Shown: positions 1-64,000, counted from the first letter of the stretch. The stretch is DNA of 64,000 bases from Candidatus Melainabacteria bacterium 17Bon1m (GCA_032128875.1 JAVLKG010000003.1:792974-856973), one strand, 5' to 3'. The notes: a model not told the origin generated them from the letters alone. Program-made: numbers and translations.

Positions 1-40
1 TCGATTTAGATCTAGATACTTGAGAAGAAGGAGTCTGCGA

Positions 41-1246
41 CTAGCGGCAAATGGCCTTTTCTTCTGTCTTTGCTTCTATAAGCACTTCCTCGACTGTTTT
101 GCGCATAACTATCGTGCGTTTGGCGAGCTCGTGGAAAAACTCTTTGTGCGGGACGCAGATTTCAGGAGGGATGGCGCCGCGTTCCATGATCGTTCCGGCA
201 AGCATCATGTCGGCAACGATTGCCGGTGGTACTCCTGTATCTAAAGCGCCGCAGGACAAGCCCCATTTCTTGTGTGCCAAGACTGTGGTTTCTAAGGTTA
301 CATTCACGGGTTGACCGTTGCGCTTTCCTTTTACTTCGACGCGAACAACTTCGGCATCATCAGGTGCCTGAGGTGTTTGTGGGAAGCGCTCGATCAAGTG
401 AGCAAGCACTTTTCTCGGTGTGAACTTTCCTTCTTGTATTTCTACTTTCTCGTTATCGCCGAAGCCGAGATCGACAAGCAATTTCAGGCGGTCATGAAAC
501 TCAGTCGGTAAGCCAAGTCTGAAAGTGACATCGGTACAGCCTTTGTGCTCGTAAGTTTTTGGCAGTGTCAAAACTTCTGAGTGCAGCGTCAAAATAGCTT
601 TACAAGCACCGACTGGTTCGGGCAATTGAACGAGCTTTTCGCCGGACATTGGTGGCTTTGCCCGAAACTCACCATCTTCGAAAACCATGGGTTCTTTCGT
701 GTATTCATCGAGGATGGTGTCGATTGCATATGGCGGCTGCAACGGGTGATCGGTGGTTACGAAGTCGATGCATCCGACTGTGATATCGATTGATTTCACT
801 TCGTCCAGCTCGCCGGCCCCTGCTGCTGCCATGATGTTTGTCATGCCAGGTGCTGCGCCCATGCCGAGTACTGCAGCTAAACCTTTGCTGCGGAATTCGT
901 CGTTTAATTCCAGTTGTTTCTTCGTCACGTGGAATAGTCCACCCAGATCCATGTAGTGGCAACTGGCTGCAAGAGCTGCTTTCATGACATCGACGTTGAA
1001 ATAATATGGTGTGGAGTTGATGACCAGAAATGCGTCACTTAGTACTGCGGCAAGTGATGCCGGGTCTTTCAGATCGCAGAATGCTGCCTCCAACTTCTTG
1101 CTCTTCAGGCTGTTTTTCAGCTCTTCGGCTTTGTCTTTATTGAAGTCAGCGATGACGATTGAGTCGAAATTGCTGAATTCGGCAAGGTCTCGCACAATGA
1201 CCTGTCCCATTGCTCCGGCGCCGCCCAGCACTACGATTTTTTTCAT
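41..1246 (-). CDS. Saccharopine dehydrogenase-family NAD(P)-dependent oxidoreductase (lysine dehydrogenase / carboxynorspermidine synthase-like)
   Basis: N-terminal Rossmann VVLGGAGAMG, family motifs HYMDLGG and GMGAAPGMTN; start taken at ATG 1246 (MKKIVV). Confidence 0.8.
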   Translation of the reverse strand: MKKIVVLGGAGAMGQVIVRDLAEFSNFDSIVIADFNKDKAEELKNSLKSKKLEAAFCDLKDPASLAAVLSDAFLVINSTPYYFNVDVMKAALAASCHYMDLGGLFHVTKKQLELNDEFRSKGLAAVLGMGAAPGMTNIMAAAGAGELDEVKSIDITVGCIDFVTTDHPLQPPYAIDTILDEYTKEPMVFEDGEFRAKPPMSGEKLVQLPEPVGACKAILTLHSEVLTLPKTYEHKGCTDVTFRLGLPTEFHDRLKLLVDLGFGDNEKVEIQEGKFTPRKVLAHLIERFPQTPQAPDDAEVVRVEVKGKRNGQPVNVTLETTVLAHKKWGLSCGALDTGVPPAIVADMMLAGTIMERGAIPPEICVPHKEFFHELAKRTIVMRKTVEEVLIEAKTEEKAICR

Positions 1247-1502
1247 GAGCTCACACAACCTATTGATTTGCTATTGCTTACTTAATGGTTAGTCGTTATT
1301 TAGACGAATTTCAATCTCAGCGGGTGAGTTCGAGCAAACTCGAAATCAAGCGCTAAGAGCACACTGAGGACCTATACCGAAAGCAGCCGTGAAACCGCCT
1401 GCCTGAGTGCGCGCAGGTGAATAAGTGTAGCAAAAGATGTCAGACCAATAATGGCCCGCTCTCGTACTCTATTTATGGATACGGTTTTGCAACCGGCAAC
1501 TT

Positions 1503-2069
1503 CTAATATTTGCCGCTGGTTGCTGACCCGGCGCCGTTGGCTGTGTCGTCTCCATAGGATGCCATGCCGTTGCCACCGGGGATGTAAGGCGTCAGTTTAG
1601 GACCGCCGTTGTTGCCGCTTCTGTAGCTGCTGCCGCCGCGCTGGAGCACGGTTCCGGGGACATAGTATTGCGCAGCCTGGTGACCCAGATCTGAGCGAAT
1701 TTGGTCGCCAGGTTGAGACACGTTTGCTCCCCACTTTGAGACAGGAACCTGAGCTCCGCCCTTCTTTTCGATTCGCTGTGGAGTGTAGAAGTTGTCTCCA
1801 GGAGTCTGGATGTTGGCGCCCCACGGTACTTTGGGAAGTAATGGGTTGGCTTGAGCGCCACCGACTTGTAATCCCTGCGCCGTTTTACTGAGAGTTCCAG
1901 AGGAGATGTAACTGCCGGAGGGATCCATGAGCCCGATCTGGTTCTGGTTGCAAACGCGCGCGCTGCCGTTGCCGTAGTGGAAGCTATAGCTGCTGTTCTG
2001 CGCAAAGGCAGGAGCAACTACAGAGGCGCAAATAAAGGCTGCGCCTGCAATAAGGAGGGTTTTATTCAT
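1503..2069 (-). CDS. Secreted hypothetical protein, Gly/Ser/Gln-rich, with two WGANxxxPGD repeats
   Basis: Sec-type signal MNKTLLIAGAAFICASVVAPAFA; internal repeats WGANIQTPGD and WGANVSQPGD. Confidence 0.65.
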   Translation of the reverse strand: MNKTLLIAGAAFICASVVAPAFAQNSSYSFHYGNGSARVCNQNQIGLMDPSGSYISSGTLSKTAQGLQVGGAQANPLLPKVPWGANIQTPGDNFYTPQRIEKKGGAQVPVSKWGANVSQPGDQIRSDLGHQAAQYYVPGTVLQRGGSSYRSGNNGGPKLTPYIPGGNGMASYGDDTANGAGSATSGKY

Positions 2070-2154
2070 AACGTTAGTAAGGTCCATTAGGAGCGGGTAC
2101 CTGGGGTGGTAGATAACTTGCTTCTAGGTTTGTAATCCGCGGCTCCGCCTCACT

Positions 2155-2322
2155 CTAGAGATGGCTGAGTTGGCTGAATGCGGAAAAAAGGCTCAGCGTT
2201 AGAGCGCTGAGGAGGATGTAAACGCCAGCCAGACGAGCTTGCGACCGTGAAATGGTCACTGCTTTCACCTTGACCTGTACGCTTCTCAAGGCGCCTGCCG
2301 GCTGCCTGTTATGCCTGTTCAT
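2155..2322 (-). CDS. Possible small single-TM protein
   Basis: 55-codon ORF, basic N-terminus plus C-terminal hydrophobic stretch LAGVYILLSALTLSLFSAF; no family recognised. Confidence 0.3.
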   Translation of the reverse strand: MNRHNRQPAGALRSVQVKVKAVTISRSQARLAGVYILLSALTLSLFSAFSQLSHL

Positions 2323-2482
2323 AAAAAGTCCGCCTAGTAAGTGTTGTAGATGCACTATAGATCAGTAGTAAAGGTAATAAAAGTTGCTACTTTACAATTT
2401 AATGTAACAGATTTAATCTGGATTCCGCAAGGGGGTCTGGCTCTACCGCCCACCAGGCTTGAAATACCCAATTTTGGAACTC

Positions 2483-2537
2483 TATCGATAACGATTCGGT
2501 TGCGCACATGAAATCCTGAACCGAATCGATAACGATT
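2483..2537. repeat. Two copies of dispersed palindromic element (cores 2483-2496 and 2524-2537)
   Basis: TATCGATAACGATT-CGGTT and AACCG-AATCGATAACGATT, 41 bp apart. Confidence 0.85.
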
Positions 2538-2569
2538 CGATTTCAAAAGACTGGTCAAGGGATGAAAAA

Positions 2570-3286
2570 TTATGCCGGCAGTGTGAGAGCGCGTTTGTGG
2601 GCTTGATTTTCCAGGGCGTCGTCTAGAGCATCAAGTTGGATGCTGCCATATCGTCGGCTCAAAGCTTGGGAAATAAGCTGGTCGCAAAATTGTGGATTCT
2701 TGGGCAGCAAGGAACCGTGCAAGTATGTGCCATACACTTTGCCGCTTTGCGCGCCTTCGCCGCCGTCTTCTCCATTGTTTCCATTGCCGACCACGACTTT
2801 GCCTAGTGGCTGAACATCTTTGCCAAGATATGTTTTACCGCTGTGGTTTTCGAAGCCGACAAGAGTCGTCTCGTCGCTGCGCCTGATAAGTACATTGCCG
2901 ATCATGCGTCGATTGCCGGCAACCGTGTGCGCATCGATAAGCGAAATACCTCTCAGCTCTTCGCCTTCATGAGGTTTGTAATAGTGACCAAGAAGCTGAT
3001 AGCCACCACAGATTGTGAGGAATGCAGCGCCATTGTCGACCGCGGTTTTCAATTGCTTGGCGCGCTTGACTAGATCCTGCGCAATGATTTGCTGCTGTTT
3101 GTCTTGACCGCCGCCGATAAAGTAAAGGTCGAAATATTCGGGATCAGCTTCTTGGTCCAATCCGATTGGACTAACTGTGACTTCGATATTGCGCCATTTT
3201 GCTCGTTGTGTAAGGGCGATGATATTGCCCCGGTCTCCATAAATATTGAGAAAGCGAGCGTATAAATGAGCGATACGTAATTCCAT
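2570..3286 (-). CDS. gatD: CobQ-like glutamine amidotransferase, GatD (lipid II amidation subunit)
   Basis: LNIYGDRGN, GGGQD, catalytic ICGGYQ, GFENH and YLHGS motifs typical of GatD. Confidence 0.85.
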   Translation of the reverse strand: MELRIAHLYARFLNIYGDRGNIIALTQRAKWRNIEVTVSPIGLDQEADPEYFDLYFIGGGQDKQQQIIAQDLVKRAKQLKTAVDNGAAFLTICGGYQLLGHYYKPHEGEELRGISLIDAHTVAGNRRMIGNVLIRRSDETTLVGFENHSGKTYLGKDVQPLGKVVVGNGNNGEDGGEGAQSGKVYGTYLHGSLLPKNPQFCDQLISQALSRRYGSIQLDALDDALENQAHKRALTLPA

Positions 3287-3774
3287 AAGTTGGCTCAACT
3301 GCTGAATTTGAAGTGCTGCCGACAATTCATTATAACGATGGGATTTTCTTTGCTACTAGTTAACTTACGCCCGACTTTTGATTGCACTCGGATCTCACGA
3401 GCCTGTCATCGCGCTTTCCAGTGTCTCCATATTTGATACCACCGGCGGGGCGCACCATATATAGTAGCGCGATCGCAAGAAGCTCAGTCCGATAAAAGAT
3501 CAATACCGCGGGAATATTTGAGTTCTTGATAATTGGTTGCCAGGAAATAAGGCGTGCCCTGCGTCTCGGGATTTCTAACTGATATATTTTTGGTGCCCTT
3601 CTCTTAAAATATTAGCGTTTTTTAAGCTCCGGCTTTTCGGCACCAGTCGTGGTTTTTCAACGATACTTTCAACACGTGTTTCAAATTGCACGTTTTACCA
3701 CTACTACTGACTGGAATATGTAGGCTATGATGCTTTCGTTAGATTCAGGTCATTGCGAAGGAGTGATTACTACT

Positions 3775-4338
3775 ATGAAGAAGGGGTTTGCAACCTTACT
3801 TACCGCATTAGTTGCCGTAAGTGCGAGCACCTTAGTCAATACGTCTGCTGCTTATGCGCAGGGTGCTAGTAATGTCAGCGAACTGACTGATGTTGTTGGA
3901 AATGAATGGGCATACAACGCCCTCAAGGAGCTCGTAAACAGCCCTTGCCACATCCTCGTTGGTTACCCAGACAGAACTTATCGTGGACAAAAATCCACCA
4001 CACGTTTTGAATTGGCTGCGGCGCTTTATAAATACGAACAGTGCATTACCGAAAGGCTTGCACTCAAAGCTGATAAAGCGGATTTGGAAAAATTTGCTGC
4101 CTTGTTGGAAGAGTTCCGCGGTGAACTCAACCACCTCAAGGCTCGCGTTGATAGCTTAGAAGCTAGAATGCGCGCTGTTGAAGAGAAGAATATTGAGCAA
4201 GACATGAGACTTGCTTATGCTGAGCGACAAAAGGGCTTCCTCTGGGAGCGCGTGGTAAAGGGAACAGCGATCGACGTACGTGATATTGGTGTCGGCGTGT
4301 ACCGTGGTGCACGTGGTATCTACCAATACTTGTTCTAA
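3775..4338 (+). CDS. Secreted SLH-domain plus coiled-coil protein (cyanobacterial porin/OmpM-like N-terminus, no beta-barrel)
   Basis: RBS AAGGAG, signal peptide, ELTDV..WAY.AL..LV, GYPDRTYRG, TRFELAAAL, then LLEEFRGEL..LKARVDSLEAR coiled coil. Confidence 0.8.
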   Translation: MKKGFATLLTALVAVSASTLVNTSAAYAQGASNVSELTDVVGNEWAYNALKELVNSPCHILVGYPDRTYRGQKSTTRFELAAALYKYEQCITERLALKADKADLEKFAALLEEFRGELNHLKARVDSLEARMRAVEEKNIEQDMRLAYAERQKGFLWERVVKGTAIDVRDIGVGVYRGARGIYQYLF

Positions 4339-4381
4339 GAACGAACGGATTCTCTCTACTCGCTTAGATCTGATCTACAGG

Positions 4382-4412
4382 AACTCCCGGCAGTCACATG
4401 CTGACGGGAGTT
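4382..4412 (+). terminator. Probable intrinsic terminator after SLH gene
   Basis: AACTCCCG...CGGGAGTT stem 44 nt after the stop, short T tail. Confidence 0.55.
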
Positions 4413-4499
4413 TCAGCTTAGCTATGCAAATTTGTCAAGCGAAAAGGTGAGCAATTGGCTCTCGTTGGGCACCAGCCTGGCGGCAGCTTGGATTCAAAG

Positions 4500-5300
4500 A
4501 TGGCAGCCTTCAATTTTTCGATGCCGGATGTTGAGATATCTCCTGAGCTTGCCTTTGCTCTTGATGTTTGTCGGCGTGCGGGCGAAGTTGCCATGAATCA
4601 TTTCGATCGCGATATTGCGGTTGAAGAGAAGTCCGATGGCACCCCAGTAACTGCTGCTGACAAGCAATGCGAACGCCTTATTCGTGAATCAATTGCTGAT
4701 AAATTTCCCGAGGACGCAATTCTTGGAGAAGAAGAAGGCGGCGACGATGCGCCACTTTCAAAAGGCCGTCGCTGGATAATCGACCCCATCGATGGTACTT
4801 ACAACTATGCTCGAGCCGTGCCGATTTTCTCGACTTTGCTTGCCCTTGAGAAGGACGGTGAGATTGTCTTAGGGGTTGTGTACAATCCGGCTGCCAATGA
4901 GATCTTCTGGGCAGAGAAAGGCGCAGGAGCCTTTCGGAATGGCAAAAAAATCAAGGTCTCAGAAATTTCTGAGATCAAGAATGCCCAGTTTAATTTCGGT
5001 GCTTTGAATCGCGTACAGGCAATGGGGCTCTGGGATTCTTTTGCCGAGCTTGTAAAAAATACTGTCCGCCAACGTGGATTTGGGGACTACCTCGGCTTTG
5101 CGCATGTCTTTGAGGGTAAGGCCGAAGCTCATCTAGAAGTCGGTGTGAAAGTCTGGGATCTCGCGCCCATGAAGATAATCGTTGAGGAAGCCGGCGGGCA
5201 GTTCAGCGATTTGTCGGGCGGCAAGTCTGTCTACAGAGGCAGTTGCCTGATTTCAAATGGCCTTGTGCACTCGCAATTTCTGGGCATATTAAAACGTTGA
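4500..5300 (+). CDS. hisN: Inositol monophosphatase-family protein, probable histidinol-phosphatase (HisN type)
   Basis: KSDGTPVT.AD, ILGEE, WIIDPIDGT, RGFGD, WDLAP motifs; start uncertain (4500 or 4521). Confidence 0.7.
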   Translation: MAAFNFSMPDVEISPELAFALDVCRRAGEVAMNHFDRDIAVEEKSDGTPVTAADKQCERLIRESIADKFPEDAILGEEEGGDDAPLSKGRRWIIDPIDGTYNYARAVPIFSTLLALEKDGEIVLGVVYNPAANEIFWAEKGAGAFRNGKKIKVSEISEIKNAQFNFGALNRVQAMGLWDSFAELVKNTVRQRGFGDYLGFAHVFEGKAEAHLEVGVKVWDLAPMKIIVEEAGGQFSDLSGGKSVYRGSCLISNGLVHSQFLGILKR

Positions 5301-5442
5301 TAGGCGTTGTGGGTTTCCTTTAGGCAAGCCGCATGCGGCTCCTTTTCCGGTTCTTCACTCAACGCTCTATTTCTTCTAACTGGCTAAATCAGCCAATTTT
5401 GACAACTGTCAGGGTAAAATTGCCTCTCTGAGGGAATTCTCA

Positions 5443-6645
5443 ATGCTCAAGGCCGAATGGACTAAATCAATGCGGGCGCGGATGACGCTCGTTATGTCTT
5501 TGTCCAGTGTTGTGCCTGTTGTTATTTGTCATCTCATCGTGGTCGGCACGAACGGAGCAAGGTTTAGCGATATCGTTTGGTACTTGCCTCTGATTCCGGT
5601 ACTTATCGCCATCAACTGGTTTCTTTCAGGGATCATTCTTATTCCTCTCAGGCAGCTGCTACAGGCAACAACCAAGCTGGCTAACATGGACATTCGCCAG
5701 CGGCTAGAAGTTGAGCCTAACGAGCTCTTTGAGACGGCGGAATTGCGAAAGTCTTTCAATAAATTGCTCAATCGATTGGAAGAGTCTCTCAACATTCAAT
5801 GCCAATTCGTTGCTGACGCTAGCCACGAATTGCGTACACCACTTACTTCTATTCAGGGATACACCAAACTTCTATTGCGTCGTGGACAGAGCATCGACGG
5901 GCATCTTCTAGCAGAAGCCTTGCAGACTATTTCCGATGAATCCGGTCGATTGATTCGACTGGTGTCTGACTTGTTGCAATTGGCTCGTGCAGACGCCGGA
6001 CAAGCAATAATCAATCAGCAAGAAGTTATTGACGCGCGTGATGTTCTTGCATCAGTCGAAGATACCGTCACGGTAATCGCTCCGGAGCAGATCGAAATTC
6101 AATTCATCATGCCTAGTCAGCCAATCTTTGTCTTCGCTGATAGCGACCGGCTCAAGCAAGTTTTTCTCAATCTGACAAACAATGCGATTAAGGCTACGCA
6201 GGCAGGTGGAAAAGTCACGGTTACTTTGCGCCTGAGCAACAATCAGGCGATCATCCGCGTAATTGATACCGGCATTGGTATCGCACCTGCGGACCAACAA
6301 AGAATTTTCGATCGCTTTTATAGAGTTGAGCGTTCTCGTGTGAAGAGCCGCATTTATGGCGGTGGTACCGGTCTTGGGTTGGCTATTGCTTTGACCATTA
6401 TCAAGGCACATGGCGGCAGCATTGATCTTGAAAGTGAATTGAACAAGGGCTCTACATTCACTGTTCGATTGCCTGTTGCCGACGAAAAGACCGGCAAGAG
6501 CGACACGGAAAAAAAAAGAACCGCCGAGCTGGCGAGACTGGAAGCACAGGAGAAACAGGAACGTCCGAGGGACCAAGTCCAGAAGGACCAGCGTGATCCG
6601 CAAGACAAAGTGCAACCGAAAGAAGCTCAGACAGCCGATTCCTGA
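5443..6645 (+). CDS. Sensor histidine kinase (2 TM, HAMP, HisKA, HATPase), no adjacent response regulator
   Basis: H box ADASHELRTPL, N box NLTNNA, DTGIGI, FDRFYR, GTGLGL; very short loop between TM helices. Confidence 0.9.
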   Translation: MLKAEWTKSMRARMTLVMSLSSVVPVVICHLIVVGTNGARFSDIVWYLPLIPVLIAINWFLSGIILIPLRQLLQATTKLANMDIRQRLEVEPNELFETAELRKSFNKLLNRLEESLNIQCQFVADASHELRTPLTSIQGYTKLLLRRGQSIDGHLLAEALQTISDESGRLIRLVSDLLQLARADAGQAIINQQEVIDARDVLASVEDTVTVIAPEQIEIQFIMPSQPIFVFADSDRLKQVFLNLTNNAIKATQAGGKVTVTLRLSNNQAIIRVIDTGIGIAPADQQRIFDRFYRVERSRVKSRIYGGGTGLGLAIALTIIKAHGGSIDLESELNKGSTFTVRLPVADEKTGKSDTEKKRTAELARLEAQEKQERPRDQVQKDQRDPQDKVQPKEAQTADS

Positions 6646-6708
6646 GAAACTGCAATATTCGATTCCTGAGAACCTGCAAACGTTGAGTCCTGCGGACTTC
6701 GAGTTACT
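6637..6708. repeat. Degenerate 24-bp tandem repeat x3 overlapping the kinase stop codon
   Basis: GATTCCTGAGAAACTGCAATATTC / GATTCCTGAGAACCTGCAAACGTT / GAGTCCTGCGGACTTCGAGTTACT. Confidence 0.6.
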
Positions 6709-6717
6709 TATCGGCAG

Positions 6718-6751
6718 AAAACAAAAACGCACCGCTTGAGCAGTGCGTTTT
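6718..6751 (-). terminator. Intrinsic terminator of rplY (possibly bidirectional)
   Basis: Minus strand AAAACGCACTGC-TCAA-GCGGTGCGTTTT followed by TGTTTT, between convergent genes. Confidence 0.75.
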
Positions 6752-6774
6752 CAAATTTTTCTTTCGTCGCAGAA

Positions 6775-7389
6775 CTAGGAAGCTGCTGCTGCCGGTTCTG
6801 GAGTTGCTGCGCTTTCGCTCGATGCTCCAGCTTCTCCTGCGGCTGCTTTCTTCGCCACAACGCGAGCGACAACTTCTTCTTCTGGGTTGAGGATTTTGAT
6901 TTTGTCAGAAACCTTCAACTCTCCGAAGTGGAGTCCTTGGTCGATTTCGGTGATCAACGAAACGTCTGCTTCGATGAAGTCAGGGATATCACCAGGCAAG
7001 CATTCGATTTCTGCGTCTTGGAAAACTTCGATGAGCTGTCCGCCTTCGATAGTTACTGCAGTCGATACGCCGATGAACTTCAGAGGTACGGTCACAGTCA
7101 ATTTGCGGTCGAGAGCCACGCGATAGAGTTCTACGTTGAGAACTTCGTGGGTTGTGCCTCTGCGCTGAACGTCACGGATGATGGCATTGATTTTGCCCTT
7201 GCCTGTCTCCAGCTCGATCATGTGGGAGTAGGCGCCTTTCGGCAAACGGGAAAATTCTTTGGCGTCTATTTGTACGCTTTCAGACGGCTGGCCGGGACCG
7301 TAGAGAGTCGCAGGGATTTTTGCTTCCCTTCTCAGCTGTCTCGGTGTTTTGTCTTCGCGAGCAGCGACCGCCAACTTAATCTTGTCCAT
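6775..7389 (-). CDS. rplY: 50S ribosomal protein L25 / Ctc (long form)
   Basis: RQLRR..KIPATLYG, IIRDVQR, VTVPLKF.G, CLPGDIPDFIEADVS motifs. Confidence 0.9.
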   Translation of the reverse strand: MDKIKLAVAAREDKTPRQLRREAKIPATLYGPGQPSESVQIDAKEFSRLPKGAYSHMIELETGKGKINAIIRDVQRRGTTHEVLNVELYRVALDRKLTVTVPLKFIGVSTAVTIEGGQLIEVFQDAEIECLPGDIPDFIEADVSLITEIDQGLHFGELKVSDKIKILNPEEEVVARVVAKKAAAGEAGASSESAATPEPAAAAS

Positions 7390-7461
7390 GACCAAAAGAT
7401 CCTTATAAATACGTAAGCCTAAAGCGGACGATAAACTCCCCTCAAAACGGAGGAGTAAGAG

Positions 7462-7533
7462 CTGGGGTGCAAGGATTCGAACCTCAGAATGGCTGGACCA
7501 AAACCAGCTGCCTTACCGCTTGGCGACACCCCA
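7462..7533 (-). tRNA. tRNA-Gln(UUG), CCA not encoded
   Basis: Minus strand TGGGGTG..GCCAAGCGGTAAGGC..GCTGG-TTTTGGT-CCAGC..GGTTCGAATCC..CACCCCAG folds as a cloverleaf with TTG anticodon. Confidence 0.95.
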
Positions 7534-7552
7534 ATCTTAGCGTCGAAGGCCC

Positions 7553-7582
7553 ATTTTATTTAATAGCGCGCCATTGTGTCAA
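7553..7582 (-). promoter_or_regulatory. Sigma70-type promoter for tRNA-Gln/rplY
   Basis: TTGACA-N18-TAAAAT followed by GC-rich discriminator, about 20 nt upstream of the tRNA. Confidence 0.6.
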
Positions 7583-7653
7583 CGCCAAACGGTTAGTTTG
7601 GTTACATCCTGTGCGGGTTTCGATCGGATTTATCGAACTGGCGCCAATCGGTA

Positions 7654-9351
7654 CTAAATTGCCGGTCTTATTTGATTCGCCTGGGCAATCAGCGCGCGCG
7701 CAAAGTCCAGTGCGGCTTTGGTGTCGCCCTCTCCAGATGCCATTTGCGCCAGTTGTTTGAGGCGCTCATCGCCTTTCAAGGTCTTCACACTGACGTTGGT
7801 TTCTTTGGCCGTTTGACGTTTGGCAACTTCAATATGGCTGTCTGCCACGGCCGCGATAATTGGCTGGTGCGTAATACAAAGGATCTGGTGGGACTTGGAA
7901 AGCACAGCCAGCTTGTCTCTTACCGCTTGCAGCGCTTTGCCGCTCATACCCGTGTCGATTTCATCGAATATGACGGTTGGAACATGGTCGCCGGCCGCAA
8001 AAATAGATTTGACTGCCAGCATGATTCTCGAAAGTTCGCCGCCTGAGGCGATCTTGCCCAGCGATTGAGCGGGCAGACCGGGGTTTGGCGCTATTTGAAA
8101 CTCTAATTTGTCGACGCCCATGGCGGTGGGTTCGCTCAGAGTTTCTATTTCAATATGAAAGACGGCGCGCTCCATGCCAAGGTCTCTGAGCTCTTTTTGA
8201 ACCCTCGCCCCGAGGTCGGCTGCCAATTTTTTCCTGGACTCTGACAACTTCTCGGCAATTTTAATTAGACGGTGGTAAAGCTGTTCTGCTTCAACCTTTA
8301 TCTCTTCAATTTTCTCGCTGGAGCGTGTGAGATTGTCGATTTCGGTTTTCAGGGATTCTCTTGTTTCGATTGCCGTCGCTAACGTGGGACCATACTTCTT
8401 TTTGATGCCGGTGATTACCGACAAGCGCGATTCCAGGTGATTGAGAGCCTCAGGATCGCTGTCCAGTGTGTCTTTGTAGCGGCGCAGTTCAGCCAGGCTT
8501 TCTTCGAGGTGGAATAAGCTTGTTTTCAACGGTTCTGTAGCTGCACTTAATTCAGGATCGAATCTTTCCGCCTTTTCCAGTCCTGCTAGGGCTTCCTGCA
8601 AGCTGTCTATGGCAGGCTTTCCATCGCTGTCACCATCGCCGTTCAATAGAGCCCTGGCTAGATTTACCGATTCTTCCAAAGTTTGAGCATGGGCAAGTTT
8701 GTTGTGCTCGGCACTCAAATGCTCGTCTTCATCGGGGTCGGCAAGATTTGCTTCATTCAATTCTTCAAGTTGGAACGTGGCAAAATCCAGCCGTCTGGTT
8801 CTTTCCTGTTCTGAAATTTCCAACTCTGACAGTTCTGCCAGGAGTTCTTTTCTTTGTGCATAAAGGGTGCGCACTTCGTCGATGACTTTGCGGTGTACGT
8901 CGCTGCCCAGACTGTCCAGCATTTCGAGCTGAGACTGCGGGGACATCAATGTTCGTGCCTCGTGTTGGGCATGAACTGTGATCAATAATGCACGAAGTTC
9001 TTGCAGAACCGAATGGTTTACGGTGGTGCCGTTTATGCGCACCTTTGAGCCGGTTTTAGTGATTTCGCGGCTGACTACAAGCGACTTTGAATCTTCGTCG
9101 ATCAAATCTTCCTGCTTCAACCATGCTTCCACCCGTGGTGTCGGATGAAATGTTGCTTCAATCTTTGATCGCTCGCAGCCGATTCTTATAAACTGCGCTC
9201 CGACTTTGCCGCCGAGCACCGCACTCAGTGCGTCCATTACAATCGATTTCCCGGCGCCGGTCTCGCCTGTAAGAATATTTAGACCGTTTGACCAGTCAAT
9301 TTTGATCTGTTCGATCAGAGCAAAATCTTTGATTTCGAGACTTTCTAACAT
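7654..9351 (-). CDS. recN: DNA repair protein RecN
   Basis: LTGETGAGKS Walker A, long coiled coil, ASGGELSR signature, IFDEIDTG, ITHQP. Confidence 0.95.
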   Translation of the reverse strand: MLESLEIKDFALIEQIKIDWSNGLNILTGETGAGKSIVMDALSAVLGGKVGAQFIRIGCERSKIEATFHPTPRVEAWLKQEDLIDEDSKSLVVSREITKTGSKVRINGTTVNHSVLQELRALLITVHAQHEARTLMSPQSQLEMLDSLGSDVHRKVIDEVRTLYAQRKELLAELSELEISEQERTRRLDFATFQLEELNEANLADPDEDEHLSAEHNKLAHAQTLEESVNLARALLNGDGDSDGKPAIDSLQEALAGLEKAERFDPELSAATEPLKTSLFHLEESLAELRRYKDTLDSDPEALNHLESRLSVITGIKKKYGPTLATAIETRESLKTEIDNLTRSSEKIEEIKVEAEQLYHRLIKIAEKLSESRKKLAADLGARVQKELRDLGMERAVFHIEIETLSEPTAMGVDKLEFQIAPNPGLPAQSLGKIASGGELSRIMLAVKSIFAAGDHVPTVIFDEIDTGMSGKALQAVRDKLAVLSKSHQILCITHQPIIAAVADSHIEVAKRQTAKETNVSVKTLKGDERLKQLAQMASGEGDTKAALDFARALIAQANQIRPAI

Positions 9352-9496
9352 GCACCGTATATAGAGTCGTATATCTTTTGTTCGCAGGAGCCGATGCCCC
9401 TACCGGCAATATCATAGCGAATTCAGATCGTCGTGCAAGACCTTTGAGTTAGGCGTTTTAAGTGACAGGTTGAAAATCCTTCGGCTTGTCTTTCAT

Positions 9497-10210
9497 TTAG
9501 CCTAGCGAGTCGCCGGAGCCCTCAGCTTTAGTGCCTGCCGGATCATTCGGGGATGACGATTTTGCCTCCGGGCTCACTCTCACTCCCACCATCCAAAACG
9601 CAATGCAGCTGGTTATCGCGTTTAGCAAACCGAGAAAAATCAAACCCAGCATTGTCGCGCCGGATTTAAGTTTCACATTAGCCATGGAATCTAACAAAGA
9701 CATTTCTTTAGCGCGAATCGACTGCACTTCTTTGCGCAGATCGTCGGAATTGGTGCGCAAGTCTTTCAAGAGCTGACGCTGTTTATCTTCAGGCAGACCG
9801 CTTTTCGGCGAATCAATCGCTGACTGAACCTCTTTTGCAGCTTTGACAATTTCGGCTGAAAGTTCGCTGACTTTGATTGTCTCATTGGTCGGCAGCGTCC
9901 CAATCAACTCAGTCAGCTCTTTTTTTCGTTTCGGCAAATCTGCCAAGTTTTCTTTCAAGCGCGAACCGAGTGTTTCGTCACGGTCCTTGAAATACGGCAC
10001 CAAATAAAGGGCGACATCATTGCCTGATTTGGAAATTTCCTCGGCTGCTGAGGCGATTTGAATTTGTTTTTTCAGTGCCATCAAGTAGCCGCGTTGTGCC
10101 TCGGCCACTTCTATGCGCGCAAATCCCCTTGCACCTAAAAACGTCGGTATGGATATCGCCGTTAAGACGACGAACAGCATTATCCAGGTCTTTTTACTCA
10201 GTTCAGGCAT
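9497..10210 (-). CDS. Membrane protein: two TM helices flanking a helical extracytoplasmic domain (sensor-like), no output domain
   Basis: N- and C-terminal hydrophobic helices around about 150 aa amphipathic helical region; short polar tail. Confidence 0.6.
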   Translation of the reverse strand: MPELSKKTWIMLFVVLTAISIPTFLGARGFARIEVAEAQRGYLMALKKQIQIASAAEEISKSGNDVALYLVPYFKDRDETLGSRLKENLADLPKRKKELTELIGTLPTNETIKVSELSAEIVKAAKEVQSAIDSPKSGLPEDKQRQLLKDLRTNSDDLRKEVQSIRAKEMSLLDSMANVKLKSGATMLGLIFLGLLNAITSCIAFWMVGVRVSPEAKSSSPNDPAGTKAEGSGDSLG

Positions 10211-10308
10211 GATGACATATTAGCCCAAATTTTGAGCCAGTCGAAGCAGGATTTGGCTGACGTGTAAAATCGAAGTAGTAGAACTCGGCTAACTAAAAGA
10301 ATGCGCTC

Positions 10309-10557
10309 ATGAATCAGAAACTGTTACCGCAAATCGTAATAGGAATTGCCGGTGCGGTTATCTTCTTTCTGTGCGGCGCGGCGGCGGGATGGTGCATTTT
10401 GATCGCCCCTGTGGATGGTCCGAAAAATCCTTTCGACCTTAATAACGTGGAGATTCTATTGATTTGCGGACTGATACCAGCAGTGCTTGGAAGTGCACTG
10501 GGAATTTTCGTTTTGCGAGCAATTGAGCAGCGCAAGGAACTAGACAACTACCAATAG
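10309..10557 (+). CDS. Small 2-TM hypothetical membrane protein
   Basis: 82 aa, two hydrophobic segments, fills gap between flanking genes. Confidence 0.6.
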   Translation: MNQKLLPQIVIGIAGAVIFFLCGAAAGWCILIAPVDGPKNPFDLNNVEILLICGLIPAVLGSALGIFVLRAIEQRKELDNYQ

Positions 10558-10605
10558 TAGCTGCTGCGTAGAGAGCGCTCCTGCATTAATGTAACTCGTG
10601 TTCGC

Positions 10606-11685
10606 TTAAGCAGGCGTCAGGGCGTGAATACTGACTTGAGCGGCGACTTGTTTTGCAATTTCGATAAACGCTTGCGAAACGGGGCTTTCTGGGTGCGTTG
10701 CCGTAATCGGTGCACCGAGGTCGCCGCCTTCGCGAATGCTTGTATCGAGAGGAATTTCGCCGAGGAACGGCACGCCTGCAGCTTCTGCAACGCGCTTGCC
10801 GCCACCGTGTCCGAAGATTTCGAAGCGCTCGGTGGAACCAGGCGGCTGGAAGTAGCTCATATTCTCAACGAATCCAAGAACCGGGACATCCATTTGTTGG
10901 AACATCGCCAAGCCCTTTTGACCGTCCAGAAGGGCAACTTCTTGCGGTGTGGTCACGATGACGCCGCCGGAAAGTTGTGTCGCTTGAACCATAGTCAATT
11001 GGGCATCGCCGGTGCCTGGGGGCATGTCCACGATGAGGTAATCCAGTTCATCCCACTGAACGTCGCGCAAAAATTGCCGGATGGCTTTGTCGAGCATTGG
11101 TCCGCGCCAAATGATCGGTGTTTCTCTATTAACGAAAAACGCCATTGAAATGACTTTGACGCCGTAATTTTCGGTGGGAAGAATTCTATTGTCTTTGGCG
11201 ACGGGTTGATAGTCGTCGACGCCCATCATGAGCGGAACATTCGGTCCGGTGATGTCTGCATCGAGCAAACCGACTCTGGCGCCCAGTTGTGCAAGTGCGA
11301 TTGCAAGATTGACAGAAACAGTGGTTTTGCCGACTCCGCCTTTGCCTGAGGTCACTGCGATAATTTGGCGAATACCCTCGACAGGCTCTTTGCCTCTCGG
11401 TTTCAGACCAGCCACAGCAGCGCCTGATTCCATCTCAACTTCGGTGACGCCAGGGATTTTGGCGACAGCTTCTTTGGCTTCCGTCTCCAGCTTCTCTTTG
11501 ACGGGGCACGCCGGTGTCGTCAGAGTCAGCTTGAAGAAGACTTTGCCTCCTTCTATTTTGATGTCGGAAATCATGCCCAGCGTGACGATATCGGTATGGA
11601 GATCTGGGTCCATAACCGTTCTCAGGGCGTTGTTTACAACTTCTGGGGTGATCGCTTCTGTTTGAACGCTAACCATAACTGTCAC
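10606..11685 (-). CDS. mrp: Mrp/ApbC (NBP35-family) Fe-S cluster carrier ATPase with N-terminal DUF59
   Basis: DPDL..DIV.LG, TTPACP, SGKGGVGKTT, DMPPGTGD, VENMS; start 11685 or 11676. Confidence 0.9.
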   Translation of the reverse strand: MTVMVSVQTEAITPEVVNNALRTVMDPDLHTDIVTLGMISDIKIEGGKVFFKLTLTTPACPVKEKLETEAKEAVAKIPGVTEVEMESGAAVAGLKPRGKEPVEGIRQIIAVTSGKGGVGKTTVSVNLAIALAQLGARVGLLDADITGPNVPLMMGVDDYQPVAKDNRILPTENYGVKVISMAFFVNRETPIIWRGPMLDKAIRQFLRDVQWDELDYLIVDMPPGTGDAQLTMVQATQLSGGVIVTTPQEVALLDGQKGLAMFQQMDVPVLGFVENMSYFQPPGSTERFEIFGHGGGKRVAEAAGVPFLGEIPLDTSIREGGDLGAPITATHPESPVSQAFIEIAKQVAAQVSIHALTPA

Positions 11686-11910
11686 CTATCCTACCTATCT
11701 GGTCTCTTGGACCGGGGATATGCCATCGGGCGCGCAACCCGGAGCGCACCTCTTCTGCTGTAGATGATAACCTCGAGCAGCCAGTCTGCCTGGCAACATA
11801 ATCAATTCTTCTATTTAGAGAGCCCTTTTCTGAGACATATGTTATCTCTCGCGTAAGGGCTCTGCCCGCTTGCTGCCTGTCGCGGGGTTCTTGCCAGGTC
11901 GAAAGAGCGA

Positions 11911-13065
11911 TTACTTTCTTGCTTCTGCCGTTACATTTTCAGTTTTACGCAGAGCTTCGGCAGTCTCGAGAGTATCAGGGTGTTGAGCGCCCAAACACTT
12001 TGTTTGAGATTCAAGAGCCGTGCTCAATTGTCTCTTTGCCTTATTCTTATCGCCTTGTTTCAAACTCAGTTCTCCAAGCGATGACAGCGTTTTGGCGATG
12101 GTCGGGTGACCTGGCTTGAAAAATGCTTGCCTCGTTTGGAACGATTTTTCCAAGTAGTTTTGTGCTTTTTCTAAATTTCCCTTCTCGAGAAAAAGCCTCC
12201 CCATTGTGCATTCGTCCGACGCTACGTTTGGATGCTTTTCGCCGAACGCCTTTCGGTCAATTGCGATTGTTTTATCCAAAGTCTTTTCAGCCTCGTCGAA
12301 TCGCCCTTGCTTTTGCAGAATTTTTGCCAGGTTTTCCATCACTTCAGCGCACTCGAGCGAGTTTTTTCCGGTTTCCTTTTCCCTCATAGCTAGCGCCTTT
12401 TCGGTTGCCTGCTGCGCCTCTGCTAATTTCCCCTGCTCTCTGAGCGATCTACCTAATCCGTTGTAAATTGCTGCAAGTTTGGTGTCGCTGTCTTTTCTGA
12501 TATTTGTTTTCCAAGTGTCGAGCGCGCGTTTGTACACAGCCTCCGCCTCAGCATAATGCCCGAGGTCGTTCAGTAAAGCGCCTTCGTTGCTCAGACTCAT
12601 AGGCAATTCTTGACGTTTTGGAAAGTATTTTTCTGCAATTTCGACTGTTTCTTTGACATAGGGCGCCGCCAGTCTATATCTGCCGGTGCCTCGATAAATC
12701 ATGCCGAGGTTGTTGAGAACGCGTACCATCCTTGGGTCTTTGGCGTTTTCTGTTTTGCACTGTTCGTAGCAGAAGAGGAATTCCTCTTCCGCCTGCTCGT
12801 ACAGTCCCTGCTTGAAATAAGACTCGCCTTTTCCAATGGATGCGTAGTAAGGCATTGATTTTATGGCGATGAAAACTGCCCAAGGAACGGCAATGACATA
12901 AAGGACAATGCGAACCTTGTTGATTGTGTTCTGGTACGGACGGATTTTTTCCTGCAGAGCACGGACTTTTTGCTGTGCTGCGCGGAACTTCGCAGTGGCG
13001 CTGCCAGGACGGCTGGATGCTGCAGGATCAGTGAATTTTTCTGTTTTTGATGTTTCGTCCGTCAT
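11911..13065 (-). CDS. Membrane-anchored tetratricopeptide repeat protein (kinesin light chain-like TPRs)
   Basis: One TM then repeated LNNLG..Y...G.Y..A / HP..A..L units. Confidence 0.8.
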   Translation of the reverse strand: MTDETSKTEKFTDPAASSRPGSATAKFRAAQQKVRALQEKIRPYQNTINKVRIVLYVIAVPWAVFIAIKSMPYYASIGKGESYFKQGLYEQAEEEFLFCYEQCKTENAKDPRMVRVLNNLGMIYRGTGRYRLAAPYVKETVEIAEKYFPKRQELPMSLSNEGALLNDLGHYAEAEAVYKRALDTWKTNIRKDSDTKLAAIYNGLGRSLREQGKLAEAQQATEKALAMREKETGKNSLECAEVMENLAKILQKQGRFDEAEKTLDKTIAIDRKAFGEKHPNVASDECTMGRLFLEKGNLEKAQNYLEKSFQTRQAFFKPGHPTIAKTLSSLGELSLKQGDKNKAKRQLSTALESQTKCLGAQHPDTLETAEALRKTENVTAEARK

Positions 13066-13292
13066 ATCGTTTGATGTGAATCCGTCGGCACGCCAGCAGG
13101 TATTGCTGGCGTGATTATCGGGCAAATGCACTTGGCATTTTAACCGCGAAAGTTGGCTGTTTGTCTAGTAAGCGCCCTTGAGGGCATTATGCTTGCAGCG
13201 TAAGTCCCGCAGCGCCGGAAGTCAATCAGGGAAAACCATGAGATATTTGATTCTGTGTTCTGACGACAAGAACTGTAAGAGGGTCTAGCGGC

Positions 13293-15092
13293 GTGAAACC
13301 ACAAAATCGATTCTTTTACCTGTCTATTTCCTTGATGCTATTTTGCGCGCAAGCGGTTTTAGCATTTTCGCAGGAAGAAAGCAGCGCTGAGCCTAACGAT
13401 GCCGGACAGAAATTGGATTCCGCCGAACCGGAGCACCAGGGTTTGCATAATCGGTTCGCAGAACATCGCAGAAAGCGCCTCCAGCAAAGGCAAATGCGCC
13501 GGCAGCAAAAGAACCAAAACGATCTTAATAGCAGTAGCAATCAGCAAATTCAAAGCCCGCCAGAACAAGGCGTTCTTAGACAAGACACAAAACTGCCGAC
13601 TAGAATTGAGAAATCTCACGATAAATCCGCTGCCAAAGAAGCGCCATGTCTGTCATGGCTCAATCCAATAGGCAAGCCGAAAGCCATCATCATTTGCGTG
13701 CATGGTCTGGGATTACATTGTGGCAGCTACGAGCAATTTGGAAAGGCGATGGCCCTGCGTGGCTATGCTGTTTATGCGGTTGACGTGCGAGGTTTTGGTT
13801 CTTGGATGGCCGCCAAAGGGCGAGAAAAATGCGATTTTAAACATTGCAGCGACGACATCGTTTCTACTCTCAATGTGCTGCACCTGGCGAATCCCGGCGT
13901 ACCTGTATACCTGCTTGGTGAATCGATGGGAGGAGCAATTGCCTTAGATGTCGCGTCCGAAAATCCCGCTTTAATCAATGGTTTGATTTCGGCAGTGCCA
14001 GCGGCGGAGAGATTTAAGACTGGTCAAACCAACCTTAAGGTTTTCATGCATCTGCTTACTGGAAATCGCAAAGTCAATGTCGAAAAGTCAGTCGTCAATC
14101 GAGCTACTGCTGACCCGTCGCTGCGTGAAGAGTGGGCTGAAGATCCGCTTGCCCGAATGGATTTATCTGCTAGTGAGTTAATGCAGTTTCAAACTTTCAT
14201 GAATGAGAACCATGACAGAGCGAAGAAAATCGATAAGCTTCCTGTTCTGATCGTGCAAGGTGGAAAGGACAAACTCGTAAAGGCTGAGGGCACAAGAGAG
14301 CTGTTCGAGAAGCTTGTCACAGAGGACAAGAACCTCGCGATGGTGAATGGAGCCGAGCACCTGGTTTATGAGGAAGGGCAGTTCTCTAAAGAAGTCCTTG
14401 ACCTAACGGACAATTGGATTTCTCAGCGATTGCCGATGAAGGACGGTCAAGCTGCTTCGCCAAACATGATGAAGGCGCGAGCGATGGTGCAGTCTAAACA
14501 GTTTGCCAGAGTAATTCCACTGTTGCAAAGGATAGTCTTTGAGGAGCCGCAGAATCCGGAAGCTTATGTGTTGCTCGGATTGGCTTTCATGCGCACGGGG
14601 CATCCGTTGAAAGCCCGCGAGAATGTTCGCAAAGCTTTTTTGATGGCGCGTGCCAGCAAAGATCCGGAGAAGTCTCGCAAAGCAAATGATCTGCTCTTGA
14701 ACCTGCCACCGGAAATGGTAGCGCCAGTTCTTGCTCGTGCTGTCCGCGGTGCTATGCCGGGAAGTTCAGGCTCTCGCCGAATGCCATTTGCTGCAGGTTT
14801 ACAGCCGGGTAGTTACAAGGTTTTGATCTTCAGTGCGAAGTGGTGTGAGCCGTGCAAAGATCTTGAGCCGATTATCAATGAGGCTCGGTCGCGTTTCGGC
14901 AATAAAGTCCAGTTCAGCACAGTGGACGTCGACGATGAGAAGAATCAAGCGTTGATTGAGAAATACCACGTAAGCCCTGTTCCAACTATGATATTTCTGC
15001 GACCTGATGGAGACATCGCTGATTACTCAGTTGGATTTTCTGGGGTTTCCGGCATGATCAAAGGCATTGCAAAAATGTTATTGCCCGAATGA
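13293..15092 (+). CDS. Secreted alpha/beta hydrolase (lysophospholipase/MAG lipase-like) fused to TPR and thioredoxin domains
   Basis: Signal peptide; VHGLG, DVRGFG, GESMGG nucleophile, GGKD..V, AEH; TPR NPEAYVLLG; C-terminal WCEPC thioredoxin with cis-Pro-like VPT. Confidence 0.8.
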   Translation: MKPQNRFFYLSISLMLFCAQAVLAFSQEESSAEPNDAGQKLDSAEPEHQGLHNRFAEHRRKRLQQRQMRRQQKNQNDLNSSSNQQIQSPPEQGVLRQDTKLPTRIEKSHDKSAAKEAPCLSWLNPIGKPKAIIICVHGLGLHCGSYEQFGKAMALRGYAVYAVDVRGFGSWMAAKGREKCDFKHCSDDIVSTLNVLHLANPGVPVYLLGESMGGAIALDVASENPALINGLISAVPAAERFKTGQTNLKVFMHLLTGNRKVNVEKSVVNRATADPSLREEWAEDPLARMDLSASELMQFQTFMNENHDRAKKIDKLPVLIVQGGKDKLVKAEGTRELFEKLVTEDKNLAMVNGAEHLVYEEGQFSKEVLDLTDNWISQRLPMKDGQAASPNMMKARAMVQSKQFARVIPLLQRIVFEEPQNPEAYVLLGLAFMRTGHPLKARENVRKAFLMARASKDPEKSRKANDLLLNLPPEMVAPVLARAVRGAMPGSSGSRRMPFAAGLQPGSYKVLIFSAKWCEPCKDLEPIINEARSRFGNKVQFSTVDVDDEKNQALIEKYHVSPVPTMIFLRPDGDIADYSVGFSGVSGMIKGIAKMLLPE

Positions 15093-15637
15093 TATTACAT
15101 CTTTTCTGGTTCGTGCCTTTAGCCGTCGTCGCCTTGTCTGTGTTATGTTGGCGTTGCGGAGCAGTCCCGTTGCTGTGGTTGATGCCTTTTTTTTACGAAG
15201 GCTGTTATGCAATGGGTGAAGACCTGAGCATCGCATATGGTGCCGGCGCTTTTGTACATCAGATTGTACTTGCGTTTTTGAAGAAACGGCTGGGAGCGTA
15301 TGATTTCCGTCTTGCACCGGTTATGGTGCAAACTGCGGTTCTCCTTAATGCACAAGGAAAATACAAGGAGGCAGAACCCTATTTCTTGAAAGCAAAGGAG
15401 ATATACGAGCTGGCGCTAAACAATTTTCAGCAGAAAAACGAAAAGGACATGGTCGAAAAGATTGCTCGCGAGCTTGCCCAGTTAGGCTTGGATTATGCCT
15501 CGCTTTTGGAAGTAACCGGACGCCAGAAAGATGCCCCTACCATGCTTTTGCGCGTCGCGCGCCAATTGGAGGATAAGGGGCATCAGAGTTTGGCTGCGTC
15601 TCTTTCAGCAGAGGCGCTTAAGTACGAGCACAAGTGA
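15089..15637 (+). CDS. Membrane-associated TPR-like protein
   Basis: ATGA overlap with upstream gene; N-terminal hydrophobic segment; QGKYKEAEPYFLKA TPR-like motif. Confidence 0.6.
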   Translation: MILHLFWFVPLAVVALSVLCWRCGAVPLLWLMPFFYEGCYAMGEDLSIAYGAGAFVHQIVLAFLKKRLGAYDFRLAPVMVQTAVLLNAQGKYKEAEPYFLKAKEIYELALNNFQQKNEKDMVEKIARELAQLGLDYASLLEVTGRQKDAPTMLLRVARQLEDKGHQSLAASLSAEALKYEHK

Positions 15638-15651
15638 GTAAATTGAATTTA

Positions 15652-17112
15652 CTATTTCTCAATCGCGCTGAGCGTATTTTTCATGGAGTCGAAGAATACT
15701 TGGGCCATAAACATCTGGTTGAGAGTCCACGGGGCACTGTGTTTTTCGATTGTCTTGCGCAGAACCTGGAATGGATGGGTGTTTGCGCGCGTTTTTTCTA
15801 CGCTCATAAATATTGAACTTGCCCAGGTGAATGTCTGAGTCAACTCAGGCCTGAATATGTGCATACTCAGGTCGTGAGCAGGGAATGACATTGTGATGAC
15901 ACCACTGGCGGTTTCAATCATGCCTTCCAGCGGAAACTTCGCGCGCAGATTATCTTCCACGAAAAAATGCTTTTGGTCTGTTGTTTTCAGCCATTCTGCA
16001 TACTTCGAAAGGTCGATGTTTGCAGGTGTTACCGGATAGGTTCGAATTGTGTTGTGACTGATCAGTGCAAGTCCTTTTCCGTCGAATAGTTCCAGGATAG
16101 TCGGTGCACTGTTAATCAGCTCTATCTCTAGCGCTTCTTGAGTCGGATTCTCCCGAACCTTTTCAAAAAAACGTTTGAGCTTCTCTTTTAGATCACGCTC
16201 TGAATTGTCTTCATAAGCGCTGATTCTCAAGGAGATCAACTTTCCTACTACCTCGCAGTACGACCGCAGCCAGTGTGGAACTGCCTTTGCTTTTGCGTGG
16301 TGGCAAACAATCAGTCCCCACAATCGTCCGTTAGAAACAATAGAGATCGTCAAACTTGCTCCAATCCCATTTTCGCGCAGATGCTGGATGTGAAGCTTGG
16401 AAGCGCTTGTTAAGGCGCAATTACTGAGGGTGATTGGTCCGGAGTCGCCGACTAATGTCGCGGGCTCGTAGTGAGAATCGGGAACTGCTCTGACTGTGTT
16501 TCGACAGTAAGCTTCACACGTTTCCAGGGTTATATCTTGAGCCGGAAACGATAGATTCAAGAAAGAGTCCATGCCTGGCGAAACGCGCTCGGCGATAATC
16601 TGGCCGGTCATAGCTTGGTCGAGCTTGTATACCATCACACGATCAAATCCACTCAGCTTTTTCATTTCCGGTGGAATCAACTGAATGAGCTCTTCAATGC
16701 TGCCGACTTTGCCGAAGGTTGCTACAGCCTCAGTGAGTGCCACTGTTTGTTCGGTGGATGCTTCCGTGTCGTCCTCACTTTCTTCCATCTCTATGAGGAT
16801 ACGGTTCTCTATTGTTTGTACAAAACAGTTGAACTTTCTTTGATCAAATAGTGGAAAGTCCCCTGAAATAAGCATCAGCGTGCGACCTTCTTGGTTGATA
16901 CGCCTTCTGAGATTGGCTGTGATCGCCGCTCCAAAAAGTTCTTCAAAGGTATGGCCAATAATTGTCTTGGCGCCGCCAACAACGATTTTGCTGAAGTTGG
17001 TGCTGGCTTTCAGTACTGTTAAATCTTCTTTCTCAAGCACTAACAGAAATCCGTTAGGTTGAATCGTTGCTTCATTTGATGGAAATTTTTCCGCTTCTTC
17101 GTTTTTGAACAT
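15652..17112 (-). CDS. Phytochrome photosensory-core-like protein (PAS-GAF-PHY) without output domain
   Basis: IQPNGFLLVL (PAS2), SGFDRVMVYK, FPAQDI, ASLTISIV...LWGLI.CHH (phytochrome GAF), FRPE...TWA (PHY); RBS GGGGAG before ATG 17112. Confidence 0.8.
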   Translation of the reverse strand: MFKNEEAEKFPSNEATIQPNGFLLVLEKEDLTVLKASTNFSKIVVGGAKTIIGHTFEELFGAAITANLRRRINQEGRTLMLISGDFPLFDQRKFNCFVQTIENRILIEMEESEDDTEASTEQTVALTEAVATFGKVGSIEELIQLIPPEMKKLSGFDRVMVYKLDQAMTGQIIAERVSPGMDSFLNLSFPAQDITLETCEAYCRNTVRAVPDSHYEPATLVGDSGPITLSNCALTSASKLHIQHLRENGIGASLTISIVSNGRLWGLIVCHHAKAKAVPHWLRSYCEVVGKLISLRISAYEDNSERDLKEKLKRFFEKVRENPTQEALEIELINSAPTILELFDGKGLALISHNTIRTYPVTPANIDLSKYAEWLKTTDQKHFFVEDNLRAKFPLEGMIETASGVITMSFPAHDLSMHIFRPELTQTFTWASSIFMSVEKTRANTHPFQVLRKTIEKHSAPWTLNQMFMAQVFFDSMKNTLSAIEK

Positions 17113-17192
17113 AAGTCTCCCCACAGAACCCCAACTAGGGTTCCTCGTCTCTGTGGTATTGGTTGCGTAAATTTGTCTAACTGTGCCAGCCG

Positions 17193-17393
17193 CTATGCGA
17201 CTCGATTACTGGACTCGTCAGCAAGCGGTTGCACTTTTCCGTCTTGTCTTTTTAACAGTGTGTCGACGAGCGCTCTATAGATTTCCAGAGCCTTTTTAGG
17301 TTGTCCGTGAGTGGCTAAGAATTCCGCCATCCACTTAAGTTCTTTTATTGGCGTGTCACCATTGGCTCCTCGTGTGAGATTGTTTTTGTCCAT
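17193..17393 (-). CDS. Small hypothetical protein with one TPR-like helix pair
   Basis: MAEFLATHGQPKKALEIYRAL; AAGGTG upstream. Confidence 0.45.
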   Translation of the reverse strand: MDKNNLTRGANGDTPIKELKWMAEFLATHGQPKKALEIYRALVDTLLKRQDGKVQPLADESSNRVA

Positions 17394-17561
17394 AACTAAA
17401 CACCTTATTTTGATCCGCAGCACAGATGCGAATCGTGAGATTGCTCTGGCTACGAGTTTGACGGACCAATACCGCGTTAGTTCCTCTGTAAAAAATGAGC
17501 AAAAGTGGGAACCTGGGAACCCAATAAGCGCCCCTAGATGGGCACGGTCATCTGGGCAGTG

Positions 17562-18488
17562 TTACCTTGACTTGAATATAGAAAGAAGCAGAGATTCAAA
17601 TCCTTCTTTATCCACAGCGGTGGCAACTTGCACCTTCCGTCCGCCAAAAAGAGAGGTGGATGTTTTACCCATGCTTTTTCCGGACATGGCAACATCAACT
17701 CGCATCTCTTTAAACGTATAGAGTTCGGGTTTAATCGTCGCTGCAGCAGTAAGGGTGTCCCAAAAATAGTACTCAAATCCTTTCACGAGCGACCACAGTT
17801 TTAATGCCAATTTGCATCCACGCGATCGATCGGATGATTCATCCAGCAAGGTGAGAAATTCTTTCGTGACCGGCAGATTGTTGGTCACATCCAATGGGAT
17901 CAGTTTTATTGGGATTTTTGTGTCCAGGGTTACTTTAAAAGCTTCAGGATCAGCATAAATATTCCATTCAGCGCTGCCGTCGTGCCCTTCTTCCTGAACG
18001 TTGCCAGGCACGTTGAAAGCGCCTCCCATAATCACTATTTCCTCGACCTTGCTTTTGAGGTCGGGGTTGTCGCGCAGAAGCGGCGCCACATTCGTCAAAG
18101 GACCGGTTGTGACAAGGGTCATCGGTGTTTTGGAATTGTTCAAACAGTCATAGAAGACTGACTCTATCTTTCTGCCTTGCTTGGCTTGATACGAGCGTCG
18201 CATTTCTATTTCACTGAAAAGAGGAAGCTCATTAATGATGAAGCTCTCTTTGCGCCAATTATCGGGAAATGGGTTAGGAACTGCATCTTCGGTGACTGCA
18301 ATTTCTGCGCCCTCGAGCTGAAGGTACGTTGCTATTTTAACCATGGCGCTGTAAGCCTGATCGGCAAAACAGTCACCATTGGTGATACCAATTGCTTGCA
18401 GATCGATTTCCGGCGCCATCCATAGCAAAACGGCGCTTAAAATATCGTCTACGTGTCCGTCATGGTCGTGCAGTACGGGCTTCGGCAT
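17562..18488 (-). CDS. Inosine/uridine-preferring nucleoside hydrolase family protein
   Basis: DHDGHVDD, TGPLTNVA, IMGG, AEWNIYADPEA, PLDVT. Confidence 0.9.
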   Translation of the reverse strand: MPKPVLHDHDGHVDDILSAVLLWMAPEIDLQAIGITNGDCFADQAYSAMVKIATYLQLEGAEIAVTEDAVPNPFPDNWRKESFIINELPLFSEIEMRRSYQAKQGRKIESVFYDCLNNSKTPMTLVTTGPLTNVAPLLRDNPDLKSKVEEIVIMGGAFNVPGNVQEEGHDGSAEWNIYADPEAFKVTLDTKIPIKLIPLDVTNNLPVTKEFLTLLDESSDRSRGCKLALKLWSLVKGFEYYFWDTLTAAATIKPELYTFKEMRVDVAMSGKSMGKTSTSLFGGRKVQVATAVDKEGFESLLLSIFKSR

Positions 18489-18638
18489 CAGCTAGACAAA
18501 TTCCCCAGTTCTTCTTTGCAGGCATTAAGCTGAAGTCCAGTTTACTTGTCCTGACGCGCAGTTTCATGAATCTGCGCAGATTCCTGAAGGGTTCGAAATG
18601 AACCTACGTATTAAGGGCGCCCGTGGCTGATTATGCCT

Positions 18639-18947
18639 CTACAAAATTCCTAACTGCATCTTGGCGTCTTCGCTGGCCATGGTTCTTGGGTCCCACCTTG
18701 GCGTCCAGACGAGGTCAACCTTGACGTTTTCAACCCAGGGCAATTTCTTCACTGCCATATGAGCCTGAGACTGAATGACCGCGCCCAGCGGGCACGCGGG
18801 ACTCGTAAGGGTAAGTTTGACTGTGACATTACTTCCCTCGACCTGGATTCCATATATAAGTCCAAGATCGACAATGTTGACCCCCAATTCAGGGTCAACT
18901 ACCGTCCTCAAATTCTCTTGCACTACATCTTCTTGCAACGAGGACAT
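18639..18947 (-). CDS. sufT: DUF59 / SufT-type Fe-S assembly factor
   Basis: VVDPELGVNIVDLGLIY, TLTSPACP, WTPRW; last gene of the suf cluster. Confidence 0.85.
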   Translation of the reverse strand: MSSLQEDVVQENLRTVVDPELGVNIVDLGLIYGIQVEGSNVTVKLTLTSPACPLGAVIQSQAHMAVKKLPWVENVKVDLVWTPRWDPRTMASEDAKMQLGIL

Positions 18948-19003
18948 TTCACGTCTCCTACTTTTGGGCTAATCCGGACTATTGAGAATGGGTTTTGATA
19001 GCG

Positions 19004-19017
19004 AATCGATAACGATT
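19004..19017. repeat. Dispersed palindromic element copy (between sufU and sufT)
   Basis: ATAGCG-AATCGATAACGATT-GAAT. Confidence 0.85.
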
Positions 19018-19026
19018 GAATAAAGC

Positions 19027-19476
19027 CTAAGGGGCTGGGGATTTGAGGGTGTTGCCAAGCCCTTCCAGCATTGTGTTCCATGGCAAAAGTGCGCACTTAA
19101 TGCGAACGGGGTATTTTTTTACTCCGCGCAAAGCCTCTAAATCTTCCAGGTCTTCGGGCAATTCAACTTCCTCGGTTTTGTCGAGCATCATTCTTTTGAA
19201 GAGGTCGACAATTTCATTGGCTTCGTCTACGGTTTTGCCAAGAAGTAGCTCTGACATCATGGAGCCGGAGGCGGTATTTATTGAGCAGCCTTTTGCTGTC
19301 AGTTTGACGTCTTCGATTTTTCCGTCTTTTACAGAGAGGTAGAGCGTCAATTCATCGCCGCAAAGAGGGTTGACGCCTTCAACCTGAGCAGTCGGGTGTT
19401 CAATTGCCCCGTGGTTGCGGGGATTATGGTAGTGATCGAGAATTGTTTCCCGATAGAGATCATCTGACAGCGACAT
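19027..19476 (-). CDS. sufU: SUF system NifU-family protein SufU
   Basis: LYRETILDHY.NPRN.G, NPLCGD, GCSI..AS, RIKCA.LPW. Confidence 0.9.
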   Translation of the reverse strand: MSLSDDLYRETILDHYHNPRNHGAIEHPTAQVEGVNPLCGDELTLYLSVKDGKIEDVKLTAKGCSINTASGSMMSELLLGKTVDEANEIVDLFKRMMLDKTEEVELPEDLEDLEALRGVKKYPVRIKCALLPWNTMLEGLGNTLKSPAP

Positions 19477-20704
19477 GACCTAAAACCTTATCTGCTTCCT
19501 TCAACGCTTCGAACAACAGATCCACTTCTTCTTTGGTGTTGTAGATATAGAAGCTAGCTCTTGCTGTTCCCATAACATTCAAATCGCGCATCAGTGGCTG
19601 GCAGCAGTGATGCCCGGCTCTGACTGCAATTGCTGCGTCGGCGCAAATTTGCCCAATGTCGTGCGCGTGGATCGCGTCAACATTGAATGCAATTACGCCA
19701 CCACGCAGAGTGGCATCTTTCGGCCCAAAAATAGTGATATCGCCGAGCTCGCTCAGCTTTTCGAGAGCGTATCTGGTGATTTCAATCTCGTGCTCGCGGA
19801 CATTATCCATGCCGAGCGCGCTCAAATATTCAATTGCTTTTCCTGATGCAATCACGTCTGCAATGTTGCGCGTTCCAGCCTCGAATTTCCATGGCAATTC
19901 AGTCCATGTGGCTTTGTCGCGAGTGACTGTTGTAATCATGTGACCACCTGACTGAAAAGGCGGCATAGCGTTCAACAATTCTGTTTTGCCATACAAGATG
20001 CCGACACCGGTAGGCCCCAGCATTTTGTGCATAGAGAAGGTCAGAAAATCGACATCCAGTTCGCGCACAGATGTTTTCACGTGCGGTACGCCTTGTGCTC
20101 CGTCAACAAGGATGACAGCGCCGTGTGCATGTGCCAGTTCAGCCAATTCCTTAATAGGATTGATTGTGCCGAATACATTGGACATCTGAGTAACAGCGAC
20201 GATTTTCGTCTTGTCGCTGATCAATTTCTTTGCTTCAGCCATGTCCAATTGACCGTCTTCGGTAATCGGAATGAAGACTAGTTTTGCACTGCGCTCTGTC
20301 GCCAGGCGTTGCCACGGAATTAAATTGGAATGGTGCTCCATGGCGGTGAGTACAATCTCGTCGCCTGGAAGAATGTTGGCGTTGCCCCAAGAGTGAGCCA
20401 CGAGGTTGATGGCTTCGGTGGTGCCGCTGGTGAAAATAATCTCGTGTGTATGAGCGGCATCGATAAATGCACGAACGGTTTCGCGGACAGATTCATAAGC
20501 ATCCGTCGCTTCTTCTGCAAGCGTGTGGATACCTCTGTGAATATTAGCGTTGTAGCCTTGGTAGTATTCAGTAAGCGCGTCGATGACAACTTTCGGTTTT
20601 TGAGATGTCGCAGCGTTATCTAGGTATACAAGCTGCTTTCCATCGATTTTGCGGCTCAAAATCGGAAAGTCTTTGCGGATTTTTTCTACGTTCAATTTAC
20701 TCAT
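19460..20704 (-). CDS. sufS: Cysteine desulfurase SufS
   Basis: YLDNAATSQKP, SMHKMLGPTG PLP lysine, RAGHHC catalytic Cys; start MSKLNV. Confidence 0.95.
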   Translation of the reverse strand: MSKLNVEKIRKDFPILSRKIDGKQLVYLDNAATSQKPKVVIDALTEYYQGYNANIHRGIHTLAEEATDAYESVRETVRAFIDAAHTHEIIFTSGTTEAINLVAHSWGNANILPGDEIVLTAMEHHSNLIPWQRLATERSAKLVFIPITEDGQLDMAEAKKLISDKTKIVAVTQMSNVFGTINPIKELAELAHAHGAVILVDGAQGVPHVKTSVRELDVDFLTFSMHKMLGPTGVGILYGKTELLNAMPPFQSGGHMITTVTRDKATWTELPWKFEAGTRNIADVIASGKAIEYLSALGMDNVREHEIEITRYALEKLSELGDITIFGPKDATLRGGVIAFNVDAIHAHDIGQICADAAIAVRAGHHCCQPLMRDLNVMGTARASFYIYNTKEEVDLLFEALKEADKVLGHVAVR

Positions 20705-20709
20705 CGTCG

Positions 20710-21045
20710 TTACCTCGCACCAAAGGCAGTGGCTTGTGCCGCTACCCAAATTTCTTCCCCACGCAATTCGACTTTGTAAGTCGGCACCGGCAAAACCGCC
20801 GGCAAACACAACGCTTTGCCTGTAATCACGTCAAAGCGCGCACCGTGGCGAGGACACTCTATTTGATTGTCAACAAGTTCGCCTTCGCCTAGTGGACCGC
20901 CGTCGTGGGTACACAAATCAGCAATGGCGTAAAACTCTCCGTCTACATTGCATATGGCCAATTCCGTTTCAAAAGCGGTAAATACGCGGGAGGCACCTTG
21001 CGGTATATCCGCTTTGTTTGCCACTTTTACGAATTCAACGGACAT
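20710..21045 (-). CDS. Rieske-type [2Fe-2S] ferredoxin
   Basis: CTH...CPRH Rieske motifs; RBS AGGAG. Confidence 0.9.
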   Translation of the reverse strand: MSVEFVKVANKADIPQGASRVFTAFETELAICNVDGEFYAIADLCTHDGGPLGEGELVDNQIECPRHGARFDVITGKALCLPAVLPVPTYKVELRGEEIWVAAQATAFGAR

Positions 21046-21065
21046 CTGAAACTTGCTCCTGAAAG

Positions 21066-22445
21066 TTAGCTGTGAATCTTGTCTGCAACGAGGGCGTTTA
21101 TCCAATCGCCTGCACCATCGACCGGACAAGATTGAACAACTTGGCGGAAGAAGCCGGTAACGATGAGTTCTTCGGCTTCGAGTAAACTCAAACCGCGGCT
21201 CATTAGATAGAAAATCTGCTCTTTATCGGCTGGTCCGACAGTTGCGCCGTGCGCGCATTTTACGTCGTCTGCGAGAATTTCCAACTTTGGAATCGAATCT
21301 GCATGCGCATTAGAGCCGAGCAGTAAGTTCTTGTTGCTTTGATAGGAGTCTGTGCGCTGCGCTTCTTTGCTGACTCTGATCGTTCCCAAATAAGCTGATG
21401 AAGAGCTCTCTTTGAGGGCGACGCGGAAATTGATTGTCGATGTGGTGTCAGGCGAAATGTGATCCTGAATGGTATTGAACGAATAACGCTCGCTGCCGGC
21501 ACCCAAAACAACTCCTCGGATGTCGCTTTTGGAGCCAGGCTCTTTCAAATTGGTCTGGATATCCGATTTGATTTGCCAGCCGCCCAAAGCAACGGTCGAT
21601 GCATGAAGTGAGCCGTCTTTTCTTACTTCGTTGTATACACGTGAAACAGCGAAAGTATTTGACGAGAAGTCTGAAACATCAAGGTAAGAGAGGCTGCCGT
21701 TTGCTCCGACATAAGTCTCGATTGACGAATTGACCAGCGAAAGTGATTCCTGCGCATTGACAGCTGTCGTTTTGTCGGCGGTGCAGATGTTGACGAACTC
21801 GGCTTTAGCGCCTTGTTCGACGATGATGATCACGCGCGGGAAAAGGGCGATGGATGTTTCAGCGCCACTAGACAGTACATTCAATACAGGACTTTCAAGA
21901 ATAACGTTCTTCGGAACATAGAGAAATGCACCGCAATTGAAAAGCGACTGGTTCATCAAATAAAACTTGTCGTTTTGCGCAAAATCCGGTGTCGGCAAAT
22001 TCTCCGGCGCCAGGTATTTGCTCAGAAGATCGGCATGTTGAGCCAGAGCTGTTTTCAACGAGCAAAAAATCACTCCTTTGGAAAGCAGCGCGCTGTCGGC
22101 ATTGCCGATTTCAACACTCTGAGGAGTCGTGTAAATGTAAGGCAAGTTTTTGCCGAGGTGCGAAAGTGCTTCAGTTATAACCGCGGGCTCTTTTGCAGCG
22201 CTCTTTTCTTTGCTGTCGCTGACGACTACATTGAGAGTGCTCAAGTCAAGCGCGTCTACTTCGGTACGACGCCAGTTCTCGTCACGATTGCACGGAGTCG
22301 GGATCTTCAAATAAGACTCGAAAGCCTTCAAACGACTATCTTTCAACCATGCTGGTTCCGCAGTCTGTTTGGTTATTTCGTCTACCCGCTCTTTTGCTAT
22401 CGTTTTCACCATCTCACCCAATGTCTCTCTAAACCCAGTTGTCAC
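21066..22445 (-). CDS. sufD: Fe-S cluster assembly protein SufD
   Basis: ENWRRT, PKLEILADDVKCAHGATVG, FYLMSRG; start GTG 22445 or ATG 22412. Confidence 0.9.
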   Translation of the reverse strand: MTTGFRETLGEMVKTIAKERVDEITKQTAEPAWLKDSRLKAFESYLKIPTPCNRDENWRRTEVDALDLSTLNVVVSDSKEKSAAKEPAVITEALSHLGKNLPYIYTTPQSVEIGNADSALLSKGVIFCSLKTALAQHADLLSKYLAPENLPTPDFAQNDKFYLMNQSLFNCGAFLYVPKNVILESPVLNVLSSGAETSIALFPRVIIIVEQGAKAEFVNICTADKTTAVNAQESLSLVNSSIETYVGANGSLSYLDVSDFSSNTFAVSRVYNEVRKDGSLHASTVALGGWQIKSDIQTNLKEPGSKSDIRGVVLGAGSERYSFNTIQDHISPDTTSTINFRVALKESSSSAYLGTIRVSKEAQRTDSYQSNKNLLLGSNAHADSIPKLEILADDVKCAHGATVGPADKEQIFYLMSRGLSLLEAEELIVTGFFRQVVQSCPVDGAGDWINALVADKIHS

Positions 22446-22508
22446 GCGTATTCGCGTCCGTCTCGGCCATGTTTAAGCATGGCTCGCCTCAGTCTTCGAT
22501 AGCCATAG

Positions 22509-23954
22509 TTAACCTACGGAACCTTCCATCTCGAGCTGGATGAGCCTGTTCAGCTCAACAGCGTATTCCAGTGGAAGCTCCTTGGTGAAGGGCTCGAAGA
22601 AACCATTAACGATCATCGCTTTAGCTTCCGCTTCAGTCAGACCGCGGCTCATCAAATAGAAAAGCTGCTCTTCTCCGACTTTGGAAACGGTCGCTTCGTG
22701 CTCGATGGTTACTTCTTTCTCGTCCACTTCCATAGTCGGATAAGTGTCCGAGCGCGAAGCTTCATCGAGAAGGAGCGCATCGCAACGTACTGAGGACTTG
22801 GAGTTTTTCGCTTCCGGATACACCTTGATCAATCCGCGATACGAGGCGCGGCCGCCGTCTTTCGAGATGGACTTCGAGACGATGGTGGAGGTGGTGTTCG
22901 GTGCGGCATGGATTATTTTGGCACCAGCGTCTTGGTGCTGCTCGCTGCCGGAAAGAGCAACTGAGAGCACTTCGCCGTGCGCGCGCTGTCCGACCAGGTA
23001 AATAGCCGGATACTTCATAGTCAGCTTGGAACCGAGGTTGCCATCGATCCATTCGACCTTCGCGTCTTCGTGAGCGACTGCGCGTTTGGTGACAAGGTTG
23101 TATACGTTCTTCGACCAGTTTTGGATTGTCGTGTAGCGAATGTGAGCGCCTTTCTTCGCGATCAACTCAACTACTGCAGAGTGCAGCGAGTCTGTCGAAT
23201 AGACAGGAGCCGTGCAACCTTCGATGTAGTGCACGTAGCTGCCTGGCTCGGCGATGATAAGCGTGCGCTCGAATTGACCCATGTTTTCTGCGTTAATGCG
23301 GAAATACGCTTGCAGCGGGATTTCCACTTTGACGCCGGATGGCACCCAGATGAAGCTGCCGCCGGACCAGACTGCCGAGTTCAATGCTGAGAACTTGTTG
23401 TCTGCAGATGGAATAACCGTAGCGAAGTGTTCGCGCACGATATCTTCGTGCTCGCGCAAACCTGAATCCATGTCGAGGAAGATTACGCCTTGTTTTTCAA
23501 GGTCTTCACGAATGGAGTGATAAACAACTTCCGACTCGTACTGAGCGGTGACTCCGGCGAGGAATTTGCGCTCGGCTTCGGGAATACCAAGGCGATCGAA
23601 GGTTTGCTTGATGCCTTCCGGTACCTCGTCCCAATTCTTTTCCCCCTTTTCGGAGGGCTTGATGTAATAGAAGATATTGTCGAAATCGATGTCTCCGAGC
23701 AGCTTGCAGTTGCCCCAGGTCGGCATCGGCTTCTTGCGGAAAATATCAAGCGCGCGCAGGCGGAACTTGAGCATCCACTCCGGCTCGTTTTTCATCGCTG
23801 AGATACTGCGGACAATCTCTTCTGTCAGTCCGCGACCGGATTTGAAAACGTAGTCTTCTTTATCCTTGAAACCGTATTTGTAGTCAGACGCAATGGAGCG
23901 GATGTCTCCAAACTGGTCTGTGGTTTCTTGTGGTTGTCTAAGTTCGGCTGCCAT
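22509..23954 (-). CDS. sufB: Fe-S cluster assembly protein SufB
   Basis: [49 protein letters not shown]. Confidence 0.97.
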
Positions 23955-23970
23955 GGTTGCCTCCTTCAGG

Positions 23971-24741
23971 CTAAGCTACGCCCGAGGGTGTAAGTTCTTG
24001 TGTGACCCAGTCGTATCCGCGTTCTTCGAGCTCTTCGGAAAGCTCGCTTCCGCCGGTTTTGACAATCTGTCCGCTCTGGAAAACGTGGACGAAGTCCGGT
24101 TTTACATAGTTGAGAATGCGCTGATAGTGAGTGATTAGAAGCACTGCGGTTTCTTTTGTCGCCAGCGTGTTGATGCCATTTGACACAACTTTGAGAGCGT
24201 CGATGTCGAGACCGGAGTCGGTTTCGTCAAGCACAGCCAGAGCCGGCTTGAGAAGAGTCATCTGCAAAATTTCCAGACGTTTTTTCTCACCACCCGAGAA
24301 ACCGTCATTGATATAACGCGAAAGAAATTCATCCTTCACTTCCAGAAGCGCCATTTGAGCTTTCAGCTCCTGACGAAACTCTTTGACAGGAATTTCTTTG
24401 CCCCGCACCGCTTTAACTGAAGCGCGCAGGAAGTTTGAAACTGAAACGCCGGGAATGGCGACGGGATATTGAAACGCCAGAGACAAGCCCTTTTTCGCTC
24501 TTTCGTCCGGCGGCAAATCACCGATCTCTTCACCTTTGAAGAGAATCGAGCCGCGATTGATGTGATAGCGAGGGTGCCCCATCAGCGTGTAAGACAGAGT
24601 CGATTTACCCGAGCCGTTACGACCCATGATGGCGTGCACTTCACCAGGGTTGATGGTGAGATTGACACCCTTAAGAATGTCCTTGCCCTCTACTGAGACC
24701 CACAGGTCTTCAATCTTCAGAAGTGGTTCTTGTGCTGCCAT
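23971..24741 (-). CDS. sufC: Fe-S cluster assembly ATPase SufC
   Basis: [39 protein letters not shown]. Confidence 0.97.
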
Positions 24742-25122
24742 CTTGTTTCTCGGTCCTTTGTGGTTTCTGTCTCGAGCCTTAAGCTCTGCCGGCCCTTTAA
24801 ATGGGATATATATCCTATCCTTTTTAAATAAGGAGCTCCTTGAGAAGGCACCTTAAACATATCAAAGTTTCGGCTGGTTGGCTTTTATAGATATAATAGT
24901 ATCAAAAATCTACCAAGTCCCGCTCGTCCTTAAGGATAGTTTTTGTAAGCTCAAATGGCGCTTTGGGACCGACCTGACTGATAACCGAGCCGGATATTTG
25001 GGGTACCGGGATAGAAGAAATCGCGAAAAGGCATTGTTGCGACACGGTTACACTAGTTACGCTTAAACTTCGACCAGATAACGATTTGACCATTTAACCA
25101 ATAGACCGATAGAACTATAGAA

Positions 25123-25767
25123 ATGATTACTCAGCCACTATCCGGAACTCCAGAGACAACTCAACAAGCCGTGCTTCTTTACTTGAAGCGCCACGGCGAG
25201 ATGACCATCGGGGAACTTTGTGACGTGCTGAATATTACGTCCATGGCCGTGAGGCGCCATATCTCCGGGCTAATGCAAGAAGGTCTGGTGCTCTCGCGCA
25301 TGGTCAAACAGTCTCGCGGGCGGCCGACTTATAAGTACAGCTTGTCTCAAAAGGCCGAATCCTTATTCCCGTCAGGGATGCAGACCCTAGCCGTCGAGCT
25401 TCTCGACATGGTTTTTGAAGAGTCCGGGCACAAGGGGGTTATGAAGCTTTTGGAGCGCCGCAATGAAAAGCGCGCCGCACGCTTGCTTTCCCGCGTGGAG
25501 GGCAAGTCGCTCGAAGATCGAGTGGTCGAAGTGACGAAGATCTTCTCGGAAGACGGTTATATGACCGAATGGGAGAAGTTGCCGGATGGCAATTTCTTCA
25601 TTTTTCAGCGCCACTGTGCGCTTCACGACCTGGCTCATAAATATCGCCAGCTTTGCGCTCTTGAGCCCCAGCTGATGGAGACTTTGCTGGGGGTTAAGGT
25701 AACGCGCGAAAAGTATATGCTGCAAAACGACCCGGTGTGCGGTTACCTGGTCAAACGGGCTGGATAG
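25123..25767 (+). CDS. sufR: SufR-type Fe-S-sensing transcriptional regulator
   Basis: N-terminal wHTH (ITSMAVRRHI, GRP..Y), C-X12-C-xxE...C ligands, divergent from sufC. Confidence 0.85.
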   Translation: MITQPLSGTPETTQQAVLLYLKRHGEMTIGELCDVLNITSMAVRRHISGLMQEGLVLSRMVKQSRGRPTYKYSLSQKAESLFPSGMQTLAVELLDMVFEESGHKGVMKLLERRNEKRAARLLSRVEGKSLEDRVVEVTKIFSEDGYMTEWEKLPDGNFFIFQRHCALHDLAHKYRQLCALEPQLMETLLGVKVTREKYMLQNDPVCGYLVKRAG

Positions 25768-25876
25768 AGGCGCTTTAAGCGTAATTACACGCTAGTCACT
25801 CCCTCTGCGCAGATCTAATATCTGTACACTTCACATGTTTTTTTTCGAAAACGCGCTCTCGCGTAGTTTTGGTTAA

Positions 25877-27457
25877 ATGCGCAGTACAGACTCCCCTGAT
25901 CTAAAGCAAAGTGACGATGCTCAATCGACGGCAGCGACCGCCGACGGTGAAGCATCCAATCTGCTGCCTTCTCTGGAAGAACGCAGCCAGCACGCACGCC
26001 TTCAGAAGGAGAGTGTCGCCGGTGTTGCATCGGAAAGACAAACCGTCGACGGCGGCGCTCAAGTCGTCGAGGTACGGTCCGAAGTCGGCAATGCAGCAAC
26101 TGCGGTCGCGGAGTCATTGGCAAAGGCCGAAGATCAAGGAAGCCGAGGCGGAACAAAGAATGTTGCGAAAGACGGTGCGAAAGACGGTGTCAAAGATGGC
26201 ACTGCGTCTTGCCCTGTTTCCACCGAGTACAACACCTTGATTGATAAAGCCTGGCGCAATATTTACGATCCCACGCCCTTGGGCGATTTGGCGTCACTGA
26301 AGAACAAATACAACTGTCAAATCAAGACGCCTGAAGACGCATTTCGCTTCGTCAATCAAGAATTAGGCAAGACGGACGATCATTTTTCTCGCGTCCTGAA
26401 TCCCGCTCAAGTAAGGCAATTCGACAATCTTCTCAAAGGCTCGAGCAAGGGAATCGGTATTGAGGTTGTGCCGGTTGACCCCGAAAAAGCAAAAGAGTTC
26501 GGTTCGCTCAAAGTCATTGAAGTAATTCCTGGAAGCTCGGCAGCTCAAAAAGGTATGCAGCGGGGCGATTATATTAGTGCCGTTGATGGCGTCGATTTGA
26601 AAACCAAAACTCCGCAAGAAGCGTTTGCGCTCATCCAGTCTCAAAAAACGCACCAAATTACGGTCTTGCGTAATGGGGAGAAACTAGAGCTAAGTCTGCC
26701 GCAAACTACTGTCGATGTGCCTGCGGTGGTAGACAGAGTGATTCCTGGAACAAATATCGCTTACATCCGCGTGCGTGATTTCATGCAGGATGACGAATCT
26801 TACGAACTTCAAAATGCAATAAAGCGCCATCCTTATGTAGACGGATTTGTTTTCGATGTGCGCGGAAATTTGGGCGGCTCCGTTCTCCAGGCGCTGCAAT
26901 CTGCCTCTATGGTTGTCGGTGAGGGGACCTTGCTGACGCAAAAGATGCGCCACGAAGATGACAGCCCCGCAGGACCAGCCACATACGACAATACTGATTA
27001 CACGCTCGACAAGTATGAGCTTGTGACTCGGACCATCATGCCCGACGGAAAAGTGAGCGAAATTCGCGATCTTCGACTGCCGGACATCGTTGATAAGCCT
27101 ACCGTTGTCTTAGTCAATAACGATACGGCGTCTGCCGCTGAAATTTTTGCTGCTGCACTGCAACAAACCAACGAGGCAACTTTAGTAGGGACGCAAACCT
27201 ACGGCAAAGGCATTGGTCAGACAGTTTTCTATAAACAGCCTGCAGGCAGTCGTTTGCAAGTCACTAATTTCCGTTTCTATACGCCTAATGGAGATTGGAT
27301 AGGCGACGCCAATAAAAATCGCATTGGCGTGAAGCCCAATCAGGTTGTGGAAAACGGCAAGTTCGCCGAACCGGAAACTTCAACAGATCTGCAATTTCAA
27401 GCAGCTATCGCGACTATAAACAAGCAGCTGGGCCGCCGGAGCGAGCCAAGGCGCTAG
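25877..27457 (+). CDS. S41A C-terminal processing protease (CtpA-like) with PDZ domain
   Basis: GIGI PDZ loop, DVRGNLGG, TASAAE catalytic Ser, TYGKG catalytic Lys, TPNG. Confidence 0.9.
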   Translation: MRSTDSPDLKQSDDAQSTAATADGEASNLLPSLEERSQHARLQKESVAGVASERQTVDGGAQVVEVRSEVGNAATAVAESLAKAEDQGSRGGTKNVAKDGAKDGVKDGTASCPVSTEYNTLIDKAWRNIYDPTPLGDLASLKNKYNCQIKTPEDAFRFVNQELGKTDDHFSRVLNPAQVRQFDNLLKGSSKGIGIEVVPVDPEKAKEFGSLKVIEVIPGSSAAQKGMQRGDYISAVDGVDLKTKTPQEAFALIQSQKTHQITVLRNGEKLELSLPQTTVDVPAVVDRVIPGTNIAYIRVRDFMQDDESYELQNAIKRHPYVDGFVFDVRGNLGGSVLQALQSASMVVGEGTLLTQKMRHEDDSPAGPATYDNTDYTLDKYELVTRTIMPDGKVSEIRDLRLPDIVDKPTVVLVNNDTASAAEIFAAALQQTNEATLVGTQTYGKGIGQTVFYKQPAGSRLQVTNFRFYTPNGDWIGDANKNRIGVKPNQVVENGKFAEPETSTDLQFQAAIATINKQLGRRSEPRR

Positions 27458-27495
27458 GTTTAAGTTCCTTCATTGCCGAACTGATTGCGAAGGTC

Positions 27496-28938
27496 TTAGA
27501 TGCCTTTGAATTCGAAGTTGCGTGTTTGCTTCTTCGGATTGATAGTCGAGAGTTTGACGAAATTAGCAGCTCCGCGCGCAGCGATCGGTAGACCGCCGGT
27601 GATGATTATATTGTCTTTCGGAGAGACCAAGCCCCGCTTCAACAGCGTTTCTTCGACAAGCGCCAATGTGGATTCGGAATCGCTGACTTCTGTAAGCATC
27701 AGAGGCGTGGTGCCCCAGAGAAGTGACAGTTGCCTGTAAACGTATTCATGCTGGGTAAGAGCGATGATTGAAACTGGTGGGCGGAATTGTGACACTAATC
27801 GAGCAGTGGAGCCGGTCTTTGTGAATGTTGCAACTACTCTTGCGTCCATGTCCAGAGCCATGGCAACAGCTGCGTGTGCCACCGCTTGTGATGCGGTATG
27901 TAGTGGGTGTTCTACAATTCTGGAACTCATTGTTGCTTCGGCCTGATAGGCGATTCTGTCCATCATCCGCACTGCTTCAAGTGGATAGCTGCCCATCGCC
28001 GTCTCTTCCGAAAGCATGACAGCGTCCGTGCCATCGAAAATCGCATTGGCTACGTCAGAGGCTTCCGCTCTGGTTGGGCGAGGATTGTTAGCCATCGAAT
28101 CAAGCATTTGCGTTGCTGTGATTACAGGCTTCGCCTTTTGATTGGCGCGTTTGATGATCATCTTTTGGATGGGTGGAACTTTCTCGGGTGGGAGTTCTAC
28201 ACCCAAGTCGCCGCGTGCCACCATGACACCATCTGCGGCATCAAGGATGGCTTCAAGCTGATCGATTGCTTCCGGTTTTTCCAGTTTGGCAATGATCATC
28301 GGAGGCGGCCAATGGTCGCCGATTGCTTCTCTCAAGTCGACAATATCTTTGGCATCGCGAACGAATGAGAGCGCGACGAAATCGACTTCATTCTTCAAGC
28401 CGACAACTAAATCGGTCCTGTCTTTTTCGGTAAGTGCAGGAATGGAAAGGCGCACGCCAGGAATGTTGATGCCTTGATGATCTTTCAAGTGTGCTGCGGT
28501 GAGAACTTCGCACTCAGCATCAGTTTCGGTGGATTTTTTGACGCGCAGTTCGATGATGCCATCGTCCAAAAGGATCGTATCGCCTGCTTTCACTTCTTTT
28601 GAGAGGCGAGGATAGTTGGCGGTGACAATTTCGCTCGAGCCTTCAACTTTGCGGCTCGTGAGTGTGAATTTTTGCCCCACCTTCAGTTGGACACCTTTGC
28701 CGCCGGCAATTCTGCCGGTTCTTATCTTTGGTCCGGATAAGTCGAGAAGAATTCCTACTGAGGTATCGAGCTGTTTGGCGATGGCCCTTAGATCGTGGAT
28801 CACGCCTTCGATGTCTTCATGCGATGCATGGGAGCAGTTGATGCGTGCAACATCCATGCCCGATCGGATCAATTCTTCCAACATCTCCTTGGAGCGGCAT
28901 GCCGGACCAATTGTCGCGATAATTTTTGTTCGAGTCAT
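27496..28938 (-). CDS. pyk: Pyruvate kinase
   Basis: RTKIIATIGPA, MVARGDLGVE, ATQMLDSM, PTRAE, DAVMLS.ETA. Confidence 0.97.
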   Translation of the reverse strand: MTRTKIIATIGPACRSKEMLEELIRSGMDVARINCSHASHEDIEGVIHDLRAIAKQLDTSVGILLDLSGPKIRTGRIAGGKGVQLKVGQKFTLTSRKVEGSSEIVTANYPRLSKEVKAGDTILLDDGIIELRVKKSTETDAECEVLTAAHLKDHQGINIPGVRLSIPALTEKDRTDLVVGLKNEVDFVALSFVRDAKDIVDLREAIGDHWPPPMIIAKLEKPEAIDQLEAILDAADGVMVARGDLGVELPPEKVPPIQKMIIKRANQKAKPVITATQMLDSMANNPRPTRAEASDVANAIFDGTDAVMLSEETAMGSYPLEAVRMMDRIAYQAEATMSSRIVEHPLHTASQAVAHAAVAMALDMDARVVATFTKTGSTARLVSQFRPPVSIIALTQHEYVYRQLSLLWGTTPLMLTEVSDSESTLALVEETLLKRGLVSPKDNIIITGGLPIAARGAANFVKLSTINPKKQTRNFEFKGI

Positions 28939-29029
28939 CGAATTGGTTTCTCTCTTTTCCTGGCAACAGGTAGTCGTTTCTCTAAAGCGCTTGCGGACGA
29001 TAACTTGGTCCGATGTCTTAATGCACTTG

Positions 29030-30682
29030 CTATGCCGGTGTCGACACTTGCTGCGACAAGAACCAGCTGGGAGAAACATCTGGGAACAGATTGTCGATCG
29101 ACTCGATTTCGGAGAGGCGATTGTTGTCGAAGTTGTTTTCTCTGAGCATTTTGGCTAAATCTTTGAAGCGCTCGTAGTGCCCTTCAAAGCGTTCTTTAGC
29201 ATAGACTTTGGCTTGACCTGTCGTGACAAGGAACGGCCAGTCACTGGATTGAATGAGCAGATTCTCGCGGCAGAGTTGTTTGATTGCGCGGCGAGCCGAA
29301 TCGTCGGAGGTGTTCTCAAACATCTGGCACAACGTCTCTGTTGTGTGCTCGCATTCCGAAATGATGGGCCACATCCATTCAGTTTCGTTATTCAACCAAA
29401 CTTGCCAGTGTCCGCCAGAACCCCAAGATGATTCTGGTAATTCTATTGCCTTGGTCGGTTGTTGAGCTTCCAAATATTCTGAAGCTGTGCGCATGGTGAC
29501 TGCTGTGTACTGGCGAAGTTTCTTGATCACTTCTTTGATCCAGGTAACGCCTTCAAACCACCAGTGTCCGAATAGTTCGGTGTCAAAACTGGCCATTACC
29601 AAACCAGGCTCACCGGTTCTCTTCAAGTGATCCGTCAGGCACTGTTGCAAGAAGCCGACATAGTGATCGGAATTTTCATTCAATCTGGTCATCGCAGCTT
29701 CCGGGTTGTAGAGCTGCTTTGCGCCGAGATCTGTAGACTTAGAAGTGAGCTTCCAGTAATGCAAGCCGGAGTTGTCGTCTTTCTTATGGAACTCACGATA
29801 ATTGCCGTCGCCCGGATAACCTTGATCGGCGGACCAGACAAGATAGCCGGCTTCTTCGTGTCTGCCCATGACGGCGACCGGATATTCCTTAAGCCAGAAA
29901 GCTTCGAATGTGTCTAGACCTGTTTCTGGTCTTGGCGCCGCCGGAATGTATTCGATTGATCCGTAAGGTCCGATTACTCTGCGCATCTCAGCGCTCTGTC
30001 CGCCCTTGATTACAAAAGACTCGGTGAAAAAGTACTGGAGACCCAGCTCATGGAGCCACTTTTCCAGTGGTGGGCGTTTTCCTGATGCTGGTCTGTAGGC
30101 GCATTCTGGCAGCCAGAAGCCTTTCGGGTCGCGACCAAAGTGGCGTTTATAAGTTTCGACGCCGGTCTTGTACTGCGCAAAAATTGCCGAGTCAGTTTCC
30201 AGCAAGGGAGAGAAACAGTGAGTGGCGGCCGAGGTTGCCACCTCGATGCAGCCGGCATCTTGAAAGCGCTTGAAAGCTCCGATCAGATCTCTTTGCCAGC
30301 GCTCGCGCCAATCTCTTTGGATGTGGTTGAAGAGGTTGACGTAAAATCGCGCCAACAGCAGTTTGTTTGGATTCGAATTTTCGCCGCGGACGCTGTAAAG
30401 TTTTTCGTCCTTTTGTGCAGCTTCGATTTTGTCGGCTATGAATTTGTCGAAGCCGGCTTTGAAGTGTTCGTCTGAAAGCTGTTCTGCCAGAACAGGCGTG
30501 ATTCCAATTGTCAGTTTGGCTTGTATGCCTTCGTCAGCAAGGTCGCCAATCGCGTTGAGCAGCGGAATGTAGCTCTCCGCGATGCACTCGTACACACTTT
30601 CTTCACCGAAGGGCCACATTCCTGCTTTCCTGTAATACGGAAGATGGCTATGCAACATGAAGACAAATGAACCGACACTCAC
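29030..30682 (-). CDS. GH57 1,4-alpha-glucan branching enzyme (DUF1957 type)
   Basis: HSHLPY, WLPECAY nucleophile, FDTELFGHWWFEG, ESSWG, QSSDW; GTG start with GAGG RBS. Confidence 0.9.
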   Translation of the reverse strand: MSVGSFVFMLHSHLPYYRKAGMWPFGEESVYECIAESYIPLLNAIGDLADEGIQAKLTIGITPVLAEQLSDEHFKAGFDKFIADKIEAAQKDEKLYSVRGENSNPNKLLLARFYVNLFNHIQRDWRERWQRDLIGAFKRFQDAGCIEVATSAATHCFSPLLETDSAIFAQYKTGVETYKRHFGRDPKGFWLPECAYRPASGKRPPLEKWLHELGLQYFFTESFVIKGGQSAEMRRVIGPYGSIEYIPAAPRPETGLDTFEAFWLKEYPVAVMGRHEEAGYLVWSADQGYPGDGNYREFHKKDDNSGLHYWKLTSKSTDLGAKQLYNPEAAMTRLNENSDHYVGFLQQCLTDHLKRTGEPGLVMASFDTELFGHWWFEGVTWIKEVIKKLRQYTAVTMRTASEYLEAQQPTKAIELPESSWGSGGHWQVWLNNETEWMWPIISECEHTTETLCQMFENTSDDSARRAIKQLCRENLLIQSSDWPFLVTTGQAKVYAKERFEGHYERFKDLAKMLRENNFDNNRLSEIESIDNLFPDVSPSWFLSQQVSTPA

Positions 30683-30760
30683 GCGAATATACCTCTTAAG
30701 TCCTTTAGTTCTGAGACTCGCCATGGCGGGAGCCCGCCTCAGACATCCAATAGCAAACGA

Positions 30761-30805
30761 GTTGCAACACAGGGACAGGCAAGCTGTTGCAATATAGGAA
30801 CAGGC
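30761..30805. repeat. 20-bp direct repeat x2 upstream of GH57-pyk
   Basis: GTTGCAACACAGGGACAGGC (30761-30780) and GTTGCAATATAGGAACAGGC (30786-30805), 17/20 identical. Confidence 0.7.
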
Positions 30806-31010
30806 CGAAATATATCAATAAGAGAGTCAACGTGTCATCAAGAATCAGGTAATCCGTAACTATTCTTGAAAAGAAGAGGTATCCTTGTATTGAAGTGCTC
30901 AAGCGGGTGCGCTGTTGTTTCCGGTAGTTCACAACCGGCTAAAGAGCCGCTCCTCCGCAAGGTCATGCGGCGTTGAAAGAGACCTGTCAAAAGAGAATAG
31001 GGATATCTTG

Positions 31011-31328
31011 ATGTCAGAAGAAGAAAATCCGAGTCCGCCACCTACAGAAGACGCAACTCCTAAAGCGCCGCGCCGCGTTTTGGCCCCAAAGCCGAAGCCA
31101 GTGGCCGGCACCGAAAAGAAGGAAGACAATAAGGTCGTCAAGCTCCTGGAGAAAAATCCGCTGGGCATGACCCTTCCTGAAATGGCGGGTGGCACTCGGC
31201 AACTTAAAAAGATTCGCCAGCTCAGACCGCAGCTTGCTGAAGCGCTCAATACCGGGCTCGTTATGCCAATTTCTCAGCGCGCCGGGCACACTGTCTACAA
31301 GCTGGTCAAGCACATGGGACCTCGTTAG
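31011..31328 (+). CDS. Small basic hypothetical protein, possibly winged-helix
   Basis: Disordered Pro-rich N-terminus then VVKLLEKNP.GMTLPEMA...L....GLV...HTVYKL, a wHTH-like pattern. Confidence 0.55.
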   Translation: MSEEENPSPPPTEDATPKAPRRVLAPKPKPVAGTEKKEDNKVVKLLEKNPLGMTLPEMAGGTRQLKKIRQLRPQLAEALNTGLVMPISQRAGHTVYKLVKHMGPR

Positions 31329-31666
31329 TCTCTATCAGTTCGCGCCAATTTCTCGGCAATGGCGGCTAGATGTTTCTGGTCTTTGTCTTGTTCTACGGCG
31401 CCAGTGGCTGTGCTTGCGACAAAAACAGTCTTCAATCGGCCACTTTTCCCTGACAAAATGTGCACATTAGCCAGTGGTACTGCGAAGCTAGCCGAGATGA
31501 ATTTGAGCAAGGCTGCATTTGCTGCGCCGTCAACCGCTTTAGCGGCAATTTTTACTCTGATTCGGTTGTCGTGAACACCTGCGAATTCGTCCTTCTTGGC
31601 TCCGGGAGAAACTTTGAGGTCCAGGGTTATACCCTTCTTACCTTCGCGCTGCGACAGTTTGAACAT
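31325..31666 (-). CDS. DUF167 / YggU family protein
   Basis: LKVSPGAK, AKAVDGAANAAL, ILSG.SGRLK. Confidence 0.85.
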   Translation of the reverse strand: MFKLSQREGKKGITLDLKVSPGAKKDEFAGVHDNRIRVKIAAKAVDGAANAALLKFISASFAVPLANVHILSGKSGRLKTVFVASTATGAVEQDKDQKHLAAIAEKLARTDRD

Positions 31667-31856
31667 CCTTTTTCCCTTTTGTCCGGATCTGGCAAAGCCC
31701 TGGCCCGCCCTGTTTTGCTCCGAATGCAAACAGATTTTTGCCATGAAAAAATTACGCCTATCTTAAATCAAACTCCCGATTCAAACCCTTTCGGATAGAC
31801 TGCCTTCATTACCGCACTTGGTAGAATGAGCCGGTGCGTTCCAAATTTCAGGCGGA

Positions 31857-32765
31857 TTGAGTGTGTCGGTAAAAATCGCAGATATCGAGCTGGGTGGCGG
31901 CAAAGACCTGGTAATAATTGCCGGACCTTGTGTCATCGAAAATTTTGAGACTATATACAACACGGCATCTTATCTGAAGGAGCTGTCGCAGAAGTTGGGC
32001 TTTCGCCTCGTTTTCAAAGCTTCGTTCGATAAAGCCAACCGCACGTCCATCCATTCATTTCGCGGTCCTGGACTGACAGAAGGGCTGGCGATGCTGGCCG
32101 ACGTCAAGGCAAAACTTGGTCTGCCCGTACTAAGTGATATACATGAATCTTCGCAATGCAAGGAAGCCGGAAAGGTTCTAGACGTTTTGCAAATTCCTGC
32201 TTTTCTTTGCCGTCAAACCGATTTACTTATCGCGGCCGCTGAAACCGGCAAGTGCGTAAACGTCAAAAAAGGTCAGTTTGTTGCACCTAACGACATGCAA
32301 AATGTCGTGACCAAAGTATTCGAATGCGGCAATAAGAATGTTGTTCTTACTGAGCGTGGTACCACATTTGGTTACAATAATCTGGTTGTCGATATGCGCT
32401 CAATTCCGATTATGCAGTCATTTGGCGTGCCGGTTGTGTTTGACGCAACGCACAGCGTTCAACTTCCCGGAGGCGGCGGTACGGTTTCAAGTGGTCAGCG
32501 CCAGTATGTTCCGACGCTGGCTCGAGCTGCAGTCGCTGCGGGCTGCGATGGTGTTTTCATGGAATGCCACCCCAATCCTGATGAAGCAAAAAGCGATGGA
32601 CCTAACCAAGTTCCGCTTTCTCATGTAAGCGCATTGATCGAACAGTTGTTGGCCGTTCACAAACTGGCTAAGAGTCTGCCCGATCTCGAGTTACCGCAAA
32701 CAGGCAAGTGCACTCCTTTCGATTTCAAGTCTGCAGACAGTCTCAAGACTGCTGCTGCTCGCTAG
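31857..32765 (+). CDS. kdsA: KDO8P synthase (3-deoxy-8-phosphooctulonate synthase)
   Basis: AGPCVIE, KASFDKANRTS, PAFLCRQTDL, KKGQF, DATHSVQ.PG, SDGPN. Confidence 0.97.
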   Translation: MSVSVKIADIELGGGKDLVIIAGPCVIENFETIYNTASYLKELSQKLGFRLVFKASFDKANRTSIHSFRGPGLTEGLAMLADVKAKLGLPVLSDIHESSQCKEAGKVLDVLQIPAFLCRQTDLLIAAAETGKCVNVKKGQFVAPNDMQNVVTKVFECGNKNVVLTERGTTFGYNNLVVDMRSIPIMQSFGVPVVFDATHSVQLPGGGGTVSSGQRQYVPTLARAAVAAGCDGVFMECHPNPDEAKSDGPNQVPLSHVSALIEQLLAVHKLAKSLPDLELPQTGKCTPFDFKSADSLKTAAAR

Positions 32766-32778
32766 ACAGTAAACTCTT

Positions 32779-35571
32779 TTGGCACAGAAATCAGTTACTC
32801 GAAAAACAGTTTGCGGAGTAAGACCATTTCGGTCTGTCGCCACTGCTCTCATTCTTACGCTTGCGACTCTTTTGCCGTTGGTGCTTCCTTTTGCCGGTGC
32901 ACGGGCTCAAGAAGAGGAAGCTACCGAACTGACAGTATCGGAAATTGTCGATAAAACCTTCACTGCCTATGGTGGCAAGGAAGCGCTCGAACAAATTGAT
33001 TATCTCTCTGTGGTCAATGGAAAACAGATTTCAACGGTCGCCGGAAAGCGCACGGAGCTCGGCTACAGATGTGCCAGAAAGAACGGCAAGTGGCGAATTG
33101 ATCTGGAGCGTTTGCCGGAAAAGCCACCTGAAACTTCTGCGGATACATCTCAAAAGGCGGCGCCTGAATCTGACAAGGGTGGTGAAGAAAGTAAAGCTGC
33201 AGATTCTGCTGCCGGTGCAGCTTCTGGCGGTTCTCAGGCAGCGACCAAACAGGCAGAAGTCAGACCGGAAACCAAGCCAGAAACCAAATCGATTCAACCC
33301 TCCGAAGTTTTTGGATTTGATGGGCATAACGGTTGGCGTCTAGTTGGAAAAGAGGCTTCTGCTCTATCAGGCGATGAATTGGATGCTCTTACGGAAAAGG
33401 TTTGTCGTCATCCCGGCCTTCTGACTTACTGGCAAGAACCTGACACTGAATTGAAATTGGTGGGGCGTACTTTATATAAGCAACTGCCGGTCTATACTCT
33501 GGCGCTTGTGGCGAAGGGGCGTACCCCCACTACGTTCTATGTAGACGAGAAGAACTTTCTTGTTATTGCTCTTGCTTATGATATTGCTGGTGCCGGCGAC
33601 AAGAGCGTTCATTACACAATTGAGTATTCTCAGTATCGGCCGACAGGCGGCACCCTGTTTCCCTTTAAACAGATTCAGTTTAAGGATCAAGTGAGAGAGT
33701 CGGAATTGCTTCTTACCAGCGCCTCGGTAGGACAGCCGGTTGAAGATTCGCTCTTTGACAGACCTAAGCAAACTGGACGATTTCGCCTGTCGCGCAGTCT
33801 TACCGTTCCTTTCGAGTATGCCGACAATGAGATTGTGGTGAAGTGCCGACTCAACAATAGTGAAGATGTCGATTTTCTTTTTGACACCGGCGCTTCCGAC
33901 ACGATTATCGACCGTCGAATTGCTGCTCAAAACTTCCTGGCAAAACAGGACAAATTCGACATTGCGGGCTACAGCGGAATTGTGCAAGCAAATCGCTCTG
34001 AACTTAAACGTTTTGAGATTGGCCCTCTTGTTTTGAACGACGTGCCTGTACGCGTGCTCGATATGAGTGCGCAGTCGAGGCAGATGGGGCGGCAGATTGC
34101 TGGCATTATCGGTACAAACATAATTAGCCAGTTCTTGGTCACAATCGACTACAGTAAGCCCAATCTTGTTTTTGAAGATATGGAAACAGCGGTGCGACCG
34201 ATTAAAGCGGCCAACGTTCCATTTATAGTGCGTCAGTTGCCTTATATCAAAGTCTCGCTGAACGGGCGCGACGAGCAGCTTTTGCTGGTTGATACGGGTG
34301 CTGCTTTCAATCACCTACCTACGGGTGTTGCTCAACGGCATGTGCAAGGGGATCCTGCGGCGGTGCGGCATGTCACCGAGGCGACTGGTCTTGATGGCAG
34401 GCCGGTACAGCTTGGACGCGTGGTTATCGACAGTGTTGGTTTGGGTGGACTGACCCGACGGGGTGTTCCATTTACTTATCCGATTCAGCAAGAGAAGCGT
34501 CTATCTCCGAAGAAGCCGACGCCCGAAGGCAAGGAGCGAGCAGGGTTTTTCCAGGATTCTAATTTCGGCATTTTAGGAAATCCGTTCTGGGAAAATTTCA
34601 TTGTCACGGTAGACTATCGATTCCAGCGATTGCTCTTGCAGCAAAACCCAGTGTACAAGCTGAGGAACGACATGGATGATGCGCTGTCGCGTGGAGACAA
34701 CATGCTGGTGGCGCGGCGAGATTACCGTCAAGCAGAAGTGTATTACCAGAAAGCCTTACTCCTGGCCGATGGTGCGCGGGACATCAAAATGCAAGCGCGT
34801 CTTCTGGGACGGCTCGGCAATTTGCGCCGTATTATGGCGAAAGATTTGAACCGTCCTGAACATGCTAAGGCGGCGTATCAGTATTTTGTGCGTGCACAGG
34901 AATTGGCGAAGAAAGTCGCTGCTCGTGATGTTGAAGGACGAATTCTTGCGGATTGGAGTCTTCTCTACAGCGACAATGGACAGAAGGCGATCGCCAAGCA
35001 AGCAATCGATAGGGCGATGGTGCTGGCTCCGCAGGATGCGAACGTCAACGTTGATTGTGCAGTGCACCTCTATCGCGCCAAGCTTTTCCCTGAGATGCAA
35101 CGCTATGTCGAAAAGGCTCTTTTCCTTGAACCCTCCAACTGGTCCGCACTCTGGTATCAGGTGAAGCTAAGTGAAAATTTCCAGGACCTACCGCGGGTGG
35201 TGGCAACGCTAAAAGAAATTCTGCGCTTCTACCCCTGGTCTAAAGTCGCTCAAGAAAAATTGGCTTCGGTTAAGGCAAGCATGAATTTGCCAACAGTCAC
35301 ACCGGCAAAAGAAGAGCCGGTGCAGCAAGTACAGCCTGCGCCGCCGGTCAATCCCGGCGTAAATCCGTGGATGCCGCGCGTACCATCTGTCACTCCGACT
35401 CCAGCCGGCAAGTCTGTGCCGACTATATCGCCGTGGAATCAACCGGGTCGAGGTCAGCCATCGGTGCCCATGATCACACCGATGAATCGCCCTGTTGGAC
35501 CGGGTTCTGCAGGTGGCGCCAGAAATGTGCCAATGATTGTGCCGACGAATTCAAATGAGAAAGTACGCTAA
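32779..35571 (+). CDS. Secreted multidomain protein: LolA-like beta domain, two retropepsin-like aspartyl protease domains, TPRs, Pro-rich tail
   Basis: Signal peptide; AYGG..AL, YSQYR..GG.LFPF, DSLFDRP; FLFDTGA and LLVDTGA with GIIG/GILG; TPR helices. Confidence 0.75.
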   Translation: MAQKSVTRKTVCGVRPFRSVATALILTLATLLPLVLPFAGARAQEEEATELTVSEIVDKTFTAYGGKEALEQIDYLSVVNGKQISTVAGKRTELGYRCARKNGKWRIDLERLPEKPPETSADTSQKAAPESDKGGEESKAADSAAGAASGGSQAATKQAEVRPETKPETKSIQPSEVFGFDGHNGWRLVGKEASALSGDELDALTEKVCRHPGLLTYWQEPDTELKLVGRTLYKQLPVYTLALVAKGRTPTTFYVDEKNFLVIALAYDIAGAGDKSVHYTIEYSQYRPTGGTLFPFKQIQFKDQVRESELLLTSASVGQPVEDSLFDRPKQTGRFRLSRSLTVPFEYADNEIVVKCRLNNSEDVDFLFDTGASDTIIDRRIAAQNFLAKQDKFDIAGYSGIVQANRSELKRFEIGPLVLNDVPVRVLDMSAQSRQMGRQIAGIIGTNIISQFLVTIDYSKPNLVFEDMETAVRPIKAANVPFIVRQLPYIKVSLNGRDEQLLLVDTGAAFNHLPTGVAQRHVQGDPAAVRHVTEATGLDGRPVQLGRVVIDSVGLGGLTRRGVPFTYPIQQEKRLSPKKPTPEGKERAGFFQDSNFGILGNPFWENFIVTVDYRFQRLLLQQNPVYKLRNDMDDALSRGDNMLVARRDYRQAEVYYQKALLLADGARDIKMQARLLGRLGNLRRIMAKDLNRPEHAKAAYQYFVRAQELAKKVAARDVEGRILADWSLLYSDNGQKAIAKQAIDRAMVLAPQDANVNVDCAVHLYRAKLFPEMQRYVEKALFLEPSNWSALWYQVKLSENFQDLPRVVATLKEILRFYPWSKVAQEKLASVKASMNLPTVTPAKEEPVQQVQPAPPVNPGVNPWMPRVPSVTPTPAGKSVPTISPWNQPGRGQPSVPMITPMNRPVGPGSAGGARNVPMIVPTNSNEKVR

Positions 35572-35582
35572 GCGGTAAAAAG

Positions 35583-36305
35583 CTACTGTGCCTTTTGACC
35601 TGCCGCTGTTCTTACAGCTCCAGATAGATTGGTGAACTTAGGAGTGAACCAGTACTTACGCATTTCCTTGTAGGCTGTATCGTAGTCGTATCCATCGCGC
35701 ATCACTCTCCAGATGCCGATCATGCAGCCTGTGCGGTCTGAACCGTGAGCGCAATGAACTAGCACTGCCTGCTTGGGAGTTCCAACCTTTGCGTTTTTTT
35801 CCAGCTGAGCAGATTCTGCTTTCGCAATTTTGTCGGCTTGGCCCGGTTCAGTTACTTCCACCGCATTGCCTTTCGCTTTGTCGATTTCTTCAACTAAGCG
35901 CTTAATTTGTTTGCTGGTCGGTGCTTTGGAGTTCATCGGCATACTGATGTAGCGGATGCCCAGTTCTTTTGCTGCATCTTTTTCGCTGTACGACATCTCG
36001 CCGGGATTGCGCAGGTCGAAGATGGTTGTAATACCCATCTCTTTTATCTTCTTCAATCCTTCTCTGGAAGGTTCGCCGCTGCGGAAGAGATAAGGGTGCA
36101 CCTGGTGAAAGTTCGGCAGGTCTTCTTTTACTTTTACTGCCTTGGTCGTTTGCGCTGTATCCGAGCTTTTTGCAGTTACCGCGGCAGGCGAATCGGCGGC
36201 TTGAGCGCCTATACTTGTCAGACACGAGTATAGAGCGCAGCTGGAAACGGTGAGAGTCAGGGCAATCGCCCGACCAAGGTTAACTGTTGTTAATAAAAGG
36301 CTCAA
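35583..36305 (-). CDS. Secreted PTP/dual-specificity phosphatase-family protein
   Basis: LPNFHQV...LFRSG.P, IFDLR, VHCAHGSDRTG (CX5R); signal-like segment ending AQA; start uncertain (TTG 36305). Confidence 0.8.
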   Translation of the reverse strand: MSLLLTTVNLGRAIALTLTVSSCALYSCLTSIGAQAADSPAAVTAKSSDTAQTTKAVKVKEDLPNFHQVHPYLFRSGEPSREGLKKIKEMGITTIFDLRNPGEMSYSEKDAAKELGIRYISMPMNSKAPTSKQIKRLVEEIDKAKGNAVEVTEPGQADKIAKAESAQLEKNAKVGTPKQAVLVHCAHGSDRTGCMIGIWRVMRDGYDYDTAYKEMRKYWFTPKFTNLSGAVRTAAGQKAQ

Positions 36306-36377
36306 AAATTGAACTCCGAAGCATGAATTTACGTATTCAATAATAGCGGACCCTGAAGTCTGGCTAGGAGAAAAACA

Positions 36378-37007
36378 GTGGACCTTACCGACGAGGCCAT
36401 CGTTGAAGAATTTAGACAGACTGGAGACTCGACAAAGTTCAAGTCTCTGGTTCGCCGATACCAAAATCGCGTTTACAACGCGGCTTTGCGTATCTTGGGA
36501 AACCAGGATGAAGCCGAAGAAGTTACACAAGATACTTTCTTGAAAGTGCATCAAGGAATTACCGGGTTTAGAAAAGAAGCTTCTTTTGCCTCATGGATCT
36601 TTCGGATCGCACATAACCTGTGTGTCGATGTCGTGAGAACAAAACAAAGACGAGCTGGGGTGAAAGTCGTGTCCTTCGATCCTCAATCTACACAGAATGA
36701 AGAAGATTCGCTGGATCCGGCTGTCAGTCTTTCTCAAATCGCCGATCCGTTGCCTTCACCGGCGCAGAGAGTAGATCTTGAAGAGCAACAACTTTTCATT
36801 GAGAAGACATTGTTAGCGTTGCCGGAGAATCAGCGAACAGTAGTTGTATTGCATGATATCGAAGGCTTCCAGTATCAAGAAATAGCCGATATCGTTGGCA
36901 CCAGCGTCGGAACCGTACGCTCACGTTTGCACTACGGTCGCTTAAAAATGAGAGAACTGCTTGCCCCCTATTTTGACAATCAAGGTGTTCAAGCCGCTTC
37001 AAGGTGA
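36378..37007 (+). CDS. ECF sigma-70 factor (RpoE-like)
   Basis: DEAEEVTQDTF, SWIFRIAHN, YQEIA..VG.SVGTVRSRL; RBS AGGAG. Confidence 0.93.
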   Translation: MDLTDEAIVEEFRQTGDSTKFKSLVRRYQNRVYNAALRILGNQDEAEEVTQDTFLKVHQGITGFRKEASFASWIFRIAHNLCVDVVRTKQRRAGVKVVSFDPQSTQNEEDSLDPAVSLSQIADPLPSPAQRVDLEEQQLFIEKTLLALPENQRTVVVLHDIEGFQYQEIADIVGTSVGTVRSRLHYGRLKMRELLAPYFDNQGVQAASR

Positions 37008-37852
37008 TTTCTATGTCTAGTAAGAATTCCCAATGTGAAAAATTTGTACCGATGCTTGATGCATTCGTCGACAATGAGCTGGAGGGCTCTGAGAAGGAGC
37101 AGGTTGTTCTGCACCTTGCTGCTTGCGATGATTGCACCAGGCAGGTGAAAGAAATCGAGGCGCTGAAAGTTTCGCTTTCGAGTTTGCCGCGCAGGCAAAT
37201 GAAGTTTGACCTGGCGGACAATTTTGATGAGGTTCTTTCCCGCAGCTCATCGGCTCAGAGCGAGCCGCCTAGCAATGTTGTGCCGTTGCGCAGCAAGCGT
37301 AAATGGTTGGTAGCATCTGCAACAGCGGCGGCCGCAGTTGTGATTGCAATTGCCGGTTCTATTGTTCTAAAAGGCGATCCGCAGCAAGTTGCACACTCGA
37401 ATGTTGACGAACAGTCCAAAATGATGGCAGTGAAGAGTGCCGGTTCGCCAGTTCAAAACGACAGCGAAAGCAGTAGTGCTCAGAGCGCTGTTGATACACA
37501 CTCGAAAGAAGATCTTGCGCAAACGCAGCAGCAAGAAAGAATTGCAGCTCATCGGCCCCAATCAAACACCAATTCTCCTGCAGCAAATAAGACTGCCGGT
37601 GCGCATTTGAGCGAGGAAACGGAAAGACTTGCACATGGCGAATCTACAACTGCTGTCGCACCAAATAGTGAAAGCACAGAACCTCTTGTCGCGCAGCAGA
37701 GCACTAAAACAGTCGTGCCTGCGTCGCAAGCAATACAAAGCAATCGTGCCGCTTCATCAGAGCTATTGGCACTTTATGAAGATGACGACGGCATCAGTTC
37801 GGATATCGGAGTAAGCACAGATGAGGATGGCCTTTATGCGATCAAGCTCTAA
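37004..37852 (+). CDS. Zinc-binding (ZAS) anti-sigma factor with one TM
   Basis: HLAACDDC HxxxCxxC motif, TM helix, disordered extracytoplasmic region; directly after ECF sigma. Confidence 0.85.
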   Translation: MISMSSKNSQCEKFVPMLDAFVDNELEGSEKEQVVLHLAACDDCTRQVKEIEALKVSLSSLPRRQMKFDLADNFDEVLSRSSSAQSEPPSNVVPLRSKRKWLVASATAAAAVVIAIAGSIVLKGDPQQVAHSNVDEQSKMMAVKSAGSPVQNDSESSSAQSAVDTHSKEDLAQTQQQERIAAHRPQSNTNSPAANKTAGAHLSEETERLAHGESTTAVAPNSESTEPLVAQQSTKTVVPASQAIQSNRAASSELLALYEDDDGISSDIGVSTDEDGLYAIKL

Positions 37853-38741
37853 CAAATCACTTATTGGATGTTTGGCGCTGACGCTGTGCTTTCTTGCTGC
37901 GGCACCATTTGCCACGGCTCAAGGAGCCGGTTCTGCCTCTGACACTAAAGGTGGTGCATCTACCGGTTCGTCAGCATCCGATGCAATAGATAAGGGCAAG
38001 CGCAGAGTCCGCGCCTTGCTGAATGAGGTTGACAGCCAGAGCGGTACCGGCGATGTATCCGACGAGTTGGCGCGCCGCGCCAGAATGCGCAAAGCGATAA
38101 TGCGCGCTCGTCAAATGCAAGGACAAGTAGGCGGCCAGGCATCCTCACAATCACCTGGGCAATTATCTGGACAAGCTCTTGGACAAGAGGGCATGGATGC
38201 TGCACAAGAGCCGATTGCGCGCGGGCCGAATGTGCAAGCAGAAGGATTTGGTGGTGGTTTCCGAAAAGGCCGTCAAGGCTTTATGCAGGACGGACAATTT
38301 GGTGGACGCCGAGGATTTGCCGGCAGAGGTGGGGGATTTGGTGGAAGAAAAGCACTCGATCTCACTGCTCTTAACTTGACCGACGAACAAAAAGCAAAGA
38401 TTCAACAATTGCGAAAGGGCACAGCTACTCGTGTTCGCGAAGTAAGACGAAAACTTTTCAGTGGCGGGCAAGAACTCAGAGACATGATGTTTGATCCATC
38501 CGCATCGGACGATCAAATTCGCGCGAAAGGCAAAGAATTGCGCAAACTGCACGAACAGGCAGAAGACATGAAGCTGGACGATTTTCTTGCGATTCGCGGG
38601 GTTCTGACTCCGGAGCAACGCAAACGTCTGCCCGATGTAAAGCCTGGTGGTCCGCGTGCTGCGATGATGTCACCGGGTGCTCCACGCAGAGCAGATGGCA
38701 TGCCACCTGACGGCGGCGAGTCCGGAGGGCCTAATCAGTAA
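37836..38741 (+). CDS. Spy/CpxP-family periplasmic protein (LTxxQ motifs)
   Basis: Signal peptide, LNLTDEQKAKI and VLTPEQR motifs, Gly/Arg/Phe-rich linker. Confidence 0.8.
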   Translation: MRSSSNKSLIGCLALTLCFLAAAPFATAQGAGSASDTKGGASTGSSASDAIDKGKRRVRALLNEVDSQSGTGDVSDELARRARMRKAIMRARQMQGQVGGQASSQSPGQLSGQALGQEGMDAAQEPIARGPNVQAEGFGGGFRKGRQGFMQDGQFGGRRGFAGRGGGFGGRKALDLTALNLTDEQKAKIQQLRKGTATRVREVRRKLFSGGQELRDMMFDPSASDDQIRAKGKELRKLHEQAEDMKLDDFLAIRGVLTPEQRKRLPDVKPGGPRAAMMSPGAPRRADGMPPDGGESGGPNQ

Positions 38742-38790
38742 AATCCTAATCGGTAGAATAAAGAGTTGTTATAGCCGCTGAGCGCCCAAT

Positions 38791-40053
38791 TTACTTCTTT
38801 TTCTTCTTGCTTGATCCAGCCCAGTCAATGAGGAAATCGCCTTCGCCTTCTTCATCCACGCTGGGTGCGTCTTTTGCATCGCGTGCTGCTTTGTCTTCTT
38901 TTGGTTCCGGCTTAGGTTCGGCTTTCGGCTTTTCTTTCTTTATGACTGCGCGGGTCTGCAACATCGGTGCATTAGGGTTGTAGCCCATGGGTGGCGGCGG
39001 GGGAAACATCCCGAATGACGGAACGATAGGAGGCGGTGGTGGCACCAGTCCATTCTTGGAGCGTTTGGGCTGAGTTGTTGCAACGACCGGGGTTGGCATC
39101 GCAGGCGGAGGAGGAAGCACAGACGGTGCCGGTTTCTCAATCTTCTTAGCTGGAGACTTCGCAACTTCTTGCGCCGGCTGTTCTTTCTTTGGCTCTGCTT
39201 TCTTCGGCTCAGGCTTCGCTTCTGGTTTTACTTCCTTCTTCGGCTGTTTAACAACGACAGGCGGTTTCACAACCGGCTTCGGTGTTTCTTTCTTTGGTGG
39301 CGGAGTCGGTGCAATCACGCGCTTCATCAATGCTGAAACAACAGAAGGTGGAGCTTTCGGTTTTTCCGGTGCTTTCGCTTCCGCTTTGGCATCTGCCTTC
39401 GGCTCGGGCGGTTTGGTCGGTGCCGGCTCTTCTTTTTTGACTGGTGGAGCAGCCGGCGCATGCGGCTTGATGGCAGACGCCACCATGGTTTGTGGAGCGA
39501 TACGCTTGTCCATTCCACCAGCTATTTGATTGAGTACATAAGATTCTTGGGTCGCCAGAGCCACAAACCCTTTTTCTTGCAGCCAAACAATAAGAGCTCG
39601 TCTGGCAGCGATTGAATTGCGATTGCGCTTCAGGCAAGTTTGTATTTGGGAGAGAGCCTGATCGTGTTTTGCTCGAACTCTATAGATTTCGGCAAGTTTT
39701 ATTCTCGCCATCTCAGAGTTGGGATTACGCTTCAGTGACTCATTGAGCCAAGATTCGGCAGTGTTTTCCTTGCCTGCGTCAAAGGCGAGACTGCCCATTT
39801 CGAAATAAATGTCCGCAACGATGGTTGAATCGTTGCCGTATTCTTCGATAGCACGCTTCACTGCACGCTGGTAAGTTTCCAACGCTGATTCCGTCTGCCC
39901 TTCGATGTAACACTGGAAGGCCAGAACTCGCAAATTGTAGGGGTCATCTCCTGCCATCATCAGCCGGTTATCTGCATTGGCTCTCATGTCGAGACCAGCC
40001 AGAAGGCAGAAAAGAACACCCAGAATAGAAATTGGTAATCGTCTCAAAGACAA
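38791..40053 (-). CDS. Secreted TPR protein with long Pro/Lys-rich tail
   Basis: Signal peptide, TPR helices in N-terminal half, PKxE and poly-Pro low-complexity C-terminus. Confidence 0.7.
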   Translation of the reverse strand: MSLRRLPISILGVLFCLLAGLDMRANADNRLMMAGDDPYNLRVLAFQCYIEGQTESALETYQRAVKRAIEEYGNDSTIVADIYFEMGSLAFDAGKENTAESWLNESLKRNPNSEMARIKLAEIYRVRAKHDQALSQIQTCLKRNRNSIAARRALIVWLQEKGFVALATQESYVLNQIAGGMDKRIAPQTMVASAIKPHAPAAPPVKKEEPAPTKPPEPKADAKAEAKAPEKPKAPPSVVSALMKRVIAPTPPPKKETPKPVVKPPVVVKQPKKEVKPEAKPEPKKAEPKKEQPAQEVAKSPAKKIEKPAPSVLPPPPAMPTPVVATTQPKRSKNGLVPPPPPIVPSFGMFPPPPPMGYNPNAPMLQTRAVIKKEKPKAEPKPEPKEDKAARDAKDAPSVDEEGEGDFLIDWAGSSKKKKK

Positions 40054-40407
40054 ATTTCTCGATTAACTAACAGTGGAGGTTCTGAGAGAACCGGGCATTG
40101 AGCCCTACCGAAATGGAAAATTGTGAGGTTTGGCTTTCGGGCCGGGTCTTTGAAGACAAAGCGGCATCCGAGAAACCTATACCCTAAAACACACAGGTGC
40201 ACTTAGTGCTCATTACATTGTAAGACTAAATTGCACTCATCAAACCGGAAAAAACCTAGTTTTTCCAAATTGATGTTTAGTACATTTGCGGACTGACAAG
40301 CTCAAAAGTGAGAACTGGCGGGTTTCCCTGTTAAAATGCTCAGTTCTCACCCCTTTGATCGGGCTGGGATTGGTTTTGCCGAGAGAAATTCGGCAGCAAG
40401 GAGGATT

Positions 40408-41304
40408 ATGCGACGCGGAAGACAGAGACCACGGGGAAGTCGTGAATCAGCGCCCGCTCAGGTCAGTCAGTCTCAACAGCCTCCCACAGCCAAACTGTTT
40501 TTGCGCCATGGTGTAGACATCAATACCAACATGGGTGAGGGTTTTGGACCCTACCGCATGCCTGGCGAGTCTGATGTGCTTCCTTTTGTCACATCTGCAA
40601 ACATCGCTTGCGGTGCACATGCCGGCGACCCTTCACTCATGGAAGCGGCTCTGGAAGAATGCCGTTATTACGGTCTGGCTCTGGGAGCACATATCGGCTA
40701 TCCCGATCTGCAAGGGTTTGGCAGACGAGAGATTCATTTGTCCACTTCCGAACTTCGTGCATCGGTTCTTTATCAAATCGGTGCTCTGTCCGGTATGGCT
40801 CGTACATTTGGTTTTGAACTGACTCAAGTCAGACCCCATGGTTTTCTTTATCGGCAGATGTCGCATGATGTTCGCATTGCAACCGTGGTTGCCAAAGCGC
40901 TTGCTGAGTTTGACCGTTGGCTGATTTTGATTGGACCATCAGGAAGCAATCTGCTTGCTGCCGGCGAGCGTGCGGGAATTAGAGTAGCTCAGGAAGCCTG
41001 GTTGGACAGAGCTTACGACAGCAATGGCAATCTCTTGCCCCATACTCACAGTCGCGCACAGTTGCGTTCGCACAACGAAATCATGAATCAAGCACGCTCG
41101 CTGATTAATTACGGCGAAGTGACTGCTGCAGACGGCTCACGAGTAAAAATCGACTTTCAGACGATCCACTTGCATGCTGGCATGCCGCAGGCTCGTGCTA
41201 TCGCTGAGGAGTTGCGCTATATGATCCCCAATCCGTGCGCTCTGACATCCGAGCCCTTCACTGTGGATGAAGAGAAAGACTCGCCGCTGCCTTACTTGCT
41301 GTAA
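40408..41304 (+). CDS. pxpA: LamB/YcsF family protein (5-oxoprolinase subunit A-like), divergent
   Basis: MGEGFG, SANIACGAHAGDP, YPD..GFGRR, YQIGAL, PHG.LY, DRAY; RBS AAGGAGG. Confidence 0.8.
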   Translation: MRRGRQRPRGSRESAPAQVSQSQQPPTAKLFLRHGVDINTNMGEGFGPYRMPGESDVLPFVTSANIACGAHAGDPSLMEAALEECRYYGLALGAHIGYPDLQGFGRREIHLSTSELRASVLYQIGALSGMARTFGFELTQVRPHGFLYRQMSHDVRIATVVAKALAEFDRWLILIGPSGSNLLAAGERAGIRVAQEAWLDRAYDSNGNLLPHTHSRAQLRSHNEIMNQARSLINYGEVTAADGSRVKIDFQTIHLHAGMPQARAIAEELRYMIPNPCALTSEPFTVDEEKDSPLPYLL

Positions 41305-41337
41305 GCAGGTTGGCAATCAACTAGATTAGAACGCGTG

Positions 41338-41889
41338 CTAAGGCAGTCGCTTCGCCGGTGGTACGATTTCGTCGTACCAGCTGCCGTAATACTCTGGATA
41401 GTCTTCGCCCGTGGTAGACGTGATTGTTTTCTGCAGGGCTTTCATGATTGCCTTGCGTCCGCCACGTTTATAGCGTTTCAACCACTCGAGCTCCTTTGGA
41501 TCTATTTTTACTCCGGCCTCAATCAGCTCTTTGACGATGCTAATTTCGTGAACGATAGCCTCTGTCTCTTCCTCGAGACAGCGAGTGACGAATTCCTGTC
41601 TGCCGGTAACACCTGGAACTGGGTCGATAGTCGGACGAATGACTGCATGGACGAACTCGTGCGCAATGCTAATCAATTTGTAGTTGCGCGGACACCATCT
41701 GCCAATATAGATCGTGCGCTTCTTGCGGTCGTAGTACGCCCGGCAAGGTCCATCCACCAGCCTAATCTTGACGCCCTCCTGGCGAATACGTTCAATGTCC
41801 GCGACTAAGGTCGGACATTTGAGAGCGCACTCGACTAGGCGTTTACCAAATTGGCGTTTCAGGTTTCTGAACTGTGATGCCGAGGTCAT
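41338..41889 (-). CDS. Putative zincin-like metallopeptidase (HExxH)
   Basis: RTIYIG, IAHEFVHA, downstream LEEETEA third-ligand-like motif. Confidence 0.65.
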   Translation of the reverse strand: MTSASQFRNLKRQFGKRLVECALKCPTLVADIERIRQEGVKIRLVDGPCRAYYDRKKRTIYIGRWCPRNYKLISIAHEFVHAVIRPTIDPVPGVTGRQEFVTRCLEEETEAIVHEISIVKELIEAGVKIDPKELEWLKRYKRGGRKAIMKALQKTITSTTGEDYPEYYGSWYDEIVPPAKRLP

Positions 41890-42320
41890 TTGAGGCTTCC
41901 CTTTTATATTAAATGAGCTTACATTAATTCTATACCAATTCGGGGGCGCTTTGAAACGTGCTGTAACGCCCGCTGTATTGGCGTTTGAGCGACTAGCCAA
42001 GTGGGGAGAACGTTTTTAGCAAAAATAAACTTTCGCTAATCTCGTTTTCTCGCGCCTGGTTGCTGTTTGGCGGTGACTCTTTGCGGTGCAAGCGCTCTGG
42101 GCTCCCGCACCTGTTTGCTACTGACAGCTGCACATGGCTGTATGTTCCCAGCAAAAACCCCGGCCCACATTAGAGGTTCGGCTTATAGTTGCTCGGAGTT
42201 CACTATGAAAAACCCGTATATGGACAGTACCGTATGTTATGGGGAAAATTGGAATATCCCTTAGGCTTAAGAGATCGATTAAAACCCTTGTTCGCCCTCC
42301 CGCCGTAATCGGTAAATTAG

Positions 42321-44141
42321 TTGAACGTACCTAAAGTTGCCAAATCAGAGAAATTAGTCGGCCCGGCTGATCTTTGGGCTTTGTTGAGCAAAGTCACTGA
42401 GCTTGTGCGCGGTTCTATGAGAGCGCCCGAAGACCTGTCTGTACTGACTAGCCGGGCGGCGCAGGAGATTGGGCAAGGATTGAATCTGGAGCGCTGTGCG
42501 GTTCTGCTGTTCTCAGAGGATGGCGCGTCGCTTTCAGTGAATGCGGAGTATTCGCGGTCGCAGAAATCTGTGTATTTGGGAAAGAGCTACCATTTAGGTT
42601 TGCGTTCCGAGTTCACCAAACTCCTAAGAGATGGGCGTCCTCTGCCATTGCAGGACATACTCTCGCACGAAGGATCGCAGTTGGGCGAGTTTGTCGGTGA
42701 TGCCAAAACCGGTGCTGTGATTGCATTCCCTTTAGTCGGACCGAAAGGTCCGATTGGTTGTCTCACTATGCACGCCGCTCCGGGTGCGGATAGTGCATAT
42801 TTCTCGGACGAGATGATTGAGGCTTGTGAGGGATTGGCGCAGCAGGTCGCGCTGGTTGTTGAAGTTTCCCAGGCTCTAAGAAGTCTAAATCGTGAAGCTG
42901 TCTTTTTCAGTGAAGCAGGATCTGCGTGCCTGATCGTCAATCGAGAAACATTGGCGGTCTTGAGCGCCAATGCGAGTGCGGCACTGTTGCTGACTGGCTC
43001 GAGCGCATCTCTCGTAAATGTCAGTTTGAGCGATTTGCTTGCTCCTAAGGCGCTTGTTGTCGAGGCGATAAACAGAGCTGCCAGCGAAGATTCTGCAAAG
43101 AGCGCCAGCGATTTGGCCGTATCTGCCGGCAAGACGGATGGCGTGACTGTTTCTTTGCTTGCTTATCCGATTCATGATCCGCAGTCGAATGGACAGCATG
43201 TGGCTGTGATTGTTTATCAACAAAAACAAATCGCATCGGGCTCTAAAACAGCTGGGGCTCAAGAAGATTTTGTACAAGCGGAGGCTGGTCAAGCCAGTCT
43301 TTCCAAGCAACTTACATGGGAAAGATGGATGCGCCAGATTGTCTGTCGTGTTCACTCATCGCTCGATCGAGACAGTATTATGCAATCGGTCGTCGACAGT
43401 TTAGGCCGCGCTTTAAGTGTCTCGCGCTGCATGATTGTCAGAACTGAATCCGTGACGGCGCCCCTTGTCACGCACGAGTATGCAGAGCCTGATGTTTCGC
43501 CGCTTGGGCTCGGGCGAACAGGGCAATTTCCTGCGCGTACAGCGTCGCATTTCAAAACCAGGGTAAAGGCAGTTGGTGATATCGTTGCTGAAAGACCAAA
43601 TCTGCAAATAAGCGATGAAGAGCTGGAATGGTTCCTGGACAATGGTTTTAGTAGCATTGCCGGCGCTCCGATTTCGCATCATGGGCATATTTACGGCGTG
43701 GTAGTTGCCATCTCCTGTGGTGCTGCGCGCAAATGGTTGCCGAATGAGCTCGATATGCTTGAAGTGGCTGCCGCAGAAGCTGCGATTGCTCTCGAGAACA
43801 GTCAGGCATTCATGCAAGTGAAAGATCAATTGTTCAACATGAACTTACTGGGCAACCTCACTCAGCAGTTGACGAATACTCTGGAAATGGCATCAAGGAC
43901 TAATCGACCCGAAAGTTTGGAAGACAAAGGTCGCGCTGAGACTGGCGGTCCGCCGCTTTCCTTCCGCGAGTTGGAAGTTCTGAAATTAATTGCATCAGGT
44001 CTTGCCAACAGAGAAATCGCTCAGCGTTTATTCCTCACCGAGTCGACCGTAGAACTGCACGCTTCGCGCATCCGAAAGAAACTCAAATTGAAGAGCCGTA
44101 CTGCTCTTGTCAAATACGCGTGCGACAACGATCTGGTCTAG
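42321..44141 (+). CDS. GAF-PAS-GAF-LuxR HTH one-component transcriptional regulator
   Basis: Two GAF-like regions, PAS-like SANASA segment, LSFRELEVLKLIASGLANREIA LuxR HTH. Confidence 0.85.
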   Translation: MNVPKVAKSEKLVGPADLWALLSKVTELVRGSMRAPEDLSVLTSRAAQEIGQGLNLERCAVLLFSEDGASLSVNAEYSRSQKSVYLGKSYHLGLRSEFTKLLRDGRPLPLQDILSHEGSQLGEFVGDAKTGAVIAFPLVGPKGPIGCLTMHAAPGADSAYFSDEMIEACEGLAQQVALVVEVSQALRSLNREAVFFSEAGSACLIVNRETLAVLSANASAALLLTGSSASLVNVSLSDLLAPKALVVEAINRAASEDSAKSASDLAVSAGKTDGVTVSLLAYPIHDPQSNGQHVAVIVYQQKQIASGSKTAGAQEDFVQAEAGQASLSKQLTWERWMRQIVCRVHSSLDRDSIMQSVVDSLGRALSVSRCMIVRTESVTAPLVTHEYAEPDVSPLGLGRTGQFPARTASHFKTRVKAVGDIVAERPNLQISDEELEWFLDNGFSSIAGAPISHHGHIYGVVVAISCGAARKWLPNELDMLEVAAAEAAIALENSQAFMQVKDQLFNMNLLGNLTQQLTNTLEMASRTNRPESLEDKGRAETGGPPLSFRELEVLKLIASGLANREIAQRLFLTESTVELHASRIRKKLKLKSRTALVKYACDNDLV

Positions 44142-44202
44142 ATTTTTCTGGTTTCAGACTGAACTGGTTCGAGCACTGCTGTCTAAACTGAAAACGACAA
44201 GC

Positions 44203-45537
44203 CTAAAGGCGCCCGCGCGTCTTGATTTCCAGATAGGTGTCGACAAGCTTGTCGGAAAGCTCTTGCGGTGGGCAGTCCAATACGAGGCATCCGCGTCTAT
44301 GCAAAACATTCAGCGCCAGTTCTCTTTGCGAAAGCAAATCGCACGCGACTGCGCGCCGGTAAATTTCGTCGACCGGAACACTTTTATCATGTGCGTCCTT
44401 AAGAACGCCTTGATGTGACATCTCGGTTACTTGGCGGTCCTTGAGTGTTACGCAAAACGGCAGATGTCTGCCGGCGAGGCTGGCCAGACCGGCGAGCATC
44501 GATTGAGAGCCGACAGCATCAGTTAAATCGGTAAGCAAAACCATAAGGCATCTGCCTTTCTGCATGGAAGCGAAGTACGAAAGCATCCCTAAATAGTCAG
44601 GCTCGATCATTTTAGGTTCAACATCGAATACGGCTTCAAGGATTTTTTTCAAGTACGCTTTGCCTCGCCGCGGCGGTAAATAGGCGAGCGGTTTGTCGGC
44701 GAAGATGCCGAATGAAACTTGGTCGTTGTGAGTGAGTCCTGTTAACGCCAGGCATAGACCGGCATTGAGGGCATGGTCGAAGCGCGTCAGACCTTCGAGA
44801 TCGGAAAGCATCATTCTTCCTGCGTCGATAAGAATTAAGAGACGTTGTTCTTGTTCTACTTCATATGTTCTCACGACAGGCCTGTCTCTGCGGGCGGTGG
44901 CTTTCCAGTCGATGAGTTTGCTGTCATCGCCTACCGTGTACTCGCGCAGGCTGGCAAAATCCGTGCCTTGTCCGCGTTTCCTTTGGTGCAGTTCGCCGAG
45001 CTCCGTTGTTCGGCTTAGCTTGATTGAAAGATCGTAGAGCGCTTTCAAGTCACTGTAGACCTTGGCACCCTTTTCCGCTTTACTCGTTGACTCGCGATAG
45101 AAAAGTCCTAAGAAACTCAAGTAGCGAACGTGGATATCGCCGAATTTATAGAGACCGCGTCTGCGTGGAACTACTTCGTACTTGAGAGTTATTTGTTCGC
45201 CGCTCTTAATAGTGCATTCGAATACTTCAACGCTTGGATTGAGATTCAGCGGGCAGTCATCTTTTACCTGGACTCTCAGGTCGAGGCTGCTCTTGTTTTG
45301 AACATAGAGGAAGACATCGTTGATTCTGCCGATGGATAGGCGCTCTTGATTATCTCTGGTGGCGGTGATCAATCTTGGTCTAGGCGTCAATTGAAAATCC
45401 ACTGCCACTGCCACCAGTATCAGTGCATCGAAAACCAGACCGAGTGTGTGCGCGCCTTCGACGAAATAAGCTGCAGCGAAAATCGCGACACCTACGCAAA
45501 GCAATAAATAAAGTCGCCGGCTGGCAGTGAATTTCAT
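44203..45537 (-). CDS. DUF58 (vWA-like) MoxR-associated protein
   Basis: G.GTDFASLREY..GDD..IDWKATARR, IDAGRMM. Confidence 0.9.
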   Translation of the reverse strand: MKFTASRRLYLLLCVGVAIFAAAYFVEGAHTLGLVFDALILVAVAVDFQLTPRPRLITATRDNQERLSIGRINDVFLYVQNKSSLDLRVQVKDDCPLNLNPSVEVFECTIKSGEQITLKYEVVPRRRGLYKFGDIHVRYLSFLGLFYRESTSKAEKGAKVYSDLKALYDLSIKLSRTTELGELHQRKRGQGTDFASLREYTVGDDSKLIDWKATARRDRPVVRTYEVEQEQRLLILIDAGRMMLSDLEGLTRFDHALNAGLCLALTGLTHNDQVSFGIFADKPLAYLPPRRGKAYLKKILEAVFDVEPKMIEPDYLGMLSYFASMQKGRCLMVLLTDLTDAVGSQSMLAGLASLAGRHLPFCVTLKDRQVTEMSHQGVLKDAHDKSVPVDEIYRRAVACDLLSQRELALNVLHRRGCLVLDCPPQELSDKLVDTYLEIKTRGRL

Positions 45538-45549
45538 ATCAATGTGCCG

Positions 45550-46494
45550 TCATCTTGGCACGGGCACTTGCCTTAGCAAGTTAGCGATTACTTGACTGAC
45601 TGTAACGCCGTCAAGCTCTGCTTCAGCCGTGAGAATAAGCCGATGTCGCAAGACCGGTTCAGCGACGAATTTGACGTTGTCTGGCGTGACGAAGTCTTTG
45701 CCTTCGATTGCGGCATGCGACTTTGCTGCAGCCAACCAACTTAGAGCGGCACGGGGGCTCGCGCCTAATTGCAGGTCCGAGAGGTTGCGAGACTTCTGCA
45801 CAATTTCCATCAAATAATTGAGAATCGATTCTTCTACTTTTACATTGTCCAATTCCTGGCGAGCCTGCAGAATTTCTTCCACGCTTACACACGGTTCAAG
45901 GGCCGGCGTTTTCTTTCTATAAAATCCGTCTTGCCAGTTAATGAGCATTTGGCGCTCGGCATCGGCATCGGGATAGCCAATCATCACTTTGATCATGAAG
46001 CGGTCCAGCTGCGCCTCTGGCAGCGGATAGGTGCCTTCGAATTCAACGGGGTTCTGGGTGGCAACCACCATGAAAAGATCGGGCAGCTTTTGAGTGCGGC
46101 CGTCTAGGGTCACCTGACGCTCTTCCATTGCTTCAAGCAGCGCTGACTGAGTCTTGGGAGGCGTGCGGTTGATTTCATCAGCGAGCAAAAGGCTCGTAAA
46201 AATTGGACCTTTTTTCAGCGTGAATGTTTTCGTATTGAGGTCGTAGATGCTTGTTCCGAGTATGTCGGATGGTAGCATGTCAGGTGTGAGTTGAACGCGC
46301 CCGAACTCAGCACCTATCAGCGATGCAAGTGTTTTGACCAGCATCGTCTTTGCTGTGCCAGGTACGCCTTCCAGAAGAACATGTCCTTCAGCAAGCAAAG
46401 CGACCAGAAGCTGATCGATTACCATTTGTTGTCCAACAATCACTGAAGAAAGCCGCTCTTGCAAGCGCTTAAAAACTGTTCCGATTTCGCTCAT
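45550..46494 (-). CDS. MoxR-family AAA+ ATPase
   Basis: [51 protein letters not shown]. Confidence 0.95.
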
Positions 46495-47711
46495 GAATTA
46501 GATTCCGCCTTTGTTTTTTCGTCTGTAGAATCGGCAAGAGTTCTGGCTATCTTATCGCAGGTGCCCACTAAGGTTCTCAAATCAGAGTCGCTCAAATGTT
46601 TCTTGCTTAATGCTCGCTCATAATTTTCAATCAATTCTTGCATGTTCGCTTTTGGTGCCAACTTAGATTGCTGCCACGCGGAGACTATGTTTTCGGATGA
46701 TTCATGGGGCGAAATGCCAAGCGTTTTGCAAAGACGGTGTTTGAAGGACTGCCCTAGTATTTCCAGAACAGCCGTGTTTGCGCGGGCGCGTCGGAAAGCA
46801 TTTGATAATCCGTGAATAAATTCCAGATTGGAAATCTTTCGAGTAACAAACACTTGGCGTACGGCACCAAATCTTTGTGCTGAGCTAATTGTTGCTATTA
46901 GCAAAATCAGCATTAGCTGCCAAAAGATAGGACCCGTAGGTCCCCTTAGAAGATAGTGGAACACATTTGTCGCGGAGGAAAACCCGTGGCAACGCTCGTC
47001 AAAAATTACCGCACCGTGGGCAGTGCTAAACCAGTTAGCGAGAAATTGGAAGTTCGACCAGGACTCAGGATTGGCGAGCCGGCGGTTCGAGCAGATGCTT
47101 GGGACTGTACCGAGGAGCACTCGACCCTTTCCGTGTTTCACCAAAGCAATTAGAGTGCCGGACGAATCAGAAAGAAGAGCCTGACCACCTTTCAGGCGTC
47201 GTTCGGCACTTAGTAAAAGCGATGAAACATGCGCGAATTCAGGAGCTGCTGTGTTGTTTAGAGGTAACACCTTGTCCACAATGTCAGTGCCATCCTTGGT
47301 ATCAATGTTCAATTTATCGATCAGGCGGCGAGTCAGCTTGTACGAAAAGTGATCGAAATAAATGAGGTCGTTTCCTTTTTCGACCCAATCAAGAATCAAT
47401 TTGGCGTCTAATTCTGAAAGTGACTCGGTCGGCTGGAGGATTACCAACATTCCTTTGACGTCAGCTAGATTGCGATATGGCAATTGCCATGTCATTGATT
47501 TTATGCCGGTTTTCGTGACTATTTCGTGCATCCCCGAAAGACCGCTAGGTTTTTTATTGAACACAGAGATGAGGATCTCAGTCTCCGGCCAGAACTTGTC
47601 CTTTTGTTCGTCGAACGCAAGTCCCGAGTAAACGGCCAATCCGCTGACCACGAGCAAGGCAAATAACTGCCACCAAATACGGTTCGACTTTTCGGTTGCT
47701 GTGTGGGTCAT
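46491..47711 (-). CDS. DUF4350-type membrane protein of MoxR operon
   Basis: N-terminal TM, P.G..G, WV..G..L, FDE..HG, second TM, RFG; operon context. Confidence 0.7.
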
Positions 47712-48400
47712 GAAACTTTGTCAGACCCCGCTGCGTTACTCTTCAGGGCGAGGTTTTGTGCTGCCGGTTCTTTCTTTACTTTTGCTCTGGCTTCATCGAT
47801 CAAACGCAGGCAACTTTCAAAATCTTCTCGTGCTGCCTGTTTGTTTCCAAACCAAACAAGTTCCACGATATCCGCTAGTTTCCTGAATATTGATTGAACT
47901 TCCTGGTGTTTGCTCAGTTGATACCAGTATTCGTAGTTTGTTTTTGCCGGTGCATATGGAGCTACTTCTTGCTCTTCGAGATGACGCAAAAAAGAAAGAT
48001 AGACTGCACGGCAAGCGGCTTTGTAGTGTTCTTTCTGGGCGAGAGATTTTGCTTCTTCGAGCCAGCCTTCTGATGTAAGTAACCTTTCGCTTTCGAGTGC
48101 CCCGGCGCGGGCTAGTTTACTCATTTGAGTGAGCTTGGTCATGCGCATGAAGACCAAGTAAATGATAATCAACGCGCACAGACCGCCGGCTGCGTAGAGC
48201 AATATTTGCATCATGTTTCCGACCATGCGAGTGTCGGAAAACCCGGAATTAAACAGGTGCAGCTGCTCGAGAAGGTCTTTCACAAATCGAAGCACTCGGC
48301 TGAGCATCTCTTGCACGTAAACCAAGAATTCCGGCGGCTTGTGGTAGTGGTAGCCCCTGGCGACGTCGGCAATTGCTTCGCTAATATCTTTGAATTCCAT
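47708..48400 (-). CDS. DUF4129-type membrane protein
   Basis: A.RAVY, KTNYEY, WFG motifs after a TM; operon context. Confidence 0.75.
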   Translation of the reverse strand: MEFKDISEAIADVARGYHYHKPPEFLVYVQEMLSRVLRFVKDLLEQLHLFNSGFSDTRMVGNMMQILLYAAGGLCALIIIYLVFMRMTKLTQMSKLARAGALESERLLTSEGWLEEAKSLAQKEHYKAACRAVYLSFLRHLEEQEVAPYAPAKTNYEYWYQLSKHQEVQSIFRKLADIVELVWFGNKQAAREDFESCLRLIDEARAKVKKEPAAQNLALKSNAAGSDKVS

Positions 48401-48416
48401 GACTTGCGGCTGAGCC

Positions 48417-49394
48417 TCAAATCCTGTCTTCGGCGATTAAACCAGCCGGCTTATTGATGTCTTCAATGCGTCTAATCAAATCAATTCCTTCTTTTCGCAT
48501 CCGTTGATCGTAGTAAAAAAGACCGGTTGCCATAAAGGAAATGGGCCAGGTGATAATGCTTACAATCGATTCCCAGCTTTGATTGAAGAGCGTGTAGTAG
48601 AAAGGCATTTTTCCTGGATCGGTTAGGAAATCTGGACTCATGCCTTGACGCATGAATTCGAAAATCGACACTAGTACCAAAGGCAGTGATAGAGGATAAC
48701 TAATCACCATTAAAGCTATGAAAAGCAGGCTGCAGAAATATCCTGAGCGCCAGAAATCTTGAAATACCAATGCGAAAGTACGGTTGAACAAACCACCCAA
48801 AGAGAGATCTTCACAGGCGCCGACTGCAAAAGAAAAATAGAGTGCAATGCATGTGATCGTGATTGAAGCTACCAGTCCCAGAAGTCCAAAGAGCATACCG
48901 GCGAAGAGTAAATAGGTGGTCGCGGTATTCGCTTTGAAGAACGCCATGCAGACTGAAACAATGATGCTCCAGAAAGTGACAGAAACGATAATCGCCACGT
49001 ACGCAAGAGTGACTAGTCCGATGATTTTCCACTTGCGCTTCATTATGTATGCCTGCGCATCGGCATAGTTATCTGCAAAACCGGTGACGAGGCGGATGAA
49101 CGAAAGTTGTCTCAATTGCAGGAAAAGCGCGACACCGATCAGGCTAAGAATGCCCAATACGGCGGCGATCCCTGAAATGATCACCATGGTCCAGTCCTTT
49201 TGGTCCAGGCGCAAAGAAAAACTAGTCACGCCCCAGTGGAAAGCAACCTTTGAGGCGGTTAGAAAAATTGTCGGCCACAGCAGAACATGGAAGAACAGTT
49301 TGATGTTTTTGCGATAAATTCTGATCGAGCGACCGATCAGGTCACCAACCGACTGTAATTGCTGAGGTGGCGGGTCAAACGCGGCAGTTTCCAT
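48417..49394 (-). CDS. Multi-pass membrane protein, first gene of MoxR operon
   Basis: SVGDLI.RSIRIYR start, several TM helices, YYDQRMRKEG.DL end typical of this operon. Confidence 0.75.
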   Translation of the reverse strand: METAAFDPPPQQLQSVGDLIGRSIRIYRKNIKLFFHVLLWPTIFLTASKVAFHWGVTSFSLRLDQKDWTMVIISGIAAVLGILSLIGVALFLQLRQLSFIRLVTGFADNYADAQAYIMKRKWKIIGLVTLAYVAIIVSVTFWSIIVSVCMAFFKANTATTYLLFAGMLFGLLGLVASITITCIALYFSFAVGACEDLSLGGLFNRTFALVFQDFWRSGYFCSLLFIALMVISYPLSLPLVLVSIFEFMRQGMSPDFLTDPGKMPFYYTLFNQSWESIVSIITWPISFMATGLFYYDQRMRKEGIDLIRRIEDINKPAGLIAEDRI

Positions 49395-49537
49395 CCCCTC
49401 AATTTTAGCGAATCCTAACCTTGTCTGCCGGTCATTGGGAGACCATCCTTTGGAAATTCAGGTTAGGTCGGTTGCCATGGTTATAATCTGAACCCTGAAA
49501 GTTCAAATCTGATTCGCTTTACTACGGCAAAAAAACG

Positions 49538-49551
49538 AATCGATAACGATT
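49538..49551. repeat. Dispersed palindromic element copy
   Basis: AAACG-AATCGATAACGATT-GAGTT in divergent intergenic region. Confidence 0.85.
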
Positions 49552-49601
49552 GAGTTTTCAATTCCGTAAGTGGGGTTTAGAGGGGTTTTCGAGCGTTGAG
49601 T

Positions 49602-50114
49602 ATGAACCGTCCGCAGCTTTCGACTCATTTATTACCGCTTGTAAGACCTGTGCCCAATCACTTTACGGCGTCAGCCGTTGTCATTGAGGAAGGACATATC
49701 TTGCTTGTCCATCACCGACGCATCGGCGCATGGTTGCCACCGGGTGGTCATATCGACGAGGGCGAGCTGCCGCATGAGGCTGCTATACGAGAGGTTATGG
49801 AGGAGACGGGCGTTCAGGTCATGGTTCTAACTCCCGAACTTCCAGTCTCAATCGACAGCGACGCTTTTTTCCTACAACAGCCTCTGTGTATGCATGGCGT
49901 CTTTGCTGTTGAGGACGGCGTGGAGCTTTATCACATCGATATGGCGTACCTGTGCGCGGTGGACAGAGGTGAGTCCGGAAATATGCCACTTCTGACCGTA
50001 GCAGAAGAAGTGCACGATGCTGCATGGATTCCAATAGATGGTCTTGGCAGCCTTAATTTAGCCAAGAACGTAAGAGAGGTGGTCGATATGGCTCTTCTGA
50101 AATTGCGCGGCTAG
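49602..50114 (+). CDS. NUDIX hydrolase
   Basis: HFTASA, Nudix box GGHIDEGELPHEAAIREVMEETG. Confidence 0.9.
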   Translation: MNRPQLSTHLLPLVRPVPNHFTASAVVIEEGHILLVHHRRIGAWLPPGGHIDEGELPHEAAIREVMEETGVQVMVLTPELPVSIDSDAFFLQQPLCMHGVFAVEDGVELYHIDMAYLCAVDRGESGNMPLLTVAEEVHDAAWIPIDGLGSLNLAKNVREVVDMALLKLRG

Positions 50115-50163
50115 GTAACACAAATAGATCTAAATAAGCGATACTAGGATTCTGAGGGGCACT

Positions 50164-53085
50164 TTGGCGGTTCTCAGTAGAAAGAATTCGATGACTGTAG
50201 CGCTACTACAAAAACTTTCAGGGGTCAGGGATTTAAGAAAAATCCTGGAAACCACGGTCAAAGAAATCGGCGAAACGTTCAACGCCGATTCTTGCCAGAT
50301 TATGGTGAGCAATCCGCTCGATCCAAATGTCACGTCAATATGCGAGTTTAAGCCTCACAAAGACGTAAAATTGCCTGACAACTTGCCGAATGTTTCGATG
50401 CCTTTGGTCATTCAAGGACGCACCTTCGGTGCCTTGAGTTTGCAAAGACGCTCTGATGTTTCACGTGACGAAGTGAATTCGATGCGTGTCGCTCTCGGGG
50501 AATTAGGCGATATCATCCGTCACGCTCAAATCAATGACGTAATTCAGCGCGATACTTTCAGAGATACATTTCTGGTCGAAATCGGCAACGTAATGGCGTA
50601 TTCGCTTGGTATAGGCGATGCACTTTTTATGGTCGTCAATATCCTTGGCAAGGTTTTGCAAGCGAGTCGCTGTTTATTTATCTGTACCGATGATGCTCAG
50701 GCTGGCTGGAAGTGCTACGAATTTTGGCAACAAGACAAGGTTCAAAGCTGCCAGGATTATTATTGGCCGACCACCCATTCGCCGCTCATAGCGCAAGTTC
50801 TGCTCAGCAAAACGCCTCTTAAGGTTTTTGAGGGACAACTGAATTCTTATGCTTCGCCGGTGCAGGACGAACTGCAACTGATTAGCGTGAAGTCATTGCT
50901 GGGCATTCCGCTGCGCACTGCCAATGCGACTCACGGTTGTGTCATTCTGCAACAGTGCGATTATCGTCGGGCATGGACGCGCGGCGAACTCGATATGGTG
51001 CAAAATGTCGCAGACAAGGTTGCAGAAGCACTACTTAAATTGCCTGCTGAAAAGCGTGCCCGTGAGCCTATCATGCAGCTTCACCAGCGGGTTGTGCAAG
51101 ATACAGCGCCCGGCGAAAAAGCTTCGATTGGCACGGTTCGTAATGCTCTAAAGGGCGCACTCGGAGCACAAGCTATTCCGTCGGCGCGAAAAACATCGCA
51201 GCAATCTGTGCCGGCGCAGGCAAAGGCAGCGGCCGCTTCTACACCAGCTCCAGCGCCTCCGCCACCAGCACCTACGCCACCGGCACCACCGACTCCGATT
51301 CCACAACCATCTACGCCTCCTGCACCGCAACTATCTGCGCCTCCCGCTCCTGCACCGGTTGCGCAAGCTCCGGTGGCGCCAGCATCGCCACCACCTGCGC
51401 CACCACCTGCGGCGCCGATGTCCGAGACCGCACCTCCAACATCTACAGACATTCCGGCTCCGACAATCACTCCCGTTGTGCGTGGTCAAGGTGCTCCGCA
51501 ATCGCCGGCAGGATCTGCCGCAGGCAATGCGTTCAGCAACATATTGGAGCCGCCACCGGCAACCGCAACTGCCGATGTCCTGCCGATAAGCCCGGAAGAA
51601 ATTCTCACTAAAACTGCAGATCTTACCGATCAGCTGGGCGAAATCAAAGCGAAAGACCCTTACGCAGACATCGATTTTGGGGAATTTGTCGAGCCAGCGG
51701 ATTTTTCGCCGCCAGCTACTGAAACACAAGCGCTCCCGCCTGTTGACGTAGCAGCTGCTGCCCAAGCGCCTGTAGTGGCTCAACCTGCAGAACAAGCGCC
51801 TCTGCCTAACTCAGTTGCGCCGACGCCAGAAGTTGCACAGGCTGCGCCGCCAGCTCAAGAAATGGCTGCATCGTCAACTGCTGAAACAATTTCAGCTCCG
51901 GACCTAGCGCCAGCGCAAGAGCCTGCACCCGCACCCGCAGCTACACCCGCACCCGCACCCGCACCCGCACCTGCGCCCGCACCCGCACCTGCGCCCGCAC
52001 CCGCACCCGCACCCGCGCCTACACCTACACCTGCACCTGCTGCAACTCCTGAAGTGGCGGCGGCACCTGTCAGTGCAGAGTCTGCTGCAACAGCAGAAGC
52101 GGAAGCTCCTGGTGGATGGGGTAATCTTGACGCTATTCCAACACCAAAAGCGGCGCCGGCAGCAGCGCAGGCTCCCAGTGCGTGGGGCGATTTAGATTCG
52201 ATTCAAACACCCAAGGCAGCGGCGAATGCAGCACCCGGGGCTGGTTTGCGTGGCAAGCTCGGCAAGGGCAAGGCTCCGAGTCCCGCCGCTCAGGGTAGCG
52301 CTTTGCTCGCGTCGATGCACAAGGATAAGTCTCAGTTCAAGCCTCAGGAACCAGCGTCTGCGCCAGTGCAGGAAGCCAAACCTGAATTTGTCCAGGGACC
52401 GCCGATAGAAATTGATGAAGCAAAAGCCCAAGCGAAATTGCAAGAAATTCTCTCGTCAGCTAATCCGACAAGTGACTATATCTTCGCCACGCCCGGTCTT
52501 GACGCTCGTATGTTGGGCCGTATAGACGGCTGGGTTTCGCAAATCGAAGCCAAAGACAAATATTTGAACGGGCATGCGCGTCAGGTTGCCGAGTATTCGG
52601 TAGCGATTGCAAAAGGAATAGGGCTGGATGAAGAAGCGCAGAATCTTGTGCGGCAGGTGGCTCTTGTCCACGATGTCGGCAAGCTGGGTGCTGCAGCTCC
52701 CATCCTGCAAAAACGCGAAGAAGAATTACATGATTCAGAATTGATCACTGTGATGCGTCACCCGATCGACGGGGCCGAACTTCTCGAGTCGTTCCCCGAC
52801 TTGGCGCACCTGGCGCCGATCGTGAGGGCACACCACGAGGAATACAATGGAGAAGGGTTCCCTGCCGGCTTGAAAGAAAATGAAATTCCGATCGAAGCGC
52901 GCATAATTTGTCTCGCCAATGCTTATCACAACATGGTGAGCGACATGCGCTATGGACCTGGCATGGATCCTCAAGAAGCGCAGGCTGAAATTACCCGCGG
53001 GGCTGGACGCCAGTGGGATCCGACTCTCGTTCAGGCGTTTTTGCAGTGTTTGCAAAGTGGCGTAGTACCTGCAAAACATAGCTGA
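50164..53085 (+). CDS. GAF-GAF-(Pro/Ala linker)-HD-GYP-like signalling protein
   Basis: GAF motifs (GCVILQQC...RAW...E), GH..V, VHDVGK, HHEEYNGEGFP, GRQWDP; RBS GAGGGG before TTG. Confidence 0.85.
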   Translation: MAVLSRKNSMTVALLQKLSGVRDLRKILETTVKEIGETFNADSCQIMVSNPLDPNVTSICEFKPHKDVKLPDNLPNVSMPLVIQGRTFGALSLQRRSDVSRDEVNSMRVALGELGDIIRHAQINDVIQRDTFRDTFLVEIGNVMAYSLGIGDALFMVVNILGKVLQASRCLFICTDDAQAGWKCYEFWQQDKVQSCQDYYWPTTHSPLIAQVLLSKTPLKVFEGQLNSYASPVQDELQLISVKSLLGIPLRTANATHGCVILQQCDYRRAWTRGELDMVQNVADKVAEALLKLPAEKRAREPIMQLHQRVVQDTAPGEKASIGTVRNALKGALGAQAIPSARKTSQQSVPAQAKAAAASTPAPAPPPPAPTPPAPPTPIPQPSTPPAPQLSAPPAPAPVAQAPVAPASPPPAPPPAAPMSETAPPTSTDIPAPTITPVVRGQGAPQSPAGSAAGNAFSNILEPPPATATADVLPISPEEILTKTADLTDQLGEIKAKDPYADIDFGEFVEPADFSPPATETQALPPVDVAAAAQAPVVAQPAEQAPLPNSVAPTPEVAQAAPPAQEMAASSTAETISAPDLAPAQEPAPAPAATPAPAPAPAPAPAPAPAPAPAPAPAPTPTPAPAATPEVAAAPVSAESAATAEAEAPGGWGNLDAIPTPKAAPAAAQAPSAWGDLDSIQTPKAAANAAPGAGLRGKLGKGKAPSPAAQGSALLASMHKDKSQFKPQEPASAPVQEAKPEFVQGPPIEIDEAKAQAKLQEILSSANPTSDYIFATPGLDARMLGRIDGWVSQIEAKDKYLNGHARQVAEYSVAIAKGIGLDEEAQNLVRQVALVHDVGKLGAAAPILQKREEELHDSELITVMRHPIDGAELLESFPDLAHLAPIVRAHHEEYNGEGFPAGLKENEIPIEARIICLANAYHNMVSDMRYGPGMDPQEAQAEITRGAGRQWDPTLVQAFLQCLQSGVVPAKHS
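51922..52042 (+). repeat. 6-bp coding tandem repeat (GCACCC/GCACCT/GCGCCC) encoding poly(Pro-Ala)
   Basis: About 20 hexamer units, PAPAPA run in the protein. Confidence 0.9.
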
Positions 53086-53093
53086 TAGTTAGT

Positions 53094-53138
53094 TCTATAA
53101 ACGTCGTGGCTTACAAACGTTGTGCTTACAAACGTTGT
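53094..53138. repeat. 15-bp tandem repeat in convergent intergenic region
   Basis: GCTTACAAACGTTGT x2 (53109-53138) preceded by degenerate TCTATAAACGTCGT. Confidence 0.7.
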
Positions 53139-53160
53139 TTCACAGAACTGTGTTCTATCG

Positions 53161-53193
53161 CAAACAAAAGAGGGGCGGACTATCCACCCCTCT
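53161..53193 (-). terminator. Intrinsic terminator of rpsA
   Basis: Minus strand AGAGGGGTGGA-TAG-TCCGCCCCTCT then TTTGTTTG. Confidence 0.75.
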
Positions 53194-53235
53194 CTCGAAA
53201 TGTTCATGCTATTGATCGGTGCCTAAAAGCTCGCT

Positions 53236-54357
53236 TTATCCGCCGATCAAGTCGCTTACGTCCATACCACGCAGACTCAAAGAAATCTTGTGCTCCTTGG
53301 GGGAGAACTTCTTGATGATTGCTTTGACGTTCTGACCGACTTGAACAACTTCTTCGGGTTTGACGTTCGGTGTATCGGACATTTCTACCGTCGGCAAGAG
53401 TGCATCTACGCCAGGATAGATTTGAACGAATGCGCCGAAGCTTTGGATCTTGCGAACCGTGCCCGATACAACTTGTCCGTCTTGGAATTTGTCTTCGATC
53501 TCTTTCCACGGATCAGGCTGCATTTGCTTCAAGCTGAGAGAGATGTGGCCTTTGTCCTGGTCGACCTTGAGCACCTTGGTGGTGATAACTTGGCCGACTT
53601 TGAGAACATCCGACGGATGTGAGACGCGTTCCCACGAAATTTCCGAGATTGGCAACAAGCCGTCCAAACCACCCAAGTCGATGAATGCACCGAAGTCGGC
53701 GATACGAACCACTTCGCCAGTCACTTCTTGACCGGCTGCCAAAGTGCTCAAAATCTTTTCGCGCTGAGCAGCTTTTTCTTCTTGAACAGCCAAGCGTTGG
53801 CTCAAGATGAGCTTGTTGCGCTTGGTGTCTGTTTCCAAAATCTTCATCGGGATTTCCATGCCGATCAATTCTTCCGGCGTGGTTCCCTTTACGCGCAATT
53901 GGCTGGCCGGAACGAAACCGCGCAGACCATAAACATCTACGACTACGCCGCCTTTGACCACTGCAGAAATCTTGGCGCGAATGGTGTCGTCGTTTTTCTT
54001 CTGTTGTTCGAGCAGAACCCAACCGCGGGCTTGAGCGACTCTTTTCAATGAAAGCGTCAGCTGTCCGTTTTCGTTTTCCTCGCGAAGGATGTAGAACTCC
54101 AATTCTTCGCCGTCTTTGACTACATCTTTGATGTTGTCGACGGGTACATTGGAAATCTCCTTCAATGGCACGAAGCCTTCAGACTTGCTGCCCACATCGA
54201 CCAATACTCCGTCGCGCTCGACACGAACGACGAGACCCTTAACGATGTCGCCCTGCTCGTAGCGGCGGCTATTCATCGTTTCATCGAGAAGGCGCTCGAA
54301 TTCAGACCGAGTGTCCTGGTCGTGTTGTAACTGCTTTTCCGTCACTGAAATTGCCAC
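53236..54357 (-). CDS. rpsA: 30S ribosomal protein S1 (short, 4 S1 domains)
   Basis: DVGSKSEGFVP, GLRGFVPAS, DFGAFIDLGGLDGLL.ISEISW; GTG start with AGAGG SD. Confidence 0.93.
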   Translation of the reverse strand: MAISVTEKQLQHDQDTRSEFERLLDETMNSRRYEQGDIVKGLVVRVERDGVLVDVGSKSEGFVPLKEISNVPVDNIKDVVKDGEELEFYILREENENGQLTLSLKRVAQARGWVLLEQQKKNDDTIRAKISAVVKGGVVVDVYGLRGFVPASQLRVKGTTPEELIGMEIPMKILETDTKRNKLILSQRLAVQEEKAAQREKILSTLAAGQEVTGEVVRIADFGAFIDLGGLDGLLPISEISWERVSHPSDVLKVGQVITTKVLKVDQDKGHISLSLKQMQPDPWKEIEDKFQDGQVVSGTVRKIQSFGAFVQIYPGVDALLPTVEMSDTPNVKPEEVVQVGQNVKAIIKKFSPKEHKISLSLRGMDVSDLIGG

Positions 54358-54376
54358 TCCTTTAACCTCTTTTGAT

Positions 54377-54519
54377 GCATCGATGCGGTCGAAACGTCGC
54401 TCCCATGCCGCGAATTGCCCAAGCACTCGCTGGTGCATCGACGCGCCGAAATATCGGCGGGTCACAAACCCAAGATCTTAATCTTGGCATGCGACCAAAA
54501 CTTCCGCCACCGGGCGGAA
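54377..54519 (-). promoter_or_regulatory. Structured 5' leader of rpsA (four hairpins)
   Basis: Stems at 54502-54519, 54460-54496, 54444-54459 and 54378-54443. Confidence 0.6.
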
Positions 54520-54525
54520 ACGTAC

Positions 54526-54555
54526 AATATAAGACAACGTGCGCAAGGACTTCAA
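54526..54555 (-). promoter_or_regulatory. Probable sigma70 promoter of rpsA
   Basis: TTGAAG-N18-TATATT just upstream of the first leader hairpin. Confidence 0.45.
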
Positions 54556-55036
54556 GGTTATGTATTGAGGTTTAGAGGAACCTTTAGACTTGCTTTATAG
54601 TTCGTCGCTAATCTGTATCCCTCTTATGCCGCGCAGGAGCCTGTTTCCGGGCGTTTCCTAGAAGCTTAAACGACGCCGCGGTAAAACCCTCCCTTATCCT
54701 CTATTTATCTAAATCCCTGCAACTTTTCTCAATTTTTCTATCAGAAGCACCGAATTTTTTCGAAACTCTCGGTCATTTTTCTCCACATTTGATTTCAAGT
54801 TGGACTTTTGAAATTGGAAAACGTGCCGTTAATGTATCTCTTGGCTTCTGGTTTTTGGAAGATTCCAACCTCTCTATATGCAAACGGGTCGAAAACCGAT
54901 CAAAAGTATTCGCGCTGTAGATCTGTCGGATAGCCTGATTTTGTGAGCTTTTTCATAGTTGCGCGCTAACCTTAAACACGACATATAATTTTCTCGTTCC
55001 GTTGTTCATCAAGGTTTTGACAGGCGAGGCAAGCAA

Positions 55037-55543
55037 ATGAAGCCAGCAAGTTTTTATCGTAAGTCGGTAATGGGCGCCGCAAGCACCCTTGCCATATCTC
55101 TCGTTTTTGGTATCGGTGCTGGTGCACAGACAGCAGTCGCACCGTCCGAAACACCCGAGTTGGCTGCATCCAGCCATGCTCTCGAGCTAGCCAAGACAAA
55201 GCTCGACCAATGCCGCAAGCAGCTGGAAGCATCACGGGCGCTGCTGCGTGCTGCTGAAGCAGAGTACAAAGCTGCCGTGGCAAGCAAGGCTGCTCTCAGT
55301 TTGAGAACGCATGCCAAGCAGCTCGCTGATTTGTCCGGTTTGCCGGCGCATATCTCTGATTCGGCGCCGGTAGTGGTGCCTGTTGATTTGCAGAGCCTTC
55401 CTGCTTTGGGCATCGGGACACAAGTTAAGGCCGGTCAGCCTCAACAATCGGTAGATCTCGCTCCCACACGCATCAATAATGTGGATTTCAATGCTGAGCC
55501 GGCACCGGCTCCTGGCGCGCAAAATCCACCGGTTCAACAGTAA
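55037..55543 (+). CDS. Secreted hypothetical protein with coiled coil
   Basis: Signal peptide ending AGA-Q, heptad-like LELAKTKLDQ...AAEAEYKAA; GAGG upstream. Confidence 0.65.
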   Translation: MKPASFYRKSVMGAASTLAISLVFGIGAGAQTAVAPSETPELAASSHALELAKTKLDQCRKQLEASRALLRAAEAEYKAAVASKAALSLRTHAKQLADLSGLPAHISDSAPVVVPVDLQSLPALGIGTQVKAGQPQQSVDLAPTRINNVDFNAEPAPAPGAQNPPVQQ

Positions 55544-55580
55544 ACCGAAAGGTTTGAGTCGTCAGGCAAAAGAAAATCGT

Positions 55581-56318
55581 TTAGCGGTCGCCCTGGCGGC
55601 CGCTTTTCTTTAGGGCTGAGACGCCTATCTTCTCTACGGCAGCCTTGGCTGCCATCTGCTCGGCGGCCTTTTTCGTGCTTCCAGAGCCGGACGCCAGCGT
55701 GTTTCCCTCTATAGCAACCGAAACTGAAAACGTCGGTTCATGGGGAGGTCCGTCAATTTTGTCTACCGTGTAGACCGGCACGCCCTGGCCGCCGCCCTGG
55801 CTGTACTCCTGCAATTGCGCCTTGTAATTGTCTTTTGCTTCGTCTTTATCAACGTCTGTTGCGCGGCTTCCGAAGAGCCTCAAGACTAGATTTTGTACTT
55901 CGAATAATCCAAGATCGTTGTATACGGCGCCAAAAATCGCTTCCATCGAACGCGCCATAATCGAGGGGCGCATCTGGACTTGTCTTCCTAGCAAAATGTA
56001 CTTGCTCAGTCCAAAGTCTTGCGCAATTTCTGCCAGTGTTTTGTCCGAAACCAACACTGAGCGAATAGAGGTGAGCTGCCCTTCATCGTAGTCGGGAAAG
56101 CGCTCTAGCAAATATTCGCTTACGACAAAGCGCAAAACCGAGTCGCCAAAGAATTCCAAGCGCTCGTAATCACGAGCTCCCGGGGTTTCGGCCGCAAAGG
56201 ATGAGTGCGTTAGTGCCTCGTTAAGAACCGCCAGGCGACCGAACAGGACGCCCAGCTTCTGGCAGAGCTGCTCTAATTCTTTGACACGTTTTGGGGACAG
56301 TGAATAGCTATCTATCAT
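55581..56318 (-). CDS. rnc: Ribonuclease III
   Basis: ALTHSS, ERLEF.GDSVL signature, EA.FGAVY.D, dsRBD YKAQLQE...GPPH...KKAAEQMAA. Confidence 0.95.
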   Translation of the reverse strand: MIDSYSLSPKRVKELEQLCQKLGVLFGRLAVLNEALTHSSFAAETPGARDYERLEFFGDSVLRFVVSEYLLERFPDYDEGQLTSIRSVLVSDKTLAEIAQDFGLSKYILLGRQVQMRPSIMARSMEAIFGAVYNDLGLFEVQNLVLRLFGSRATDVDKDEAKDNYKAQLQEYSQGGGQGVPVYTVDKIDGPPHEPTFSVSVAIEGNTLASGSGSTKKAAEQMAAKAAVEKIGVSALKKSGRQGDR

Positions 56319-56600
56319 TGCTTTTACTTCAGGGATTCCAAAAAGAACTATTTGATCTAACCAATATTTTTACTTACAAGCACCCTCGTCTTGAATACTT
56401 GAGAGATAGAAGAACTATTTTTGTTAACCATTGTTGCATGCGTAGTCCGATTATGCCCATGCCTGCTGGGTTTGAATGCCGCGGCGAAGACAAAAAACGG
56501 AGATAGTCAAGTATTTCTGTCGCTGAAGACCGGGCTCCAGTCATAAAGGTCGGTTCGTTTTTCTTCTTGAAATTTTTGCCAGCTTTCAAAAAAAAGATTG

Positions 56601-56642
56601 AATCGTTATCGATTGAGTTCTTATAGCGAATCGTTATCGATT
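56601..56642. repeat. Two copies of dispersed palindromic element (56601-56614 and 56629-56642)
   Basis: AATCGTTATCGATT-GAGTTCTTATAGCG-AATCGTTATCGATT, 28-bp period. Confidence 0.9.
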
Positions 56643-56893
56643 GGGTTTTTTGAAGTGATGAGTGCCGCTTGGCTTCGCGGAAGCTGAGCGGTAGTAATCA
56701 AGTATTGAGCAAAATTCAAGGTAGGTCTAAAACCGCTACACGTGCCTAATTTGTGTTCTCTAAAGCTAATTTCAACTCGCTTCTTACGTGCCTATAATCT
56801 AGTTACAGTGCGGCGTTATGTCAGGCCTGATATGCTTTACGGGGCGGTGAAAATGACCGCCGATTGCCAGAAATATTCGGCTCGGGGATAGCG

Positions 56894-57286
56894 ATGTATC
56901 AACTTCAGTTGGCGCAGATTGCCTTGTTTGTTCTGATGGGCTTTGCCCTTCCGGCGCTTGGAATGATCTTGCTTGCTTGGATCTTGCAGCTCATGTTCGG
57001 TTATCACAGACCGTCGAAGACCAAGATTCAGCCTTACGAATGCGGCATGAAGCCTCTGCAAGAAGCTCATGTGCAGTTTGATATTCGCTACTACCTGTAT
57101 GCGCTTCTCTTTATTCTTTTCGATATCGAAATCGTATTCATCATTCCCTGGGCTCTGGCAACCGACCAGGTCGGCAAAGCACTCAATTTCAAGATGTTTG
57201 GACCTATCGAAGTAACGATATTCCTTTCCATTCTGGTAGTTGGACTTGCATACGCCTGGAAAAAGGGCGCTCTTGAGTGGGAGTAA
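56894..57286 (+). CDS. ndhC: NADH:quinone oxidoreductase subunit A (NdhC)
   Basis: PYECG, RYYLYALLFILFDIE, AWKKGALEWE. Confidence 0.95.
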   Translation: MYQLQLAQIALFVLMGFALPALGMILLAWILQLMFGYHRPSKTKIQPYECGMKPLQEAHVQFDIRYYLYALLFILFDIEIVFIIPWALATDQVGKALNFKMFGPIEVTIFLSILVVGLAYAWKKGALEWE

Positions 57287-57292
57287 TGATCG

Positions 57293-57982
57293 ATGGCAGA
57301 TAGTGACGTCCAGGGCATGAACGAAGTCCCTGATGAATTGAAAGACACAGTCACGCTGACAACGCTTGAAAAAATGATTGAAGCGATGGGTGATTTATTG
57401 TCGCCTGTAGTCAGCCCTATTGCCAATGCGGCTCGCTCGAATTCAGTTTGGCCTTTGACATTCGGCACTTCGTGTTGCGCTATCGAGATGATGTCAGTCG
57501 GGATGTCGAAATTCGATATCTCTAGATTCGGCTCTGAAGTTTTTCGCGCTACTCCGAGACAGGCGGACATGATCATTACCGCCGGTACAATTACTCGCAA
57601 AATGGCGCCGGCTTTGATCACTCTTTATGAACAAATGCCTGAGCCTAAGTACGTAATTGCCATGGGCGCATGCACCGTGACTGGCGGCATGTTCAACGAT
57701 TCTTATTCTGTAGTGCAAGGTGTTGACCGCGTTATTCCGGTCGACATTTATTTGCCTGGCTGCCCTCCTCGTCCGGAAGGCATTCTTGATGCACTTCTCA
57801 AGCTGCAACAAAAAATTCGTACTGAGTCTTACGCCGAGCGCAAGAAAAAACGGTACAGACAAAATGCGGTACGCCAAGTCGATTACGATACCGGACGTCC
57901 GCTTGAAGACTTGATCGATGAAGCTAGATTCGAAACCGCTCTAGCGCTTGATCCGCTCAAGAGTCTTCAAGAAAAGGCGTAA
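57293..57982 (+). CDS. ndhK: NADH:quinone oxidoreductase subunit B (NdhK)
   Basis: [27 protein letters not shown]. Confidence 0.95.
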
Positions 57983-58016
57983 TTGCAAACCACAGCAGAT
58001 AACAAGGGACTTCGAA

Positions 58017-58553
58017 ATGTCAGAGACACCAGCCGCAAAACCGCCCGAGGAGCCTAAAGGCCCGGGACTCTGTGGGCAGTTTTTGAAAGATCACGGAATT
58101 GCTACAAACCGCTTGGCTGATTCATGCGGTGTGGAGACCATCGAAATTGACGGCGCTCATCTGGAAGCCGCGATGAAGCTGCTGCGCGGATCTTCCGAGA
58201 TTAAGCTCGACTATCTCGTAGCCGTTAGTGGTGTCGACAGTGCTGACACTTTTGATTCGGTTTATCAACTTTGGTCATATACCAATAACAATGAGTTGAT
58301 TATCAAAGTCAGAGTCAAGAAGACAGATGTGGTGGAAGGGCAATTGCCGCTGGTTCCTTCCCTTTCGCGCTTCTGGAGCGCAGCCAACTGGCACGAACGC
58401 GAAACTTACGATCTTGTTGGAATTCGTTATTACGGCCATCCATATTTAAGACGCATTCTCAACGTTTGGGATTGGGACGGTCATCCATTGCGCCGCGATT
58501 ACAAGCAGCTGGTTGATTCGCTCAATGACAAGGCTCCCGGCAGTTTCCGCTGA
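58017..58553 (+). CDS. ndhJ: NADH:quinone oxidoreductase subunit C (NdhJ)
   Basis: ANWHERETYDLVGI, GHP.LRRI, GHPLRRDY. Confidence 0.92.
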   Translation: MSETPAAKPPEEPKGPGLCGQFLKDHGIATNRLADSCGVETIEIDGAHLEAAMKLLRGSSEIKLDYLVAVSGVDSADTFDSVYQLWSYTNNNELIIKVRVKKTDVVEGQLPLVPSLSRFWSAANWHERETYDLVGIRYYGHPYLRRILNVWDWDGHPLRRDYKQLVDSLNDKAPGSFR

Positions 58554-58584
58554 GCGCCGATTTACTTATTAGAGGCAAGGACCA

Positions 58585-59724
58585 ATGGCAACGGACACAG
58601 AAGTCGATCTGACACCCAGGCTAAAAACAGACGAGATGCTCATCAACATGGGCCCTCAGCACCCGGCAACACACGGTGTGCTGCGTTTGATTCTTACCCT
58701 GGACGGCGAAATCGTTCGTCATACCGAGCCCATCCTTGGTCACCTTCACAGAGCTCAAGAATGGCAGGGACAGAATCGCACCTGGTTCCAATACCAAGCC
58801 TTAATCGACCGAGTCGACTATCTTTCCGGCATGTTTACTTCCTGGGCAATGGCTCGCGCGGCTGAAGTCGTAGATGGTTGCGAAGTTCCCGAACGCGCTG
58901 AATACCTGCGCGTAATGGTTTCAGAAATGAACCGCATCACTTCGCACTTACTCTGGTTAGGCACTTATTTGATCGACTTGGGCGCGATGTTTGGTTTTCC
59001 TTTCTATCCTTTCCGTGAAAGAGAGAAGCTGCTCGAACTCTTTGAAGAAATTGCCGGTCAACGCATGATGTTCAACTACATCAGAATTGGCGGCGTCATG
59101 CGCAATCCGAAGGATGCCTGGCTTTCCAAGCTGAAGAAGTTCACAGAAGAGTTTCCTGATCGTGTTGATGAATACGAGGCCATCGTTACTGAGAACCCGA
59201 TCTTCTTGAAACGTACAAAAGGCATCGGCATTCTCAGAAAAGAGCTGGGCATGGATTACGGAATTACCGGTCCATCTATTCGCGCCTCGGGCGTTGATAT
59301 CGACTTGCGCCGCACCAAACCTTATTCGGTTTATCCGAAACTTAAATTCGATGTTCCGGTCAACGACCGCGACGGCGATACATTCGACAGATACATTTTC
59401 CGCATTCGCGAAATGAGACAGTCCAACGAGATCATCAAACAGTGTCTCGATATGTTGCCGCAAGGCGAAATTTCCGGCAAGAAACAAATCGCCGGTTTGC
59501 GCGTAAAAGCCGGTGAAGGTTTTGCTGCTGTCGAATCACCGCGCGGAACTCTCGGTTGCTACATCATCTCGAATGGCTCCGATAGAGCTTACAGAATCAA
59601 GTGGCGCAATCCGTCGTTCTGCAACCTTTCGATTTTGCCAGAACTTCTGAAGAACCACCCAATTGCCGACGTAATGGCAATTTTCGGTTCAATCGACGTA
59701 ATTCTGCCCGACGTAGACCGCTAA
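58585..59724 (+). CDS. ndhH: NADH:quinone oxidoreductase subunit D (NdhH)
   Basis: NMGPQHPATHGVLRL, RVDY, ESPRG, DVDR end; no NiFe CxxC motifs. Confidence 0.95.
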   Translation: MATDTEVDLTPRLKTDEMLINMGPQHPATHGVLRLILTLDGEIVRHTEPILGHLHRAQEWQGQNRTWFQYQALIDRVDYLSGMFTSWAMARAAEVVDGCEVPERAEYLRVMVSEMNRITSHLLWLGTYLIDLGAMFGFPFYPFREREKLLELFEEIAGQRMMFNYIRIGGVMRNPKDAWLSKLKKFTEEFPDRVDEYEAIVTENPIFLKRTKGIGILRKELGMDYGITGPSIRASGVDIDLRRTKPYSVYPKLKFDVPVNDRDGDTFDRYIFRIREMRQSNEIIKQCLDMLPQGEISGKKQIAGLRVKAGEGFAAVESPRGTLGCYIISNGSDRAYRIKWRNPSFCNLSILPELLKNHPIADVMAIFGSIDVILPDVDR

Positions 59725-59824
59725 AAATCATATTGGACCGGTGAGAAACTCCCTGGTATCGCTAGTAAAGAATGCTCTCTGTTAGAAAACCCATCTCCTT
59801 AGAACAAGGACAGCTTTTAGAATC

Positions 59825-61279
59825 ATGAGAAACGGCGCCGAAATTTTGAAACTTGGAACGCTCACCTTCACCTGGTGGTGCATCATATTCGGTGCGGTCT
59901 GGATTGCCTGCTACGTGGTTGGTGTGGCAATTCCAATGCTGCTCTCGTCTTATGAAAGTGATGCTGCAAGAATCACAGCCGAAACATGCAGAGCACTGAC
60001 ACCAATTCTTTCGGTGCTGGTTTTTATTCCGATTAACGCGATGTTCATGGTGCTTTTCGAAAGAAGAGGACTGGCAATTTTCACAGTTCGTCTGGGACCA
60101 AACAGAGTCGGTCCTGATGGCTATCTACAAACAGCCGCAGACGCCGTCAAACTTCTTTTCAAAGAAGACATCACTCCTCACGGAGCGGATGCTTTCATGT
60201 TCACATTGGCTCCAATCGTGTTTTTTGCTCCATCAATTTTTGGAGCGATGCCGCTTCTGGCTGCTGTCACCAATTATCACGAGCTCTTCCAGATCGTTAA
60301 TTTGCCCACCGGGATTTTCTTCATCCTGGCTGCGTCATCGGTTCCGGTTGTTGGAATTGTGATGGGCGGTTGGGCCAGCAACAATAAATACTCGCTTGTG
60401 GGTGGATTGCGCTCTGCCGCTCAAGCAATCAGTTATGAAATTCCGCTTGTACTCTCGCTTGTGACCGTATGCTTGCTGGCAGGCAGCTTAGATGTTGTCG
60501 AAATCATGAAGCAACAAGCTGGAGGAATTCTCAACTGGAACATCCTGGGTGGCGGTGCTCTTCGTGGTCTTGATTCCGCTCTGGCACTGAAATTCTCCAA
60601 TGCTGCGCCAGCGCTGCAAGAACTCTCTGCTAAATCTTTTGACCAAGTTCTCAAAACTGCCTACAGCGATCCAGCTGCTGCTGCCCTCGGTCTTGCGGCC
60701 GGTCAGGATTCGATGGCTACAATCGCTTCAGTTATTGCTGTTGTAGTTCTTATGGCTTGCGTTTTAATCGCTGCCGGTCTTTATATGACTGGCGCCTGCG
60801 CTGAAATCAACCGCATTCCTTTCGATTTGCCGGAAGCCGAATCTGAACTTGTAAGTGGATATAACACCGAGTACAGCGGCATCAAATTCGCTATCTTCTT
60901 CTTGGCTGAATTCACTAACTTGTTCGTGGTCGCTTCGATTTTTGTCGTGATGTTCCTGGGCGGGGGTGACTGCCCTGTGCCTGCTTGGCTCGGTAATATG
61001 CTGGGCGGACCGCAAATGGCGAGCGCTATCAATCAGTTACTCTCTCCACTCATTGCTATCAAATTTGTAGATCCACCTACTTTATTTGCAGCAATCTGGG
61101 TAATCCTCAAGGTTTACGGCATCGTATTTTTCGCAGTCCTTGTTCGTGGCACCTTGCCTCGTTTCCGCATCGACCAGCTTATGGATTTTGGCTGGAAGCG
61201 TTTGATTCCGTTGTCTCTCATCGTTTTCGTGTTGGTTGTCTTTGCAAGGGAGTTCGTAAACGTTCATGTTGGGTCTTAG
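59825..61279 (+). CDS. ndhA: NADH:quinone oxidoreductase subunit H (NdhA), enlarged
   Basis: RLGPNRVGP, GWASNNKYSL.GGLRSAAQ.ISYE, PFDLPEAESELV.GY.TEYSG, PRFRIDQ. Confidence 0.93.
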   Translation: MRNGAEILKLGTLTFTWWCIIFGAVWIACYVVGVAIPMLLSSYESDAARITAETCRALTPILSVLVFIPINAMFMVLFERRGLAIFTVRLGPNRVGPDGYLQTAADAVKLLFKEDITPHGADAFMFTLAPIVFFAPSIFGAMPLLAAVTNYHELFQIVNLPTGIFFILAASSVPVVGIVMGGWASNNKYSLVGGLRSAAQAISYEIPLVLSLVTVCLLAGSLDVVEIMKQQAGGILNWNILGGGALRGLDSALALKFSNAAPALQELSAKSFDQVLKTAYSDPAAAALGLAAGQDSMATIASVIAVVVLMACVLIAAGLYMTGACAEINRIPFDLPEAESELVSGYNTEYSGIKFAIFFLAEFTNLFVVASIFVVMFLGGGDCPVPAWLGNMLGGPQMASAINQLLSPLIAIKFVDPPTLFAAIWVILKVYGIVFFAVLVRGTLPRFRIDQLMDFGWKRLIPLSLIVFVLVVFAREFVNVHVGS

Positions 61280-62141
61280 TTTAGTTACACGCGCCAAAGA
61301 CAGCTTCTATCAAATCTATCGCGGTTTGAAAACAGTAGCTATGCACACGTTTCGTGAGCCGATCACGCAAGTCTATCCGGACCAGATGCCGGATACGCAT
61401 ATAAGAGGAAGATTGGCGCTTGCTGTCAATCCTGAATCCGGCGAGCACCTCTGTATCTCTTGTCGCCAGTGCGAGAGAGTTTGTCCTGATAAGTGCATTG
61501 AAATCACTGCACACAAGAGTCCGGAAACAAGCAAATTGGAATTGATCGATTTCAAAATTGATCACGGGCTTTGCATGTTCTGTGGTTTGTGCACCGAGGT
61601 CTGCCCAACCAGTTGCATTATCAATACCAATGATTTTGAAATGTCCGAGTACAGCCGCGAGGCTCTTGTGTACGATTTGCGCAAGCTGACTTTGAGTCAA
61701 GAAGAGTCGGGATACTATTTCGACCGTAAAGAAATTCCGCTGCCGAAGCCTAAACCGGCCAAAGCCGCCCCAGCCGCCGGCGCCGCTGCCGGTGCTGCAA
61801 AACCAGCTGCCGCTGCTGGAGCTGCCGCAGCCGGAGCTGCCGCCGCCGCGAAACCAGCCGCACCGGCTTCTGCAGCAAAACCTGCTGAAGGCGGTGAAGC
61901 AAAACCAGTAGAAGCTGCAAAACCAGCGGATGCTGCAAAACCGGCTGATGCTGCAAAACCGGCAGAAGCTGCAAAACCGGCAGAAGCAAAAGCTGATGCA
62001 GAAACTAAACCTGCTGCAGAAACTAAGCCGGCAGAAGCTAAGGAAGAAAAGAAATCTGACGCCGCAGAGAGCAAAGACAAACCTGCGGAAGAAAAGAAAG
62101 AAGCAGAGAAGAAGGAAGGCGAAGACAAGCCGAAAGAATAA
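61266..62141 (+). CDS. ndhI: NADH:quinone oxidoreductase subunit I (NdhI) with Ala/Lys/Pro/Glu repeat tail
   Basis: CISCRQCERVCP and CMFCGLCTEVCP 2x[4Fe-4S] motifs; AAKP repeats. Confidence 0.93.
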   Translation: MLGLSLVTRAKDSFYQIYRGLKTVAMHTFREPITQVYPDQMPDTHIRGRLALAVNPESGEHLCISCRQCERVCPDKCIEITAHKSPETSKLELIDFKIDHGLCMFCGLCTEVCPTSCIINTNDFEMSEYSREALVYDLRKLTLSQEESGYYFDRKEIPLPKPKPAKAAPAAGAAAGAAKPAAAAGAAAAGAAAAAKPAAPASAAKPAEGGEAKPVEAAKPADAAKPADAAKPAEAAKPAEAKADAETKPAAETKPAEAKEEKKSDAAESKDKPAEEKKEAEKKEGEDKPKE

Positions 62142-62181
62142 TCGGCTGCACAATTGTTTTGAGGAGTGAGGACAGGGAATT

Positions 62182-62796
62182 ATGGAACAGTTTGAGATGC
62201 TCAAAGCGCTGGCTGAGACCAATGTAGAGAGCTTTATGTTCTACATTCTGGCTACTATCTCCATCCTTCTTGCGTATGGGGTCATTCTGGATAGAACAAT
62301 TATCCGTAGCGGTTTTATTTTGATCGGTGTGTTCGGTTCTATTTGCGGTTTGTTCTTACTCTTGCAAGCGCAGTTCCTCGCACTTGCACAGCTGATGATT
62401 TATGCAGTCGGCATTACCCTTGTAATCGTAATTGCGCTGATGTTGACCAATCCGCGCATGGAAAAGTCTCAGCTGAGCACCGCAGCTCCCGCCAATCAGC
62501 TTGGCGCGTTTATGGTGGCAGTTGGTCTATTCATGACTATCTACCTTTCTGTAAGACCTGAAAATTGGACGCTCAGCAGTGAACCACTTGATATGAATAA
62601 TGTTCAAGTCTTAGGTCGTGCGTTGACGACTGATTACTCGCTGCCTTTTGAATTTGCATCTGTTTTGCTGTTGGCTGCACTGATTGGAGCTGTGATGCTG
62701 GCGAAAGCTGAGAAACCGCCGAAACCAGGCGAAGAAGATTTTGAATACTCGGTGGTAGAAGATTCTGCCGCAGAGCCCGTCGCGTCAAAGAGGTAA
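62182..62796 (+). CDS. ndhG: NADH:quinone oxidoreductase subunit J (NdhG)
   Basis: [26 protein letters not shown]. Confidence 0.92.
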
Positions 62797-62801
62797 TAAG
62801 G

Positions 62802-63410
62802 ATGACTAGCTCAGTGGCAACCAAGTCCCAATCTCCAGTTCAAGCAATGTCTTACGCATTGGCTTATGCGATCGCGGTGTGTTTCGTTGTTGGAGCCTAT
62901 GCGACTGGGAATCTCGACAATTTCGTAAGTATGACCGGACTCAGTTCTGTACTTGAGTCCTGGGCGCTAAAGGATTACACAGAACTTCTCGCCTTTGTTC
63001 TTATCGTGCTTCTTGGCTCAACGGTTGCGCTATTGGGCGGACAGACATCCATCATTATGGCTGTAGGAACGGTGGGTAGTTTCTTTGCACTAACTCTCAA
63101 CCAGCATCCTTTGATTCAGTACTTGAGCCTCGCAGCAGTTCTTTTCGCTATTGGGCTTTACGGCATGGTTGTTTCGCGCAATGCCGTAAGGGTGCTAATG
63201 GCAATTGAGTTGATGCTGAACGCGGTCAACATCAATTTGGTTGCCTTTGCTCGTTATGTTGATCCGGTTCAAGTAAAAGGACAATTGTTCGCCATCTTCG
63301 TAATTACAGTTGCAGCCGCTGAAGCTGCAGTTGGACTAGCAATCGTTCTTTCCATCTACAGAAATACATCTACCGTTGATATGGAAAGATTCAACCTTCT
63401 CAAGTGGTAA
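62802..63410 (+). CDS. ndhE: NADH:quinone oxidoreductase subunit K (NdhE) with about 100-aa N-terminal membrane extension
   Basis: C-terminal half: [36 protein letters not shown]. Confidence 0.9.
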
Positions 63411-63438
63411 TTCTAAATTTCACCGTATAGTTTCGTTG

Positions 63439-63462
63439 AACCGAATCGTTATCGATTCGGTT
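63439..63462. repeat. Dispersed palindromic element, perfect 10-bp arms; may act as terminator after ndhE
   Basis: AACCGAATCG-TTAT-CGATTCGGTT followed by TTT. Confidence 0.9.
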
Positions 63463-63586
63463 TTTCGCTATTTGTCCTGAATTTTGCGGGCTTTCAAAAG
63501 GACGCGAAAATTTTTTCGCGTTCCGTTGAACTTTTTGGTCGCAGTTTACGTACCTGTTTATATGCGTGCGTAGCGAGGTGGGCGAA

Positions 63587-64000
63587 ATGTCATCAAATCC
63601 TCAAATTGAGAAATTTACTTCTTCAGAAGAAGAGATAGATCTTTGCTTCGCGCGATTCGAAGAGAGATTTCCTACCAAGGCTGATAAGGAGGAGTCAATC
63701 TATAAGTCTCTGACACGAAATGGGTTTTGGTGTGCCTGTGGCACGCTCATTACAGACAGAGAGTATGGAAAGCGCAACGTAAAATGCTCTGCCTGCGGCA
63801 GAAAGTCTTCTATTACGGCGAATACCTTTTACCACGGCGTCAGAAGACTTTCTGCGTACTGCAACGGGCAGTTTTTGATGGGTGAGGGAATCACAATAAG
63901 TGCCAATGATTTTGCAAAACGAAATGGCATTTCATCCTCACAGGGAAACAACATCCTCCACGCTGTTTCTTCGGAAATAGTGAGGGAAATGGAAGATGCC
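63587..64000 (+). mobile_element. IS1595-family transposase-like gene, N-terminal zinc ribbon plus HTH (truncated by window end)
   Basis: Own translation (not in ORF track): RBS GAGGTG, MSSNP...FEERFPT...GFWCACG...VKCSACGRKSSITANTFYH...ISANDFAKRNGIS, open to 64000. Confidence 0.6.

Follow-up and report, generated by a model that had tools for sequence, protein, structure and literature searches.

A short palindromic element with a near-invariant core in intergenic spacers of a melainabacterial chromosome segment

Among the genes of the stretch of DNA analysed here (64,000 nucleotides of Candidatus Melainabacteria bacterium 17Bon1m, hereafter the window) are core chromosomal ones: nuo, suf, recN, rpsA and pyk. 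The host belongs to the order Obscuribacterales and is a non-photosynthetic relative of cyanobacteria rather than a typical cyanobacterium, so that cyanobacterial expectations apply to it loosely. Seven copies of a 14-bp palindrome, AATCGATAACGATT, lie at five loci of the window, roughly one unit per 9 kb. They are given below with the extent of the unit, its strand, the core and a flank score calculated with the copy's own locus left out.

2477..2502, + strand: copy 1; core 2483-2496, TATCGATAACGATT, one mismatch; flank score 5.4; distal member of a doublet 3' of gatD, core starts 41 nt apart.
2518..2543, + strand: copy 2; exact core 2524-2537; flank score 10.4; 32 nt past the stop codon of gatD (2570-3325, - strand).
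18998..19023, + strand: copy 3; exact core 19004-19017; flank score 1.0; within the suf operon, 9 nt past the sufU stop and 56 nt ahead of the sufT start.
49532..49557, + strand: copy 4; exact core 49538-49551; flank score 7.9; in the divergent spacer that separates the first gene of a DUF4129/DUF4350/MoxR-like ATPase/DUF58 cluster (- strand) from a Nudix hydrolase gene (+ strand, 44 nt off).
56595..56620, - strand: copy 5; exact core 56601-56614; flank score 6.4; A8 run on the outer side; forms a doublet with copy 6, core starts 28 nt apart, in the 545-bp divergent rnc/nuoA spacer.
56623..56648, - strand: copy 6; exact core 56629-56642; flank score 11.7; T6 run on the outer side.
63438..63465, - strand: copy 7; exact core 63444-63457; flank score 14.9; 33 nt past the nuoK stop, next gene 108 nt on.

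A search allowing at most one mismatch returned six exact copies and the single imperfect one at 2483, against 0.01 expected from dinucleotide shuffles (none of 100 reached seven), which bears out the seven positions listed in the earlier note. When the centre was relaxed (AATCGNNNNCGATT), just the six exact copies were matched, against 0.15 expected; all six share the asymmetric centre ATAA/TTAT, and no variant with a symmetric centre occurs in the window. Nor does the 12-mer ATCGATAACGAT occur in the window outside the copies. The distribution is in fact all-or-none, with no gradient of degenerate sites in the window: it holds no 2-mismatch copy of the 14-mer, and the eight 3-mismatch near-matches (9 matches on both strands beyond the copies, versus 5.72 +/- 2.83 expected) have background-like flank scores of -3 to -25. 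One of these chance-level near-matches, at 25073-25086 (flank score -8.1), is the 'partial copy' that had been placed upstream of sufR (25077), and it is rejected as a member of the family.

The repeat unit exceeds the 14-bp core and measures about 26 bp, with a soft, two-fold symmetric flank consensus, AAAMYS-core-SRKTTT, in which half-sites carry A at -4 in 14 of 16 cases, Y at -2 in 16 of 16 and S at -1 in 14 of 16. The core differs at one of its 98 positions, whereas the commonest base at flank positions reaches 56-88%. The flank scores of the copies (1.0-14.9) compare with a mean of -11.6 (sd 7.3, maximum 6.7) for 119 occurrences of the 14-mer in foreign genomes, among the matches listed. 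Three flank hexamers recur, each twice (GAACTC, GAACCG and ATAGCG), and one pair of half-site flanks is identical at 14 of 20 positions (P about 0.005, judged by the highest identity among 120 random spacer pairs). The centres of this pair are oppositely oriented, so an additional inversion has to be assumed if it descended as one unit. The spacers of the two doublets are unrelated and differ in length, and no target-site duplication is visible by eye at the copies. Of the arms extending to about 24 bp that had been described earlier, the symmetric flank consensus stands, but good base-pairing is found in only two or three copies.

All seven copies lie in spacers between longest-ORF gene calls, and none lies within an ORF of the window, as the earlier note had held. 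Spacers make up 6848 of the 64,000 bases (10.7%), and the chance that all five loci would fall there is 0.107^5, or about 1e-5. The gene labels given earlier also prove correct in substance, with the copies lying 3' of gatD, in the sufU-sufT gap, in two divergent spacers and 3' of nuoK (ndhE). At each of the three tandem-spacer loci a stop codon precedes the element by 9-33 nt, and the next start codon is 56-395 nt away, although stop-codon proximity is a trend only (Fisher P 0.068). Every locus is upstream of at least one gene start, and the two in divergent spacers have no upstream co-oriented gene. The neighbouring genes (gatD; sufU and sufT; the Nudix gene and the ATPase cluster; rnc and nuoA; nuoK followed by a transposase-derived gene) are functionally unrelated. 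No copy is found in the sufR-sufC promoter spacer, in the upstream region of apbC or in the 145-bp spacer upstream of recN, a classical SOS gene.

Pairing between the arms is no better than symmetry alone would give: 66.7% of cells pair, versus 64.4 +/- 2.3% when 3' sides are exchanged at random between copies (a value reached in 96 of 500 shuffles), and at the position bordering the core complementarity occurs in only 2 of 8 copies. Predicted folds range from -2.9 kcal/mol (z -0.2), for the 5-bp stem of copy 3, to -17.9 kcal/mol (z -4.8) for copy 7, the best palindrome of the set (AACCGAATCG/CGATTCGGTT), which has an 11-bp stem followed by T5 on the + strand; several are weak. Copy 4, bordered by A7 and T4, folds at -11.3 kcal/mol on the + strand and -14.1 kcal/mol on the - strand. 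Both doublets fold as 25-30-bp imperfect hairpins, copies 1 and 2 pairing over 2470-2550 at -23.2 kcal/mol (- strand RNA, z -2.9) and copies 5 and 6 over 56585-56660 at -18.5 kcal/mol (+ strand, z -2.5); in the rnc sense the latter reaches only -9.1 kcal/mol (z -1.7). Copy 63444 is consistent, by eye and by folding, with a G+C-rich stem followed by a U-tract; 19004, 2483 and 2524 lack the T-run. A terminator scan flagged none of the copies, copy 7 included. Because pairing does not exceed symmetry and several folds are weak, a hairpin-based REP, terminator or RNA element is unsupported as the common denominator of the set.

An exact scan of genome contigs for the 14-mer gave at least 120 matches, and those listed were each single, in 120 different genomes; 'dispersed', as used here, describes spread within the 64 kb. 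Among the matches listed, 103 of 116 foreign 14-mers lie inside open frames of at least 100 codons, which serves as a control for the intergenic restriction in the window, and one match, L013, comes from the same order (Ca. Obscuribacter phosphatis). It is situated about 125 nt ahead of lexA, in a divergent spacer, and its flanks are off the window's flank profile (rank 20 of 119 among the matches listed). If the matches listed are a fair sample, one same-order match speaks against exact copies numbering in the hundreds in many relatives. The earlier note's remark that the element is not a recognised one agrees with the searches: tRNA is the sole Rfam match in the window at the gathering threshold, the only match overlapping a copy at E <= 5 is a chance-level U6 (63360-63459, 19.2 bits versus a gathering threshold of 44, E 3.2), and none of the papers searched carries the sequence as an element.

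The reading that we tentatively favour, with somewhat less than even confidence, is that of a lineage-specific extragenic palindrome that spreads by copying and whose invariant core is predicted to be recognised, as duplex DNA, by a protein. The unit of about 26 bp would comprise an invariant AATCG-ATAA-CGATT and soft symmetric arms, AAAMYS on the left and SRKTTT on the right. Descent is indicated by the invariant asymmetric centre, the recurring flank hexamers and the 14/20 flank pair; the copies would then stem from one sequence that was duplicated or inserted in non-coding stretches, instead of having independent origins, and would survive only where genes stay unbroken. The near-absence of core differences beside variable flanks argues for selection on the core, presumably by a sequence-specific protein that reads it as duplex DNA and preserves it to the letter as the arms diverge. 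Recognition as a duplex, not as a hairpin, is suggested by the lack of pairing excess, the rarity of core-adjacent complementarity and the weak fold at 19004; the absence of covariation shows that hairpin formation is not the selected property. The candidate reader may be a two-fold symmetric binder or a transposase-like enzyme acting in trans, and copies with well-paired arms and a U-run, such as that after nuoK, would probably also end or stabilise a transcript. Several observations count against this copy-propagated palindrome: the symmetric soft flanks without covariation, which are equally expected of a protein site evolved in situ; the unrelated doublet spacers of unequal length, which differ from REPIN-type replicative units; the inversion required by the 14/20 flank pair; the lack of a visible target-site duplication; the absence of a Y1/RAYT transposase from the 56 ORFs scanned; the two loci in divergent promoter spacers; and, if the matches listed are a fair sample, the single same-order match with its ill-fitting flanks. 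A more far-reaching reading, which we regard as speculative and of low probability, is an undescribed global DNA-binding system of the Obscuribacterales, in which a protein on hundreds of spacers would mark transcription-unit boundaries; perhaps a domesticated transposase and its former end sequences would serve genome organisation. The product considered for this role is encoded 108 nt downstream of copy 7, by a gene for a conserved transposase-derived zinc-ribbon/winged-helix protein that is IS1595-like, of a family other than Y1/RAYT.

The main rival, which we consider rather unlikely, is that the copies arose where they stand, as binding sites for a nucleoid-associated protein or a global regulator, a dimer with 5-4-5 half-sites reading AATCG-N4-CGATT. 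The A-tract flanks would aid bending, many spacers would be occupied, and occupancy would shape transcription boundaries or nucleoid structure. Such a site accounts well for a symmetric, soft consensus with information in each half-site independently and for arms that pair no better than symmetry demands, weakly in several copies; spacings of 28 and 41 bp within the doublets could support cooperative binding, each locus lies upstream of a gene start, and the same-order 14-mer precedes lexA. It is harder to reconcile with an asymmetric centre that is invariant and lacks symmetric variants, which is unexpected for a symmetric dimer at independently evolved sites, or with the missing degenerate-site gradient and the recurrent hexamers. 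Moreover, the tandem-spacer copies hug the upstream stop, far from the next start, and a terminator-like hairpin sits between the gatD doublet and the next gene. That position past stops, together with an mRNA sense that reads UUAU at the centre in three of three tandem spacers, is compatible with an element acting in RNA, in which the hairpin, once transcribed, would terminate transcription intrinsically, stabilise the 3' end or mark a place for processing, as by RNase III at the doublet hairpins, one of which lies upstream of rnc. The long stem and U5 of copy 7 agree with this, as do T-runs of at least five after the UUAU orientation at 63444, 49538, 56629 and L013. We nevertheless hold an RNA-level role of this kind to be improbable for the set, given pairing at the symmetry expectation, the poor folds at 19004 and of the rnc-sense doublet, the terminator scan, which flagged no copy, the non-significant stop proximity and two loci without an upstream co-oriented gene. 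Termination also leaves the identical 14-nt apex unexplained, and ordinary G+C-rich terminator-like hairpins exist in the organism's DNA too.

Four copies adjoin suf and nuo genes, a positional link to Fe-S and redox functions, one lies 44 nt upstream of the Nudix (MutT-like) gene, and L013 precedes lexA; these placements would suit the operator of a single iron-sulfur, redox or stress regulon, or a divergent LexA box, whose Gram-positive form the 5-4-5 geometry presumably resembles. We give such an operator little credence. The sufR-sufC promoter spacer lacks a copy and its near-match has background flanks, the recN spacer is empty, the suf copy lies between sufU and sufT, that at nuoK stands at the end of the nuoA-K run, and the gatD doublet adjoins no Fe-S, redox or stress gene. 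The nuoA doublet lies about 150-190 nt upstream of a promoter-like site before nuoA (TTCAAC-N16-TATAAT, a by-eye reading that the promoter scan did not flag), and, short of the window being a hot spot, five loci in 64 kb are much too many for a small regulon. The operator features tested were not found, since neighbours are unrelated, three loci closely follow stops and degeneracy is not graded; with no functional coherence among the neighbouring genes, the earlier view of a single-regulon operator as the weaker reading is upheld. A further candidate is a site that organises the chromosome, comparable to parS, Noc-binding sites or KorB operators, with a ParB-like or similar protein on a regional cluster of perfect palindromes. 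Letter-perfect, all-or-none conservation and clustering within 64 kb are consistent with it, and the window would indeed be a hot spot, with few copies genome-wide, if the matches listed (at least 120) are a fair sample. This is nonetheless the explanation to which we attach the least probability, and a very small one. The parS consensus had no match closer than 3 mismatches, at which 2 were found (0.39 expected), and the window holds no DnaA-box cluster and no dnaA, dnaN or parAB genes. With five loci, the switch in copy orientation from 49.5 to 56.6 kb does not reach significance. The parS and Noc sites described so far are not known to keep to spacers.

Among known systems, the REP/BIME elements of enterobacteria and pseudomonads (with RAYT and REPIN doublets) are, as generally understood, likewise short extragenic palindromes that occur as singles and doublets, often just past stops and within operons, with no link to gene function. 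Extragenic confinement upholds one part of the REP-like repeat proposed earlier, but a stable maintained stem and a GTAG-type tail, the GTAG/GTGG-type tetranucleotide being what defines REPs, are not found, the palindrome being bordered by AAAMYS and SRKTTT instead. Unlike REPs, the element has an A+T-rich 14-bp core, its apex rather than its stem base is most conserved, stems are weak in several copies and lack pairing excess, doublet spacers are unrelated, and two of its five loci occupy divergent promoter regions, an uncommon setting for classical REPs (E. coli, Pseudomonas). No Y1/RAYT transposase was found among the window's 56 ORFs (NCBIfam, with Pfam on 25 of them). KorB operators (OB) of IncP plasmids and ParB-type sites also present a perfect short palindrome many times in about 60 kb, mostly between genes and at promoter distances from overlapping to far; the present copies differ in being surrounded by core chromosomal genes, without a ParB-like gene in the window, and in a sequence unrelated to parS. 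CRP/FNR-type and Gram-positive LexA operators share the 5-bp arms and 4-bp gap (from their familiar consensus motifs), but differ in arm sequence, whereas the spacer here is invariant and asymmetric, and the promoter-relative positions and gene set do not fit a regulon. HIP1 (GCGATCGC) is likewise an over-represented palindrome of the cyanobacterial lineage with a CGAT-containing core. It is 8 bp long, however, and abundant inside genes, and its different sequence, which occurs 3 times in the 64 kb, confirms that the element is not HIP1; a related octamer, AATCGATT, occurs 6 times in the window, always inside ORFs, and ranks outside the 12 most over-represented palindromic octamers (third-order Markov expectation). 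The DNA uptake sequences and dRS3 of Neisseria resemble the element in their exact short core, soft flanks and all-or-none occurrence, with inverted pairs often at gene ends and terminator-like, although the uptake sequences are non-palindromic, about ten times denser and common inside genes.

In the window, the palindrome AATCGATAACGATT is present in six exact copies and one copy with a single mismatch, where dinucleotide shuffles expect 0.01, so that the seven copies described in the earlier note stand in number and position; words of the element are, after the coding tandem repeats, the most over-represented 8-mers of the window. The copies lie at five loci, given here by the start of the 14-bp core:

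2483 and 2524, plus strand: doublet, starting 32 nt past the gatD stop codon
19004, plus strand: 9 nt past the sufU stop codon and 56 nt ahead of sufT
49538, plus strand: divergent spacer between a DUF4129/DUF4350/MoxR-like/DUF58 cluster and a Nudix gene
56601 and 56629, minus strand: doublet in the 545-bp divergent spacer between rnc and nuoA
63444, minus strand: 33 nt past the nuoK stop codon

With genes called as longest ORFs and named from NCBIfam and Pfam, all seven copies at the five loci fall in spacers, which make up 6848 bases (10.7%) of the window, and the strictly intergenic placement proposed earlier is thus upheld. None of the eight spurious ORFs that run across the copies is present in the protein collection. 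The 14-mer is not intrinsically intergenic, since among the matches listed in other genomes 103 of 116 occurrences fall within open frames 100 codons long or more. The looser pattern AATCG-N4-CGATT retrieves the same six copies only, all with an ATAA/TTAT centre, and no two-mismatch copy is found in the window, so that the family is all-or-none. Three-mismatch matches number nine on both strands, at eight places in the window (5.72 ± 2.83 expected), and their flanks score −3 to −25, as background does. The ‘partial’ copy that had been noted upstream of the sufR-like gene (25073–25086) is such a three-mismatch match with background-like flanks and not a copy. The 12-mer ATCGATAACGAT is absent from the rest of the window. 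The element is a genuine palindromic repeat of a melainabacterium, confined to spacers in the window and with no earlier description in the literature searched.

The window does not derive from a typical cyanobacterium. The 90%-identity cluster mates of RecN, SufB, SufC, NuoD, RNase III and the SufR-like protein carry the names Candidatus Melainabacteria, Obscuribacterales or Obscuribacter, and HIP1 occurs in the window only three times. The octamer AATCGATT is found six times (5770, 9241, 13305, 33287, 45823 and 48564), always inside ORFs, and the 7-mer AATCGAT 32 times against 11.25 expected. As a HIP-like element the octamer was rejected, since a third-order Markov expectation leaves it outside the 12 palindromic octamers most in excess. 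The suf cluster also includes sufU and sufT, an arrangement typical of Gram-positive bacteria, and the SufR-like regulator (25123–25767) scores 109.3 bits against the 178.8 cut-off of the cyanobacterial SufR model, its cluster mates being named as MarR or ArsR family proteins. The nuo cluster (56864–63410) comprises nuoABCDHIJK, without nuoEFG and with no nuoL after nuoK. The ORFs of NuoI (61266–62141) and NuoK (62802–63410) far exceed the family models in length; the NuoK model matches residues 102–202 only, and the true start is thus probably later. Tandem repeats in coding sequence are observed in the C-terminal extension of the NuoI ORF (61797–61987, an 18-nt unit beginning GCAAAACCRGC) and in a 973-aa GAF/HD-domain protein (51895–52068, GCACCC-rich units 12 and 18 nt apart that encode a Pro/Ala-rich stretch). 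Some 270 nt past the gatD doublet lies a hairpin of canonical terminator type, CTCAGCG...CGCTGAG with T6 after it, which is overlapped by a 66-aa ORF (2155–2355, 2192–2211, minus strand), and this 482-bp spacer may hold an unannotated small gene or sRNA. The longest spacer of the window, a divergent one of 571 bp (54466–55036), is devoid of annotated features, repeat copies and Rfam matches.

Alignment of eight copies (the seven of the window and L013, an occurrence of the 14-mer in Ca. Obscuribacter phosphatis) as 16 half-sites gives a soft, two-fold symmetric flank consensus, with A at −5 in 12 of 16 and at −4 in 14, a pyrimidine at −2 in all 16, and G or C at −1 in 14. The unit is therefore about 26 bp long, AAAMYS-AATCGATAACGATT-SRKTTT, and the degenerate pattern YS-core-SR accommodates every copy of the window. 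Scored with their own locus left out, the flanks of the copies reach 1.0 to 14.9, against a mean of −11.6 (sd 7.3, maximum 6.7) for the 119 foreign occurrences among the matches listed. Only one of 98 core positions differs, whereas at the consensus-defining flank positions the commonest base accounts for just 56–88%, and this contrast points to selection on the core, or to its continual correction. No sequence is shared beyond the 26-bp unit in the 60-nt flanks, where the best real pair in local alignment scores 19, below the null 99th percentile of 21, and a larger MITE was accordingly rejected. An ECF-type promoter (GAAC-N16-CGNT) was likewise discarded, as it would have an invariant ‘spacer’ and degenerate ‘hexamers’, the opposite of what a promoter shows.

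Copying from one shared sequence is suggested by several observations. The centre, though asymmetric (A-TA-A), never varies, and symmetric variants are absent; the distribution of copies is all-or-none; the flank hexamers GAACTC, GAACCG and ATAGCG each occur twice; and the half-site flank to the left of 19004 and that to the right of 56629 are identical at 14 of 20 positions (P about 0.005 when set against the highest value from 120 random spacer pairs). Against simple copying, this same pair has its centre in opposite orientation, the spacers within the doublets are unrelated (core starts 41 and 28 nt apart), the likeness ends with the unit itself, and no target-site duplication is seen. We tentatively favor an extragenic palindrome that spreads by copying and has, as its invariant core, a putative duplex recognition site for a protein. 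A site that evolved in place and serves a global regulator or nucleoid protein appears less likely and is the main rival.

An RNA hairpin with terminator or stabilizer function, to which we give a low probability, draws on the predicted folds and on the T-runs. Runs of at least five Ts follow the UUAU orientation at 63444, 49538, 56629 and L013, and among these copies only 63444 stands after a co-oriented gene; it also has the strongest predicted RNA fold of a single copy (−17.9 kcal/mol, z −4.8) and is predicted probably to act as a terminator or 3′ stabilizer. At the other extreme, copy 19004 folds with −2.9 kcal/mol (z −0.2). In the tandem spacers (n = 3), the copies lie near the upstream stop codon, a trend only (Fisher P 0.068), and the UUAU centre is in mRNA sense in all three, which is not significant. 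Across the 15-pair stem, 66.7% of cells are standard pairs, compared with 64.4 ± 2.3% after shuffling of the 3′ sides between copies (96 of 500 shuffles as high), and the covariation score is 0.157 versus 0.119 (47 of 500 as high); pairing is thus no more than the symmetric consensus alone yields. Furthermore, the core-adjacent position is complementary in only two of eight copies, a terminator scan flags none of them and no Rfam family matches them. We conclude that the property common to the copies is a sequence read as duplex DNA and not base pairing. Ordinary terminators readily accommodate a palindrome of this kind: in two unrelated genomes of other phyla (L007 and L092), the 14-mer happens to form the tip of long perfect hairpins bordered by A- and T-runs.

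The genes neighboring the copies have no common functional theme, and an operator of a single regulon is improbable. The main suf promoter spacer and the regions upstream of apbC and recN are free of copies, which argues against the Fe–S or redox operator given as an alternative by the earlier note and against an SOS operator. A LexA box was rejected on the same recN region and because the L013 site lies about 100 nt upstream of a promoter-like site read by eye. A parS-like organizing site is more improbable still; neither a parS-like site nor a DnaA-box cluster was found in the window.

The gene 108 nt downstream of the copy at 63444 (63566–64000, running off the window) encodes a 342-aa protein, P0004, with relatives of equal length at 85% and 61% identity among Melainabacteria/Obscuribacterales MAG proteins. 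It contains a DprA-type winged helix (PF17782, E 4.5e-13), weakly resembles the C-terminal portion of IS1595 transposases (E 0.0087 and 0.014, neither passing the cut-off) and has a Cys-rich N-terminal region, which we take to be an IS1595-type zinc ribbon; its structure model (mean pLDDT 40.7) is too poor for use. From its sequence, P0004 looks like a domesticated transposase derivative and is a plausible predicted DNA binder. Its tie to the repeat is adjacency only, a lead and not a result, and with ten neighboring genes one DNA-binding protein near the copies is unsurprising.

Beyond the window, a scan of a 596-Gb genome collection with the bare 14-mer, a pattern short enough to give chance matches, returned at least 120 occurrences among the matches listed, one each in different, unrelated genomes. 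These are few against an estimated few thousand chance matches in 596 Gb, and the foreign ones were used only as a chance control. L013, which like the window belongs to the Obscuribacterales, occupies a divergent spacer; about 125 nt downstream of it lies a gene whose product has LexA DNA-binding and S24 peptidase domains. Its outer arms are complementary (AACG/CGTT), but its flanks fit the window profile poorly, ranking only 20th of 119 among the matches listed, and it is counted as no more than a possible relative. A single Obscuribacterales match among those listed would, if the sample is fair, speak against exact copies by the hundred across many related genomes. A 43-nt query gave only chance-level pieces in plasmids and phages. 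Eighteen nucleotides across the last copy (63443–63460) match exactly an unannotated plasmid spot (L121, 1501–1518); of 294 plasmid records matched, most by 18 exact nucleotides at this one spot in enterobacterial plasmids, 291 have a best match of at least 99% identity, and one record examined is an IncF-type E. coli plasmid. We read this as a chance match to a single backbone position that the plasmids share.

Neither the 14-mer nor its reverse complement occurs in the literature searched, which also gave nothing on Melainabacteria with HIP1, and the excerpts retrieved on Obscuribacter and palindromes describe no such element. Two 12-mer sub-words turn up in four papers. The sole match in a bacterial binding site is a 12-mer inside one mycobacterial Zur box listed in an excerpt of PMC4298942; the Zur consensus differs, so this match is a coincidence and a Zur box was rejected. 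Other sub-word matches, in excerpts on fly dynein and on Staphylococcus epidermidis quinolone resistance, are coincidental as well.

Melainabacteria, which are related to cyanobacteria, have hardly been brought into culture, if at all, and to our knowledge almost nothing is known of how their genomes are regulated and organized, for which a letter-perfect, spacer-only palindrome is a concrete handle. A duplex of the 26-bp type could serve as bait for a binding protein, presence or absence across near-identical metagenome-assembled genomes can reveal mobility and, if the copies mark transcript ends, operon annotation in Melainabacteria would improve. As merely a REP-like family, the repeat would be of modest value, one more lineage-specific repeat of use in strain typing and assembly diagnostics. 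The REP-like character that the earlier note proposed is borne out by the distribution of the copies but not by their structure, which shows no pairing beyond symmetry and a weak fold at 19004; the element is best read as REP-like in the former respect and not in the latter.
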